A DNA stretch of 64,000 nt, from positions 9,672,001 through 9,736,000 of the forward strand of contig CM119376.1 of the NCBI GenBank assembly GCA_051294905.1, given 5' to 3'. A program made the position numbers and the translations under genes. Positions 1-64,000 of this stretch are shown here, in pieces. The notes beneath the pieces are model-generated. The model made no database searches. It was given only the letters and a program-made list of their open reading frames with translations, and was not told where the DNA came from. The DNA is from Botryllus schlosseri (lineage: Eukaryota). How positions within the stretch are numbered: position 1 is the stretch's first letter; every line of letters starts with the position of its first letter.

Positions 1-433
1 CTAATCAATCGAAGAAAATATACAGTCGAAAGATACTATTGATGCAATGGCGGTTACAAACAACTGGTTATTTATATTCGATTAAACTTTGATGTGAAAC
101 GCTCCAAATCAGATTTCATTATTCGCTGATATTTCAAGCTGAGAAGATGACAGGATAATTATAATCTAAGCGAAAAGCAAGTAATGTTATCAGTTAATTC
201 GCTAGCATACTGATAATCATTTAATATATTATATTACATTGCACACATAAGAACAATACACACATCAAATTTGGTTTCACTTTGCTAGCGCGTTGCATAA
301 GACACACATTTCTGCAGAATAGTGACCAATCTAAATTGCTTGTTTGCAAGAAGCATCATGTAAAGTGAAGCATGATTTAAACAAAAATATTGTAAACATG
401 CAATCAGCATAACAATAGTGAGAGAAAAAATAC

Positions 434-1338
434 CATTCTATCTTCCGCAGCACCATAAGATCCAGCAGCACACGCAGAACAAGTATCCACAAATGACCTC
501 CTTTCAGAACCATCGATTTCAAAGTAACCCAACGGACATTTAGTCGGTCTCACTGCCCCAACATCACAATAACTACCGTCCGGACAGGGGGTAGGACTAG
601 GCGATCGTTCCGGGCAGTAATATCCGGCAGGGCACTCGACCTTATCTTTAGTCTCATTACAATAAAAACCAGCCTCGCACCATTGATACGTAGCTGAACC
701 TGCCGGGCAGAACATGCCTGAATCGCAAACTTGCCCAGTAATAGCTGAATCGGTACAGTTATAACACACGGTCGTAGAATTGGGGCAGTAATATCCGGCG
801 GGGCATTCATAGCATTCGCCGAGTGACCCGGCACCTACGTCGCTTCTGTAAGTCCCAGGGGGACACGGGACTGGTTCCAGGACCGATGTTTCATTCGGAG
901 TCCCGCCAGTGCCAAGCGGACAGTAGTGTCCAACTGGACATGGATACAGAGTCGGGTCAACAGTGCCTTCTTCTGAGCACCAGTATCCCGGAGTGCATGG
1001 GTCACAATCGCCAACACTAGTGGCCCTTGTGATATTAGAATAAGTACCAACTGGACATGGCGTCATCGCGGTGCTGGCGGGGCAGTAGTGTCCCGCCTCA
1101 CATTCAAGGGGTATAGTAGAATTGAGGCAGGTGTAACCGGCGGGGCATGTGGTGCAGTTGTTTACAGAGCTTGCCCCAGTGTTGCTAATCACGAGATCGT
1201 CGGGGCAGGTAAGTGGGTCGATGGTTCCTTCGAGGCAGTAGTATCCGAACGGGCAGGGACCCCCCACTTCTGGGGATGTCCCGTCTGGAGTCGGGGTGGG
1301 GCTGCCGCTGATGCAGTGATACCCGGCCGCGCATGGGG
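434..1338 (-). CDS. exon 64 (gene continues left of window)
   Basis: PCAAGYHCISGSPTP...AEDRM; donor GTATTT at 433. Confidence 0.85.
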
Positions 1339-4300
1339 CTGCGAAATAAGGACACGGATGAATTACATATGGTCGAAGTAAACAATGATGATGTTTGAGT
1401 ACAACTAGTAAAAACGCTGGATATTTCTACTCAATGATAAGTAGAAGTCAGTATTCTAGGAATAGTTTTACCTAAAAAACTGAAAACTGTCTAAAAAAAA
1501 TAACCACATCAGTATGCAGCGTAAGTAGGCTACACGTAGTTGAGCACTTCTGAACAGTAGAAATACATTTGGCAATCAATTTAAAACGTTTGAACATTAT
1601 GAAGAGCAGATAATTTACAATGAACGATATGGTTTGAGAATAATAAGTGCACATTTCCATAACATACCTTTGACCCTTGTACTACAGCTTGTAATTCATT
1701 ATATCATAACTTCCACAACGCAATCCTAAGTGCACAATACAATTACTTGATATTGTTAATTTATTCACTAAAAGCTCTTCGACTGACTCTCATCAGCAGC
1801 TTTTAGTGAATATATTATATATATTATTATATAATATATCATATGTTAATATTATCTATTCAGTCAATATATATTGAGTTATTGGTTCATGTAATTTTCT
1901 AAAGTTCTGTATCCTGAATTGTGGATTCAATCTAATAATTATGCTTACCTGTCATAACACCATTCGTGCAATAAGATCCAGTAATGCACGGGCTGCAATC
2001 GTCGGGCGCTTGCAGTCCAGTCCCGTTACCGTAAAATCCATTTTTGCAAGATATAGGATAGGGCGATCCGGCGGGGCAGTAATTTCCAGCTGGACAATCC
2101 ACCGGGGTGGACGAATTGCTTGGGCAAAAGTGTCCAATTTCGCACGGTAAACACACGGTTTCTTTCACGTTGGGTTGGTACGTCCCGGCATCACATGGAC
2201 TTGGATCTGCGGTGCCATTGCCGCAAGAGCTTCCGGCAGGGCACTGATACCCGGTAGGCTGCGGACTGGTTATCTTTGCGTTGTCGGGGCAATAATACCC
2301 TTCCAAACAGTCACCATTTGGAGTCGAGCGCCCCGGTTCACTGCAGTATCGTCCCGGTGGGCATGGGCTACAATCATCTTCTGACGCGGCACCAACCACT
2401 GATCGTATAGTGCCTATTGGACACTCGACTGGACTTGGCGTTCCTAAATTAATGAAAAAATACTTATCTACCAAAAGAGAAAGAGAACAGATACACAGGG
2501 CTTATAGTAGTATATATGTACCTTTACTCAGGTAGGCCTACTACTATTGCAGTACTAAATAGAATGGTAAACATTATGTCAGAGAATAGTCAAGAATGAT
2601 CTATTCACTCCAATAGGCAGATATGTCATATGGACACAAACTGAGGTAGGGAATACGGAATGAATCTCTTGAAAAAGTGTGCATGAAGGAAAAAGGTAAT
2701 ATTATGGTATTATTCCAGAATGCAATAACCATCATGCATTTAGTCTTGAACGAGGACATTGTACAAGTGTAGGACATCTTCAATCGTACTCTTATACCTC
2801 GAAGGAAAAAGTTTTCCACAACGTCCAAGTATTTTTTTACATGTATATCAAAAATATATCTATACATAAGCACGAATCATAATATGTTGTCATACCTTGA
2901 GGGCAATAGTGTCCCACAGGGCAGGGTCCGTTTACGCCGTCATCGGCAGGGCTCGTAGAGGTAGAGTTTGCGTTGCATATATACCCAGCTGTGCACAAAT
3001 AACTTGACGGATCCGTAAGTCCCGGAAGATCGCAGTATCTTAAAAGTAAAATTAACTTCAGGTTTACTTTACTACTGGAATACGTAAAAAATTGAATAGA
3101 GTTCATTATAAACAACCTAATTCACGACTGTTTCAATAGTATCATTCGTGTCAGAGATACATGAGTTGTTTACTAGTGCAAAATGTCAACTATAAATGAA
3201 CACCAACAATAAATCAACCTTTTCTGATGGTACCAACATGAATATAACTCGAAAAACAATTGAATTCTGTTCAAATACACACTTACGGCAGTTTTTTTCC
3301 TCATAAAATTGCAGCATATAATATTTTTGGGACTAGTTAAGTCGTATCGTTACATACTTAGCCAAGCAACCGAAGTTGGTAACGAAAAGAATTTAGATAA
3401 AAGTCACATTTGCAGAGCACTAATGAACATGGGCATCAGTTTTCAGCGAAATTTAAACATTACTCGAAAGTAAATACCAAATTGAACCCACCTGCCCGCT
3501 GGACATCCCAAACATTCTGCAGCACTTTTCAAGCCAGTAAGATTAGAGTAGGTGCCAATCAGACAGTCGCTGGTAAAAGAAACCCTTTCCAAACAATATT
3601 TCCCTTCTGGACAAATCACAAAATCTGTCATTTGCACGTCAGGACAGTACGTTCCAGCTTCACAATCCCAGCAGGCATCTTGTCCAGGTAACGGCTGGTA
3701 CGTGCCCGGGTCACATTGAATTTCGACTGGCACACCGCCAGGGCACCGATGCCCGGGCGGGCATTCATAACCCGTGATATTGTCCACGGGGTTTGGAACG
3801 TAAGCACCACCAGAACATACATACCCTGGGTCGCATGGTAATTTTTCCCCAGTGGAAGTAGAGTTTTGAGGGCAATAAAATCCAGGGTCGCACGAATCAC
3901 AATCACTTTCTTGGACATTATTTTCTGAAGCCAAAGTAGTACCGGCCCGGCATGGTGTCGGAAAGGCGCTACCTTCAACACAATAAGTCCCTTGGGGGCA
4001 TGAGTGTTGGGTCGCATTCATTGCCCCGCCGTCACAATAATATCCGGGTAAACACAAGCTATTACCCCCTGTGCCTTCCGTGTTTCCAAATCCAGCGCAG
4101 TAGTATTTAGGGTGGCAGGATAAGCACTCGGACTGAGTGGACCGTCCGGTTTGGTTATTATAAGTGCCCGGGGGGCAAAGTTCGCCGTTATCAATGCCTG
4201 TTTCGATGGGGCAATATGACCCTTCTGGACACAATGTGGGTGTAACCACCGCAACAGAAGGCGGGCAGTAATATCCCTCGGGACAAGACTGACACGATGC

Positions 4301-7300
4301 CTGTCCAGTCAAATTTTGGAAAAATCCTGCATAACAAGGTAATGGTTGTGATGACCCGGCGGGGCAGTGGTATCCCTGCCAGCATTCCCGTGTTGCGTTT
4401 GCGGGGGCTGTGTTTCCTCCAGGGCAGAAGTAGCCAGGGTCGCAATCGTTTGTGACCGAGTCGCGTCCTTCCGACGCGCAGAAGCTGCCGCCCGTGCAGT
4501 CGCTGCACAGTGACCGGGACGCCAGTCCGGGGCTTGACCCGAACGTGCCAGCCGGGCATGCTACTGGGACAGGAGTGGCTTGTTCGCAGTAAAATCCCTG
4601 AAAAGAAGTAAAAATCGATTAACCGTACTGAAATTATACGTTTACCACTAAGACTTAATTTATCGACGAAAATTATGCTTTCGACAGTATTTTCACCCAT
4701 GGAAGCCTTGAAACCTCGATTTCCTGTATCACAGCATTACAAAATATGTAGTTCAAAGCTACACACATTCGTGAAATAACATATCTGTGTATCTTGATCA
4801 ATGAAAAAGGCGAAAAATTACGAATTATCTCTAACGTATATTAGAACTGGCATTTTCTTCTTTCTGGTTGCATAAAAGATACATATTTAAACCTTCTGCA
4901 TCCTTCATGCTGTTATGACGTGATAGTGAGTAATAATTGAACAGTCGACTCGACGAAAAGCCTAGTACTTGATTCACAAGCTATCTATGTAACCAAGGGC
5001 CTTCAAGTTATGCTCATGCTCAATTCCAGTAGGAGATGTGTCTTATAGTCATTACAACAACCAATGACTGCATTTTACAATTTCAGAACACTCACCTCAA
5101 ATAATCATGACCCTGATAAACCCAACAAATAAATAAGAAGTGGGACGCTATGTTAAGGACAGAAATTTTAAGCAGGTTAGATAGTGAGTAATAATTGAAC
5201 AGTCGACTCGACGAAAAGCCTAGTACTTGATTCACAAGCTATCTATGTAACCAAGGGCCTTCAAGTTATGCTCATGCTCAATTCCAGTAGGAGATGTGTC
5301 TTATAGTCATTACAACAACCAATGACTGCATTTTACAATTTCAGAACACTCACCTCAAATAATCATGACCCTGATAAACCCAACAAATAAATAAGAAGTG
5401 GGACGCTATGTTAAGGACAGAAATTTTAAGCAGGTTATTTGTGTTTGATGTCAGACAAGTTGGCTGTAGTTGGCAGTAGTAGTAAGTAAAGTTTCTCGCT
5501 ACATTGAATAATGACTAAGGCTCTCTTCAACATAGAAGAACTCTTTGGTCCAGATACTTAGCCATGGCGTGTTTTCAAGTGAGAACCCGAGCTACCTTTT
5601 ATTGGCCTTCTTTATACGTCATCCTACCTCATGAGGGATTACAAGATGGTGCAAAACATTCAGGCACAATTATGGCACACCGCATAATGTAGAAAATGGC
5701 AACAAAAAGTCACATACCACAGGGCAGTCTTCTTGATTGGACACGATCGAGCCATTGGGACAGTAAAACCCAGCCTGGCACGGACCGCTGGTGTCAGAAA
5801 GTTGCGGTCGTTCACAATACCTTCCCGCGGGACATAAAATTTGTTCAGTGGTTCCCTCCGGACAGTAATGTCCGATTTCACAAATTTCTCCGTCCTGAGG
5901 TGTGGTGGCACCGCCGGTACAGTAATAACCTCCTTCACATTCATAAGGTTCTGGGTCCACAGTGCCCCGGGTGCTACAGTATCGTCCCCGAGGACATGGC
6001 AGGCAGTCGCTCAGATCTCCGCGTGTTGTCAGGTTGTTGTAGGTCCCGACGGGGCAAGAATACTGTGTGTCATATGTCGTACCGTTTGGACAGTAGTGAC
6101 CTATTTGAGCAAAATGCTTTGTCAATAATAATTACGGACAATGTTTCATTTGTAGAGGCTTCTAGTCTAGAACTACAGGAATTCAATATCACAATAAAAT
6201 ATGTTCATATAGCCGAGTTTCGACTGAGTTCCTTGTTGCTAATGCATCACTTGAAAACTATAGATATAATACTTATAAATACTCTATAGCAAGACCGAGA
6301 AATAGACTATATCATGTGAACAACTGTAACATAAACGATATTCATATACTGAAATATCAATTTTTTTAAATTTCAGATTGGAATAATACTATAAACTTTA
6401 AAATTACTGATTAGAAGTAAATTGACTACATCAGTCGAAAAAACAGAAATACACATGTCTGTCAATCCAACTAATATCGGGTTACAATTTCTAAATCGCA
6501 CTCACCTATGGGACAGGGGTTTGCCGTAAAGTTGACGGTGCTGGTCAGACAATAATATCCGGCTGGGCATACAAAACACGCTGAGGCTCCATACTCGTCC
6601 ATGTAGAATCCAGGATCGCAAGGCTGAGAAACGATTCCAGGGCCATTAAATTCAGAAGACAGAAAAGATAAGAAGCAGCCAATGATGCCACTCGAGCCGA
6701 TGTGGGAATAGTCTTGTAGGTTGGTAATAGCCTTGCATGTTTTTTTCTGAATTGGCACTAGTTACTCAATACTATTCCACTACTCAGACTTTACTTCAGC
6801 AGTTTTTGAAGCTTAACTACACACTTTTCAAGATTTCTATTTGTTCGGAGCAAAATAGGGTTTGGTTAAGTTTTTGTGGTCGAAACAATCTACAGTCATT
6901 AAAGCCGAGGGCAAGTTTTTGCAGCTTTTGCAACTTTTTTTTACAGCTTCCGGCAGCTTCCTAAATACTCGTAAGATATGTAGAATGCTGTTTTAAGCTG
7001 TTTGAAGGAATCTTATAGTGCAACTTTTTGCAACTTTTGTCCATTTTTTCCATGCAACTTTTTGCAGCTTTCTTGATTTTTCATGATAGTATTTTCGATT
7101 TTGGTGAAATACACGGCCAAATTCGACTGAAACACCGTAAATCAGCACCAAAGTAACGCTTTTACGGGTATTTCGGGAGCCGAGCCGGAAAATTGACCTT
7201 TTTTTAGTCAACCGAGCAAAATGTGGTCAAAATGCAGCTTCTGCAACTTTTCAACTTTTTTCAAAAATAAATGCAACTTTCTACGGATTGAACGACAACA

Positions 7301-10300
7301 AAAACTTGCCCTAATCAAGACGATAGAATATGCCAATGGCATTTTGTCCAGTATTTTTGCGCCACAAGTCATATAGCGATTGTCATCAGTTGTGTCTTGG
7401 ATTCTGTGAAAATTGATGCCGGCTGTAGCTACAGCTAATTACATGGCACCTTTCAAATCTCCAAGTATCTAAATATAGCGATTACTTTCAATTCTAATAG
7501 GCATTTTTTAGGGGGAAAAACTTACTTTTCATAATTTGAACATCTTGATTATTATAAATTCCATGCATGTGACGTCATATTTGGTGATATGATTGTTGAT
7601 ATATGGCGTTCTTTCCAATTCGCTACTTCTACTTCTAATTGAGTAGGAATTCACGACGTTTCTTCTGCTTCTAATTAAACAGAAACGTTGACTACTCCAC
7701 CACCTCCGACTCCTTCCTAGGTGGGCTAAAGCTATATCAATTTCAGGAAAAGAAATAATTTCGACTTAACTTACTCGCGCACTGCTGCTACCCGCTTCAC
7801 AATAAAATCCAGGCGGGCATATATTTCCAAGGGAGGGAAACGGCGAGCCAAACGTTATATTACAAACGCCGTCTTCAGTGACAGGCTGCGCATTCCACAC
7901 TCCCGACTCGCAATAATAACCAGGGTCGCAATCTCTCGTCACGCTTGTCTTTCCGACACCTTCACAAAATTTTCCACCATCGCAAGGAGTGCATTGTTCT
8001 ACCGATGACAACTCGGTGGCGGTAGAGTACGTGCCTTGGGGACACGGTTGTTGGTTAGGTCCTGTTGAAATGGATGACAATACTAAGTTAGTGCGCAAAA
8101 TGACAAAGTCGCAGCATCTAAATTCCAGATAGTGATAAAACGTTTGTGTCATTTCTGCGCAATATCAATGTTTAACATCAGGCAGGGTTCTGTATGTGGC
8201 TTGACAACATTGAGGGCCGCCCGGGTAGAAGACACTTATTGTCACCACTACGCTAACTCCCTCGCCAAATCGAGTGGAGCATTTGACTATCACTGATCTC
8301 ATCACCATAACAGTATGGATGATGTAGAAAGGTAAAATATGTACCTTATATGATACTGCAACAAAATTTAGCCAGTTCTGCACCACATTCAATATAATTT
8401 GGTATTTATTTGGACATGCCTATCTACGTCATTGCACTTTCTGGAAATTTTGCTTGTATATCACGTCTTTATAGGAAAGTCATTTCCACTAACGTGCATG
8501 GATTAATACCGCATGATTTGGGTGCTTTGATACCACTATTCCAGGTTTCAAGGCTCCCAGGATGGGGAAAAAGTATAAAAACTTTAATTCTCATTGATGA
8601 TAAAACAATAAAATTTTTGGTGGAAAGTGGGGCACTTGCTGAAAATCGTCACTTGCTACTTGACTCGAGTCATTACAATTAAGACTAGATTATGTTTCAG
8701 CTACCGTACTGGAATCGCTGTGACTGGCCATGTGGCCAAGCAATATCCGATACTGTGACAAAATGACTGGGAGTCGATGATTATCTTGGCACCACGTATG
8801 AAAGACGGTAGAAATAGAACAGTCAAGAAATTGCCCAAATCTCTACTCTTTTATATACAAATAGAAGGGAAATCATGCTTGATAGCGCCGTGTTGAAAGA
8901 CTTTGATAGAATAAGCGACTGATTAATCGAAAAGAGCGTCTTGTATTATCATCGTCACACACCAGTTCAAGGTAACAGAATACAAATTGAAGATTGGAAC
9001 CTAAATTCAGGGATGCATTTCTGCAAATCGAGACAACCTACAAAACCAGTAAATCACAACGAACGAATATTTTCCTGAAAATACATACCAGTCCCGTTAG
9101 GACAAAAATATCCGGCAGCGCACGGCGTTTTCACAGAGTCGGAATCGCCCGGGATAACATCGGACGACAAACAGTAAAATCCTTCCGGGCATAGTTCGCA
9201 AGATGCCATTTGCTGCGTCGGCGCGTAGAAGCCGTCTTTGCAAACTCTGGGATCGGTAGACTGACCAGGGCAGTAAGTGCCTATCGGACATGTTACCTCC
9301 GTGGCAGACGAGCTTCCCGACGGACAATAAAAACCTGTGTGCGGAAAATAGTGCTCAAAATCACACTCGATCGCCAAATTTTGCATTAGTCAATCTGTTC
9401 ACTTGAAAACAGTGAATAGTTGACTATTAATTACTAATTTTCCGGGCAGCAAACAGCACTTATTCAAAGGCATCTGCACTGTGAATATGATATTATCTGA
9501 TAATCTGATTGAGTTCTTGATCGCCTTAAGTGTAGAAGCAAAGTAATTGATACACAGTGTTGGCAATGTTTACATTTCTCATACCATGTCTGTTTGGAAC
9601 ACCAATTTATTTGAGAAGCAAATTTTGATGAAGATTTTCCTTATAAAAATGAAGAATTTGACATCTTCAAAGCAAGCGTTCTGGCTTTGTAAACGGGCAC
9701 AGTAGAAGGTATGGGTTAAAAAACAACGCTTCGGTAATACAGGTAGACAATCTACTTGATCATTAAAAAAATAATTACTATTGTTGTTGTGCAGGCTACC
9801 AATTAAAAATAGTACATTGATCTTAAGCGCTCTCTTCGCCTCGATATTGTGATACGATTGTTGATAAACAATGTTTTTTTCCAATTCTCTACTAGTTGCT
9901 AATGATTACCCCTGACGAGTGTCAGTCGAAAATATTCGGGTTCATTTCAATATGAATATATTAATCAATTGTGTATTGAATTTCCGTACCTCTAAGATGC
10001 TGCATTATTGCAATTACTTATGTCATGGTGTTGGTCTTGTTATTGAGACACTTGCCTGGCCACGAGATGATAAACTAGGTCACACACTACCTATCGTGGT
10101 TTACAAGGTTTTTTAGATCAGCCGACGAAGAGCATAATACTTCTGTGCCAACCAATCATCCAAGTGTAACTGTTTGATGCTGGTGTGATCAGACTAGTAG
10201 ACCCTCAAGGTCGTGCCAGTCATTCCTATCCAATACCGAATACTGTGCATGCATATTTTCTGTACCACCATTATTGCCGTCTGTTGTTATGTATTTTGAT

Positions 10301-13300
10301 CGGATGAAAATAAAGACTCTCTCTCTCTCTCTCAATGGAATTGTATAATCAGTACCTTCCAGACAAGCGCCGGTGACGTTAGTCAGACCTCTGTCTTCGC
10401 AGTAAAACCCTGCCGTGCAATTCAAGCATTGGCTCGCCAAGCTCAGGCCGGCGGCGTTGGAAAAAGTTGATACTGGACATGGCCGAGGAGTGCCAGTACC
10501 GCCGGGGCAGTACGATCCAGGGTCACATTCGATCTGCATTTAAAGCAAAGAGAAAAATTAAATATGCCATCGGCACGGTTGCATATATATATGTAAATTA
10601 GCATGAGATGAATTATAAAAATAGGAATCTCACCTAACTGAATAAAATTCCTATTTGCAGCAGGCATAATTTTCAAGATTGAGTTTTTTCCCAAAAATAC
10701 AAAACTTCACTTGCTATCATTAAACATAATTTTAAATAAAAATAAAACTCTGAAAGTGAAAGTCCGCATGGTGCTCATGTAATCACGTTTATAGTAATAA
10801 AATGTAGATTTGGTTTAGGTGTTACAAACTTCTAGTACTTATCAAATTTGACTACCGTTGACATTGAAAGAAGTTTCATTGTGGAAGACACAAAATTACT
10901 AATGACATCATAAATGGCTATCCAAAAATGACTTTCCACTTTAGTACTAGTATTTTCTCATAAAAATATAACAATAAAAAAAGATGGTGTCATATCGCCA
11001 GCAATGCATACCATTTTGAAACAATGTTATAGACACTATACCTCTTCCGCACTGGAAGACCCGACCGGGCAGTAGAATCCAGGACTGCAAGGCCCGACGT
11101 AGGACGTAAGATTGGTCGAATCGCAAAAGTATCCCGCCGTACACTGGGTGCATTCGGTTTCGTTCATCAAACCAAACGCGGAGCTAAATTTGAGTATTAA
11201 TATTAATTGCTAGCGTCGTACGGTATTTCATATTTTAGGAGTAGCTATTGCCTATAAATTACATGTGCTGTAAAAGTTTTTAAACAAAAATTACCATAGA
11301 GTTATGAAATTGTTGGAGTCAGACAAAGTTTTTGGATGGGCCTGAGTTATTTTATGAGTAAAGGCATTTGTACTTTTCGATGTCATAATAGGCAGTGCCA
11401 TCTGTTCTCATGCAAAAATGTTGTATTTTATGTGGTTCCGAACCATTGCCGCCAAATATGATGGTATATTTTATTATGAATACACTCGTGAATAATGCAT
11501 TCTAGTTTTTCATAGGCACCAAGTAAAATAATTCCCAACAAGGCTTCTAGGTACGGGGGTAAATTGCCAAAATTCATTCGCTTGCAACATTTTGAAAGAT
11601 CCTAATCAGGGCTTGTATGAACATTGAACATACCTGAATGTTCCTATCGGGCACCCCATCGGTTCAGCAGTGCCTTCCGGACAATAAAACCCTGGAGGGC
11701 ACTCGTTGGCTAGTTCTGCAGCAAGATTTGGAGTTGTCGAGTCTGAAGATGACCTTGAAAACAGCAGACAATCTCTTAATATCGATCTGCAACTGTTTAA
11801 AACCCACTAATATCTTACCTGCAATAATACCCTGCGCTGCACTTGGTGGTAGGGTAGTCCAAGCCTTCCGTGTCACAAGCAAAAGTGGCAAGACACTGTA
11901 AACAGTCGTCTTCCGATTGTAATCCAGTACCGTTAAAATATGTGCCTGAACGTGAAATTATGTGTGCATATTAGAAATAAGCCTTGCCACTGAATAAATA
12001 AAAATTACCTTTTGGACACCTAAACTCTTCCGCATATCTAGTTCCATTAGGACAGTAATGACCTTCTGGACACAAAACCGCACATGAACTGGTTACCGGG
12101 CCAAACGTGGCGTTACACACGCAACCAGCCGGGCATAATTTACACTCAGACTGGGCTTCTTCGTCCTGATAGTACCCGGAATCGCAAGGAGTAGGCAGGT
12201 CCGACCCCACTGGGCAGGCGTAGCCCGCCGGGCATGCATTTTCAGGCGGGTCCGCTTGTATATTACTGCCCGGGCAGTAATACCCAGCCGCGCAAAGCCC
12301 GGCCGTGTCCAACGCGGCAGTTGTGTTACAAAACATCCTAGCCGAACAGTTATTACATTCCGACTCGGAGCGCAGTCCAAGTGTATTGCTGTAAGTTCCG
12401 ATGGGGCATGGGGTTATTGAGTCAGTCCCTTTGGTGCAGAAATTTCCTTCAGGGCATGGGTAACCAGTCGGGTCACTACCGTCAGGCTGTGGTCGAGTGG
12501 CATTCATGACGCAATAATATCCAGCGGCGCATTCACCTTCTGGGGCAGGCAATTTGCTGTTTTGGCAATACCACCCGACTGGGCATGAATATGGTGAGCT
12601 AGCCCCGGACGGGCAGTAAAATCCAGGTTGACATTCGCCACCCATCGACGGGTTTGAAGGCATGGGCACATCACTGCCCGAAACACAGTAATACCCTTCC
12701 GAGCAGTTACCATCTGTGGACGACATTCCGCTTGTGGTACAGTATTCTCCCGGTAAGCATAGTTCGCAGAAATCTTCCGATTCAGATTGTATATTAGGGT
12801 TGAAATACCCAGGTCGACAAGGGTACTTTTCCCCGATTTCAGTCCCGGCGGGGCAGTAATGACCGCTCGGACACGGCTTGTCCGAATAAGTTTCGCTTTG
12901 AGGCGGACAATAAAATCCGGCCTTACAAACTTTACACTCGGACAGGCCCTGTTCGTCAGCATAAGTTCCATTTTCGCAAGGCACTGGTGATGTTGACCCC
13001 CCGCGACAGTAGAAGCCCCTCGGGCATATCCCGCCCCAGCCGGTGTTTTGATTTGCGGAACAAGTGCAGTTTTCTCCGGACGTGGTCCCGTTGGCGGGGG
13101 CCCTAATGTTGACCCCGACAGTGCAAAAGTAACCTGTTAATCGAAATTGGGAATTAATTGCCATACGGTTTTGTAGCACACGGATGTCATCTGAAAGGGA
13201 TTACTTCTACTCTTTTGTATTGGACGATGTGTTTTGCTTAACAATGTATTAGCCAGGAGCTTTTCTGACTTAACTAGACCTCATTTGTCTCAGTGTTTCA

Positions 13301-16300
13301 TATCAGATTTTACCAAAGCCAAATTCATTACTGTGGATTTGCAGCTGCGAATCAGATTTTTCAAGCATGAACTGTATAAAGAATAGATCACGCATCTGTT
13401 TGACTAACGAAAACCTTCACCACTGAGTTTGACTTGCTCTCACCACTATAGAACACAGATTTAAAGAACTAGCTTTAATTAAAGTTAGTGACACTATAAA
13501 ATGATACTAGGAAGTGAAAATAACGTGAATTCTTCCACTAGCTGTGACTGTGCTGTATTGCATCTGTCTGACTGTAAATTATTTCATGGGAGTTATAACG
13601 GAACGGAAAAAGTTTTCGGATATGCTTGCATCGGTTTTATGAATATTTGGTCATAACTACTCAGCAAAATAGCCCTAAATCCAACTTCACAAGATTGCAC
13701 CTAACTCTAATGTTGAGTTAGTGACGGAGATACATCTTGCGGAAGTAGCCACCTCTAATTAATCACTAACAGCACGTGACAATGATAAATTGAATACTGC
13801 TAGAAATGGACCTATCATACCTTCGTCGCAATCTCCGTTTGGAGCGGTCAGTATGGTACCATCGCAGTATTTACCAGCTTCGCACGGTAGGCATTCGAGT
13901 GCATCCGACAGTCCCGTCACGTTGCTGTATGTACCGGCGGGGCACGGTTTCCAGTCACGTCCTACCGATATGAAAAGAACAGTAGTAATCAATTAATCGC
14001 AATTGCCATTAAAAATTCCATACAATATAATGACGCATCTAACTACATCGCGATTAATTGCTTGATATTTGATATGCATGGAAATTCACGACTAAAAATG
14101 TATATCTCCGTCGTGTGCACAACTGCCATTTTCATTATTTGCAGGTTATGTTTTCTGTTTTATCCACAGATATATATGCATTTTGCTAATGAGCATTGGA
14201 ATTCAAATTCATCAAAGTTAATAACACAAAACCTATGTCACCAGACGGGATTCTTGCACTTGTCTATCCTTGGTTATCTGCAATGATCAATCACTACATT
14301 GTAATACAGAAAAATACTTTGATACCGTTTATTTATTATTTACGATTCTCCACTACTGTTTTACGCTGCCCATTGCTATGTTACGTTATATTTTTGTTGC
14401 GAGGATAGGTATGTAATGATGGTGATTCTAAACCCGACATTGTTGCATCAGAAATCGCAATTTGGTTTTGAATTGAATTTTATTTACTTTATTTATCACT
14501 GCATTTATTACTATTTACTTTATCGCACCTGTAACTCTTGATAAAAGGCAAGCAGTATTACTTTTAAAAGCTTTATTTACTGTTATCGTGCGTTCGCCCT
14601 TATCTGTTTAAATATTCTACGGTTGCGACATTCTGTCTTCATTGCGTAACCCTTTAATAACTCTCACACATTCCGCCTGACAGACAATTATTAGCAGAAA
14701 GCCGAAGTGTCACAAATCAGACGTTTGGAATCGACTACCCAAACTTCATAGGAAACTTAAGTGAATGACTATAACAGAGCTGTATGCAAAGTAAATCTAC
14801 CAAAAACGATCCTTGGTTTGTGGAATAAGCAGTGCACGAATAGATGGTAGCAAAATTCCTATCAAGGGATCGTCATAAAGTAAGGACCAGTAAAATGTAC
14901 CACTTCAAGCTTCAGGCTTCACATACCTTACCTGAAAGTGGCAACAAACCACCCAGTGTCGTACATATGTGACTGGGAGTATGACATGGAAGACTAGACA
15001 AATTTCCAAATCCAAATAGGATTTTCATAGAATTATAGCCACACTGTTTTTTCCAAATTATATTACTGATTTCGCAAAAAAATGGGAATTTAATGGAAGC
15101 AAAATTAGAATGAAATACGACCAAAGTCCAGTTAATATAAAATCAGAGTTTATTCAAATAAGCACAAGAATGGTAAATCTCTGTACCGAAAGCTTGCATC
15201 GTTCTACACTATACAGTTATCATTGGGCAGTTTCAGGGAAACCGCAAATTAGATTAAAATTGGATTAGTGGTATTTTTCTCCAACTAGTTCAAGTGTAAG
15301 TGAATATTTGCTGTTCCCAAAACAATGCAACATAAAATGCGAATTTTTCAGTTCACCAAGTGGAAACAAAAAATTCAACATCATAATGCAACTTAAACAC
15401 ATAAATAGATTCGCCATCTACCCACCTGTGCCGTTGGGGCAGTAATACCCTTCCGGGCAATCGAGTATGTTTGTGAAATCATCGGGAGGTGAAGGCATAC
15501 AATAAAAGCGCTCCGGACACAGTTCGCAAGACGACTGACCTAACAAACAAAAAGAGATGGTCACGATTTCACAGCGGGTCGTAAACGCAATCCACTGACC
15601 TTCCGTGTTGGTGTACGTTCCATCGGCGCATTCTCTGTATATTTCGCTACCGTTCGGGCAGCGAACACCGTACGGGCATACATTATCGTAACTGCTGCTC
15701 TGTCCTTCGAGGCAGTAATATCCTCCAAGACATGGCTCATCGACACTGGTTTGACCGAAATCAGGGCAGTAAAATCCGGCTAGTCATGAAAATATTGATT
15801 AAGTGGTGGAAATAAATTTCGCTATCAGAGTACTAAAAGGGCTTTGCCCATCTGCATTAGTTACTCAAGTGGTTATTAAATTGCACTTCTACCTACAAGT
15901 TTTGAGATTTTAGGTAAATCCCGATCATAAATACTCCTTTACTTGGGCCTAATTGGAAATCTACATGTAATTGAGTAGAAATTTACAATATTAGAAAGTA
16001 GAAAGTAGTTTTGGGATAAAAGTAGTTTAAAATACCTTTGTATTGCAATAACTCAGACAATAAACTCAGACTTGGGCATTGTGCGGCCCGTGACGTGATT
16101 CTGAGCAGGCTGTGATAAGTTCCACGGAAATTGTACCACAAAATCTATTTATTAATGTTAATGTGTGGACGAAAACTATAGTCTATATAAACTGAACCGA
16201 AAATGCCTTTACTTTGAATTCTAGTTCATTTATGCACCATGATTACGTAACCTACGTACGTCGTATGAGTAATCCAGATTCAAAATATAGTCTACCCGCC

Positions 16301-19300
16301 CAATATATTCAAAATTTTTATCTCAATTCAAAAATGCAAGAAGTAGGACACATCCAATATTCATCGAAATAAACATCAGTTAAAATTAACGTAGTAGTTT
16401 GCGACATATTTTACTGCATGGTGTCGCATTAGAGCGTTCATGGTCTACTTTTAGCATAGGTCAGAATAGTAGGGGAGAGTGGGTAGGTATGGGCCACTGT
16501 TGAGGTGTGGGCCACTACCATATCTGGTGACTGTGACATCACATTTGCTTGACAAGCTGTGTGATTGTTAGAAAAAGGCTTCAGACTCACCCATGTTACT
16601 CACAGCCATGAGGCCAGCGGAGTTTTAGACTTAGCTAGAGATATATAATTTTTGCGGTCTAAAGTAAATTTATTTGAAAATAGGGAATTTGGGTTTGAGT
16701 CCACATATGTGCATATTTGGATTAGACTTATTTATGGTGTGAAAGCTATAGAAATATGCTATCTATAGAGTATAGTTTTAATGCTTTGTCAATCTCTCGG
16801 ATCTTGAAATTATGGTAAGAATCCCCAAGATGGAGTGTTTGAGGTATGGGCCTTTTAGAAGATTGGGGTATGGGCCGGCCCATACCTCAATAGGTTGTGG
16901 TATGGGCCAGCATAACATATACCTGAAATCAATATTTGATGGATCCTATTAAATATATTTATCTCTAGAATACAGAAGGTGTTGGTCTTATCCCTCCCAT
17001 ATACAATCACTTGAAAGTAAATCATGAGACCCATAAAAAGGCAAGTTTTCAAAATCAGATCTAAGCTTGGCAATATGAAACGTTAAAGCGTGGGAGGTAT
17101 CAAAAAGAGAAGCATGCCGTCAGTACAAAATTGGTAGAGCTACATTAAGCAGGTATATGGAAAAACAGGGGATGAGTCTCACATATAAAAAAAGATTTCA
17201 AAATCGTTTTCCAGTACTGTCTTTAATGAAGAAGAAAAAAGTTTGTTAGCACAGTATGTCATCATATGCTCAAATATGTATCATGGTTTGACACTACCAC
17301 TTAAATAAGAGATAGAGCTGTGACATTTGGATTTGATGGGTTAGTTGAGGCGAAAGAAGCATGATTTAGTACTGATTTTCATGTTACATATTTATAGATA
17401 TCTTGTTTCGTTATGCTTTATGGCTTACGATCAATACGGGAATTGAAATATATGGATTGTCCACTTCCAGCACAGCTTTATATCAGTATATACAAACTGT
17501 TGGTAACTGTGACAAGAGTTGAGGTTTGCGGGATATGAATGGTATTTATTGATTCAATACAGACAGTGGCCCATACCTCACCACCCCCCGCCCAATACCT
17601 CGTAGCCTATTTTTCATTTACAAAAATGATGTATTGTTACAAAATTTGATGTCACTTCCAAATACATGGGTATTTTAGCTTAATTCTACCAGGAATAGTT
17701 AGCCATATAACTAATGATCGTACATACCGAAATTTAGCAATATTAGACCAAGTTTGGCCAAGTTATAGCTTTGTAAGATTTGGTGGCCCACTCTCCCCTA
17801 CAATTGTTTTAAGTAGCCTACATCTCGTTTCGGACAATTTGTTAAAGCTACAGATACTTTTGAAACAACTTTGTTCAATTCAGACAGTGCAAGAATTGGC
17901 AACATCACAGAGCCATAGCAAACGGCAAAGTAGCCTTTCTTCTGAAGGATACCAAATGATCACAATCAATTTAGTGCTCTTTAGCAGCTGACTTCGTGAG
18001 CTAAGCCTTCAAAAAACTTCAATCAAATCACGCAAAACAATCCAACATATAAAAGGTAGCATTAAATGAAGTCTCCAAGATTACAATTGATTTGTAGCCA
18101 ATACGTTTTCGTCATTAAATTTAGTGTTCGTTAATTTTTGAAGGTTCACCGGTTCGCGAGATAAAAGAAGGTTGAGAACCACTGACTCAAACAACCTCTG
18201 ATTGCAACGGCTTGGTTACCTGGGCAGTCTGTGCAATTCGTTTCCGAGGCCAGGCCAGTCCTGTTGCTCCAAGTGCCCGGCGGACACTCTTGCGGCCGCA
18301 TTCCGGCCTCGCAGAAGAAACCCGCTTCGCATTCTACTTCTGTTTCACTCGTAGATCCAAGCGGACAGTAATAACCTAAAGAGATAAAAAAAAGGGGGCA
18401 TAGTTGAACACTGATGCAATTATAAATATTTATATTCAGCCTTGATTTCGCTTGAGTAAAAATTTGTCAGAAAAAGTAAACACAGGCAAAGTCTTGAAAA
18501 TTTGGAAAATTCAGAGAGGCATTGAGAAACAAATGTCTGTGACGCCAAGTCGCAATCCACTTATTTAAATTACCAATTATCATAAATTATCATTATTATG
18601 CTTCAACTTGAAGTTGGTGTGGTCTAAAAATTACTACCTCTGCTGAAATTAGCAGATATCTAAGGCGTTACTTGCACTTCTACTTGGCAGTATGAATGAC
18701 TTCTTTGACCACTTCTTATTATAGTAAGCCATGTATGTGGTTCTCGTGGCTACTCTTCCATAACAACATTAGTGCCGTGTATGAATCCAAGAAGCAACAA
18801 GGTAAACCAAACAAACTACTGTAACAATTATGAGATAATTTAGGATACAACTCGGACAGCTTAAAAATACAAGTAATTGATTTCATACAGGTCTGTTACC
18901 AAGTCACGAGGTTCCAAGTAACAATCCAATTTTATTTTCATAGTTTTGACTCAAGTCAAGGCGAGTAATTTTCAATTTACCACCGACACAAGTTCGAATT
19001 CAAGTCAGGGACCCGAGTCGTGGCGTCGAGTCAACGCACAAATCGACTCAAGCCATTATGAAGAAAATGAACCGAGTCAATGGGAAATTGCGGTTCGCGT
19101 CGTTACAGCCATGATTTCATGCTAACGGTACCTTCTTTGCAAACAAATCCGTCCGACGTCATGTTTTCGAAAGGACAGTAGTTTCCTAGGGTGCACTGCA
19201 AGCAGGCAGAAGAATTGGTCGAGCCAGGCATTGGATTGTAGGTACCGGTCACGCACGGAGTTGGAGACGTGGTCCTACTCTCGCAATAGAAACCTATAAA

Positions 19301-22300
19301 ACAGAGAATTATCGTAGGACTGCAGAGATGTGCTCAAAACGATCACTCGAGCCTTCACGCATATGGATGCATAGTAACGAGTATCTGGTTTCTACTCAAG
19401 TTGAGTACCATTAATCTAGTATCTCACATTAAAATGTCATAAAAGAACGAATAGTGTGGAATCAAATATGCGCCTTTCATGCAACCACAGAGACGGCAAT
19501 GCCAGTTTTACATGACCTTAAGTATTAATTTAGAATAGTTTCGACCATACCTATGTCGGTGCACTTCTTGACATTGCTGTTGATTGGTAACTAGTTCACG
19601 GAAATATGATCCCCGCTAACATGCGTAGCTTTGCAATGCGTGTTTCGCATGCTGCGATATGGCCCATCAAAATTTCAAGGCTTCCTCAGTGGAAAATAGT
19701 ATCGGAACTCAATTCTCGTTGATACATTAAATACTCGAATCATTTTACCCAGCCTGAGCAACAAGGAATCATCTGCTTGGTCATGCACAGATTTTACTAC
19801 GCCGAACTTTATTTTATGAGAGATGATCTAATCTTTCGTATCTTAATCAAAAGCTTGCCCGAGAAAAAATACATCAATACAGAGTAAATGGAAGTGTGAT
19901 TAATTTAATACCTGGAATAATATCCCGGTTATAAAATTAATTACTGTCAGGTCGCATTTATGTGAGTGAATATTCAGCCAGATCATGCGGTAATTAGAGA
20001 TACATCTTGTTATCGCATTGGCCTTATTAATATACTATGACGTATCTGTATATCTCTATGGTAATAGTTATAGGCATTGAATAAAACATCATTTTTCTAA
20101 TAAGAGAGTTGAAATTTGTGTTGCTGATTTTGCGGGCAAGCAACTCATAAATTAGGGGCAACCCCTCAAAATTACAGAATGTCAATCGTTTTTTAATCTT
20201 ATGAAGTGGTCATTAGCTATGAAGCTTGCGGTCACCCCAAATCAACACTTCTAGAGCCACTGCCTTAGCCAAAACTTCAGAACATATACAGAGAACACAG
20301 AAATTTGCAGAAATTATGTCTAATCCTGGAATTTGGATGCAACCACAGCTACTCTTTCTAAACACACCTCGTTCTCAAAGAGATTCCAACAGTTTTAAAT
20401 TAAGATACAATTCAATTTATAAAATTAAACATTCAATTTCAAGCTTCAGAGTGCAGAAACTTTCAAAACTCACCCGGAATGCAGGGACCCCGTTCATCAC
20501 CGAATGCGGCTGGGGCCGAAGACGACGCCCCAGACTTGCAATAGTACCCCGGTTCACAATCACCTCTTGGCTCAGGCAATCCAGGAGTGTCACAGTACCT
20601 GTTTTGAGACAGTCAATGATGAGAACATGCTTCGAACTCGTACCCGTGTATACTAACATTCCACCGATGCACGGAAAGCACGCATCTTGGTTAGTTCCCC
20701 CCGTCACGTTTCGGAATGTGCCAGCCGGACATGGGAATTCGTTATCAAATTTTGTTCCGTTTGGACAGAAATGTCCCATCGGACACGCCGAGGATTCGTT
20801 GTAGACGACCACGGGAGCCATGAAGTTATTGCAGTAGTATCCCTCTGGGCACTGGAATGAGATATTAGGTTAGCTTCCGCTAAATTGTGGTTGCTTATGC
20901 TATCAAAAGAATTTCTACTAGTTTCTATGATGCCGTTGATCATCATTTTTCTACGTTTGTATTTTTCATAATTAATTTCAAGTTTGGAGTGCAACCACTT
21001 CTGTAGTAAGTTTCTCATGGACTGGGTGGCTAAGCTTTAATCGGACTTATCTGCATATCATATTTCAATCGATTGCATTTTTGTGATATGTGCTATAGAT
21101 TTGTACAGTTAAGAAATAAAGATTCTCTCTGTCTTCTGATGATAATACGTATGAGTAAAATTGGTACTTGCAAAAATTTAGAAATTTGGAGCACACCAAA
21201 TTCAGATAAAGGTCTTAGAATGTCAAGATGGTCAAAAATGCATGATCTTGTTGCACCGAAATAATATTGAAAGGCACACTCTAGTTTTGTACCGAATACT
21301 ATCGCCCAGAACGAACCTCTTTGCAAGTTGCCTGTGCCTCTTCGTCTTGATAATACCCGGAATCGCACCGAACGGCTTCAACAGACCCGGCATGACAATA
21401 GTGGCCTCTCGGACATTTGTAGGACGGAGGCGTGGCAGTGGTGATATCTTTCGTCGTACCGTCACAGTAAAATCCAGGATCGCAGAGATCTAAAAGTCAG
21501 GCCGTGTTGCATAGAAATGCTTTGAAACAGCTTAAGGAGACTTGATATTGCATGTTTATTTGATTTACAACTAATGAAGTACTAACGATACTCTGGTCAG
21601 ATAATAAATTTCATTGGGCGTTGAAGTTACACATTTCTTCACCTATATAGGTGATCAAAGTAGCCACTAATGCGATGTGTGTGCCAATAGGAATGGTGTA
21701 ACCAAATTAAACCAAGTCACAGCAGATTTTACAGGTTACAAAATACAGCACAATTCGTAAGATATTCAATATTGTAACACAAGAAAGAAAATAGGGTAAA
21801 CTAAACTACCTTTGGGGGTATTGGCACCATTTTCCGAACAATAATACCCGGGGTCGCATGCTACGCAGTCATCTTCTGATACACCTCCTGTTTCATTGCG
21901 ATATGTACCAGCAGGGCATGGTTGAGGTGAAGAAGTTCCTCTCACGCAGAAATGTCCCTCAGGACAAATTCCACCTAAAAATGAGTCAATATTTGTATGA
22001 GAATCAGAAGCAGAATAATGCTTATTCGGTATGGCAATGTGTGTGCAATACAAAGAAACAACTAAAGTGAATAATGATATGGAACCTGGTTGTGGCAAGG
22101 GGATCAAAATAACATCTAGTCAACCAATAACCAGACACAAAATCTTTGTATCAAAACATATTGTAAGGAGTTCATTGTACATCAACAAAAACGATGTCAA
22201 TAGTTGAGGGGGAAAGAAGGGCAAAAATCGAGAGTAAGCAAACAGAAAGCGTAATAGCATACAGATTTGTGAAATACCTAATTACTTATTATACAAATGT

Positions 22301-25300
22301 CTAATATGTATCATTAGTTGGGAAAGAAGTTGCGGTGATGCATCTTATTATACACAGGAGGCGTGTGTGCAATTTTTTTGAGAAGCAGATAAGATTTCAC
22401 ATGATATTACATCAGGGTTTTAATGACTCGGGTCATATTCTCAAATGCGTAAAATGATTCAGCTCGACTCGAGTCAATTTGTGTATTGACTCGACTTGTA
22501 CTCAAGTCATTTTACAAGACTCAAATCAAGTCATATGACTCGAGACTAGGACGGCGAAGACCGACATTTAATTGTAACTTGAAAGAATGCTTAAGTCATC
22601 ACATTATTGGTATTTCGTCTATCAGTCCTGATACTTGGATAATAGAGCCAGAGACTGTTAGGATTAGGACTGAGGAAAATTACGATAATATAAATGCGAG
22701 CCATTCTATATCACTCGAGCAGAGTTGTAGAAACACAGGTTGAACTGGATTGATCTCAAAATTGAACAGTGAACATAACGACTGGGACTCAGACTCGAGT
22801 CAAAACACTATGACTAAGGCAAACTAGGGCAATGTGCCGATATGGGTTGCTTTAGGTCTGTATTTGGCCTGGTACTACGTAGGCCTACGTAGCGCGAATA
22901 TTATTGTTATTCTGTTTGTGGGTCTTTGCAATGTTAAATACCCTAGGAACACTTTTTTTGCCCCCCCCCCCCCCCCCCCTTCCTCAGAAGTCACGCCTTC
23001 TCTATCATTAGAGTTTTCACTGAAGATACAAATTGCGGTGCTAAAATAGTCAACTATTTACATAAAAATCCAGATAGAATGTGGAAGAAAGGTAAAATTC
23101 ACTTCCTTTACGTTGCAGGACAATCCAGCAACACCAGCAAGTACTAGGCACAGTATGAGTGTGAATGAACCATTACCCGAATCGCTGCCGTTTGCTTTGG
23201 AAGATCCGACCTCACAGTAAAACCCAGCATCACACTCCGCAGTTACGTTATCAAGCAGCGGTGCGTCGCAATAATACCTGAACTCCAATATCAAAATACA
23301 AGAATTCAAAACAAAGCAATCGTACAGCAACACCTACCCAGCTGTGCATGGAATTTGATTGGGGCTGCCTTCGGGACAATAGTGTCCGCTTGCGCAGCCG
23401 AATTCAGTAGAGCTGACCGATCCTTCTGGGCAGAAATAACCTTCACGGCATGGCAGCGTGGGTTGGACAGTGCCATTGCTCGGACAATACATTCCACCTT
23501 GATAGTAGAGCAATACGAAATTAGTTGATTCGAAAACATATTTTAATGCAACAATTTAGCATCACTTAACACTAGAGCTTGGTACTTAGAGTTATTGAAT
23601 TCTGAATCGCGAATCAGGCTAATTACAATGAGTGTGGACCATATGGAAAGTTCAAATTTAAAATTTTTATGCAACCACAAAGAAAATAAAGTTCTAAATA
23701 AAATTTGGTAATTTTTCGACCACACCTATTTCCTTGCGTATTGCATTGCATACAACGTTAATCATGATTTCACAGAAATCCACGCAATATTCCAAATGTT
23801 TTGGATGCGGTGACAAGAGCAATTAATGAATGATTGAACCTATATTTCCTACAATATCATTTGAAGTGGAAAGAGCAGAATGTTATCGGCACTTACTTAA
23901 AAACTTACCCCTCACTACTCGACTCAAATCATTGCAATTAATATTAAATTCGAATTTGAGCACTCGAAATCGTTGCAACTACACCAAATTGACAATAACA
24001 ACTGATCCAAATTACTGCAGCAGGCTGCTTACTCCATTCAAAGATTAATTTACCAAGAAAACAAATCGTGCTAACGAATTATTGACATGTGTTTACGAAT
24101 TAAATTGGGATATCCTTATTCAACTAATCATGGATTATTATCTGAAAATTGCGCTATGCCAAGCATTTCAACACAGTTAGACGAAATTAATAATAAATAT
24201 TCTAGTAACATGACAGAGAAAATATTTTCATACCGTCACAATTTACACAGTCGTTCTCAGAAGTCTTGTGGGTTCCGTTATTGTAAGTCCCGGCAGGGCA
24301 CGGATATTGATATTGACTGGACGTGCTTTCGGGACAGTAATGTCCGGCGGGACAAAATGACTTGGTAAAATTTGATGTACCTTCTTCACAAAAGTAGCCT
24401 GAAAACGACAAAAACACAAGTGTTTACGAAATATCAATTAAGTTACTGGCAGACGTGCTGAAGAGTAACTATCTACTTAACTTCAAATAGAAGCGGTAAT
24501 TTGTAAGACATGTAAACATTTCTTCAAGTGAGAGTTCAAAATCAAAGGAAATGACTCAAGTTAGTACTTGAGAGAAGTAGATTTAGTTGAGTGGAAGCAT
24601 ACTTTTAGCAGGAATTTAGGAAAACTGGTTATTAAAGGAAAGGTCAGCAGTCTCAACCAGCGGTAATCACTGCCCCATTTCCATCTGGTCTAGTTAATAA
24701 ATAAAAACAGATCATCACAGATCTTATAAATAAGGACTATGCAGTTTTATGGTTGTAGTTTCAACGCTGGCCTTTTGTGGACCCCTTGAAAATAAACAAA
24801 TTTGATTCAATTCCAAGCTGTAAAAGTGAAGTAATTTGAGTTTTCCGTTGATAATTCTGTGATTACACACCGTTAATGCTATTTTTCAAATTCAAAATTT
24901 CCAACTGCAATAACTTCGCTTCTACCAGTTGGAATTGAGTTAAATTTGTTTTGCATCGTTTTTGTAGACAACATATCAATTTCATGGGGTAGCCAGTAAA
25001 ATTTGAAATTTTATTTCTGAAATATTTTATATTAAATTCAAAATTTTAAAACTATACCGTAGTAGCTTCCCGATTACCGATTGGAATAGATCCAAATTTG
25101 GTGACCATTGTTTTTTAGGGCAACCTGACCATTTAGTTGCCTAGCAAGCAAGATATGGAACAGTACTACTGTACAAGTAGTATACAAGTACATGTTCACA
25201 GGGCCATCATTGCATAGGCATTAGGCAGTAATATATTGATTACCAATGGTCTGAGTCAATCATTATTTTATTCAGTTGGTAAATCGGTGTGCGTTCACAT

Positions 25301-28300
25301 TAAATCTCACACCCCCTGTTAAATAATAAAGCACAGTATACAAGCCAACTTACCAGCTTGACAAGGCTCACAACTGTCCGATCCGTAACCCGCAGAATAA
25401 TTTCCGGCGGGGCAAAGTTCAGGGAATGATGAGCCTCCGACACAGTATGACCCAGGTGGGCAACGACCCCCGTAACCACGCTGGACACCATCAAAGCACC
25501 AACCGTCGATAGCAGTGGAGTTGTCCCCGTCTGGCCTTGGTCTGTCCATTCCAGACACGCAGTAATAGCCCGGGTCACAATCACCTGCATTATAATGGGA
25601 AGGGTGGATACAGATCATTATAATCGCAACACTTTTTCAGGATATAACATGGTTTCTTATCCACATTGAGAAGTAGATAAGCGACATCAATCACCAATTG
25701 ATGTTTCCCATCAACATATCTACATTTATGGATAGGGTTCGGTTTGGGTTGAGGATTACGTTACTGTTGGGCCGGGATTAAGACGTCGTAGGATTAGGGC
25801 TGGTAATAAGGGTTATGGATGCTTCTATCATACCCTACCCAACCACCTAACTTAAACCAACAATAAAAATCGAATCGCTAACATGCAGATATCGAGTTTC
25901 ATGGACTGCACAGTTGATTGCCACATGAGATCATATAAATCAGTGGTTCTTAACCTTTTTTCGTCCAGCGCCCCCTTTCAAAAATTATCGAGCTCCAGCG
26001 CCCCCCAACCTCATATTGTAAGGAATGTAATAAAGACAATGACTAAGAAGGAGGGCCGTAACAGCACTTCGTCAACCCCCCTAAAAACGATTGCCTTGTG
26101 CACCTATAGCGTGATTAACCAAACTTCTGAGGGCTTCGCCCCCAAGAACGCCGTAGCGTGATTTCGATGGTAGGCAAAGTTTGTGTGGCCCTGTCGTCCT
26201 AGGTACCAAAATTTTATATAATGCATGAATGAATGGGTGGTAATTACATATATAAGTCGCTATAAACTTTTTATCCTCTCAGCCCACGTAATCAGATTTA
26301 CCAGTAGCGCTGAGTGAGCTGTTGTATGGGTAAATAAAGGGCACGTAATGATTAATTTAACATATTCGGGCGTGCCCGTAGGTACGATTAATTCGTTACC
26401 AGGGCCGTAACAGCACTTCGTCAGCCCCCCCCCCCCCCAAAAAAAAACGTTGGTCTTGGGCCCCCCATCGGGTGATAAGCCAGACTTCCGGGGGACTTCG
26501 CCCCCAGACCCTCCTTCGGCTATCCGCTATTTGCTGATACTAGTCATCTACATTGGGTGTCCGTTTACTGAGCCAGCTATTCTCGCCTAGACGCGCTAAG
26601 CGCGAAAAATTTCAATAATTAATGATTAAATTGGTCAATACGATCGGGAATTGCATGTATATTGATATCAATTTTTATCCTCTCTCCACTCACGTAAACA
26701 GATTTACCGGTAGAGCTGAGTGATGTGTGATTGAAAAGGTAGGACCCCTCAATAATAATTATACATCTTCGGGCGTATACCCGTTGGCAGGAACGAAACG
26801 GCACTTCGTAAGGCCCCCCGAAAAAACTTGGTCTTGGGCTCCAATAGGGTGATAAACCGACCGCCCCCCCCATCACGTTGTTCGCTTTAGCCACGAAATC
26901 AGCTGCACTGTTTAGCGAGCCAGTGCGAAGCGCGAAAACTTTCGATAATTCATGATAAAATCGGTCAGTAAGATCGGGAATTGCATATATATTGCAATCA
27001 ATTTCTTGTCCTCTCTGCTCACGTTACCAGATTTACCGTTAGAGCTGAGTGAGGTGCAATGTTCCCTCTAAGCTGTGCACGTGCGCAGTGCTTACACGGT
27101 CTCTGCGCGCAGAAAATCTATGCTGCGCACAACACATCCGAAGTTATGACCTTTTTTTAGTCGTTACGCACTGTTGTCCAAGGGTCTGCACAGTGAGTTG
27201 TTGAGTGTGCGCAGACTCGTCAAAACGTAGAGCGAACATTGTGAGGTGTCTTGGAAACTGTAGGGCCCGTAACTAATAATTAAACATATTAGGGCGGGCG
27301 AACCCGTTGGTATGACTTCGTTGCATGATGTTATTTCGTGACCTCCTGTCTGCTATATCAAAAAATATAGAATCGCCCAACAGGGATATCGCCCAACAGG
27401 AATATCTAGCTTTAGATATCCCTGTCGCCCAATCGTACTAAACTAAAAGACGCACACGATTTCAAATTGGGATTTCTTCACTGGCATGTAATTTTTCCCT
27501 GCCAGATGGAATTCGTCTTCTGGGCTTCAGATTGCCAAGACAGGAACATTCGGTGCCAGTCATTTAGGCGCCCATGGACATTTAAACCTATATGTCGAAG
27601 TTTTCGGTGTTAATTTGCTCTGAATACTCATTAGGGATATGTCCTACCACCACATCCTCTACTGCGAAGCCATTTTTCTCCAGCGCCCCCCATACCGCCC
27701 CCCTGAGCGTTTCCGCCCCCTTCCAAATCGCCAGCGCCCCTTGGGGGGCGCTGGAGGCAAGGTTAAGAACCACTGATATAAATGGTAACACATTCATGCG
27801 GAGCACTGATTGGTGATGATCATGGGTAACACTTCTCGGTGTGCATAAGAAAGTATATTCGCCCCTATTTTCAATTCACCTGTCCACGTGCTAGCGCCTG
27901 AGGTCTCGCAATACTTTCCGGCATCACAAGCCAAGCACTGAGATATATTGGCCGATCCCGTGTCTGGATTGTAAGTGCCTTTTGGGCAAGCGATTTCATC
28001 GTCGCCAGTCCCGGCAGGGCAGTAATGTCCGTACGGGCACGCCACTATACCGCCAGCCGAAGTGCATTTAAATCCTTCCTCACAGGGCGGGCAAAATTCA
28101 GCTTTGTCCCAATCCACCTGAAAACGAGCGGGAAATGATTTTAAAATCAAAACGACATGAGTGGTTTACTCGGACATGCGCCATCTTCACTAATTTTAAA
28201 AATGTAAACATAAAAACCACTTTACTCACATAAGTCCCGTCTTCACACGGCCTCGGAGCCGCAGATCCGTTTGGACATCGAAAATTCCCTTGACAGTACG

Positions 28301-31300
28301 TGGTGTTGGGTGTCGCAGTGGTACTGCCTTCCGGACAATAAAATCCGCCCGCACACTGTCCGGCTGGCTCTTCCAGCCCTGGGGCATCACAATACATCCC
28401 GGCCGTACACGGCAAGCATTCCGTATCGCTCTTCAAGTTTGTCGCATTGGAATAACTTCCCACCGGACAATCCTTTCTTTCCGTGGTTCCTGCTGCACAG
28501 TATTTACCGGCGCCGCACTCCTCTTGCTGGCGACTGGTGGAATTGGCAGGGCAGAAATACCCAGCATCACAAGAGCCTGATGTTCCGGTCATGTTATATT
28601 CCGCGCAGTATTGACCTGGAAATGATACGAAAACTTTAGTAAAAGCACAATAACGGACGGACGTTGTCAGTAACGAACAACTTTTAGACTTTCAAAGAGC
28701 TTCTTGGAGGTACAGAACTTCGATATACAGTTGAGTAGTATATTCATATTGAAATGATCAAAAATATTTCCGGCTGACACTCTTCAGGAGTGTTCGTCAG
28801 CAATAAATGCATTGAGCTTATTTTAGACATGAACGCGACTCACCAATGTCACATTCCTGGCATTCATCCCGGGAGCCAAGTTTCCCGTTTGATCCATATG
28901 ACCCCGGTGGGCATGGGTAAGGACTTATTGTGCCCTCGGGACAGTAAAATCCCAAAGGACATTCTCCTGTTGTAGAGGTTTCAGACGGCGTTGCCGATGT
29001 TGCTTCGCTGTTGCAGAAATACCTGAACGAGACATACTCCCAAATTGTATTTTTTATGGATCCATTCTCTGAAGCTCGAATGTTATATTCGAGTAGTACA
29101 ACTGTGGCCTATTTTGTCTCAATATTACGTTCTTGCGGCCTCTACGAAATTTGAAAAGTGGCCTGCGACTCGTTTTAAGTTGGCGACCCATTATCTATAG
29201 ACTTTGAATCAACTGGAATCTTTTCTAGATAAGGAGTGGAATTTGAGCATGATACAAATGACATCATGATTTGAATTTGTTATTATTATTATTGAAACCG
29301 CTCATTACTGATTAGTAGGGCGATTTTTTTTGACCTAAAAAACGGAAGATTTATGACCTAAAAAATCTAAATTTTGACTTTTTTTGACCTAAAAAAACTG
29401 AGATTTGACCAAATTTTGACCTTACATATGCAAATTAGGTGTTTTCGCACATAATGTCAAAATTGTACTACTTATCTTCATTTCTGGTTGGAACTGTCTG
29501 TACTTACAAAGTAGATTGGCCTGAAAAAACGTTTTGGGCATAAAAACTAGCAAATTTTACATGAAAAAACTATTGAATAGTATATTCATATTGAAATGAA
29601 CCGGAATATTTTCGGCTGACACTCGTCAGGGGTAATCGTCAGCAACTAGTAGAGAATTAGAAAGAACATGGTATATCAACAATCGTATCACAAAATATGA
29701 CGTCATTTGTGTGACTTGGAGTCGACTTTTATCAAAATACACCAACCAAAACTCTGTCAACAAAAGGAGTTCGTGTACCACCTAAAAATAGTACATTGAA
29801 CGCTCTCTCTTTCGTGCTGGTGACGTCATATTTTGTGATACGATTGTTGATATACCATGTTCTTTCCAATTCTCTACTAGTTGCTGACGATTACCCCTGA
29901 CGAGTGCCAGTCGAAAATATTCGGGTTCATTTCAATATGAATTACTATTCAATTGTATATTGAAGCTCTGTACCTCCAAGAAGCCCATGAAAAAACTAGT
30001 ATTTTAACGAAATCTGGCCCTATGAAGAATTCCAGTAATTGCATTACGTATTATGGTGGAAATAATTAAAATTTGTTGTAGTACAACGAACGAAAGATAG
30101 CTTACTTTCCTACATTCTCGGGTAGAAAGTGTTTGTCCTTACTAAGTAGCTCGCCAAGAATGGGGAAAGAACGTTAAACAGCAGCAGCTGTTGGCTGACA
30201 ACACTGAAGTTGTGTGCACACTGCTGGGGACATACCGTGTTGCTTCATTCAGACAATGTTGTCTATATCACAATTTTTCAGCTTGCGCTTCTTGATTTAA
30301 GAATCATGCAATGTCCAAGCAGTCTTGCTTCAGTTAGGATATTGCGGTACGTTGATCATAAAACCATGTCACTATTTGTTTCATTTGATCGTTTATGATT
30401 CACACTGAGCAGACGATGGGTCGTTTACAACGGTAGGCCTATAAAGTAGGCTACAAGCTGTAAAATATCAAGTGATAAGTTCACCGACAGCGCAAAATCT
30501 ACGATATAAACGAAATTCAGAGGTCAAAAAATGTTTGACTTTGTAAACAATTTTGACAAATTTTGACCTAACGCTAAAATTTTGACCTAATTTTGACTTT
30601 TTTTGACACGTCCAAAAAAAATCGCCCTACTGATTAGCATAAGAATGCAAGTATAATCCACCAGCTTGTATGTACTTCAAAGCCAGTCAATTATCATCAT
30701 ATAAATGACATTTCATACCCTTGCGAGCACAAATTGATCGGTTCCTCCATTCCGTATTCATTGCAATAATAACCACCGAAACAGGAATTACATTCGTCTT
30801 CAGATTTTGCTCCAGTTTTGTTGTTATATCTCCCAGGGGGACAGGGATTCTCGTATCGAAAAGCAGTGCCGGGCGGACAGTAATACCCTGAAAGTCAGAA
30901 ATTGCCAATCAATCGCCATATCTCCATTAGCAAAAAGAGTATGTACCTTTCACACACTCTGTGTTGTTGAACGTTATGACGGGTCCAGGTGTGGCATCGC
31001 AGTAATATCCCTCTGGGCAAATCTCGCATTCTCCCTGCTGTGATAAGGCTTGATACGTTCCATTTCCGCAAGGCAGCTCTTGCGATGATCCGGACGGGCA
31101 AAAATAACCTTACGTAGAGAAAATTCGGCATATCACATATATACTGGAAAAGCACAAATGAACAATTTATCTAGACAAATACGATAACTGAGTGTTCCCA
31201 ATCTCATTTTCTGCCTCAAATGCAAAACCAAACGCCTAATCCGGAAAATATTGCACACATGAACATGAATTAATAAAGTAATGCTGAAATGAGTTCTTCC

Positions 31301-34300
31301 AAAGTGTCACACTGTTGAAATTGGTGATACCGAATTCAATTCTTCTGAAATAAATCTGTGTATAGCTTTGTGCAATATTTGTCTTTAAAGTTAAATTTAT
31401 AAAATATTGTTAATATCGGCATGAGAGAGCTATCGACATGCATATTACCTCAAACTTTCCAAACTTATATTATACTACATCATCTCACAGCAAACTGTAA
31501 ATTTCCAGGATAATTGGTCGGAAGAGGTAATTATTGTCATACAAACTACACAGATGGCATTGCATACTTAAATCTGCCAATAAATCAGGGCTAAACGGAA
31601 AATGAGGTTGAGTCGGTAAAAATGACATGAAATTACAGTGTCCTAGTGATAACATATAAGTAGGCTATCTTCTTTTCTACCAAAAACCTTACCGCTGCTA
31701 CAAATGTACTCCGTCGGTGTAGATGTGCTTTGGCCGCCTGGGCAATAATATCCAACGGAACAATTCCCAGATACTTCAGTTAGATTGTGGCCACTGCAGT
31801 ATTTCCCAGGATCGCATTCATTGCAGTCCGATATATTTTTGCTTTCCCAAGTGTCGACGTAGGTCCCAGGCGGACAAGCTTCACCGAAGTCAGATCCTTT
31901 CGGGCAATACCGGCCAGGAGGACAAGGCCCACCTAAGTAAAAAGATATGATGCAAAACTCAATAGCACATATCGGATGATATTAAGAGTCACATAATTTG
32001 TATATAATTTGCTTCAACGGGATTGAACTAGAAGTATTAGAGTAACACTAATATATGAAATCACAACAGTATGGATTTGAAATTTCGAATATGTAACTTT
32101 GATGCGACCACAAATAACATAATACCATTTACACTACTTTGAAGGCAATTTGGTATTTTTCGATCATATCCATATCACATGCTTTTATGAGAATTTTCTT
32201 GGTCAATCACTGTTTGACAGAAATGTCACTTATGCCAACGTGCACAGCTTTGTGCAACATATTTCAGATGTCTCAAAGTCTCCGCATCAGACTGAAGTAT
32301 TTAAATCAGCGGTTATCAACCTTTTTTCGACTCATCGCCCCCATATCAATCTTGACACAAATTTTCGCTCCCCATATTTACGGATTCGAAAAAGAGGACA
32401 TATAATCAGGAAATTTATCCAGCCAACTGTGATCGTTGGTGAATTTACAAAAATAGGTCATTTTTTCTGAGGTGGTAGGTGCTCGCAAAACTGGTTTCCG
32501 TGTCTACTTTCCGTTGAGTTGACCTTTTTACAAATGCGTAAAATGACTCGACTCGAGTCAATTTTTGTATTGACTCGACATGTACTCGAGTCATTGTGCA
32601 TCACTCTTACCAAGTCGTGACACTAGGACGGCCAAGACAGACATTTCATTGTAAATTCGAAGAATAGTAAAGTTACCACATGATTGGTATTTCGTCTATC
32701 AGTCGTGATACTTGGAAAATAGGGCCAGAAACTGTTAAGACTGAAGGAAAATTACTATATTATATATGACTTGGACTCGAACTTGAGTCAAAACACTGTA
32801 CTAGCTGACTTGTACTTGGACTTGACTTGGCGGTGAATTGAAAATGACTCGACTTTACTCGAGTCAAAACTATAAAAGTGAGATTGACTCGTGACTCAAT
32901 CGACTCAAATTGTTGCAATTAATGATCTGCTCAGTTCGAATTCAAGAACTGTGCCAGCTCTAGTAATCATAAATGATTACTTTCGTCACATCACCTGATA
33001 TTCATGATAGTGAGATTGAGAACCACTGAAATAAATCCCTCAATCAAATTCTATACCTGTTGAGTCACTTCCATCAGGATTAGCTTTAGCGCTACCACCG
33101 GAGCAATAAAACCCCTCGTCGCATTCATTAGCGGGTTCGCTCAATCCATCTATATCACAATACCACCCGGCAGTACAGGGTATCGGTGCGGCTGCCCCTG
33201 ATGGGCAATAAAATCCGGCAGTACATCGTCCCCCACCATCCGTTGCATTGTACGGTTCGGCCACGGTGGCGCTTAAAGTGCAATAAAAACCGGCAGAGCA
33301 GTTGCCGGTCGGCTCACTGGAGCCAGTCGTGCAGTATTGACCTGGGAATGAAAAGATGATCAACTCATACGGAACACGTCGACACCAAAAATAATTGTAG
33401 ATCATGCATTTGTTAATTGGTTTGATTTGTCGTTTTATGAACTTCGAATGTTACAGGATCGCAAAGCGACGAACACAGAACCATGCTGAAAGGCCTAGTG
33501 AAGCAATTAAATGTATTGAGGTTCAATTCTGAGATAGCAGAGCATGGACACAAATTGGATACAGCCGGTTTTTGTATGTAAAACTCTGCGAACTGATTAA
33601 TTATTTATAATCAATATAGGAATATAATAAATTTATCAAGATCAGATCAAATTATTATCGTATACTTGTTCAAGCACACTTGTCATAGTAAACAAATTTG
33701 GAAAGTTGGCATCAGAATTTTAAACAGCTTTAAGACGGATAATCATTTTAAATCAGACTAATTTTCAGAGAACTTACAAGCAGACTTCAGGACAGTCGTA
33801 CTGTCATCAATGCGTAACATTCGAGAAATAAAAACCGTAACACAATCAAGCTAACAAACGTCAATGAGTTTGCAGTATGACTTTTTATGTACAAAAGGAA
33901 TGCGAAAATAATCAGTTTTCGCTGAACTATTGACAAGTCCCATGCGGGGCTAGTCTCGCAGACCGCAGTTGTTTTCAATTGCGCTTGTTATTTGCTAGTC
34001 TTTATATTTGAGTACGTTTTTAGAGGAATCAGTTCGCCAATGTAACTGTCCTTATTTGTATTCGGTTTTTCCAATCATTGTAATTTTGCGATTTTAGTGA
34101 TTTGTACGATTTTCAGTGATTTTGATTACTCTTTAATTATCTCTTCGCTAGTGTATAAATTGCCCTCGTTACCGTTGTCTCGGCGCTCCTTTCCATCGAG
34201 CAACGGACGAGCAAGCACTATTGCGAATCTTGCTTACGCGTCTTCGTGTTTCAACCTAAGCCTTGTTTCAATTTAGAGAGCTTGATTGTGTTACATTGAA

Positions 34301-37300
34301 TACAAGACTGATACGCAAGGTTTGCCGAGTCCGCGGTAGCAGATTTTAGTGCAGACAGGATTTGACGCCTGCTAAATCGGCACTCATTGACAACGAAGTG
34401 TCGCGTCGAAACAGTAGTAAAGAGCAATACACATAAATTCACAATCCTTTAGCTAAATAACAAATACTGCTCTGAAAATAGTATGAGGATTCGCTAGGAT
34501 TTATACCAAGTCACATCCAACTCATTAGAAGATTAACAAGATTTTACCGGGCCGACAAGCAGTACAGTCACTCAAGCTTTTTGCTTCTGTGATACCGCTG
34601 TATGTTCCTGCCGGGCAGCGAAATTGATTTCTCGACTCTGTCCCATTAGGACAATAATTTCCGGCTGGACACGGCTCGCCAGCAGTTGCATTTGCAACAC
34701 AGTAAAATCCCTGGAAGAACAAGGTGTGTAAATACATTTTAGACACAAGCATCGACAACCAGGGCTGGGCAGAATCGAGTGCCTGAGTGATTAGATTTCC
34801 AATCAAGTATCTGGCTTCTAGTCAAGTCGAGAATTGAGTATTAGTTATAAACATGGCATAAAGTACCAATAAGACGGAATGAAATTTATGTCTTTTATGC
34901 AACTATAAAGAAATAATGCCAGTTATCCACCTCAAAAAATTATAACTTGGGGAATTTGGACCATTCCTATTTTTTGCGATTTGTAACGGTATTGATCACT
35001 ACTTCACAGAAATTCATATCCGCTAACAATCAACGGTTTCAAGCCGGTTTGTAATGACTCGAGTAATAACCGGCCAAGACAGACATTTCATTTTAACTTT
35101 GATTAAAGTAAAGTCACGAAGCTATTACAATTTCGTCTATCAGTCCTGATACTAGGAGAATAGGGACAGAAACTGTCACTACTGGGGAAAATTGCTATAT
35201 TATGAATGCGAGCCATTCTATATCACTCGATCATAGTTGAAAAAAGTGGGTTGATCCACACTCGACTCAAAACACTATGACTCGGACTCGACCTTCAAAC
35301 TAGCTGACTTGGAATCGGACTTAAGTCGGTGGAGAATTGAAAACGACTCAAGTTAAAACTATAAATTGAGATTGACTTGTGACTCGGAACCTTGTAACCT
35401 GGTTACAGTTCAGGTTTCAATTGAGGTTTACAGCACAGTTGGGAAAAAATATCAAAACTATAATTTTCTTTGATAATAAAATTCTTATCGAAAGGGAAAT
35501 ATATTTCCAAAAATTATCTCTCGCTTTTCGACTTGAATCATGATGCTCAATACTCAGACTCAATTACTTAAATCATTGTGCCCAGGCCTATGGATAATAT
35601 TACCTCCGGGCATATTTTGCAAGCGGAAAGTCCCAATACGTCAGCATAGGTCCCGGATTCGCACGCAATCGGAACCTCTGCTCCTGCCGGACAAAAATGC
35701 CCAAATGGGCATATATCACCCCATCCTGTGCTGGCGTTGGGGGCGGATACTTGGGAACCGCCGGTGCAATAATAACCCGGGTCGCATTCGCCGGTCTCCG
35801 TTGTTCTTCCCAGCTCATCGCAAAAATATCTGTGTGCAGAGAAAGATTTTTGGTGTGTAAAAATAAAATGTAAATCGAGCTGTTTGTATCTTTATAAAAG
35901 CACTGGGACTAAAAATGATGTCTACTCGCCTTTTGAGTCCCTGTAAATATGACGATGATTTGATATACTATTTCAGTTAGAGTTGTATTTGAGATGTTAC
36001 AAAACCGTATTCGCCCTTTGATTTTAAAGTAGGATTCTGTTTCATCCGGCATGCAGTTTTACATATGGAAGAACATCATTGGATCATTGGATTTTTAGAC
36101 GTCAAAATTGTGTATCAAAAATAGTTTGGTCATATCAGAGGTGGAACGTAGCAAATTTCTTTTACATTATAGAATACTCAAACGCTGCTTCTCTGCTTAC
36201 ACCACAGACCCAATTTTTTCTCCAATTTTTACTTGAATCAGTCGATGTCTGTATTAGAAATTACTACCTCGACTTATGTTTGAGATTTACAATATCAGCT
36301 GTGCTGCCGTTTGAGTAGAATTACTGACTACTTTTACCAACTGCATGTCATCTCCAAAGCTTTTGTGGGTCCATATGAAGATCAAAGCCGCATATTAGCT
36401 ATTTCAGGTAAAATTAGTCTCCACACATACCCAGGAGTACACGTGTTGCATTGATCTTGAGATTTGAGCTGTCCCTCGTCAGAAAATGTTCCTCTGGGGC
36501 ACCTTACTGGAGCCGGCGATCCCTCGATACAATACGATCCAGCCGGACATGGTCCACAGTCATAGACGGTGTCGAACGAGTCAACGACGGCGCATGAGAA
36601 CGGATTGATCGAACCGGCTGTACCGTTAGAGTAAAATCCTGCAGCGATCCGACCTAAATTGGCAGCAGAATGGTTGAACTAGGAACAGATTTCTGCGAGA
36701 CACGAGTGTGTGAATTTATTTACAAGAAAATGAAGTGTTTTAATTTGGTTCTCTCACGGATATCTCCAGCAATTTGACAAAGTACAATGATTTTAACCTT
36801 TTTTCAAAGCCCTTTCTCTTGTGTACCGCAATACGACTGTGATACACTTGGAAGGGGGCCTAAACATTCAGACAACGTTGTAAGTGTAACAAGTGTCATA
36901 GCGGAGAGGTATTGTATAAGTGTCGGTTTACCTGCGATGTGCTACATGTTTAACGTGATATCAGTATCTTATTATCTAACTGTGATCGGTATTACAGAAT
37001 AATCATGAAGCAATTCATTGTAATGATGATAGAAAGAATTCATGAGATATGTATGTTTTATTTGCTTCGACTTGATATATTGATCAGTGTAATGGGAATT
37101 AAATACTTCCCTATTACTCAAATTTCAAGAGATTCTTGGCGGTATGGAACTTCAATATAAAATTCAATAGTATATTCATATTGAAATGAACCCGGGTATT
37201 TTCGGCTAAAAAATGAAAATATCACCGGCATGAAACTTCGAAAAATCAGGTTCATTTCAATATGAATATACTATTGAATTGTACACTCAAATTTCCTTCA

Positions 37301-40300
37301 TGAAAGCCAAAACGACAATAGCGATGACATATCTGTACATATCACAGATTTCGAGGTTCCACACTCGGACTGTTCGAATTTGAAATATTCATCCAAAGCG
37401 GATGAATGTTTCGTTCTAAATTTAAGACACCGTAAAAAAAATCATGTCCATGTCCAACATCAATACACCTGATGCTAATGTAAGAAATATGTAATGTGCT
37501 TATAAAGCTTCTCTCAAGATGCCTCTCTGGTTATATATATTACGACCTACAGAGTTACACAATAGTCGTTACTCTTCACTTCATGTAGCTTCAACCATCA
37601 TAAATCTAAATTTGAATTATTTGCAATGACAATGATATTGAGAAGAGCTTGAATATACCACTGAACTGATTTACATCTGGACTCTTAATTTCTTAATCTA
37701 CCGCAATCCGTTAGACTGTATTACTGAAATTTTAAAATTGTAGGCTTCAATCAGGTTCCTGCCCAGATTGTGTGCGTATTTACCAGTTTTACTGTGAATA
37801 AAGAATATATTATTATAACAATTCTTAGAGTACCAATTATAGGATTGTGCCATCCCTAAAGTTGGGTACTGCACACAAGTGCAATAAAATAGAACAACTA
37901 TAACGATATACAGAAGAGACGGAGTTCATAGTTGTAGCGAAAGTATGAGCAACACTGTGGTTGGAATGCAAATGGAAATAAATAATTTCTCTCTAAAGAT
38001 ACTGCAAATATGTGATGAACCGCAGAAAGAGGTGAGGTTGAGTTGTGATCATGTAAAGCAGTGGTTCCCAACCTTTTTCCACCCACGTACTATTTCGAGG
38101 TTTTATGCAGTGCTCGCGTACCACCTACATTTGTTACACGCGCCAAATGTGGTATTTATGATGTCACAATCGTGTATTTGACCTATGAGAGCTGTAATAC
38201 CAAATTCTAATAAACTAGGTATTATCAGCCAAGGTTGATGGGATGCATGGAATTGTTTTTTCACCACCAGTTACAAGAAGAACAACATAATGAAATAACA
38301 ACAAGCAACAAAAGTCAATTTATTTAATGCGATGACTACATTTGTTTATTTTTCACTAGCTGGTCGATGCGTGGCACACATTTGCTCACAGGACAGTGTC
38401 CACTATGGTGCGGACAGCATAGTGTCCTATATGGTGTGGACTCAAGCAAATCTCACGGCTCAGTGAGATTGGTTTACGACGTCACACTTTCATTTTGATC
38501 AAAGGCAATTTGACGGTAATTTTTTACCCGCTTGCTGAGCATTGAATGTGATAAAAGGGATATCAATTGAAAGATGCCGCGGTACTGATTGCGAAAATAT
38601 AAATTTTATTCTGCTCTTGGTCCTGGAATCCCCCCAAATCAGCCTGGAATGTTGCATTATAACGGAGTTCGGTATTGTGACGCAACCATGCCATCTGTGA
38701 GCAGGTGAGGAGCAGCTCAAACAGCAAGCGTATTGGCCATTGTTGCGCAACCGATTGAGCATTCACACTCTGACTCTTGTGCGCACTTGCTCCTGATCTG
38801 CTCAGACGGCATGGTTGCGTCACAACACAAAACTCCGTTACAATGCAACATTCGCTTCGAGGCTGATTTTGGGGGGTTCCAGGACCACGAGCAGAATAAA
38901 ATTTATATTTTTACAATCAGTATCGCAGCAGCTTCCCATTGATACCCATTTTATCAAATTTAATGCTCGGCAAGCTGGTCAAAAATTACCGTCAAAATGC
39001 CTTTGACCAAACGGGAAAGTGTGACGTAGACCAATGTCACTGAGCCGTGAGATTTGCTTGTGTCGACACCATATAGGAAACAATGCTAACAGCGCATCGA
39101 AAGTCACGCATGGGCGCAAGAAGTCGATTCCGTTTCTTTGACTTGCTAGTCATCAGGGATGAAAATCCTTGACTCACACGTAGAAGGGAAAATTAGCAGC
39201 TGGGGAATAGCGTGAGAAGCTAGCGTCGAGTACGAGGAAGCCACGCTAAGTCAGAGGTTTATTGGAGAACAATCTTTGTGTTCAACCCCACCTGAGCTAA
39301 TAACTCCGGTCGGTTGAGAAAAAAAAACAGAATCTACTCACGTACCACCTGGAACACCTTCGCGTACCACACATTGGGAACCACTGATGTAAAGTAACAA
39401 AACCTATACATTCATTTTCATAAATTTGAAAATTACAATCCAGTCCTGATCTAGAAAAAAATACCTCCATGTGAATACCCACCTCGCGGTCCAGTTAGAC
39501 CTGTTTCGTCACAAAAGTATCCGGGATCGCACGGCCTGCAATCCGCTTCTGCCGACAGGCCAGTCACATTACTATAAGTTCCTACGGGACACGGCTTTTC
39601 AACGTCTTCCAACTGCCGCTTCGACGGGTCGGGATTGTCGCCTTGCGTGCCTATGCAGTAATGTCCGGCCGAGCAAAGCTCCGGGCTTCGGTTCATCACG
39701 CAAAAGTACCCCGGTTCGCAGTTGACACACTGTAAAATTCACAGCTCATGCAAGGAGTGCTATTTACAGAGATGGTGAGTAACGAAGCTCTTATCCCCTT
39801 TTGGGAGTACTCGAGTATATTTTTCCACTTGTACTTCTTAATCAAGTTATTATATTTTAGACTGCTCTCAGTTGAATTGTTTCTAGGCAAAACTACTTAC
39901 TTTTTAGGATTCAGGTATGGAAAAGTAGTTTGGAGTTTAGTTAGCATCACTTTAATGAGTAGAAATTGTCATAAGAACCGCTTGAAATAGTCCTCGCATC
40001 ATGATTACTGAATATATTTCGAATATTGCAACTATTTTTTAGAATCTTCAAATTATATTCTCATCTTATTAGATAAGAGGAAGCCAAATGACAATTTACG
40101 GTCTTTAAACTAGCAGCCACCTGGACCTAGTGCCCGATATCACAGTTCTTTTTCGATTTTATTCCGCGGCTCTTTCCATTGCCTGTGAGTGGAGACGTGG
40201 AGGAAAAGAAGCCTAGCTGAATCTCCGACGCAGAACCGAACCCAGACTGCCCGGGTAGCAGGCGCTTATCGTCACCCTGCGGTTGTTTTTCATCCACCGC

Positions 40301-43300
40301 AAATATTCTTCTTGCAATATCGAATGCAGTCACATCCGATTATTTGCTAAAACTATGAAGCAAAGGAACTGGTTGAAACTATACATATTTGAGAATTCTT
40401 CAGATCATATCATTCGACACCACTACTTAAAGTAATTTTAACATATCTTGAAAATCATTTCTTCTACTTGTAATTTAGTAGAAACTCACTGCATTGGTTC
40501 TACATCTAATTCAATAGCAGTGCTTACTACTGTGATCCTAATCTATCGGTATATAAGTTATGCAGCAAGATAACTTACCTCAGTCAATCCAGTCTCGTTG
40601 GCGTAGAGTCCGGTTAAACAAGGGGTGGGCGCGGCACAGCCGTCTGGCTCGCAACTGCAGTAACTGTTAATTGGGCATATGCTTCCCCCGTCGGTGACTA
40701 GATCCTGTGAATGAATTGACTGGTAAATAGTAGCCAAAAGGATGCCATTAATTGATAAATGTCCTGAGCTTATGCATGCATTTCTACTACTTGAAAATAT
40801 CGCAAGACAGCAGAGCAATGGGAATTCGTAAAAAGTCTATGGTAGGTTGGTAACCGGCCTGGATTGAAAACAGTTACAAAATATATTGATGTTCATGGAG
40901 TTTCGTTACACAATCACGGCATGATAACTGACAGGGTTATAAGCACCACATTTCCTCTTTACAGAGTCAGTCAGAAGAGAAGTATTGCATAACTCCTGGG
41001 GTTAGAATACTTTTGATGTGCTATCGGTCTATATTAAACATGGGTAAATTGTAAGTAAATAACTTGGAATTAGCCAAGGGTACCAGGCAAATTCTGCGCT
41101 AAACCGTGCTATCAATGATGCCAATTATCTCCCGATAAAAATACTTCACTTTCATCTTCAGATCATCAAATTGGAGATAAATTACCCATGTATAGTTCTT
41201 CCAAACTGCTTCCCATTTTCTATTTGCTGTGTTTCACATAGGAAACTATCCAACATCCTAGTTCGCAACCCAAAGAGAAGTAAAATATGCTACTTTACCC
41301 TAAACATTGTTGATTCATTAAGATTACTTGTATCGAGCAATATAGGGTAGTTAATATAAATTCCAAGCCCAACAATATAATCGAGAGCTATGTCTGCTGC
41401 AAAATATCCCACAATACTAAATTTGCGAAAATAATTACCAGAGGCCGTGGTGAAGAGGCTCCTCCCACGCAGTAGAATGCTGGATCGCAAACGCCGGTGA
41501 AGGTGGTAAGGCCAGTACTGTTGCAGTACTTTCCGGCGGAACAAGGCCTGCATTGCAAGTAGCACAAGGTAATGGAAGTCGATTCATCGATTGGATATGC
41601 TAGCACCGGGAGGCTTCTTGAGTGATGCAGATTTAAAACTCCCATTTAATTGTAGTGCCATTAGCAATTTTGCCATGGTCATGCCAGGAATTTTTGAAAT
41701 TTTGAGATAGATATTCATCGCATATTATTTTAAAACATAGTCAGAGATAGCTTGTACGTACAAGTTAATTAATTCAAGCAACTAATGAAAGAGTACTGAA
41801 GACTATTATTAAAACCATAATTTCTAAGTTCTTTTTGAAGTACTCAAGTACTGTCAAGAAATTCACTGTTTTTTTTATTAAAAGTCGCGGCATACATACT
41901 CGCATTCATCCTCGCTGCCTGCTCCAACATTTGGATAGAATGTCCCGACAGGACAGGGCAGCATAGCGGTAGCACGTTCAGGACAGTACATGCCGGCATA
42001 GCATCTTTCGCCTTCGGACGTACTCACAGCTATACGGGATATGTAATTGTTTATGCTCTGTTGAGTAAAAACCCCTCCTTTTTACCATACCTTCATCGCC
42101 TTGTTGTGATGGTTCGCTCAATCTTGATCCGTTATAGCATATATAACCGGCCGAGCAATTGCCAGTGGGTTCCGTTGCGCCCAATTGATTGCAATACTGG
42201 CCGCGTGGACATGGTTCGCAACCGTTGATGTCTTTTTGGTTTGTGCTGTAAAATAGAATGGCAAAGTTGAACAAATTACACTGCTACGTGTACTTTATGC
42301 GGCCCATTAAATCAGAATATTGATCAAATCAAAATCTGAATTTTGTTGCTGAAATCAACTCGATCCACTAAATTACTCCGGGAAAAATTGTGATTTTCTA
42401 TCTTATCTGATTTGCAAAAATTTCAGTCACGTTAGCATCCAAAATCCTGTCCTACCGCAAGAAGACGTTTATCTATTTCTTTTTCACACCAACACACATT
42501 TGCAAGAACAGAGAATGATTTGTTAAATGATGAGGCGAAAGAGTATACAAAAAAACACAAAAGTACTACAGGCAGCATGATAAGAAGACTTATTCCTTAA
42601 TTAAAAGTAGAACTGACCAATGTATTAGGTTTAGCCAAAAGGCTACAAAACCTGGAAGTCCTGTCATGTGTGTACGAAATCTTCTTGAAATCAACAGATA
42701 CTATCCAAGACATACAGAATTTAATGCAGACGTTATTGCATGATAGGTTTCGAAATGTATCTCCGTGTATCATGTGTATAAGACACTTTTATATTTGAGG
42801 TAAATTATAACGTTTTTTTGGTGACTCGACTTGACTCGAGTCATTTTCTGTGTATTGACTCTACTAGTATTCAAGTCATTGAGCATGACTCGTACTATGT
42901 CATATGACTCGAGACTCGCACGGCTAATACCGACACATCAATGTAGTTTCAAAGAATAATAAAGTTACCACACTATTAGTATTTCCACTAGTAGTACTCG
43001 TACTTGAAGACACGACCAGAAACTGTTAAAGGTGTGGAAAATTAGTATATTATGAATAGCTTCTTGGAGGGACTTCAAAAATGACTTTTTTTCTCAAATC
43101 GTACTGGCTACTTGATAAAATTGTTAGGTTACCTAATTTAAGCCTACACACAAAATTTGGTTTAATTCCAGCCAGTAACCGCTTTGCTACAGGAGAAGAA
43201 AGTTTATATTTATTATATAAAATTAAATAATAAAAAATTTGAAAATTTTCTGTTCACTCCATGAAAGTGTTAGGCTGTCTATAGAAACGATGCTCACCAA

Positions 43301-46300
43301 ATTTCGTTCAATTCCAACCAGTGGAAGCGGAGTTATTGCTGTCGAAAAATTGGGATTTGAATAAAATAGTATTTACGGTGACCGATTCTTTGTTTATTTA
43401 TTATAATTGTGCTCACCGTGAATACTATTTTATTCAAATCCAAATTTTTCGACGGCAATAACTCCGCTTCCACTGGTTGGAATTGAACCAAATTTGGTGA
43501 GCATCGTTTCTATAGACAGCCTAACACTTTCATGGAGTGAACAGAAAATTTTCAAATTTTTTATTATTTATTTTCATATATTAAATAGAAACTTACTTCT
43601 CCTGTAGCAAAGTGGTTGCTTGCTGGAATTGAACCAAATTTTGTGTGTAGGCTTAAATTAGGTAACCTAACAATTTTATCAGGTAGCCAGTACGATTTGA
43701 GAAAAAAAGTCATTTTTGAAGAGCCCTACTGTATATTCAAATAGAAATGAACCCGAATATTTTCGGCTGACAGTAGTTGCTCACGATTACCCCTGACGAG
43801 TGTCAGCTGAAAATATTCGGGTTCATTTCCATATGAATATACTGTTCAATTATATTATGAATGGAAAGCGTTCGATATCACCAAGCAGAGTTGTAAAAAG
43901 TGGGTTTAAGAATGCTTCAACTCGAATCTGGACAGCTAACACAATGACTTGGTCTCGGACTCAAATCATAAGACTATGACTCGGACTCGACCTTCTGCTC
44001 GCAGCTAAAATGATCAGAGTGAAAATTTTTTAACAAAAAATTCTACTCGCCCACATCACAACGGGCAAGGCATATTTATGGTAATTTGATTGTACTTTGC
44101 ATCAACAATGAATATTGGCTTGATATAAATGGAAAAATTGAAAGATGACTCACGCAGGATTATAAGTTCCAAGGGGGCAAAGATCGCCTCGTTCGTTGTA
44201 CGTTCCGATGTAGGCAACCACTGTTTTGTTGTACGAGAATGTAGCGTTCAGATATGGAGATGGACAGTAGCTTCCTACAAGTAAGGTTAGTTCATTAACG
44301 ACTATGCAGATGCACCGTGTGTTGTCTATCAGCTATAAACAGTCGCAGCAGCCAGCAGTGGTTACTAATACTGTAGTTCAACTTTTTTCAAATAATCGGG
44401 AATGAGTTTTATAATTGCCCAACTTACTGTCGGCTTTAATTTTACACGACTTAAATTTCCGCGTTATAGGTTTTGAGTAAAATCATTGAAATCAAGCAGC
44501 AATAGAAAATTACTATGTAGCATAGCATGTAGTAAACAGTACTTCCTTTACTTCCTCTCCACAGCTACCTATTTCACCTGAATACATATTAATTAATTGA
44601 AATGAACTGGCCAGCGTCTTTCAGATTACCTGATCAAATCGAATGAACGAAACTTACCCGCGGGACATGGTATGCCAGTCGCCATTCCCGTATAAGGACA
44701 GGTGAACCCTGGCTCACAAGGCAAGCACGTTTCCGAAGTCCCTTCCGGCTGGTAGGTACCCAGCGGGCATTCCGTCTGTTCAAACGACCCCACTGGGCAG
44801 TAAGTGCCTAGAAAAGATTTCCAAATAAAATCTTATTCGCTGGAATGGAAAGACTTTCCAATACCGTTTGCGCATGGGTTCTGGAACGGCGTGCTAGACC
44901 CTGTCGTACAAAAGTACCCAGCGGCACAAGGCCCATCCGGTTCCGGGCTGGATGCCGCGGAACAGTAAAACCCTGCATCGCACTGCTTGCAATCTCTAGC
45001 GTTAGTTTGTCCCGCGGAGTTGCTGTAAGTCCCAGGCGGACAAGCCGTTTGATTACACCTTCCTTGCTCGCAATAACCTCCTCTCGGGCACAATTCCCCG
45101 GTAGTCCCGTCGATGGGGTCTGACTGATTCGAACCCGAGTAACACAAGTACCCTGCGTCACATTGCCCTCGGGGCACCACCATTCCTTCGCTGTCGCAGT
45201 AATACCCGCAGTCGCACAAAGTGCAGTTGTCTGGCGATGTGAGACCAGCGGAGTTTCCGTACGTGCCTTTTCGGCAAGGTTCCGGTACTTCGCGGCCCTC
45301 GACGCAGTAATACCCTTGAGTGCATTCCAACGGATTCACCGACCCTGATGGGCAATACCAGCCCGCAGGGCATATTGCACAGTCTTCTACTACTTCAGCG
45401 TTAGGTGTGTCTCGATATGTTCCGCCTGGACACGCGATCTGAAATATATACGATAAACATAGTAAGCTAGGGGTTATTGAAATTCAACTTCAACCCTAGG
45501 GGCCACCGCCCACTGGTTGGGAACCCGTGCTATAAACTAAATTTTCTTCAAGCACTGCATCTTACACAGAGCAGCAATGATTTTCTGTCATCTCTTATCA
45601 ACATTAAAATATTGTGTTATTGAGTCTAATACGTATAACCAGTTTTAGTCGTTCACAACAATAGTAGAATACCGTATTGTGTTTTTTAAAGAGTCAAACC
45701 CATTTTTGACTTCATTTCCGCTGATATGAGTCGACAATTGCACATGGTGTATCTTAAGTAGGCCTATGGTGGTCACATATTATGTTGTTATATGATTTCT
45801 CCATTGCTGGTTAGTTTGAAAAACCAAATGGTGTGATGTACAAAATTACCTGACGGGGTCCATAAGATCCAATCAAGGGCAGTTCGGCCATCGTATCAGG
45901 AAACACGTTCGGTATCTCAGTAGGGCAGAAATAGCCAGGATCGCAATTGCCCGATGTGCTCCAAGATCTTTCCAAACAAAAATATCTGCAGAAAAATCAC
46001 ACAATGACGCACAGATCCGTGACATTCAAACCATAATATTACCCGGCAGTGCAAGGCAAGCAATCTGTAATATTGCCTTTGGTAGTATCAGGGTTGTAGG
46101 TTCCAGTGGGGCAGGGTACCTCAACGGGCGTTTCCTCGGGACAGTAATGTGCTTTCGTGCAGTCCTCCTTATTGGATTCCGATTGTAAGCCAGCGCGGCA
46201 GTAATAACCGGCGGGGCATTTTTTGTTGTTGATCATGTCATCGTAAGAGGTGGTGTTGTTGTCACAATAATATCTGTGAGACATAAAGGAATGAGCAGAG

Positions 46301-49300
46301 TGCAGCCGCTCAATACAGCCAAATCTAATTAGACACAAGCAAATACTAATGAATTTTTCACTTATGTCAAAAAAGATGAATTGCATGAGGCAGATATAGC
46401 AATTGTGCAATAGAATAGGGGTTATTTCAACAATAAATGTTTGTTAGGGGACAAATAAGTGACAAATAAGTGAACAATGCTAACACTCCCCAAACATGAA
46501 GTTTTGTATAGTACAAAATAGGTAGTGTCTACTGTCTACCACTCAAATAGACACTACAAGCACTAAGATTTCAAACAATATCTAAATAATTAAAAACTTG
46601 AGAGTATGTGAAAATGTAAATAGATGACAGTTTGAATATCCAAAGATAGCAGTCATCAAGAATAAGTGTAACTGGGTTCTTAACTCACATTGGCTATTTA
46701 TAGCAAAAGCTACGCTTTTCTGGAAAGGATGGTCTCATACGTAGGAACAGTAGCCCCAAATCACAGTTTTGTAACTAATTGCTAGGAAAATTACGAAAAA
46801 TATTCAGGACTACAATTATCAGCTAACCATTTTTTTTATTTCTGAATCCTAACCTAATCTATCTATTTACCTGATATTATGGTAGACATGAGGAAGTGGC
46901 ATGCATGTAAGTCGTAGATTACAATCTCAGTACGCACAAAACATCCTTACCCCGCCAAACAGATTTCACACTCAGAGTTGCCGGGCATGGAAAATTTTCC
47001 CAAACCACACCCCGTGGTTGTGACGTCACCATTCATGCACAAAGATCCGGCCGGGCACTCAATACAATCGCTTTCTCGGCCGGCGGGCTGCCCGACCACG
47101 CTGGTATCGTCAGATGCATTGGTAGCACCATATGGCATGTACGTGCCGAGGGGGCATTCCACAGGATTCACGGTGCCTTTCTCGCAGTAATGACCTGACA
47201 AGAAAATCACGATGAGCTGAAATACATAGTCTGTTCGCAGGGGGCAATGACTAGAGTCATGACCAGACATGGGGTGATTACTTCATGAATGTAATCGATT
47301 GCGATTACGATTACTTCTGAATCACGCGATTACGATTACGATTACACCAAAATCAGTAAGTAGTCGATTACGATTACAATGGAAAAGTAATCACGATTAC
47401 TCACGATTACATGTATTTTGCTTCTTAGAACTAATCTTAGAAGATATATTGAATGACAACAACAGGATTCCGATGAAAAGGCGTAATGAGAACACAATTT
47501 TATTTATAGATAATACGTCATTAGCTTGTTACGTCATAATGTACCAAATGCCCAACTTTATAGGGGACGAGTTATCGCACCCAACGATTTGCATTCTTGC
47601 CAGGTCCGTAACTGCCGCAACCCAAGCTCCTCAGTAGCTTGAGAGCGAGCTCGAAGGTGACTAAAAGGTTTTTAGTAAATCAACATACATTGCAGGTTGG
47701 GTTGCATTTAAAACAAACGGCGTTTTAAACAAATGCCTTTTTTTTTAAATCAAAATTATTTTTTAAGTATGTTGTATGTTTGTTGTATGAACCTACGGAC
47801 TACTACCACATGATATAGCCGACGTATATCGATATGGGATGGTTGGAATTAGGGTTGGGACTTCGGGATCAAATTTGAAATCCCGGGATCGGGATTTCCC
47901 GGGATTTGCGCTTCTCAATCCCGGGATTTCCCGGGATTAGCAAAGTAGTAAAATACCCATACAAGCTACACACACAACATTTATTCCTTGTAGTATTGAC
48001 GAAAAAACATGCTCCCGTGAATATTAATGAAACCCAGCGACCGAAGGCCACCCGGATAATGAGCGTTTAAATTCATGTACCGCCTGTTTCGTGTAGATTG
48101 TAGAAGTTGATTCGTCAAACGTGATCGAAAAACGTCCAATGCTGCGTTTCATTGCCATAAGCTCTTCTTCCACACACTTACGGATACTTGCTGTGCTCGA
48201 TCACCAAGTCACGTTTGCGACATCTTGACAAGTGATGGCCATAAGCCTTGAAGGCCCGACGAATTCACTCACTTTGGGTAATTGAATAAATATTAACTCG
48301 TCCACAGAAGTTAACTGGTTAAGAAGTTCATTGAGGCGAGGCTACAATGGTCATTTACACCAGGCTGATATTTCCTATTTTTGATTCCGTAACCGCCGAC
48401 TTGTAGCACGGCACACTTCTAGGCTTTTGTAAGGCACCGGTTATGCCAGGGGTAGCCAACTCAAAATGGGTCGCAGGCCACTTTTCAAATTTCGTAGAGG
48501 ACGCAGGCCGCATGAATTCAATATCGAGATTTATTAGGCCACACAGTTGAACAACGACGCTATCTCGTCACCTACTCAACCCTAATGAAATGATGGCTTG
48601 GTAAATTAGGGTTACCGGGCTTATCGAACGCCTTGAAATCTTAATTAGGGATTTCACCGTGTGTTGATTGGTCAGAGAGAAACAGATATGGCGGCGCCTG
48701 CATGACAATGTTATTCTCAAATCCACATTGCCTTGGCCATTATCGGCGAGAAATGTCTTTGATCTGACATTGCCGTCGTTCAAATACATTCATTAAATAC
48801 GATTTATTCCTTGTATATGTGGATAAATTGGCGAATAATGTATCGATTCAGCAATCCGGCCCGCCAAGTACTTAATTTTCCTATATCCGGCCCGCCGACT
48901 GGAGAAGTTGCCCGCCCCTGGCGTAGTACATTGTTATGCCATAGCTGGCTTTAATATCAAATAATTGTAAATTGTTTTAGACAATCAGCAGAGTTTGTGA
49001 CATTGCTTTATTACCAAAATAAGAGATATGGCGCTACGTAAGCCTTGAAAAATGCTCTTTACAAATCCCGGGATTTCATTCGGAGTAATCCCGGGATGGG
49101 GATTGCTTCAAATCCCGGGATCCCGGGATCGGGATTTCCCGGGGTCCCAACGCTAGTTGGAATGGACCCCTTAAATAGTCGGCTTAACGGCAATACTACA
49201 GATATTTCGTCAAATGAGCAATATTTACCAAACATTTTCAATTGTTAGTGTCGATCCAGTATGACATCACAATTGAATGTTTGGTACGTCATGGCTTAAA

Positions 49301-52300
49301 ATTGAAAAAATAAAATTGAAAAAACATGTTTTGAACAACGGTCTTGTTTCAAACATGTTTTTAAATTTAATATTGTTTCAAATGCAACCCTTACGGTATA
49401 TTCGAGAGATTTAATTAATTTGAAAATGTTCTTTGCGCTTCGCCATTTCATGTCTCTAGATAACTTGAATTAGAAATGCATACGTCTCGCTCTCAGAAAA
49501 AAAAAACATGCCTAATCAATAGGAATATGCATTTTGTTGCCAGTCATTACCGCGCCACGACACACCAAAAGACATACGCAGTTTCGGTCAACATGAATCT
49601 CCACTAGGGCTGTTCAAAAATAACTTTTTTTCCTGAATCTTGCTGGTTACTTGATTAAATCGTTAGGTTGCCTTAAAAAACGACGCATACCAAATTTGAA
49701 TTCATTCCGACAAATATTCGCGGGTTACGTAGAGTTTGAAAATTTTGGATTTGCCCAAAAACGCAAAAAAAAATTTTTCTCAAATTTTTTTGCCAACCCC
49801 ATGAAATTGTTGGGCTGTCTTCAAAAACTATGCAAAACAAATTTGACTCAATTCCACGCCGTAGAAGCGGAGTTATTCCAGTTTTTCGGTGATAATTCTT
49901 GGATTATCCACCAATCAAGGATAATCCCATAATTATCGAATAAAAACTGAAATAACTCCGGTTCTACAGCTTGGAATTGAGTCAAATTTGTTTTGCATAG
50001 TTTTTGAAGACAGCCCAACAATTTCATGGGGTTGGCAAAAAAATTTGAGAAAATATTTTTTTTGCGTTTTTGGGCAAATCCAAAATTTTCAAACTCTACG
50101 TAACCCGCGAATATTTGTCGGAATGAATTCAAATTTGGTATGCGTCGTTTTTTAAGGCAACCTAACGATTTAATCAAGTAACCAGCAAGATTCAGGAAAA
50201 AAAGTTATTTTTGAACAGCCCTAATCTCCACGAAGTATGCTACCAAAGAAAGACCTAGGCCGAAACTTTGGGTATTTGTCCCCTGTCAATAGGCGCGCTG
50301 GATGGGCGTGACGAATAGTCCTGTCCTTCCAATCTGAGCGCCACAACATAAATGCCACAGTGTGCACCCACAAAGGAATGAAAATATGACAATTTGTGTG
50401 TGCGTCTCACAAAAGTTTTAGTCTGCTACGTTTGGGTGACTACAAGATATTTTGATATTATAATTATGAATTACATGCCCCCAGCTCTACTGGTAAATTT
50501 AACCATCGGGAATTGAGAGAGGATTACAAATGAACGGTAATATAATGGAATTCAGTCATCAACCTGGAAATCGACCACCCTATATGGGGCCCAAGACCAA
50601 CGTTTTGAGTGGGTGACCAATTGCTGTTTTGGTCCGGATTCTAGCTACAGGCAATGCTAACATGGTGTATAAGCGGATGGCTATGGCGACAGGTCCAAAT
50701 TCTGAGTAAAGAATTGCAAAATAACTATTGACGCCCGTTTCAGGTAGAGTTACATGAGAAGAAGATAAGTGAACATGAACATACTGCCTTCCACTTAATA
50801 CAGATACTGCAAACAACGGCTCCGTTATCAGCAGCTGTTGGTTTTTAATGATTCATTGTGGAAATCAAAGTGTTTCTTTCATTTGACGAGTACAACGTTT
50901 CAAATCTCTCTCCGGTGTACTTTGTATACAGATAGGCCTACTGCCAGACAAGCAACAACGGTCAAGCCGCGTTAAACTAAGCATAACCAGACATCAATAT
51001 ACTTTATACACAGTCACTATTTGGAACTAGGCAGACTGGTGATGATTATCCTGCTGCGAGGTAGTGGCGTTTGGACTCTGGAGTGTATATGATAAGCTGA
51101 TATACAGCAAGGCAGGCGTATATCTACAATGTAAAATGTACATCGAACGTCTATTTACTATGTGCGGATTCTTCTTACGCAATGACGAGCAAAGCTAACA
51201 CTTCTGACGTAATAATGGGCAGTGACGTTTGAAAATCAGAATTCTGTGCTATCAATGAACCTGGTGTAACCACTCTTCCTTGTTCACAAATGTTCGGATT
51301 ATGTCATAGTTCTTGTACAATTAAAAAGTAATCGTGTTTTCACTAAGAAATCGATTAGATATGTGAAGTAGTCGATTACGATTACGATTACTTCGGATTT
51401 TTTTCGAATGTAATCAATTGTGATTACGATTACTTGAAAATGCTGTAATCGTCGTAATCGATTACAATTACTAATCGCGATTACCCCATGTCTGGTCATG
51501 ACTCGACATAAGTCGCGACTTTTAGATGACTCGACTTGCCTCAAATCGTTTTTTCAAATGAGTAAAATGACTTGACACAAGTCAATCTTTGTATTGACTC
51601 GAATTGTACTGAGTCACTGTGCAATGTGCATGACTCGAACTAAGTCGTATGACTCGAGACTAGAACGGCCCAGACAGACATTCCATTGTAACTTTGAAGA
51701 ATAGTGTAAAGTTTTCGCACTATTCGTATTTCGTCTATCAGTCCTGATACTTGGAAAATAGGGCCAGAAACTGTTACGACTGAAAATTACTATATTATGA
51801 ATGCGAGCCATTCAATGTCACTCGAGCAGAGCAGAAAAAAGGAGGTTGAACCAGATTGAACTCAAAACTGAACAGTGAACACAATGACAGATCTTATAAA
51901 TATGGACGATGTAATTTTATAGATCTAGCTTAAACAAAGACCTTTCACCCCTTAAATTAGTCCATGGAACCCCTAGAATGATGTTTGGCAGAGTAGGCCT
52001 ACACGTTGAAAATTGACTGCATTCAACGTTGTTGCATATGACCCACTGAGCTTGTGTTTAAGTTTAAGCAGAGTTTCAAGCACATTTATGGCATTTACAA
52101 GTGGTCAGTCAAATTTTTAAACTAAAGTTAGAGCTGCTGTAGAAGGCTCTATATTTGAGACATTATACTAAATGAAAATGAACGTTGCACTTAAAAATAT
52201 GTTGCTCAGGGATTTTTAATTGACATACCTTGCGTGCATGGCTTGCAATCATCCTGAGCATCTTTTCCAAACGTAGGATTATACGTTGTGTTATCACAAG

Positions 52301-55300
52301 GGAATTGGTCTGAAGCCACAGTGCCGCTTGGGCAATAATAACCAGGTGGACAAAATCCAGTGACACCCGACTCTCCTCCTGAAACAAAAAATCTGAATTG
52401 TAAGCTGACTTCGACTTAAAGATTCATCGCCAATTATACCTGAGCAATAAAATCCAGGATCGCATATTGTGCAATCTGTTAATTTCTCGTTGTCCGTACG
52501 GTTCGAGTAGGTGCCCGGTGGACAAGCGTAACGTGTTGGAAATGGGGTGAACATTGGACAGTAATGACCCGGCTGGCATGGATATGGATTCGCTGCAACA
52601 GGAGGGTCTCGAAGAGTCATTCAGGAGACCGGATGGTTAATCACGGATCCATATATCAAACAGAAAAGCATAACAAAACCATTATAGTATGTCAATGGAG
52701 CATTGTGATATGGTGAATTCTAACTAGCGCCCTTCCTGTCCTGCTAAGAACAATATAACAATCGAGCTGGCAAAATTTCATGCCAAATATGATAGTGAGT
52801 GTTCAGAAAACACAGCCTATGCGAAGGAAGACAATTTCAATTACAGAAAACCGAAATCTCGAAGCTTTATGACATGAAAATATCTTGAGATCTAACACTA
52901 TTGCCACCAGAATGTATAATACAGGATGTGTGAAAATAATTCTGATTTGTTCGGAATGAATGAAGACAGGCTGTGAGCAACATCTATTTGAGACATTGCA
53001 ATACTGACGACCTTCTAACGCTCTTACACGGGCAATCAAACAGTTCCATTACATTACCTGTTCCCAGCGTACAATAGGACCCGGCTGGGCAAGGATAACA
53101 CTCATCCGACCTGGTGAGATTGGTCAAATCCGTATATCGACCTGGTTGACAAGGGTAAGTGGACGGATATGCGGTCCCCAGTGGACAGTAATGACCCTGT
53201 AACATGAAATTGATGAGTTTTGGGAAAATGCAAAATTCACAAGACTCTTTAATAAAGTTGGCCCAATTAAAATTTATATAATATTATCATCATTTCACCT
53301 GATCACAATCCCCATTTGGGCTCTCAAGGCCAGATACGTTGCATGATCTTCCAGGGTCGCATTCAACACAACTCAATAAATCGATACTCCGGTTTTGGGG
53401 GTTATAACTCCCGGGCGGGCATTCCAATGGAGTGATGGACGGCGTGTTAGCACTACCGTAAGGACAATAATGTCCAACGGGACACGTCTCACATTCTGTC
53501 GCGTCTAAAATAAAAAGATGCCATGAATGACGCTCTCTCATATCCAGTGGCGATCAGTAGCCAATTATACCCACTATTTTGTAGTACCAAGGCACATATT
53601 GTCTAGTTCCATTAATAGCAGAATGTGACGAATTACACGATTTTACAATCAATTACATCACAATAATAAATAATTACATTCGTACGTCTGCAATTACAAT
53701 AACTAATACGATAAATACCTGGAATAACATTTACAACTGCTTCTCAATTATTTGACCCAAGTAGAACTATACATTCTTACGTTTCTAAATCATATTACAT
53801 TTCAATTACTTAAAAATTATGGCCAACTAATTTCACTGTATTTTTAATACCTGTCATGCTTGTCAAAAAGATCGCACACTCGCAGACCCCTGGTCTAAAT
53901 CTCCAACATTCTTACATGCAACTATACATAATTCTATTTGAACAAATACACTGGCTAATACTTTTATACAACAAATACCGACAAATATTCTTTCACAACA
54001 TCACAATTGAGTGTTAAGAAGGACCCAAATCTAGAAGTTGGAAAATTCCTGTGCTATCTTGAGTTTCTAAGTTATTAAAACCAAAATCAAATTTTACAAA
54101 GAAACAAAACCATCAATCTTACTAGTCAATCCATTGCTACCGGTGAAAGTACCACCGGGACAAGGGTTGCGAAACGCAGTCGTTTGACCAGCCACACAGT
54201 AGAATCCAGGCTCACACGGCTCGGGAACTGAAGATCCCTCAGTGCAGTAAAAACCAGCCGGACATATCGTACAATCGTTCTCACTGCCCACGCCAGTACT
54301 GTCGTTGTAAGTACCGCCTAAAAATGAGAAATAAAGTAATACTGTCCAATAGAGTGGGTGAGTTTCCGCTATACCTGGGCATGGATATACTCGTGGTCTA
54401 GTCGTTCCTTCGAGACAGTAATATCCGGCTGGACACTCGGTTGAATTACCGGAAGTCGCGCCTCTGCCTAAGCAGTAATACCCGGCATGGCATGGAATGC
54501 AATCTAGCTGACTGGTTCCACCTTCTCTGTCATTATAAGTTCCAGCTGGGCAAGGGAACGCATCTTTACCATCACACCAATTTCCGGGTTCGCAAACATC
54601 GTCCGGAGGATTTGGAATTTCAGCGCCATTCTGAAGAAGGAAATAGATACTGAACGGTTACAACTTGAGATTTTAAAAAGTGTTTTACCGAGCATGTATA
54701 TCCGGGACTGCAGGGCTGGCAAATCACCGACGAGTTGAGCGAAAACGTGCCGTCCGTGCATAATACTGGTGCTATAGTAGGGTTGGAACACTCTGATCCG
54801 GCCGGACACGCGGTGCAATTCGCATTGCCCTGTAAATAGTGATGTCGTAAAGACTTCACGACCTTTTACATGTCGGCTACCTAAGAATGGACTCCAATAT
54901 TTTAAATGCTATTGTTGCTTCAGATAAGACTTGAATTACTAGACTGATCGGAAACTATTAAACCTTTCAAGTACACTGCAACATTATGAAGTATTGAAAT
55001 GAAACGATTGATTGCGATTGACAAAAGATTTATGACTTGATAATGTGACATTCATTAGGCATGACGGCAATATTATAAGAAAAGATTCATCAATGGTGAG
55101 AATACATAGGTTCGAGTTTACGTTGCTCGATAATTCACAGGTAACAACAGAAAAATTAACAATAGGTAACTCTACTCTATGGTAAACTACGAAAAAAGCA
55201 GGCAGATTTATATATTGAAACCAAATTTTCCAAGCCTCTATTCATGAATTGAAATCAAATGAAACAATCACACACTAATGCATTTGTTACATACTTGGGT

Positions 55301-58300
55301 ATCAGCGTAATATCCTGGGGCGCATGGAACAGGCGCTGCTATCGCTGACGCGCACTGATGGCCTTGAGGACATTCTGTACAAGCGATTTGACCTCCAAAT
55401 GAATAAGAACCAGGGTTGCAAGGTGTCCTTGAACAAAGAACATATACGTCAAACACACAACATGTCCATGTCTAACTTAATGCTCAATACCCTTCTTCAT
55501 CCACTTTATCTGGACATTCATAACCTGCCGGGCATTGGAGACATATGGAGCGATTTCCAGCGGATGTATATCCATCTGGGCAGTCGAACATTGTGTCATC
55601 GTCGGTAGACGGGCAGAATCTATTGAAATAGTTTGAAGTGTACACATATCAGCCGTAACTACTAGAATAAGGTTTGTATATGAATTTTATTCCAAAATGT
55701 CGTCTATCTCAGTCGTGGACAACGTCTAGTCTGTAAGGAGTTCCTTACTGGTCCCCGAAAAGTATGCATACTTTGCAAGTAACATGAATTTTTAGAATTA
55801 GGCACCATATAGTAAATATATAGTGTATGACCGGTTACCGGTGATTTCAGGACTTTGGGAATCGGCACTCGGCAGTCCGTAATCTTAATTCAAAGTTACC
55901 AGACCCTGAAACCTAACCCTGACACCTAATGGCAAATTCACCAAGTGCCAAATGGGCTGCAATAAATTTTCAATGCTCATTTACGGTTTGCTAAGCAGAC
56001 TTGGACAACTAGAAAATTCTAGTAGTCTAATTCCCCTAAATTAGAGCAAAATGCCAGTAATCTAATTTTAATCTAATTTGTGAAATGTTTCTATGCTGCA
56101 TTTTCAATTCTAATCTAATTTATTGTTTTCCTAAAAATGCCCCTTTGTCCGCGGCATTTTGCAGCGAATTAACAAGAATATATCTCACGCGAAGGGAAAT
56201 CAAGTGCCAAGCCGTCATTGTATTATATGCACCGTACAGTCATAGTAGATAATGTGACGAATAACAAGCTAGCCTGCTAGCATAGTAGCTTGTAGACTGC
56301 GAACAACATCCTACTTTTTAAAACTTTACGTTAGTACAACGCTGTACTTAGTAGTAGCTTATTTTGCAATAACAACAATAATTGGAAACTGAAATCAATT
56401 TTAGAATTTCAAAATGCTTTACTTCACGTTCTTCCAAAATCACAAATCAGATCGCTGGCTGCGATTGCGGTGACACTGCCTAGCTTGGTGTACAGACGTT
56501 AACTATTGTCATGGTTATGGGAATGCAATTTGATTTGAACTGATTTTTGCTGCATTTATTTTCTAATCACAATTTCATTCAATTTCCAAGAGATTGCGAA
56601 TTCAGCGATTCTAATGCTAATTCCAAGCCAATTTGGAAAAAATTGTGTAGCTCTAATTCTAATTCTGATCTACTTTGGAAAAACTTGTGTGGATCTAATC
56701 CTAATTCTAATCTAATTCGGAAAAGATGAAATTTTTCTAGCTGTCCAAGTCTGTTGCTAAGCACCAAATTGAGGTGCTTCTGATACAAAAAATACTTTCC
56801 AGAGAGAGTCCACTATGAGACTTACTTTCCTTCCGGGCACGGTTCGCACGAGCTTTGGCCAGCGACCGAATAGCTACCAGTAACACATTTGTAGGAGTCT
56901 GATCTTGTATCAGTGGACGGACACGCAAAACCAGCGGGACATTCAGTACAAGCAACAGCGCCTCCTTGACTGTAACTACCATCCGGGCACGGATCAGCTG
57001 CAACATTCAATATGCAACAATCTCATAGGTATTAGTAACAGCAAAACGTTACGTGGCGCATTGGCAGATGGGCATTCGCTTCCTGCCGGACAGGGTTCGC
57101 ATTCGGGGCTATTCTGTTCCGAGTATGTGCCTGGTGGGCATGGTATAACGGCGCTTCGACTGAATGCAAACAGTGTTATTGAAGAGACAATGAAATAATA
57201 CTATTCCATATTACTCTGTGTAAGGGCAGTAAAATCCTTCTGCGCAAGTACTGCAACTGGTGGCTCCTCCGCTGGAATAAGTACCATTAGAGCATTGAGG
57301 TCCTAAGGCGGTTTTCGTGGGGCATTCATAACCGGGTGGGCATCTTGTGCAGGAAATCGCTCCGGACATGTCGCTATAAAAGCCTGTAAAAGGGAAAAAT
57401 CACAGGAAATGAAAAGCCAATTAGGATTGAGTAGTGTTATCATATCTGACTTCAACTGTAACACGAAGACATACGCCCACAGCCAAATGCTTGACGTTAT
57501 CCTTGCATCTAACATGGTTTATATAACCAGCAAAGTTCTACTGGTTTTCAAGCAAGCTTGACAGGCATTTTGATTTGTTGATTATCCGATCAAGAATTGC
57601 ATCATACAATATGTCAATCCATTTTATGCAATTGATACATTAATTTTTAACCTCTGTTAACCATCCAAGTATGCACAAAAGATCATTGAGAGAATCACCT
57701 TGTTGACAGTCGAGCGGGCTAGTAGCGCTGGGATCTGGACAATACTGCCCAGGTACACAAGGTTCGCATGTGCCGGCATTGTCATATTCCCCGTACTGAC
57801 ATGTTGTTGAGCCTACCGCAAGAGTGCATCCGATGAACGTATCTGGAAATATTTAAAATAAATTTTACTATTCCGCCGTCAGAAACGGAAGTGTGCTAGT
57901 ATTTCACTTATCTGTAGAACTACAAAATTCTGATTAGTGAATTGATTCCAATTATGATGGAATAAAATGCTGCACAGGCTACAATGTTTGCGCTGTCTTA
58001 GGACAATGGTCTGCTAAATACATTTATCTTTCTATCTGGATTGTTAAAAACATAAGCTGTATGATACTAACGCTAGCAGTCACTAAAATTCAACAATCGA
58101 TAGCTAGCTATTTAAGGGGGCACTTCTCTTTAGAAATAATTTTTTTGTGTTTTTTTTTTCTTCATCGATCTAGAACGGAAATTTCACGCTCTTTCCAAAT
58201 ATGTCATTATTTTTATGATATTCCAACTCCTTCTTATCCAAAACTAGTTTCTTTTGGGGACCATTTTATAAAAAAAAAAGAATTACAGCCCAATTTTTGC

Positions 58301-61300
58301 TGCAGTCGTGTTCATTCTAATCCAACATTCGCCTTTGCTGGGAGAAATAGCGCCATCTGGTGAAATCTATGCTGTAGAGCTCGAAATGAGTGTTCTAGTA
58401 TAGTTCTAGCCAGTCTGCCTTCATAAACTTGGCTGCTTCCCAGATTCAGTAAGCAGGCGAGTTGAGGCTGTTTTTTTCATTTCTTTTTTGATTTGTTGAC
58501 TGATAACTGACAATATTGGGTAGTATTTATTGTTTGCTTATAAATAAGTGTTCTAGCATGTCTGCTTTCATATACTTGGCTGCTTCATTGATTCAGTACC
58601 AAGGAAATGGTCCAGATGGGGGTTGTGTGTTGTCCTATTTCATCTTTTTTTATTCATTAACTGCTGACTGACAATATTGGGTAGTATGTATTGTTTTTTG
58701 ATAACTGTTTTGGATTGGTTTTCATTTCTAGCTATCAATATGCCTAGAATGAGTCGATCAAGGAAATTTAGAGTTTTAGAAGAATCTTTGAAATGGAAAG
58801 ATGCATTGGTGGATTCACCAAAACCCAAAATGAGTCATTCGTTGCGACCATAGGGCCAAGGTGCCTGAAGAAAAGGTACTTATGAACTATGGCAGTAAAA
58901 CGTGCTGTAGCTATGTCCGTACTGAACTGGAATATTGGATGCAGTGTATACTTGAGTGTTCTTGAAAGCCTAAACTTGCCAGTGAACACGTTCACAAAAA
59001 TGGAACTGGTTTGAAGCGAAAAAAAAGACAGACTGCATCTCGACGCTCTCTCGCTGTGAAAAATTTAAAGAGTTCAAGAGTCCTTAGACACATCAGACTA
59101 TGTGCCTGGCGGCTATTAATGCTCAGGTTGTGTTATATATGGTTCAATGTGTGATGCAAATCAACTAATGTGGCCATTGATGTCATGATCAGTGTTCATA
59201 TCCTTGTTTTTCGAAGTTATTGTAGTTTTAATTTTTTAAACGCGTTTTTCTCAAAATATACTTTTTCTGCACAAAAATTGTATCTGCTCGGCACCTGCTT
59301 GTCCGATTCATCTGAAATTTTGCACAAATGATGGTTAGGGTACGTATAATAAAATAATGGAGCGTTTTCTCAAAATTTTGTCCAGAAAAATTTTTACAGG
59401 GGAAAGAATCTTGAAAAAAATGAAAATTTAGGGTTCGCTGACAAAAATTTAATAAATTTTGTTAGAAAACCTTTTTTTGAAAATCCCTCCATTATTTTGT
59501 AGGTATATACCTGTACTATTACTACAACAATATTTGAAGGAAAATCTTGACAGACTTTTGAGTTTTTAGGATTTTTAATACGCGTGTTCAATATTTTCAT
59601 GTTTTTTTGAGTAAGTGTACCGATGGGGTACATGCTCATGGTACAACATAAAGACCATATTTGGAAAGGAAATTTCCTGCCCTTTCCAGCAATGTATGAA
59701 TCATGGGGCTCGCATCTACCTTTGGGAATTTATGACTACAAACGTGAACACCTAAAAAAATCACTTTTAAAGAGAAGTGCCCCCTTAACAGAAAGCAAAG
59801 TCTTGACCAACACAAAATAAAACTTCCCGGTAATGTATTAGATGATGTCTCAATGCTGGATCAATCCAGGTAAATTGCGGTATATTAGACCAGGATCAAT
59901 TATTGAGAGAGTGAGAGAGAGAGAGAGTTAATCAAGTGTCCACATAAAATTAGAAAACAATACCAGAATGATTAGGCTGGACATCAACAACACTTGAAAC
60001 ACATAGAGTGGCCTAATGGCTTATTGCAAGCAGCCGATTTCTGAAAAATATGAAACGACCTTTGCTTAATAAGGAATACCTCAACCATGTCGTTTTACAC
60101 CTGACTTTTCGAGGCTGCACAATCCAATAATCTCCATATCCACTGCATCTGCTGCACAAAAGCATAATGAATCAGCATCACCTCTCTCTACATTTAATTA
60201 ACCCCCATGTAATCACCGCACTTGCCTGGTCACTCTCGGCAATAAGCCAATTACAAGCCAGAAAAAATTCATTATCGATAATGATTGGAGCCAAGCTATA
60301 GTAAGATGACATATAAAATTCCTAAACATCAATCTTCTTCACTAAGCTATTTTTCAATGTAACACTAACTGCTGTCCTTCTTTGCAAAATCTAGCCCATA
60401 ATCCTATCCTGATGGCAAGTTTCTCAAATTCCATACAGCTAACATTTATTTTAGCAAACTACAACCTTGTACTACAACTATATTACAAACAATTGACAAA
60501 CTGACAATGAGTTTGCAATCAATTGAGTACCATGCTGAAAGGCAGGATTTGAATGCCTAAAAGTATTGAGGATTCATTTTATTGCACACCCGAGCACAAT
60601 CTTACCAGAAAGCCCACAAACGGAGCAAAATCTTTGCCCACCAAATGAATAATTGCCAGTCCCACAGGATATGGCAGATGTAAAATCGGGGCATTCGTAG
60701 CCAGCGGGACAGGTGATACAATTTACGCTCCTCCCTGTGCTGTATGTTCCTGAAATTTTGAAGGTGTTTTTACTTAATGCTAGTGATAAGGCAAAGGTAG
60801 TAGCATAGCTGCCTTTTCTGTCCTTTAATCATACATAATATGTCTTACCTCTTTCAAATCCAAGTCATTTAAATGCTGAAGCTCAGAGACCCAGAAGTCT
60901 TAGGGGTAGGATTGTGACATATTCATGTGAGTGTGAAATTTGAGTCTGTTGGGCCAGAGTCAGATGAAGCAGTCAAAACACTATCTGCATTACATTTTGC
61001 CATATTGCCCAAATTATACTCATACTTGTTTTACTTATTTTTACTCACTCACTGTTTGTACAGTGTAAACGATTGCTGTTTAGCGGTGTCTAAAATTTCA
61101 TCACAAATTTTGGGGCTTGAATGTATCAGAGCAGAGCACAATAAAAGATTTTAGCTCGAAATTCTCATTTGAGTCTATTTTATAGCCTACAAATCGATGA
61201 TAGAGAGATAGAGAATTCAGTCAAAACGGTCAGTGTATTTCGGATTAAAATTGACAAACACTATTAAACCTGAACATCATCATGTGACTTGACTTTGTAA

Positions 61301-64000
61301 AAATGACTCGGCTTGACTCGTGGTTTCAGAAATGAGGATTGACTCGTGACTCAAAGCAAAATTTACGAGTTAATTTCAAATCATCAATTAATCATCGACG
61401 ATAAAAATCGCTGTATTTTGCATATGTGTTCCCGATACGCTGGTGTGACCCGTGACAGCGACCAATTTCATTCATTCAATGATTTTGCATTTCACTGAAC
61501 CTCTGTTGTCCTATCACAAATATAAATTGACTGCAAAGTGATTGGAGCTTACAACGTAGGTTGTCATTAACTATAGTAGGAAAGCAATATAATAGCCAAG
61601 TATCTATCTCTGTTCTGTAAACTGGACATCGGTGCTCGGTGATACCATAAAGCAAAACTCTTGTATTAAATAAGTTGAATTTGAATATAGTTTCTAAGTT
61701 TATATTACTCGTCAACCATTGGCCGGCTTAAATTTTATCTCATGGATATGTAGTTTGGTAGTGCATTATATCAATTCGTTTCAACCATCTGAGCTTTCTT
61801 ATTCTATTCCCTATTTTGGCAGGAAATTATAGACGGTGGGTAAACAGTTACTTACGTAGTTAAGCGATTCTACGCATGCGTGAGCTATAGGCCTGTAACG
61901 CCTTATTGCATGTATATGAAACTCTATATTCCTTCCTCAATTGATGAAAAATGGTGACTCATTCTAGATTTAAAACAGAACTAGCAAGATGTAATTACTT
62001 AATCATGCTTTGTATTTCGCAAAGACAGCTTGACCTGAATTGTGAATTGACACTTGACTTGACTCAAGTGAAAATATGAAATGACTCGAGATAACTAGTG
62101 ACTCGAAGGTAGAGCTCGATCCAAACACCGCCGGTAGTAACTATTATAAGTTTAGGGGTACTTTTTGACTACTTTTTGACTTGTGTTTCTTCTTTGTATA
62201 GTTACCTTCTCCAATCTTCACTAGCTACAGGTGACGACTATTAGAGAACGACCTACTTTTCACACCCCACTTTTTTGGTGTATTCTAGCCATTCCTTCTT
62301 TACTCCCTTTCCATTTGAATACATTAACCTTGATTAAAAGAGCTTCATTTGTCAAGTTCGAGTTTACTTTAAAATGTGGCGATGAAACTTTTTTCAAGTT
62401 GGAAGCAGTTACAATGCCAAAAGAACTGAAGTAGAATATAACATTGCATTATCAATTTAGTTGCTCCAGTAATTTTGTGAATCAAATCATTTCATTTCGA
62501 TAATTCTTCATCTCGATAGCAAGCTTGATATTATGTAGAATGACATAAATGAGCGATCGCACATAAATAAATAAATGTCATACAGCCGTGTCTCACCTTC
62601 GGAACATTGAAATTCTGTCCCGGCCGCAGCGGGACAATATCTACCCGCAGAACAGTTATAACAAGCGGCATCTGTAACCATTCATATGTGAGAACAAGCG
62701 ATACAATGCTACAAAGGTTTCAAACCTCCTTCTGCACTGTACTGTCCGCCTTGGCATGCTGTTTTTGTATCATTTGTGCAGGAAAACCCGGCAGGGCAAT
62801 CCATGCACGATAATTGCCCGACTGCATCGGCATATTGATCTTAATTGAGAAAATATTGTCAAATTCTCAGTCATAAGTTTGTCACATTCATGCCGCTTAC
62901 TCAAAGGGCAAGGCTCCTGCTGATTGGCCTGGGACACGCAGTAATAACCTGCTGAGCAAATCGTGCAAGTAGCTTCACCCAAGGCAGAATAATATCCTGC
63001 ACGACACGGTATGGGTCCAACACTAGAAGCAAAGTATGTAGTTTGTGCAAAACTATGTTTTGGTATATTTTCAATATGGCATTATGGCATCAATTTTAGA
63101 TTATGGATCAATCACTGCAATTTAATTATTAGAATATTATTTGTTATTTACATATACGCTCCCTTTTTTTTCTACCTATGTCGTATACGCAAATAATCAT
63201 CCTAAATACTATAAGCAGCAGGAGTGATTGGTAATCTTAGTAATGTAAGTTAAGTTAAGCCAAAACAGTGGTTCTCAAACTTTTTTGACTCATCGCGTTC
63301 TTATCAAGCTTGACATGTCTTTATTGCCTTCCCAAAAGCAGCATGTCATTATTAGCAAAGTAACTCTACTCTTGACAAGTGCTCAAGTAGTTTTTATATA
63401 CCGGTACTCGTAGAACATAGGCTATTCAACTAGTTTTATTTGTATACTACTTCTACTATTTTGGTGCTAAAAAAGAAATTTTTACATACCCAACTCTGCC
63501 AAGTGAGGGAATGAGTCAGCAGATGAGCCTAGGCCCTGGTAGGTTATGCAGTTAAAATCTCTCGCCATGAAAACCAAATTTTGTAAGATATAGCCTAAAC
63601 TAGTTCAATCCTATTGTGATAGCATCAATGACCTATGATATAAAAAATTCAACTTCACTAGAAGCTCGGTTCATCTTTTCCGGCTCCGCAATTGCCCATG
63701 GCTTTTCCCACCTCCTGGACTGCCCTCTTATCGCATAAAATCAGCCCAAATTTCCTATATTAAAAACCACTGAGCTAAAACACCCACAGAGATAATGTAA
63801 AATGATGATGAATCTGACAGAAAGTTTCTAGTTCCTAAGCCAAGGCTAGAACGCATCTCAAGCAACAAGCCAACCTCACACTCAAAAATACCAGCCAGCA
63901 CTGATTCAATAACTTACTTTGGTTTCGTTTCATGCTCTTATAAAATATTTAACAATGGTATAAGTAGATGACTGCACCTGGAAGAAGGACACTCATGACC
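434..64000 (-). CDS. Giant multi-exon gene (64 exons in window, >=4,778 aa, both ends outside window) encoding a Cys-rich GCC2_GCC3/ephrin-receptor-like repeat protein, probably extracellular
   Basis: Manual splice tracing: all 63 internal junctions are GT-AG with compatible phases; exon lengths sum to 14,334 nt with no stop. Repeated CPxGxYC and CPxGTY...CxxC motifs, many N-x-S/T sequons. From memory the architecture resembles uncharacterised fish si:ch211-286b4.4-type and protist GCC2/GCC3 proteins; not confirmed by search. Confidence 0.9.
1949..2443 (-). CDS. exon 63
   Basis: TPSPVECPIGTIRS; donor GTAAGC. Confidence 0.9.
2896..3038 (-). CDS. exon 62
   Basis: YCDLPGLTDPSSYLC; phase 2/1. 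Confidence 0.89.
3492..4597 (-). CDS. exon 61 (1,106 nt)
   Basis: GFYCEQATPVPVACPAG...CLGCPAGR; frame is continuous across 4312-4330. Confidence 0.9.
4922..5437. repeat. 258-bp head-to-tail tandem duplication (4922-5179, 5180-5437)
   Basis: Both units start GATAGTGAGTAATAATTG and end AAGCAGGTTA; no difference seen by eye. Confidence 0.92.
5718..6100 (-). CDS. exon 60
   Basis: HYCPNGTTYDTQYSC; donor GTATGT. Confidence 0.9.
6506..6623 (-). CDS. exon 59
   Basis: PCDPGFYMDEYGASAC; donor GTGAGT. Confidence 0.86.
6908..7312. mobile_element. MITE-like element with AGGGCAAGTTTTT TIRs
   Basis: 13-bp perfect IR (6908-6920 / 7300-7312); internal GCAACTTTT repeats; no TSD found. Confidence 0.55.
7775..8061 (-). 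CDS. exon 58
   Basis: PNQQPCPQGTYSTATE; donor GTAAGT. Confidence 0.9.
9089..9334 (-). CDS. exon 57
   Basis: FYCPSGSSSATEVTC; phase 1/1. Confidence 0.89.
9797..9997 (+). mobile_element. Family A (Penelope-like pLTR) single direct copy
   Basis: Aligns to 29776-29985, including the 3' tail; carries the hammerhead core. Confidence 0.7.
9901..9946 (+). ncRNA. Minimal type-I hammerhead ribozyme motif (best copy; antisense to host gene)
   Basis: AATGA-TT-ACCC / CTGACGA / GTGTCAGTC / GAAA / ATAT / TC / GGGT-TCATT. Conserved core, stem I 4+5 bp with a 2-nt bulge, palindromic AATATT stem III, predicted cleavage after C9937. Confidence 0.7.
10317..10333. repeat. (CT)n microsatellite
   Basis: Direct reading. 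Confidence 0.8.
10356..10533 (-). CDS. exon 56
   Basis: IECDPGSYCPGGTGTP; phase 0/1. Confidence 0.87.
11042..11183 (-). CDS. exon 55
   Basis: SAFGLMNETECTQC; phase 2/0. Confidence 0.86.
11634..11691 (-). CDS. exon 54 (58 nt)
   Basis: FYCPEGTAEPMGCPIGTF; phase 1/2. Confidence 0.86.
12009..13133 (-). CDS. exon 53 (1,125 nt, largest)
   Basis: YFCTVGVNIRAPANG...EFRCPK; lies within 402-aa ORF; phase 1/1. Confidence 0.92.
13821..13961 (-). CDS. exon 52
   Basis: RDWKPCPAGTYSNVTG; phase 1/1. Confidence 0.88.
15426..15539 (-). CDS. exon 51
   Basis: QSSCELCPERFYCMP; donor GTGGGT. Confidence 0.85.
15600..15779 (-). CDS. exon 50
   Basis: GFYCPDFGQTSVDEPC; donor GTCAGT. Confidence 0.85.
16472..17798 (+). 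mobile_element. Decayed pogo/Fot1-like Tc1-mariner element
   Basis: TA|GGGGAGAGTGGG...CCCACTCTCCCC|TA; subterminal GGTATGGGCC repeats; internal transposase remnant. Confidence 0.82.
17103..17292 (+). pseudogene. pogo-type transposase N-terminal remnant (psq-like HTH plus CENP-B-like HTH start)
   Basis: KREACRQYKIGRATLSRYMEK, then after a frameshift TVFNEEEKSLLAQYVIICSNMYHGLT. Confidence 0.72.
18220..18375 (-). CDS. exon 49
   Basis: YYCPLGSTSETEVEC; phase 1/1. Confidence 0.89.
18888..19080 (-). mobile_element. Family C (GACTCGAGTC-rich dispersed repeat) terminal fragment
   Basis: CAGGTCTGTTACC terminus and GACTC/GAGTC arrays shared with other copies. Confidence 0.55.
19132..19293 (-). CDS. 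exon 48
   Basis: FYCESRTTSPTPCVTG; phase 1/1. Confidence 0.87.
20474..20598 (-). CDS. exon 47
   Basis: YCDTPGLPEPRGDCEPG; donor GTGAGT. Confidence 0.89.
20658..20851 (-). CDS. exon 46
   Basis: CPEGYYCNNFMAPVVV; donor GTTAGT. Confidence 0.87.
21317..21489 (-). CDS. exon 45
   Basis: LCDPGFYCDGTTKDIT; phase 1/0. Confidence 0.87.
21810..21974 (-). CDS. exon 44
   Basis: GICPEGHFCVRGTSSP; phase 1/1. Confidence 0.89.
22413..22815 (+). mobile_element. Family C dispersed repeat copy
   Basis: CAGGGTTTTAATGACTCGGGTC start; core GTATTTCGTCTATCAGTCCTGATAC shared with 32.5k, 35.0k, 42.8k and 51.5k copies. Confidence 0.75.
22961..22979. repeat. C19 homopolymer (G19 in pre-mRNA)
   Basis: Direct reading. 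Confidence 0.8.
23177..23277 (-). CDS. exon 43
   Basis: YYCDAPLLDNVTAEC; donor GTAATG (alternative GTTCAT 6 nt downstream is weaker). Confidence 0.82.
23338..23497 (-). CDS. exon 42
   Basis: GMYCPSNGTVQPTLPC; donor GTAGGT. Confidence 0.87.
24234..24398 (-). CDS. exon 41
   Basis: YFCEEGTSNFTKSFC; phase 1/1. Confidence 0.89.
24795..25135. mobile_element. Decayed family B foldback fragment
   Basis: Matches the centre and right arm of 49605-50223 (TTGGAATTGAGTTAAATTTGTTTTGCAT...ATTTCATGGGG). Confidence 0.6.
25354..25584 (-). CDS. exon 40
   Basis: DCDPGYYCVSGMDRPRP; donor GTAAGT. Confidence 0.9.
25941..27775. mobile_element. Non-autonomous hAT element, 1,835 bp
   Basis: 15-bp perfect TIR CAGTGGTTCTTAACC; 8-bp TSD ATATAAAT (25933-40 / 27776-83); three internal CAGATTTACC..GCTGAGTG modules. 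Confidence 0.9.
27057..27241. mobile_element. 185-bp MITE nested in the 25941-27775 hAT
   Basis: TIR CAATGTTCCCTCTA / TAGAGCGAACATTG (13/14); flanking 7-bp direct repeat TGAGGTG. Confidence 0.75.
27880..28117 (-). CDS. exon 39
   Basis: VDWDKAEFCPPCEEGFKC; phase 0/1. Confidence 0.88.
28230..28615 (-). CDS. exon 38
   Basis: QYCAEYNMTGTSGSCDAG; donor GTGAGT. Confidence 0.9.
28694..28803 (-). mobile_element. Family A fragment (tail plus degenerate hammerhead)
   Basis: Reverse complement of 29880-29985; GAAA mutated to GGAA and stem I disrupted. Confidence 0.65.
28844..29022 (-). CDS. exon 37
   Basis: YFCNSEATSATPSETSTTGEC; donor GTGAGT. Confidence 0.89.
29600..29633 (-). ncRNA. Hammerhead motif with broken stem-I closing pair (sense to host)
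   Basis: ACCC CTGACGA GTGTCAGCC GAAA ATAT TC CGGT: C-C mismatch next to the cleavage site. Confidence 0.5.
29893..29926 (+). ncRNA. Minimal hammerhead ribozyme motif (intact, antisense to host)
   Basis: ACCC CTGACGA GTGCCAGTC GAAA ATAT TC GGGT. Confidence 0.65.
30719..30887 (-). CDS. exon 36
   Basis: YYCPPGTAFRYENPC; phase 1/2. Confidence 0.88.
30947..31108 (-). CDS. exon 35
   Basis: YFCPSGSSQELPCGNG; phase 1/1. Confidence 0.86.
31693..31932 (-). CDS. exon 34
   Basis: GPCPPGRYCPKGSDFGEAC; donor GTAAG. Confidence 0.9.
32307..33028. mobile_element. Older hAT MITE containing a nested family C copy (~32520-32930)
   Basis: Ends CAGCGGTTATCAA / TTGAGAACCACTG; TSD ATTTAAAT vs AAATAAAT (6/8). 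Confidence 0.65.
33057..33341 (-). CDS. exon 33
   Basis: QYCTTGSSEPTGNCSAG; phase 1/1. Confidence 0.89.
34548..34710 (-). CDS. exon 32
   Basis: GFYCVANATAGEPCPAG; phase 0/1. Confidence 0.89.
35040..35402 (+). mobile_element. Family C dispersed repeat copy
   Basis: Shared core with other family C copies; ends TTGTAACCTG. Confidence 0.7.
35604..35829 (-). CDS. exon 31
   Basis: YFCDELGRTTETGECDPG; phase 2/0. Confidence 0.89.
36431..36653 (-). CDS. exon 30
   Basis: RIAAGFYSNGTAGSINPFSC; donor GTATGT. Confidence 0.87.
37127..37284. mobile_element. Short family A inverted element
   Basis: 32-bp perfect IR (37161-92 / 37249-80); tail on the left only; 11-bp flanking direct repeat ACTCAAATTTC. 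Confidence 0.75.
38059..39386. mobile_element. Non-autonomous hAT element, 1,328 bp
   Basis: 13-bp TIR CAGTGGTTCCCAA; 8-bp TSD ATGTAAAG (38051-58 / 39387-94). Confidence 0.9.
38416..39087. repeat. Foldback with ~300-bp imperfect inverted arms inside the hAT
   Basis: Arms 38416-38714 / 38788-39087, ~73-bp spacer. Confidence 0.85.
39483..39729 (-). CDS. exon 29
   Basis: CVNCEPGYFCVMNRSPELC; phase 0/1. Confidence 0.88.
40579..40704 (-). CDS. exon 28
   Basis: DLVTDGGSICPINSYC; donor GTAAGT. Confidence 0.89.
41439..41547 (-). CDS. exon 27
   Basis: PCSAGKYCNSTGLTT; phase 2/0. Confidence 0.87.
41900..42029 (-). CDS. exon 26
   Basis: VSTSEGERCYAGMYC; donor GTATGT. Confidence 0.84.
42091..42245 (-). 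CDS. exon 25
   Basis: TNQKDINGCEPCPRGQYC; phase 2/1. Confidence 0.88.
43068..43728. mobile_element. Family B foldback MITE
   Basis: ~313-bp inverted arms (to 43381 / from 43413), 31-bp spacer; right end GCCCTA, left end damaged. Confidence 0.88.
43789..43822 (+). ncRNA. Minimal hammerhead motif (stem II G-U variant; antisense to host)
   Basis: ACCC CTGACGA GTGTCAGCT GAAA ATAT TC GGGT. Confidence 0.5.
44154..44274 (-). CDS. exon 24
   Basis: SYCPSPYLNATFSYNKT; donor GTGAGT. Confidence 0.88.
44658..44807 (-). CDS. exon 23
   Basis: TYCPVGSFEQTECPLG; donor GTAAG. Confidence 0.9.
44865..45438 (-). CDS. exon 22
   Basis: IACPGGTYRDTPNAEVVEDC; phase 0/1. Confidence 0.89.
45850..45985 (-). CDS. 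exon 21
   Basis: YFCLERSWSTSGNCDPG; phase 2/0. Confidence 0.88.
46043..46273 (-). CDS. exon 20
   Basis: YYCDNNTTSYDDMINNKKC; phase 2/2. Confidence 0.89.
46951..47194 (-). CDS. exon 19
   Basis: HYCEKGTVNPVECPLG; donor GTAAGG. Confidence 0.9.
48059..48190 (-). pseudogene. hAT transposase remnant around the first catalytic Asp
   Basis: IRKCVEEELMAMKRSIGRFSITFDESTS, frameshift, then RNRRYMNLNAH. Confidence 0.65.
48447..48920. mobile_element. Innermost CAGGGG-ended MITE
   Basis: CAGGGGTAGCCAAC / GTTGCCCGCCCCTG; its left end also occurs inverted near 29150-29190. Confidence 0.55.
49605..50223. mobile_element. Family B foldback hAT MITE, 619 bp
   Basis: TAGGGCTGTTCAAAAA termini; ~290-bp near-perfect inverted arms; 8-bp TSD ATCTCCAC (49597-604 / 50224-31). 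Confidence 0.92.
51495..51880 (+). mobile_element. Family C copy (continuation of 47238-47263)
   Basis: Shared family C core. Confidence 0.72.
52229..52378 (-). CDS. exon 18
   Basis: GESGVTGFCPPGYYC; donor GTATGT. Confidence 0.89.
52440..52607 (-). CDS. exon 17
   Basis: PPVAANPYPCQPGHYC; acceptor CTTCGAG is weaker. Confidence 0.83.
53058..53196 (-). CDS. exon 16
   Basis: GHYCPLGTAYPSTYPC; phase 0/1. Confidence 0.88.
53299..53504 (-). CDS. exon 15
   Basis: ATECETCPVGHYC; phase 1/0. Confidence 0.88.
54123..54317 (-). CDS. exon 14
   Basis: GTYNDSTGVGSENDCTIC; donor GTAAG. Confidence 0.88.
54375..54630 (-). CDS. exon 13
   Basis: NGAEIPNPPDDVCEPGNWC; phase 0/1. Confidence 0.88.
54689..54829 (-). 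CDS. exon 12
   Basis: GNANCTACPAGSEC; phase 0/0. Confidence 0.88.
55295..55427 (-). CDS. exon 11
   Basis: TPCNPGSYSFGGQIAC; donor GTATGT. Confidence 0.89.
55491..55619 (-). CDS. exon 10
   Basis: FCPSTDDDTMFDCPDG; phase 2/2. Confidence 0.87.
55996..56753. mobile_element. hAT MITE, 758 bp
   Basis: TIR CAGACTTGGACA; 8-bp TSD TTGCTAAG (55988-95 / 56754-61); CTAATT subterminal arrays. Confidence 0.9.
56826..56997 (-). CDS. exon 9
   Basis: DPCPDGSYSQGGAVAC; donor GTAAG. Confidence 0.9.
57053..57159 (-). CDS. exon 8
   Basis: RSAVIPCPPGTYSEQ; phase 2/1. Confidence 0.87.
57215..57383 (-). CDS. exon 7
   Basis: FYSDMSGAISCTRCPPGYEC; phase 1/2. Confidence 0.88.
57699..57842 (-). CDS. exon 6
   Basis: TFIGCTLAVGSTTCQYGEY; phase 1/1. 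Confidence 0.88.
58116..59784 (+). mobile_element. Kolobok-like DNA transposon derivative, 1,669 bp
   Basis: TTAA|GGGGGCACTTCTCTTTA...TAAAGAGAAGTGCCCCC|TTAA (17-bp perfect TIR, purine termini, TTAA TSD). Confidence 0.82.
58798..59119 (+). pseudogene. Kolobok-type transposase C-terminal remnant
   Basis: CIGGF..TQNESF; AVKRAVAMSVLNWNIGCSVYLSVLESLNL; terminal YVPGGY*; frameshifts and stops present. Confidence 0.55.
60606..60749 (-). CDS. exon 5
   Basis: TYSTGRSVNCITCPAGYEC; donor GTAAG. Confidence 0.9.
62597..62671 (-). CDS. exon 4
   Basis: AACYNCSAGRYCPAAAG; donor GTGAG. Confidence 0.87.
62726..62839 (-). CDS. exon 3
   Basis: QYADAVGQLSCMDCPAGFSC; phase 1/1. Confidence 0.85.
62901..63022 (-). 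CDS. exon 2
   Basis: VGPIPCRAGYYSALGEATC; acceptor TTCTAG, donor GTAAG. Confidence 0.88.
63266..63772. mobile_element. hAT MITE, 507 bp
   Basis: CAGTGGTT / AACCACTG termini; TSD AGCCAAAA vs AGCTAAAA (7/8). Confidence 0.72.
63978..64000 (-). CDS. exon 1 (partial, runs off window)
   Basis: GHECPSS then phase-2 donor GTGCAG matching phase of exon 2. Confidence 0.7.

What the first reader, a model, noticed from the sequence alone, without database searches (positions are those of the whole stretch)
9901..43822. Dispersed intronic hairpin family carries a minimal, dimer-type hammerhead ribozyme core
Seen in sequence: family A copies contain ACCC-CTGACGA-G(7 nt)C-GAAA-ATAT-TC-GGGT at 9908-9941 and 29893-29926, with a G-U variant at 43789-43822. 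This gives the hammerhead CUGANGA and GAAA boxes, an UUC cleavage triplet, a 4-bp stem I (extended by AATGA/TCATT past a 2-nt bulge in the 9.9-kb copy), a one-pair stem II and a two-pair stem III inside the palindrome AATATT. Established: Penelope-like retroelements carry minimal type-I hammerheads with short, palindromic stem III that cleave as dimers. Inference: this is an unannotated ribozyme-bearing non-autonomous family that repeat pipelines would call a MITE.
Basis: partly seen in the sequence, partly recalled or inferred. Interest (0 to 1): 0.85.

Follow-up and report, generated by a model that had tools for sequence, protein, structure and literature searches.

The report
Penelope retroelement hammerhead with pseudoknot helix
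The repeated "hairpin" motif is the hammerhead ribozyme motif at the end of an abundant Penelope-like retrotransposon, a known association, but here the ribozyme's second helix is built by pairing with an upstream box instead of a hairpin.

Summary
The sequence observation is correct. The motif stands at 9908-9941, 29893-29926 and 43789-43822, and a fourth copy lies on the minus strand at 29600-29633.

The hammerhead reading holds, but the MITE reading does not. "Family A" is the last ~150-300 nt of an autonomous 2.7-kb Penelope-like element (PLE) encoding a reverse transcriptase and a GIY-YIG nuclease. Its copies are 5'-truncated and often inserted head-to-head, which creates the hairpins. 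The motif lies between the stop codon and the next unit's ATG, where PLE hammerheads are known to sit.

Eleven PLE lineages at 40-89% protein identity all keep it. The core is invariant apart from a C3-G8 to U3-A8 swap, stem I covaries, and helix III is always a palindrome, which implies a dimer.

Loop II pairs with a box 8 nt upstream of the core (6 bp, with compensatory changes), forming a pseudoknotted helix II.

No Rfam hammerhead model detects the motif. RNA-seq shows no ends at the predicted cut, so cleavage is untested. All four window copies are slightly damaged relics. The 29.6/29.9-kb pair rides inside a hAT-like DNA transposon. Other agents of this scan reached the same pseudoknot reading elsewhere in this genome.

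The parts
9797..10000 (+). Solo, old, 5'-truncated 3' end of the Penelope-like element (about 82% identical to the young family)
   Evidence: blastn against the family
9899..9941 (+). Hammerhead relic. Upstream box P 9899-9903 (mutated to CTAAT), stem I 9908-9911/9938-9941, core CTGACGA 9912-9918, G10.1 9919, loop II box P' 9921-9925, C11.1 9927, GAAA 9928-9931, palindrome AATATT 9931-9936, C17 9937
   Evidence: covariance-model hit of 68.0 bits
29316..29330 (+). Left terminal inverted repeat (TAGGGCGATTTTTTT) of a 1.31-kb hAT-like non-autonomous DNA transposon spanning 29316-30629. Its 8-bp target duplication CTGATTAG lies at 29308-29315 and 30630-30637. It carries the head-to-head PLE pair as a passenger.
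   Evidence: Termini and 8-bp duplications compared in 12 copies; window sequence; relatives lacking the PLE insert
29564..29705 (-). Inverted, 5'-truncated PLE 3' end (left arm of the 'hairpin'). Its hammerhead relic is at 29600-29642, where the first stem I pair is broken (CGGT instead of GGGT).
   Evidence: covariance-model hit of 61.3 bits
29704..29992 (+). 5'-truncated PLE 3' end with 3' tail (right arm). It begins inside the ORF's last codons.
29884..29926 (+). Hammerhead relic. P box 29884-29888, stem I 29893-29896/29923-29926, core 29897-29903, G10.1 29904, P' 29906-29910 (mutated to GCCAG), C11.1 29912, GAAA 29913-29916, palindrome 29916-29921, C17 29922
   Evidence: covariance-model hit of 68.3 bits
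43731..43855 (.). Short head-to-head pair: minus-strand copy 43731-43772, cut inside the hammerhead, and plus-strand copy 43774-43855
43780..43822 (+). Hammerhead relic with the P box mutated (CTCAC) and C11.1 changed to T
   Evidence: covariance-model hit of 49.3 bits
28748..28817 (-). Decayed hammerhead of a related older PLE copy (GAAA changed to GGAA)
   Evidence: covariance-model hit of 37.9 bits; sequence
37154..37283 (.). Tiny head-to-head pair of extreme 5'-truncated PLE ends (37154-37207 minus, 37238-37283 plus), cut within or after the hammerhead
1757..1823 (-). Hammerhead relic of a third PLE lineage, closest to the L052 type, with GAAA changed to GAAG
   Evidence: covariance-model hit of 31.6 bits; sequence compared with L052

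Best explanation
The motif is the hammerhead-type RNA carried by an abundant, young, autonomous Penelope-like retrotransposon (PLE). [quoted passage not shown]

The RNA occupies the roughly 140-nt spacer between the stop codon of one unit and the ATG of the next, which is the pLTR. PLE integration produces 5'-truncated copies, and often a second truncated copy in inverted orientation. The genome is therefore littered with solo 3' ends and head-to-head 'hairpins', each holding the motif about 35-70 nt from its outer end.

The RNA is laid out as follows:
- box P, 5-6 nt;
- 8 (7-9) nt made up of a linker plus the 5' strand of stem I;
- the core [C/U]UGAN[G/A]A;
- G10.1;
- 1 nt;
- box P', 5-6 nt;
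- C11.1;
- GAA;
- a 6-8-nt palindrome starting with A15.1 and ending with U16.1;
- H17, the cleavage site;
- the 3' strand of stem I.

Shown by comparison: P pairs with P', and that helix abuts the G10.1-C11.1 pair. Inferred: together they act as a 7-bp helix II built as a pseudoknot. Also inferred: the 1-nt linker crosses its deep groove, and the distal end of this helix is tied to the distal end of stem I.

Helix III cannot close within one molecule, because the palindrome's central bases are adjacent. The covarying palindrome therefore implies that two copies pair to form a 6-8-bp helix III, the known dimer mode of PLE and newt hammerheads.

Inferred function: cleavage after H17 would cut tandem or read-through transcripts 2-95 nt upstream of the ORF's ATG. 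That would define the 5' end of the element's RNA.

The four window copies each carry at least one defect relative to the family majority. They are relics, not working ribozymes.
For: The family is a PLE:
- Two tandem units lie 2,675 bp apart in L043.
- The ORF matches Pfam RVT_1 at E 3.5e-9.
- Its C-terminus reads VVYEYRCHCDCGYVGRTSRRLQDRINQH, with a sub-threshold GIY-YIG match at E 0.024.
- Copies are variably 5'-truncated, with head-to-head junctions in L004, L008, L009 and L020.
- The 3' ends of the copies fall into two classes about 35-40 nt apart. This matches the published PLE 'tail' (PMC8557442, PMC11167929).

The motif is conserved:
- All 11 related lineages examined keep it just 5' of the ATG. 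These are famA, an 89% relative, a 70% family, and eight metagenome or Logan contigs at 40-63% protein identity.
- The invariant columns of the alignment include hammerhead core positions U4, G5, A6, A9, A13, A14, A15.1 and U16.1, plus the first base of box P.
- C3-G8 becomes U3-A8 in five of the 14 aligned sequences. This covariation was reported for Cercyon PLE hammerheads (PMC4209133).

The structure covaries:
- 92.2% of cells pair, against 69.7% in shuffles (0 of 500 shuffles reach it).
- The covariation score is 0.693 against 0.242 (0 of 500). Controls with partners slid by 1-3 columns pair at only 25-48%.
- 11 of 14 pairs change on both sides, including 4 of the 5 pseudoknot pairs.
- RNAalifold predicts the P/P' helix on its own, plus a sixth pair.
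- The P/P' variants seen are CUGAC/GUCAG, CUAGC/GCUAG, CUAAC/GUUAG, CCAGU/GCUGG, CAAGG/CCUUG, CGUGC/GCACG, CUCAG/CUGAG and CCCAU/AUGGG.

[quoted passage not shown] 4).

Abundance: the 141-nt arm gives 1,265 first-look candidates in the genome. All 150 scored hits of the covariance model reach at least 62 bits.
Against: - Self-cleavage was not shown.
- In bulk RNA-seq raw reads no place shows a pile-up of molecule ends. Depth is continuous across the predicted site, L043 6925|6924.
- That coverage comes almost entirely from read-through of truncated copies on both strands. 98% of reads run into unlike flanks and the ORF is nearly silent, so the test is weak.
- No Rfam 15 hammerhead model matches the window copies even at E <= 10, or seven of the relatives' loci at E <= 1.
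- Single-sequence folding is not better than shuffles (z -0.3 to -2.1) and offers competing hairpins.
- Within the young family the motif is not clearly more conserved than its 5' flank: 1.3% against 1.6% per site.
- Published PLE hammerheads cleave poorly in vitro and were dispensable for insertion in vitro (PMC4209133, PMC11167929).
- The three-dimensional feasibility of the pseudoknotted helix II is inferred, not modelled.
Confidence: 0.85

Rival explanations
1. The motif is a conserved structured RNA (or DNA) signal of the PLE terminus with a different job. Candidates are recognition by the element's RT/EN for target-primed reverse transcription, a promoter or 5'-UTR element, or a translation signal. 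On this reading it keeps a hammerhead-like core but does not cleave in vivo.
For: - No read ends appear at the predicted site.
- Published PLE hammerheads are very slow, and catalytic mutants did not affect insertion in vitro. The same study found no RNA-seq ends at its hammerhead site (PMC11167929).
- The motif sits next to the sites where reverse transcription should start, 35-70 nt downstream.
- It also sits next to a conserved ACGTCA box upstream.
Against: - The conserved positions include eight hammerhead core bases.
- The C3-G8 to U3-A8 double change preserves a tertiary pair that matters only for the hammerhead active site.
- A pure protein-binding site would not need stem I, the pseudoknot and a palindrome all to covary.
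Confidence: 0.12
2. The motif is a chance hammerhead look-alike in the inverted repeat of a MITE. This is the null reading I held at first.
For: - The hairpin part of stem II is a single pair.
- Helix III is two A-U pairs.
- No Rfam hammerhead model matches.
- The arms are 97% complementary, like a foldback element.
Against: - The arms are 5'-truncated ends of an RT-encoding element, with variable junctions.
- The motif persists with compensatory changes down to 40% protein identity.
Confidence: 0.02
3. The family is a non-autonomous 'retrozyme': short tandem units bounded by hammerheads that spread through circular RNAs.
For: - Animal retrozymes carry type-I hammerheads and are linked to PLEs (PMC7229834; bioRxiv 10.64898/2026.07.22.740005).
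- A few reads show a joint that goes back on the element (19 reads in a single-cell run).
Against: - The copies are dispersed singles or inverted pairs, not tandem short units.
- Every arm continues upstream into the PLE ORF when it is long enough.
- The only direct tandems seen are full 2.7-kb units.
Confidence: 0.03

Closest known systems
Minimal type-I hammerheads of Penelope-like elements (Cervera & De la Pena 2014, PMC4209133; Lunse, Weinberg & Breaker 2017, which I could not read here)
   Same: - Located in the pLTR of an EN+ PLE.
- Type-I order of the core strands.
- Short stem I of 4-7 bp.
- Conserved G10.1-C11.1 pair.
- U3-A8 variant of the core.
- Minimal palindromic helix III, implying action as a dimer.
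   Different: - The published min-hammerheads have a long hairpin helix II (6-8 bp) with an unpaired base between A9 and G10.1.
- They are described as lacking tertiary contacts (PMC7761336).
- Here only 9 (8-10) nt separate A9 from G12, and the 10.x strand of helix II is supplied by a box upstream of stem I, forming a pseudoknot.
[quoted passage not shown] 2011, PMC3088659, Fig. 4), and pseudoknotted hammerheads in general (about 40% of those surveyed)
   Same: - Stem II is reduced to one pair.
- A 5-6-bp Watson-Crick pseudoknot ties the stem I side to the stem II side.
- In the published case the pseudoknot was experimentally required for fast cleavage.
   Different: - The published case is a type II bacterial or metagenomic ribozyme. 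Its pseudoknot joins loop I to the 3' tail, and it has a normal stem III.
- Here the ribozyme is type I, the pseudoknot joins loop II to the 5' tail, and helix III exists only as a dimer.
Type-SGC and other non-circularly permuted hammerheads (Eckert et al. 2023, PMC10085705)
   Same: One strand of stem II is joined directly to one strand of stem I by a short linker of about 3 nt. This departs from the three classical topologies.
   Different: There the three conserved core segments are reordered. Here their order stays type I, and only the distal 5' strand of helix II is relocated.
Poseidon PLE of Anolis carolinensis, PAc (Frangieh et al. 2024, PMC11167929)
   Same: - Tandem units.
- A hammerhead at the junction next to the ORF start.
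- Two adjacent 3'-end classes that define a 30-40-nt 'tail'.
- No RNA-seq ends at the hammerhead site.
   Different: - In PAc the ORF starts inside the hammerhead and the cut lies 26 nt after the ATG.
- Here the cut lies 2-95 nt before the ATG.
- PAc has a conventional stem II and loop II.
hAT-superfamily non-autonomous DNA transposons (for the carrier at 29316-30629 only)
   Same: Short terminal inverted repeats (TAGGGCG...) and 8-bp target site duplications in 12 of 12 copies examined.
   Different: No transposase was looked for. The superfamily assignment rests on duplication length and terminus shape alone.

Membership tests
Hammerhead ribozyme | Conserved core: C3 U4 G5 A6 N7 G8 A9, G12 A13 A14, A15.1-U16.1, and H17 not G | tested here: met
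   Invariant or near-invariant in 14 sequences of 11 lineages. H17 is C, U or A.
Hammerhead ribozyme | C3-G8 tertiary pair kept when it varies | tested here: met
   CG in 8 sequences, UA in 5, UG in 1, none unpaired.
Hammerhead ribozyme | Stem I supported by covariation | tested here: met
   ACCC/GGGU, UCCC/GGGA, CAUCA/UGAUG, CGUA-type and others. 3 of 4 aligned pairs change on both sides.
Hammerhead ribozyme | Helix II as a hairpin between A9 and G12 | tested here: not met
   Only G10.1-C11.1 can form (A-U in one copy). The seven intervening bases do not pair with each other. A 6-bp pseudoknot with an upstream box takes its place.
Hammerhead ribozyme | Helix III | tested here: inconclusive
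   It is never closable within one molecule. It is always a 6-8-nt palindrome with compensatory changes (GC 7, UA 4, CG 2 at the centre). That fits only a two-copy duplex.
Hammerhead ribozyme | Site-specific self-cleavage after position 17 | tested here: inconclusive
   No pile-up of read ends in RNA-seq raw reads.
Hammerhead ribozyme | Match to a curated Rfam hammerhead covariance model | tested here: not met
   No hit at the gathering score, at E <= 10 on 91- and 451-nt stretches, or at E <= 1 on seven of the relatives' loci.
Penelope-like element (EN+) | Single ORF with a reverse transcriptase followed by a GIY-YIG endonuclease | tested here: met
   RVT_1 at E 3.5e-9. The C-terminal GIY-YIG signature is read directly and matches PF01541 below threshold, at E 0.024. 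Two homologues (P0012, P0083) carry PF01541 in precomputed annotation.
Penelope-like element (EN+) | Partial tandems (pLTR), strong 5' truncation, an adjacent inverted 5'-truncated copy, and an optional 30-40-bp tail | tested here: met
   Tandem units at 2,675-bp spacing. Variable 5' ends and head-to-head junctions. Two 3'-end classes about 35-40 nt apart.
PLE min-hammerhead as described in 2014 | Long hairpin helix II (6-8 bp) with an unpaired base between A9 and G10.1 | tested here: not met
   G10.1 follows A9 directly, and there is no hairpin.
PLE min-hammerhead as described in 2014 | Conserved G10.1-C11.1, palindromic 15.2-16.2 / loop 3, and short stem I | tested here: met
   The arms are ends of an RT-encoding element with variable inner junctions. 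Only the enclosing 1.31-kb carrier at 29316-30629 has TIRs and 8-bp duplications.
Non-LTR retrozyme | Short tandem units, each with a hammerhead | tested here: not met
   Motif copies in the window lie at 9.9, 29.6/29.9 and 43.8 kb. Genome hits are dispersed.

The most novel reading that the evidence does not exclude
This PLE clade is widespread in marine metagenome contigs and very abundant in this genome. It may carry a distinct, so far undescribed topological class of hammerhead. In this class the distal 5' strand of helix II is relocated upstream of stem I, giving a pseudoknotted helix II, and this is combined with an obligate-dimer helix III. If the pseudoknot supplies the tertiary brace that published PLE min-hammerheads lack, these ribozymes could be the first efficiently cleaving animal PLE hammerheads. 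They would cut just upstream of the ORF to make the element's 5' end.
Probability: 0.4. Interest if true: 0.65.

Novelty: new variant of a known kind. Interest (0 to 1): 0.5.

Why it matters
PLE hammerheads are among the most numerous ribozyme motifs in animal genomes, yet their activity and role are unresolved. Published examples cleave poorly and are said to lack tertiary contacts.

This clade keeps a covarying pseudoknot in place of helix II, and it escapes every Rfam hammerhead model. That would explain why descriptor searches report some PLEs as holding only a hammerhead core or no canonical hammerhead. It would also add a new family model for annotation, and it offers a clean test: disrupt and then restore P/P' to see whether tertiary bracing makes PLE hammerheads fast.

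On the practical side, the result corrects the annotation. These "hairpins" are truncated, inverted PLE insertions, not MITEs. One of them spread secondarily inside a hAT-like DNA transposon.

Tried and rejected
- **Initial reading, rejected.** I first took the motif for a chance look-alike in a MITE inverted repeat. I dropped this after walking upstream to the RT/GIY-YIG ORF and comparing relatives.
- **Rfam.** Searches at gathering and at permissive E-values found no hammerhead hits. This counts against membership by model, not against the structure.
The motif differs from the majority at 1.3% of sites, against 1.6% in the 40-nt 5' flank. The larger difference from all flanks (3.9%) is driven by the ragged 3' end. 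The family is too young (about 94-98% identical copies) for this test to decide anything.
- **Single-sequence folding.** Not significant, with competing hairpins, and pseudoknots cannot be predicted this way.
- **RNA-seq.** No ends at the cut site. The coverage is read-through of embedded copies on both strands, so this neither supports nor excludes cleavage.
- **Metagenome pattern scan.** A scan for the core with 7-nt spacing and AAGCTT returned mostly one further PLE family (UCCC/GGGA stem I, CUGAC/GUCAG, U17) plus unrelated chance hits. It added one lineage but little diversity.
- **Literature gap.** Lunse et al. 2017 could not be read. I therefore cannot exclude that this variant is among their ~150,000 sequences (number from memory).
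- **Limits I kept.** I built no full-length consensus of the element. A majority string of the 166-nt non-coding spacer was computed only to count per-site differences.
- **Not tested.** The host-gene or intron context, and the strand-bias claim of a sister note.

Full report
**Observation.** The 43.8-kb copy has T at C11.1. A mismatch-tolerant search finds a fourth copy on the minus strand at 29600-29629, where shuffles expect none.

**What the repeat is.**
- The 29.6/29.9-kb pair forms 122-nt arms that are 97% complementary.
- The 141-nt arm gives 1,265 first-look candidates in the 495-Mb genome, and the scored copies are 86-100% identical, nearly all 96% or more.
- Comparing 30 loci shows that the arms are not the termini of a foldback element. 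They continue upstream into shared sequence for variable distances.
- Pairs meet head-to-head at different junctions: L020 at 2449/2450, L004 at 2742, L008 near 1440, L009 near 1422.
- Walking upstream reached two direct tandem units 2,675 bp apart in L043, one with an 856-codon open frame.
- That frame has Pfam RVT_1 at E 3.5e-9. Its C-terminus reads VVYEYRCHCDCGYVGRTSRRLQDRINQH, a GIY-YIG signature with a sub-threshold PF01541 match at E 0.024.
- At least 17,843 first-look candidates for this protein exist in the genome, including intact copies at 97-100%, 88-89% and 68-70% identity.
- The 3' ends of the copies fall into two classes about 35-40 nt apart.

All of this is the published signature of EN+ Penelope-like elements: partial tandems (pLTR), heavy 5' truncation, an adjacent inverted truncated copy, and a 30-40-bp tail (PMC8557442, PMC11167929). 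"Family A" is therefore the 3' end of an autonomous PLE, not a MITE.

**Where the motif sits.** It lies in the roughly 140-nt spacer between the stop codon and the next unit's ATG. The predicted cut, UC|GGGUUC, is 14 nt before the ATG. This is the pLTR, where PLE hammerheads are known to lie (PMC4209133, PMC6765202).

**Comparative test.** I fetched the same spacer from:
- a 70% family and an 89% family of this genome;
- eight metagenome or Logan contigs whose ORFs are 40-63% identical.

All 11 lineages have the motif just 5' of the ATG, and again after the stop codon where the contig reaches that far. The invariant alignment columns include core positions U4, G5, A6, A9, A13, A14, A15.1 and U16.1, plus the first base of box P.

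What changes does so in a compensatory way:
- C3-G8 becomes U3-A8 in five of the 14 aligned sequences.
- Stem I changes from ACCC/GGGU to UCCC/GGGA, CAUCA/UGAUG, CGCUA/UAGCG, UACUU/AAGUA and UUACAG/CUGUAA.
- The helix III segment is always a palindrome: AAUAUU, AAGCUU, AACGUU, AAAAUUUU, AAAGCUUU or AGGCCU.

The central two palindrome bases are adjacent, so they can pair only with a second copy. This supports the dimer mode.

**The missed feature.** The seven bases between G10.1 and C11.1 do not form a hairpin. Five or six of them (P') are complementary to a box (P) that ends 8 (7-9) nt before C3, and the two change together through eight different sequence pairs.

On the MAFFT alignment:
- The full model, with the pseudoknot, pairs in 92.2% of cells against 69.7% in shuffles (0 of 500).
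- It scores 0.693 for covariation against 0.242 (0 of 500).
- With partners slid by 1-3 columns, pairing falls to 25-48%.
- 11 of 14 pairs change on both sides.
- RNAalifold, which knows nothing of my model, predicts the P/P' helix and adds a sixth pair directly next to C11.1.

I infer that P/P' stacks on G10.1-C11.1 to make a 7-bp helix II as a pseudoknot. The single base after G10.1 would cross the deep groove, and the 3' end of P would be tied to the top of stem I. Linker length plus stem I length is almost constant at 8 nt. A natural hammerhead with a one-pair stem II and an essential 6-bp pseudoknot has been shown to be fast (PMC3088659). Published PLE min-hammerheads, in contrast, have a long hairpin helix II and are described as lacking tertiary contacts (PMC4209133, PMC7761336).

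**Detection by models.** No Rfam 15 hammerhead model matches the window copies or seven of the relatives' loci. A covariance model built from my alignment finds six sites in the window. These are the four copies plus two decayed ones at 28748-28817 and 1757-1823, the latter from a third PLE lineage. In the genome, all 150 scored hits reach at least 62 bits.

**State of the window copies.** Each has at least one defect relative to the family majority:
- the P box is mutated at 9899-9903 and at 43780-43784;
- P' is mutated at 29906-29910;
- the first stem I pair is broken in the minus-strand copy;
- C11.1 is T at 43.8 kb.

In a sample of 50 family copies, 34 have every element intact and 49 keep the core boxes.

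**The carrier.** The 29.6/29.9-kb pair did not insert here as a PLE.
- It lies inside a 1.31-kb repeat at 29316-30629.
- That repeat has terminal inverted repeats (TAGGGCGATTTTTTT) and 8-bp target duplications, here CTGATTAG, which differ in each of 12 copies.
- Diverged relatives of this repeat lack the PLE insert.

A hAT-like non-autonomous DNA transposon therefore captured a PLE insertion and then amplified.

**Expression.**
- Bulk RNA-seq raw reads cover only the last ~200 nt of the element, equally on both strands, at 150-340x. The ORF is at 0-3x.
- 98% of the laid reads run on into unrelated flanks.
- No place shows a pile-up of molecule ends.

So the signal is read-through of embedded relics. 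It gives no evidence for or against cleavage of genuine element transcripts. The same negative result was reported for the Anolis PLE (PMC11167929).

**Verdict.** The hammerhead reading is right and well supported by comparison. The family assignment is wrong. The interesting part is the pseudoknotted helix II, which I did not find described for PLE hammerheads in the papers I could read (Lunse et al. 2017 was not available). Notes from this scan on other pieces of the same genome, seen after I had reached this reading, report the same pseudoknot. Catalysis is untested.

Noticed in passing
window 29316-30629 (duplications at 29308-29315 and 30630-30637): A 1.31-kb hAT-like non-autonomous DNA transposon (TIR TAGGGCGATTTTTTT, 8-bp target duplications). 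It captured a head-to-head PLE insertion and then amplified. At least 17 of the 30 loci fetched hold this composite at 94-96% identity.
   Followed up: partly
window 29821-29828; also L046 about 145-152, and L052 and L054 upstream of their hammerheads: A TGACGTCA (CRE-like palindrome) or ACGTCA box is conserved about 60-80 nt upstream of the hammerhead, in otherwise unalignable pLTR sequence of several lineages. It is a candidate for the pLTR's internal promoter.
   Followed up: no
G000:C9:108047-109175: A tandem array of about eight 151-bp units derived from an internal part of the PLE ORF (query positions 49-188 of L015:707-1100), next to a PLE copy. It looks like a satellite born from the element.
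   Followed up: no
window 1757-1823 (minus strand): A hammerhead relic of a third PLE lineage in an AT-rich stretch. It is nearest to the L052-type motif (CUAAC/GUUAG class) and its GAAA is mutated to GAAG.
   Followed up: partly
L043:6840-7043: RNA-seq depth over the PLE terminus is equal on both strands. Several positions differ from this copy in most reads (e.g. 6893 G>A, 6918 C>T, 7003 G>A), which reflects the family majority rather than editing. Head-to-head pairs in transcripts should form long double-stranded RNA hairpins.
   Followed up: no
L058-L137: One metagenome PLE family has both CUGAAGA and UUGAAGA cores (C3 or U3 with G8) among near-identical copies. U3-G8 may therefore be a tolerated intermediate between C3-G8 and U3-A8.
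   Followed up: no
L053: The metagenome contig L053 also holds the motif on both strands, as a head-to-head pair. The inverted insertion mode is therefore shared by distant members of the clade.
   Followed up: no
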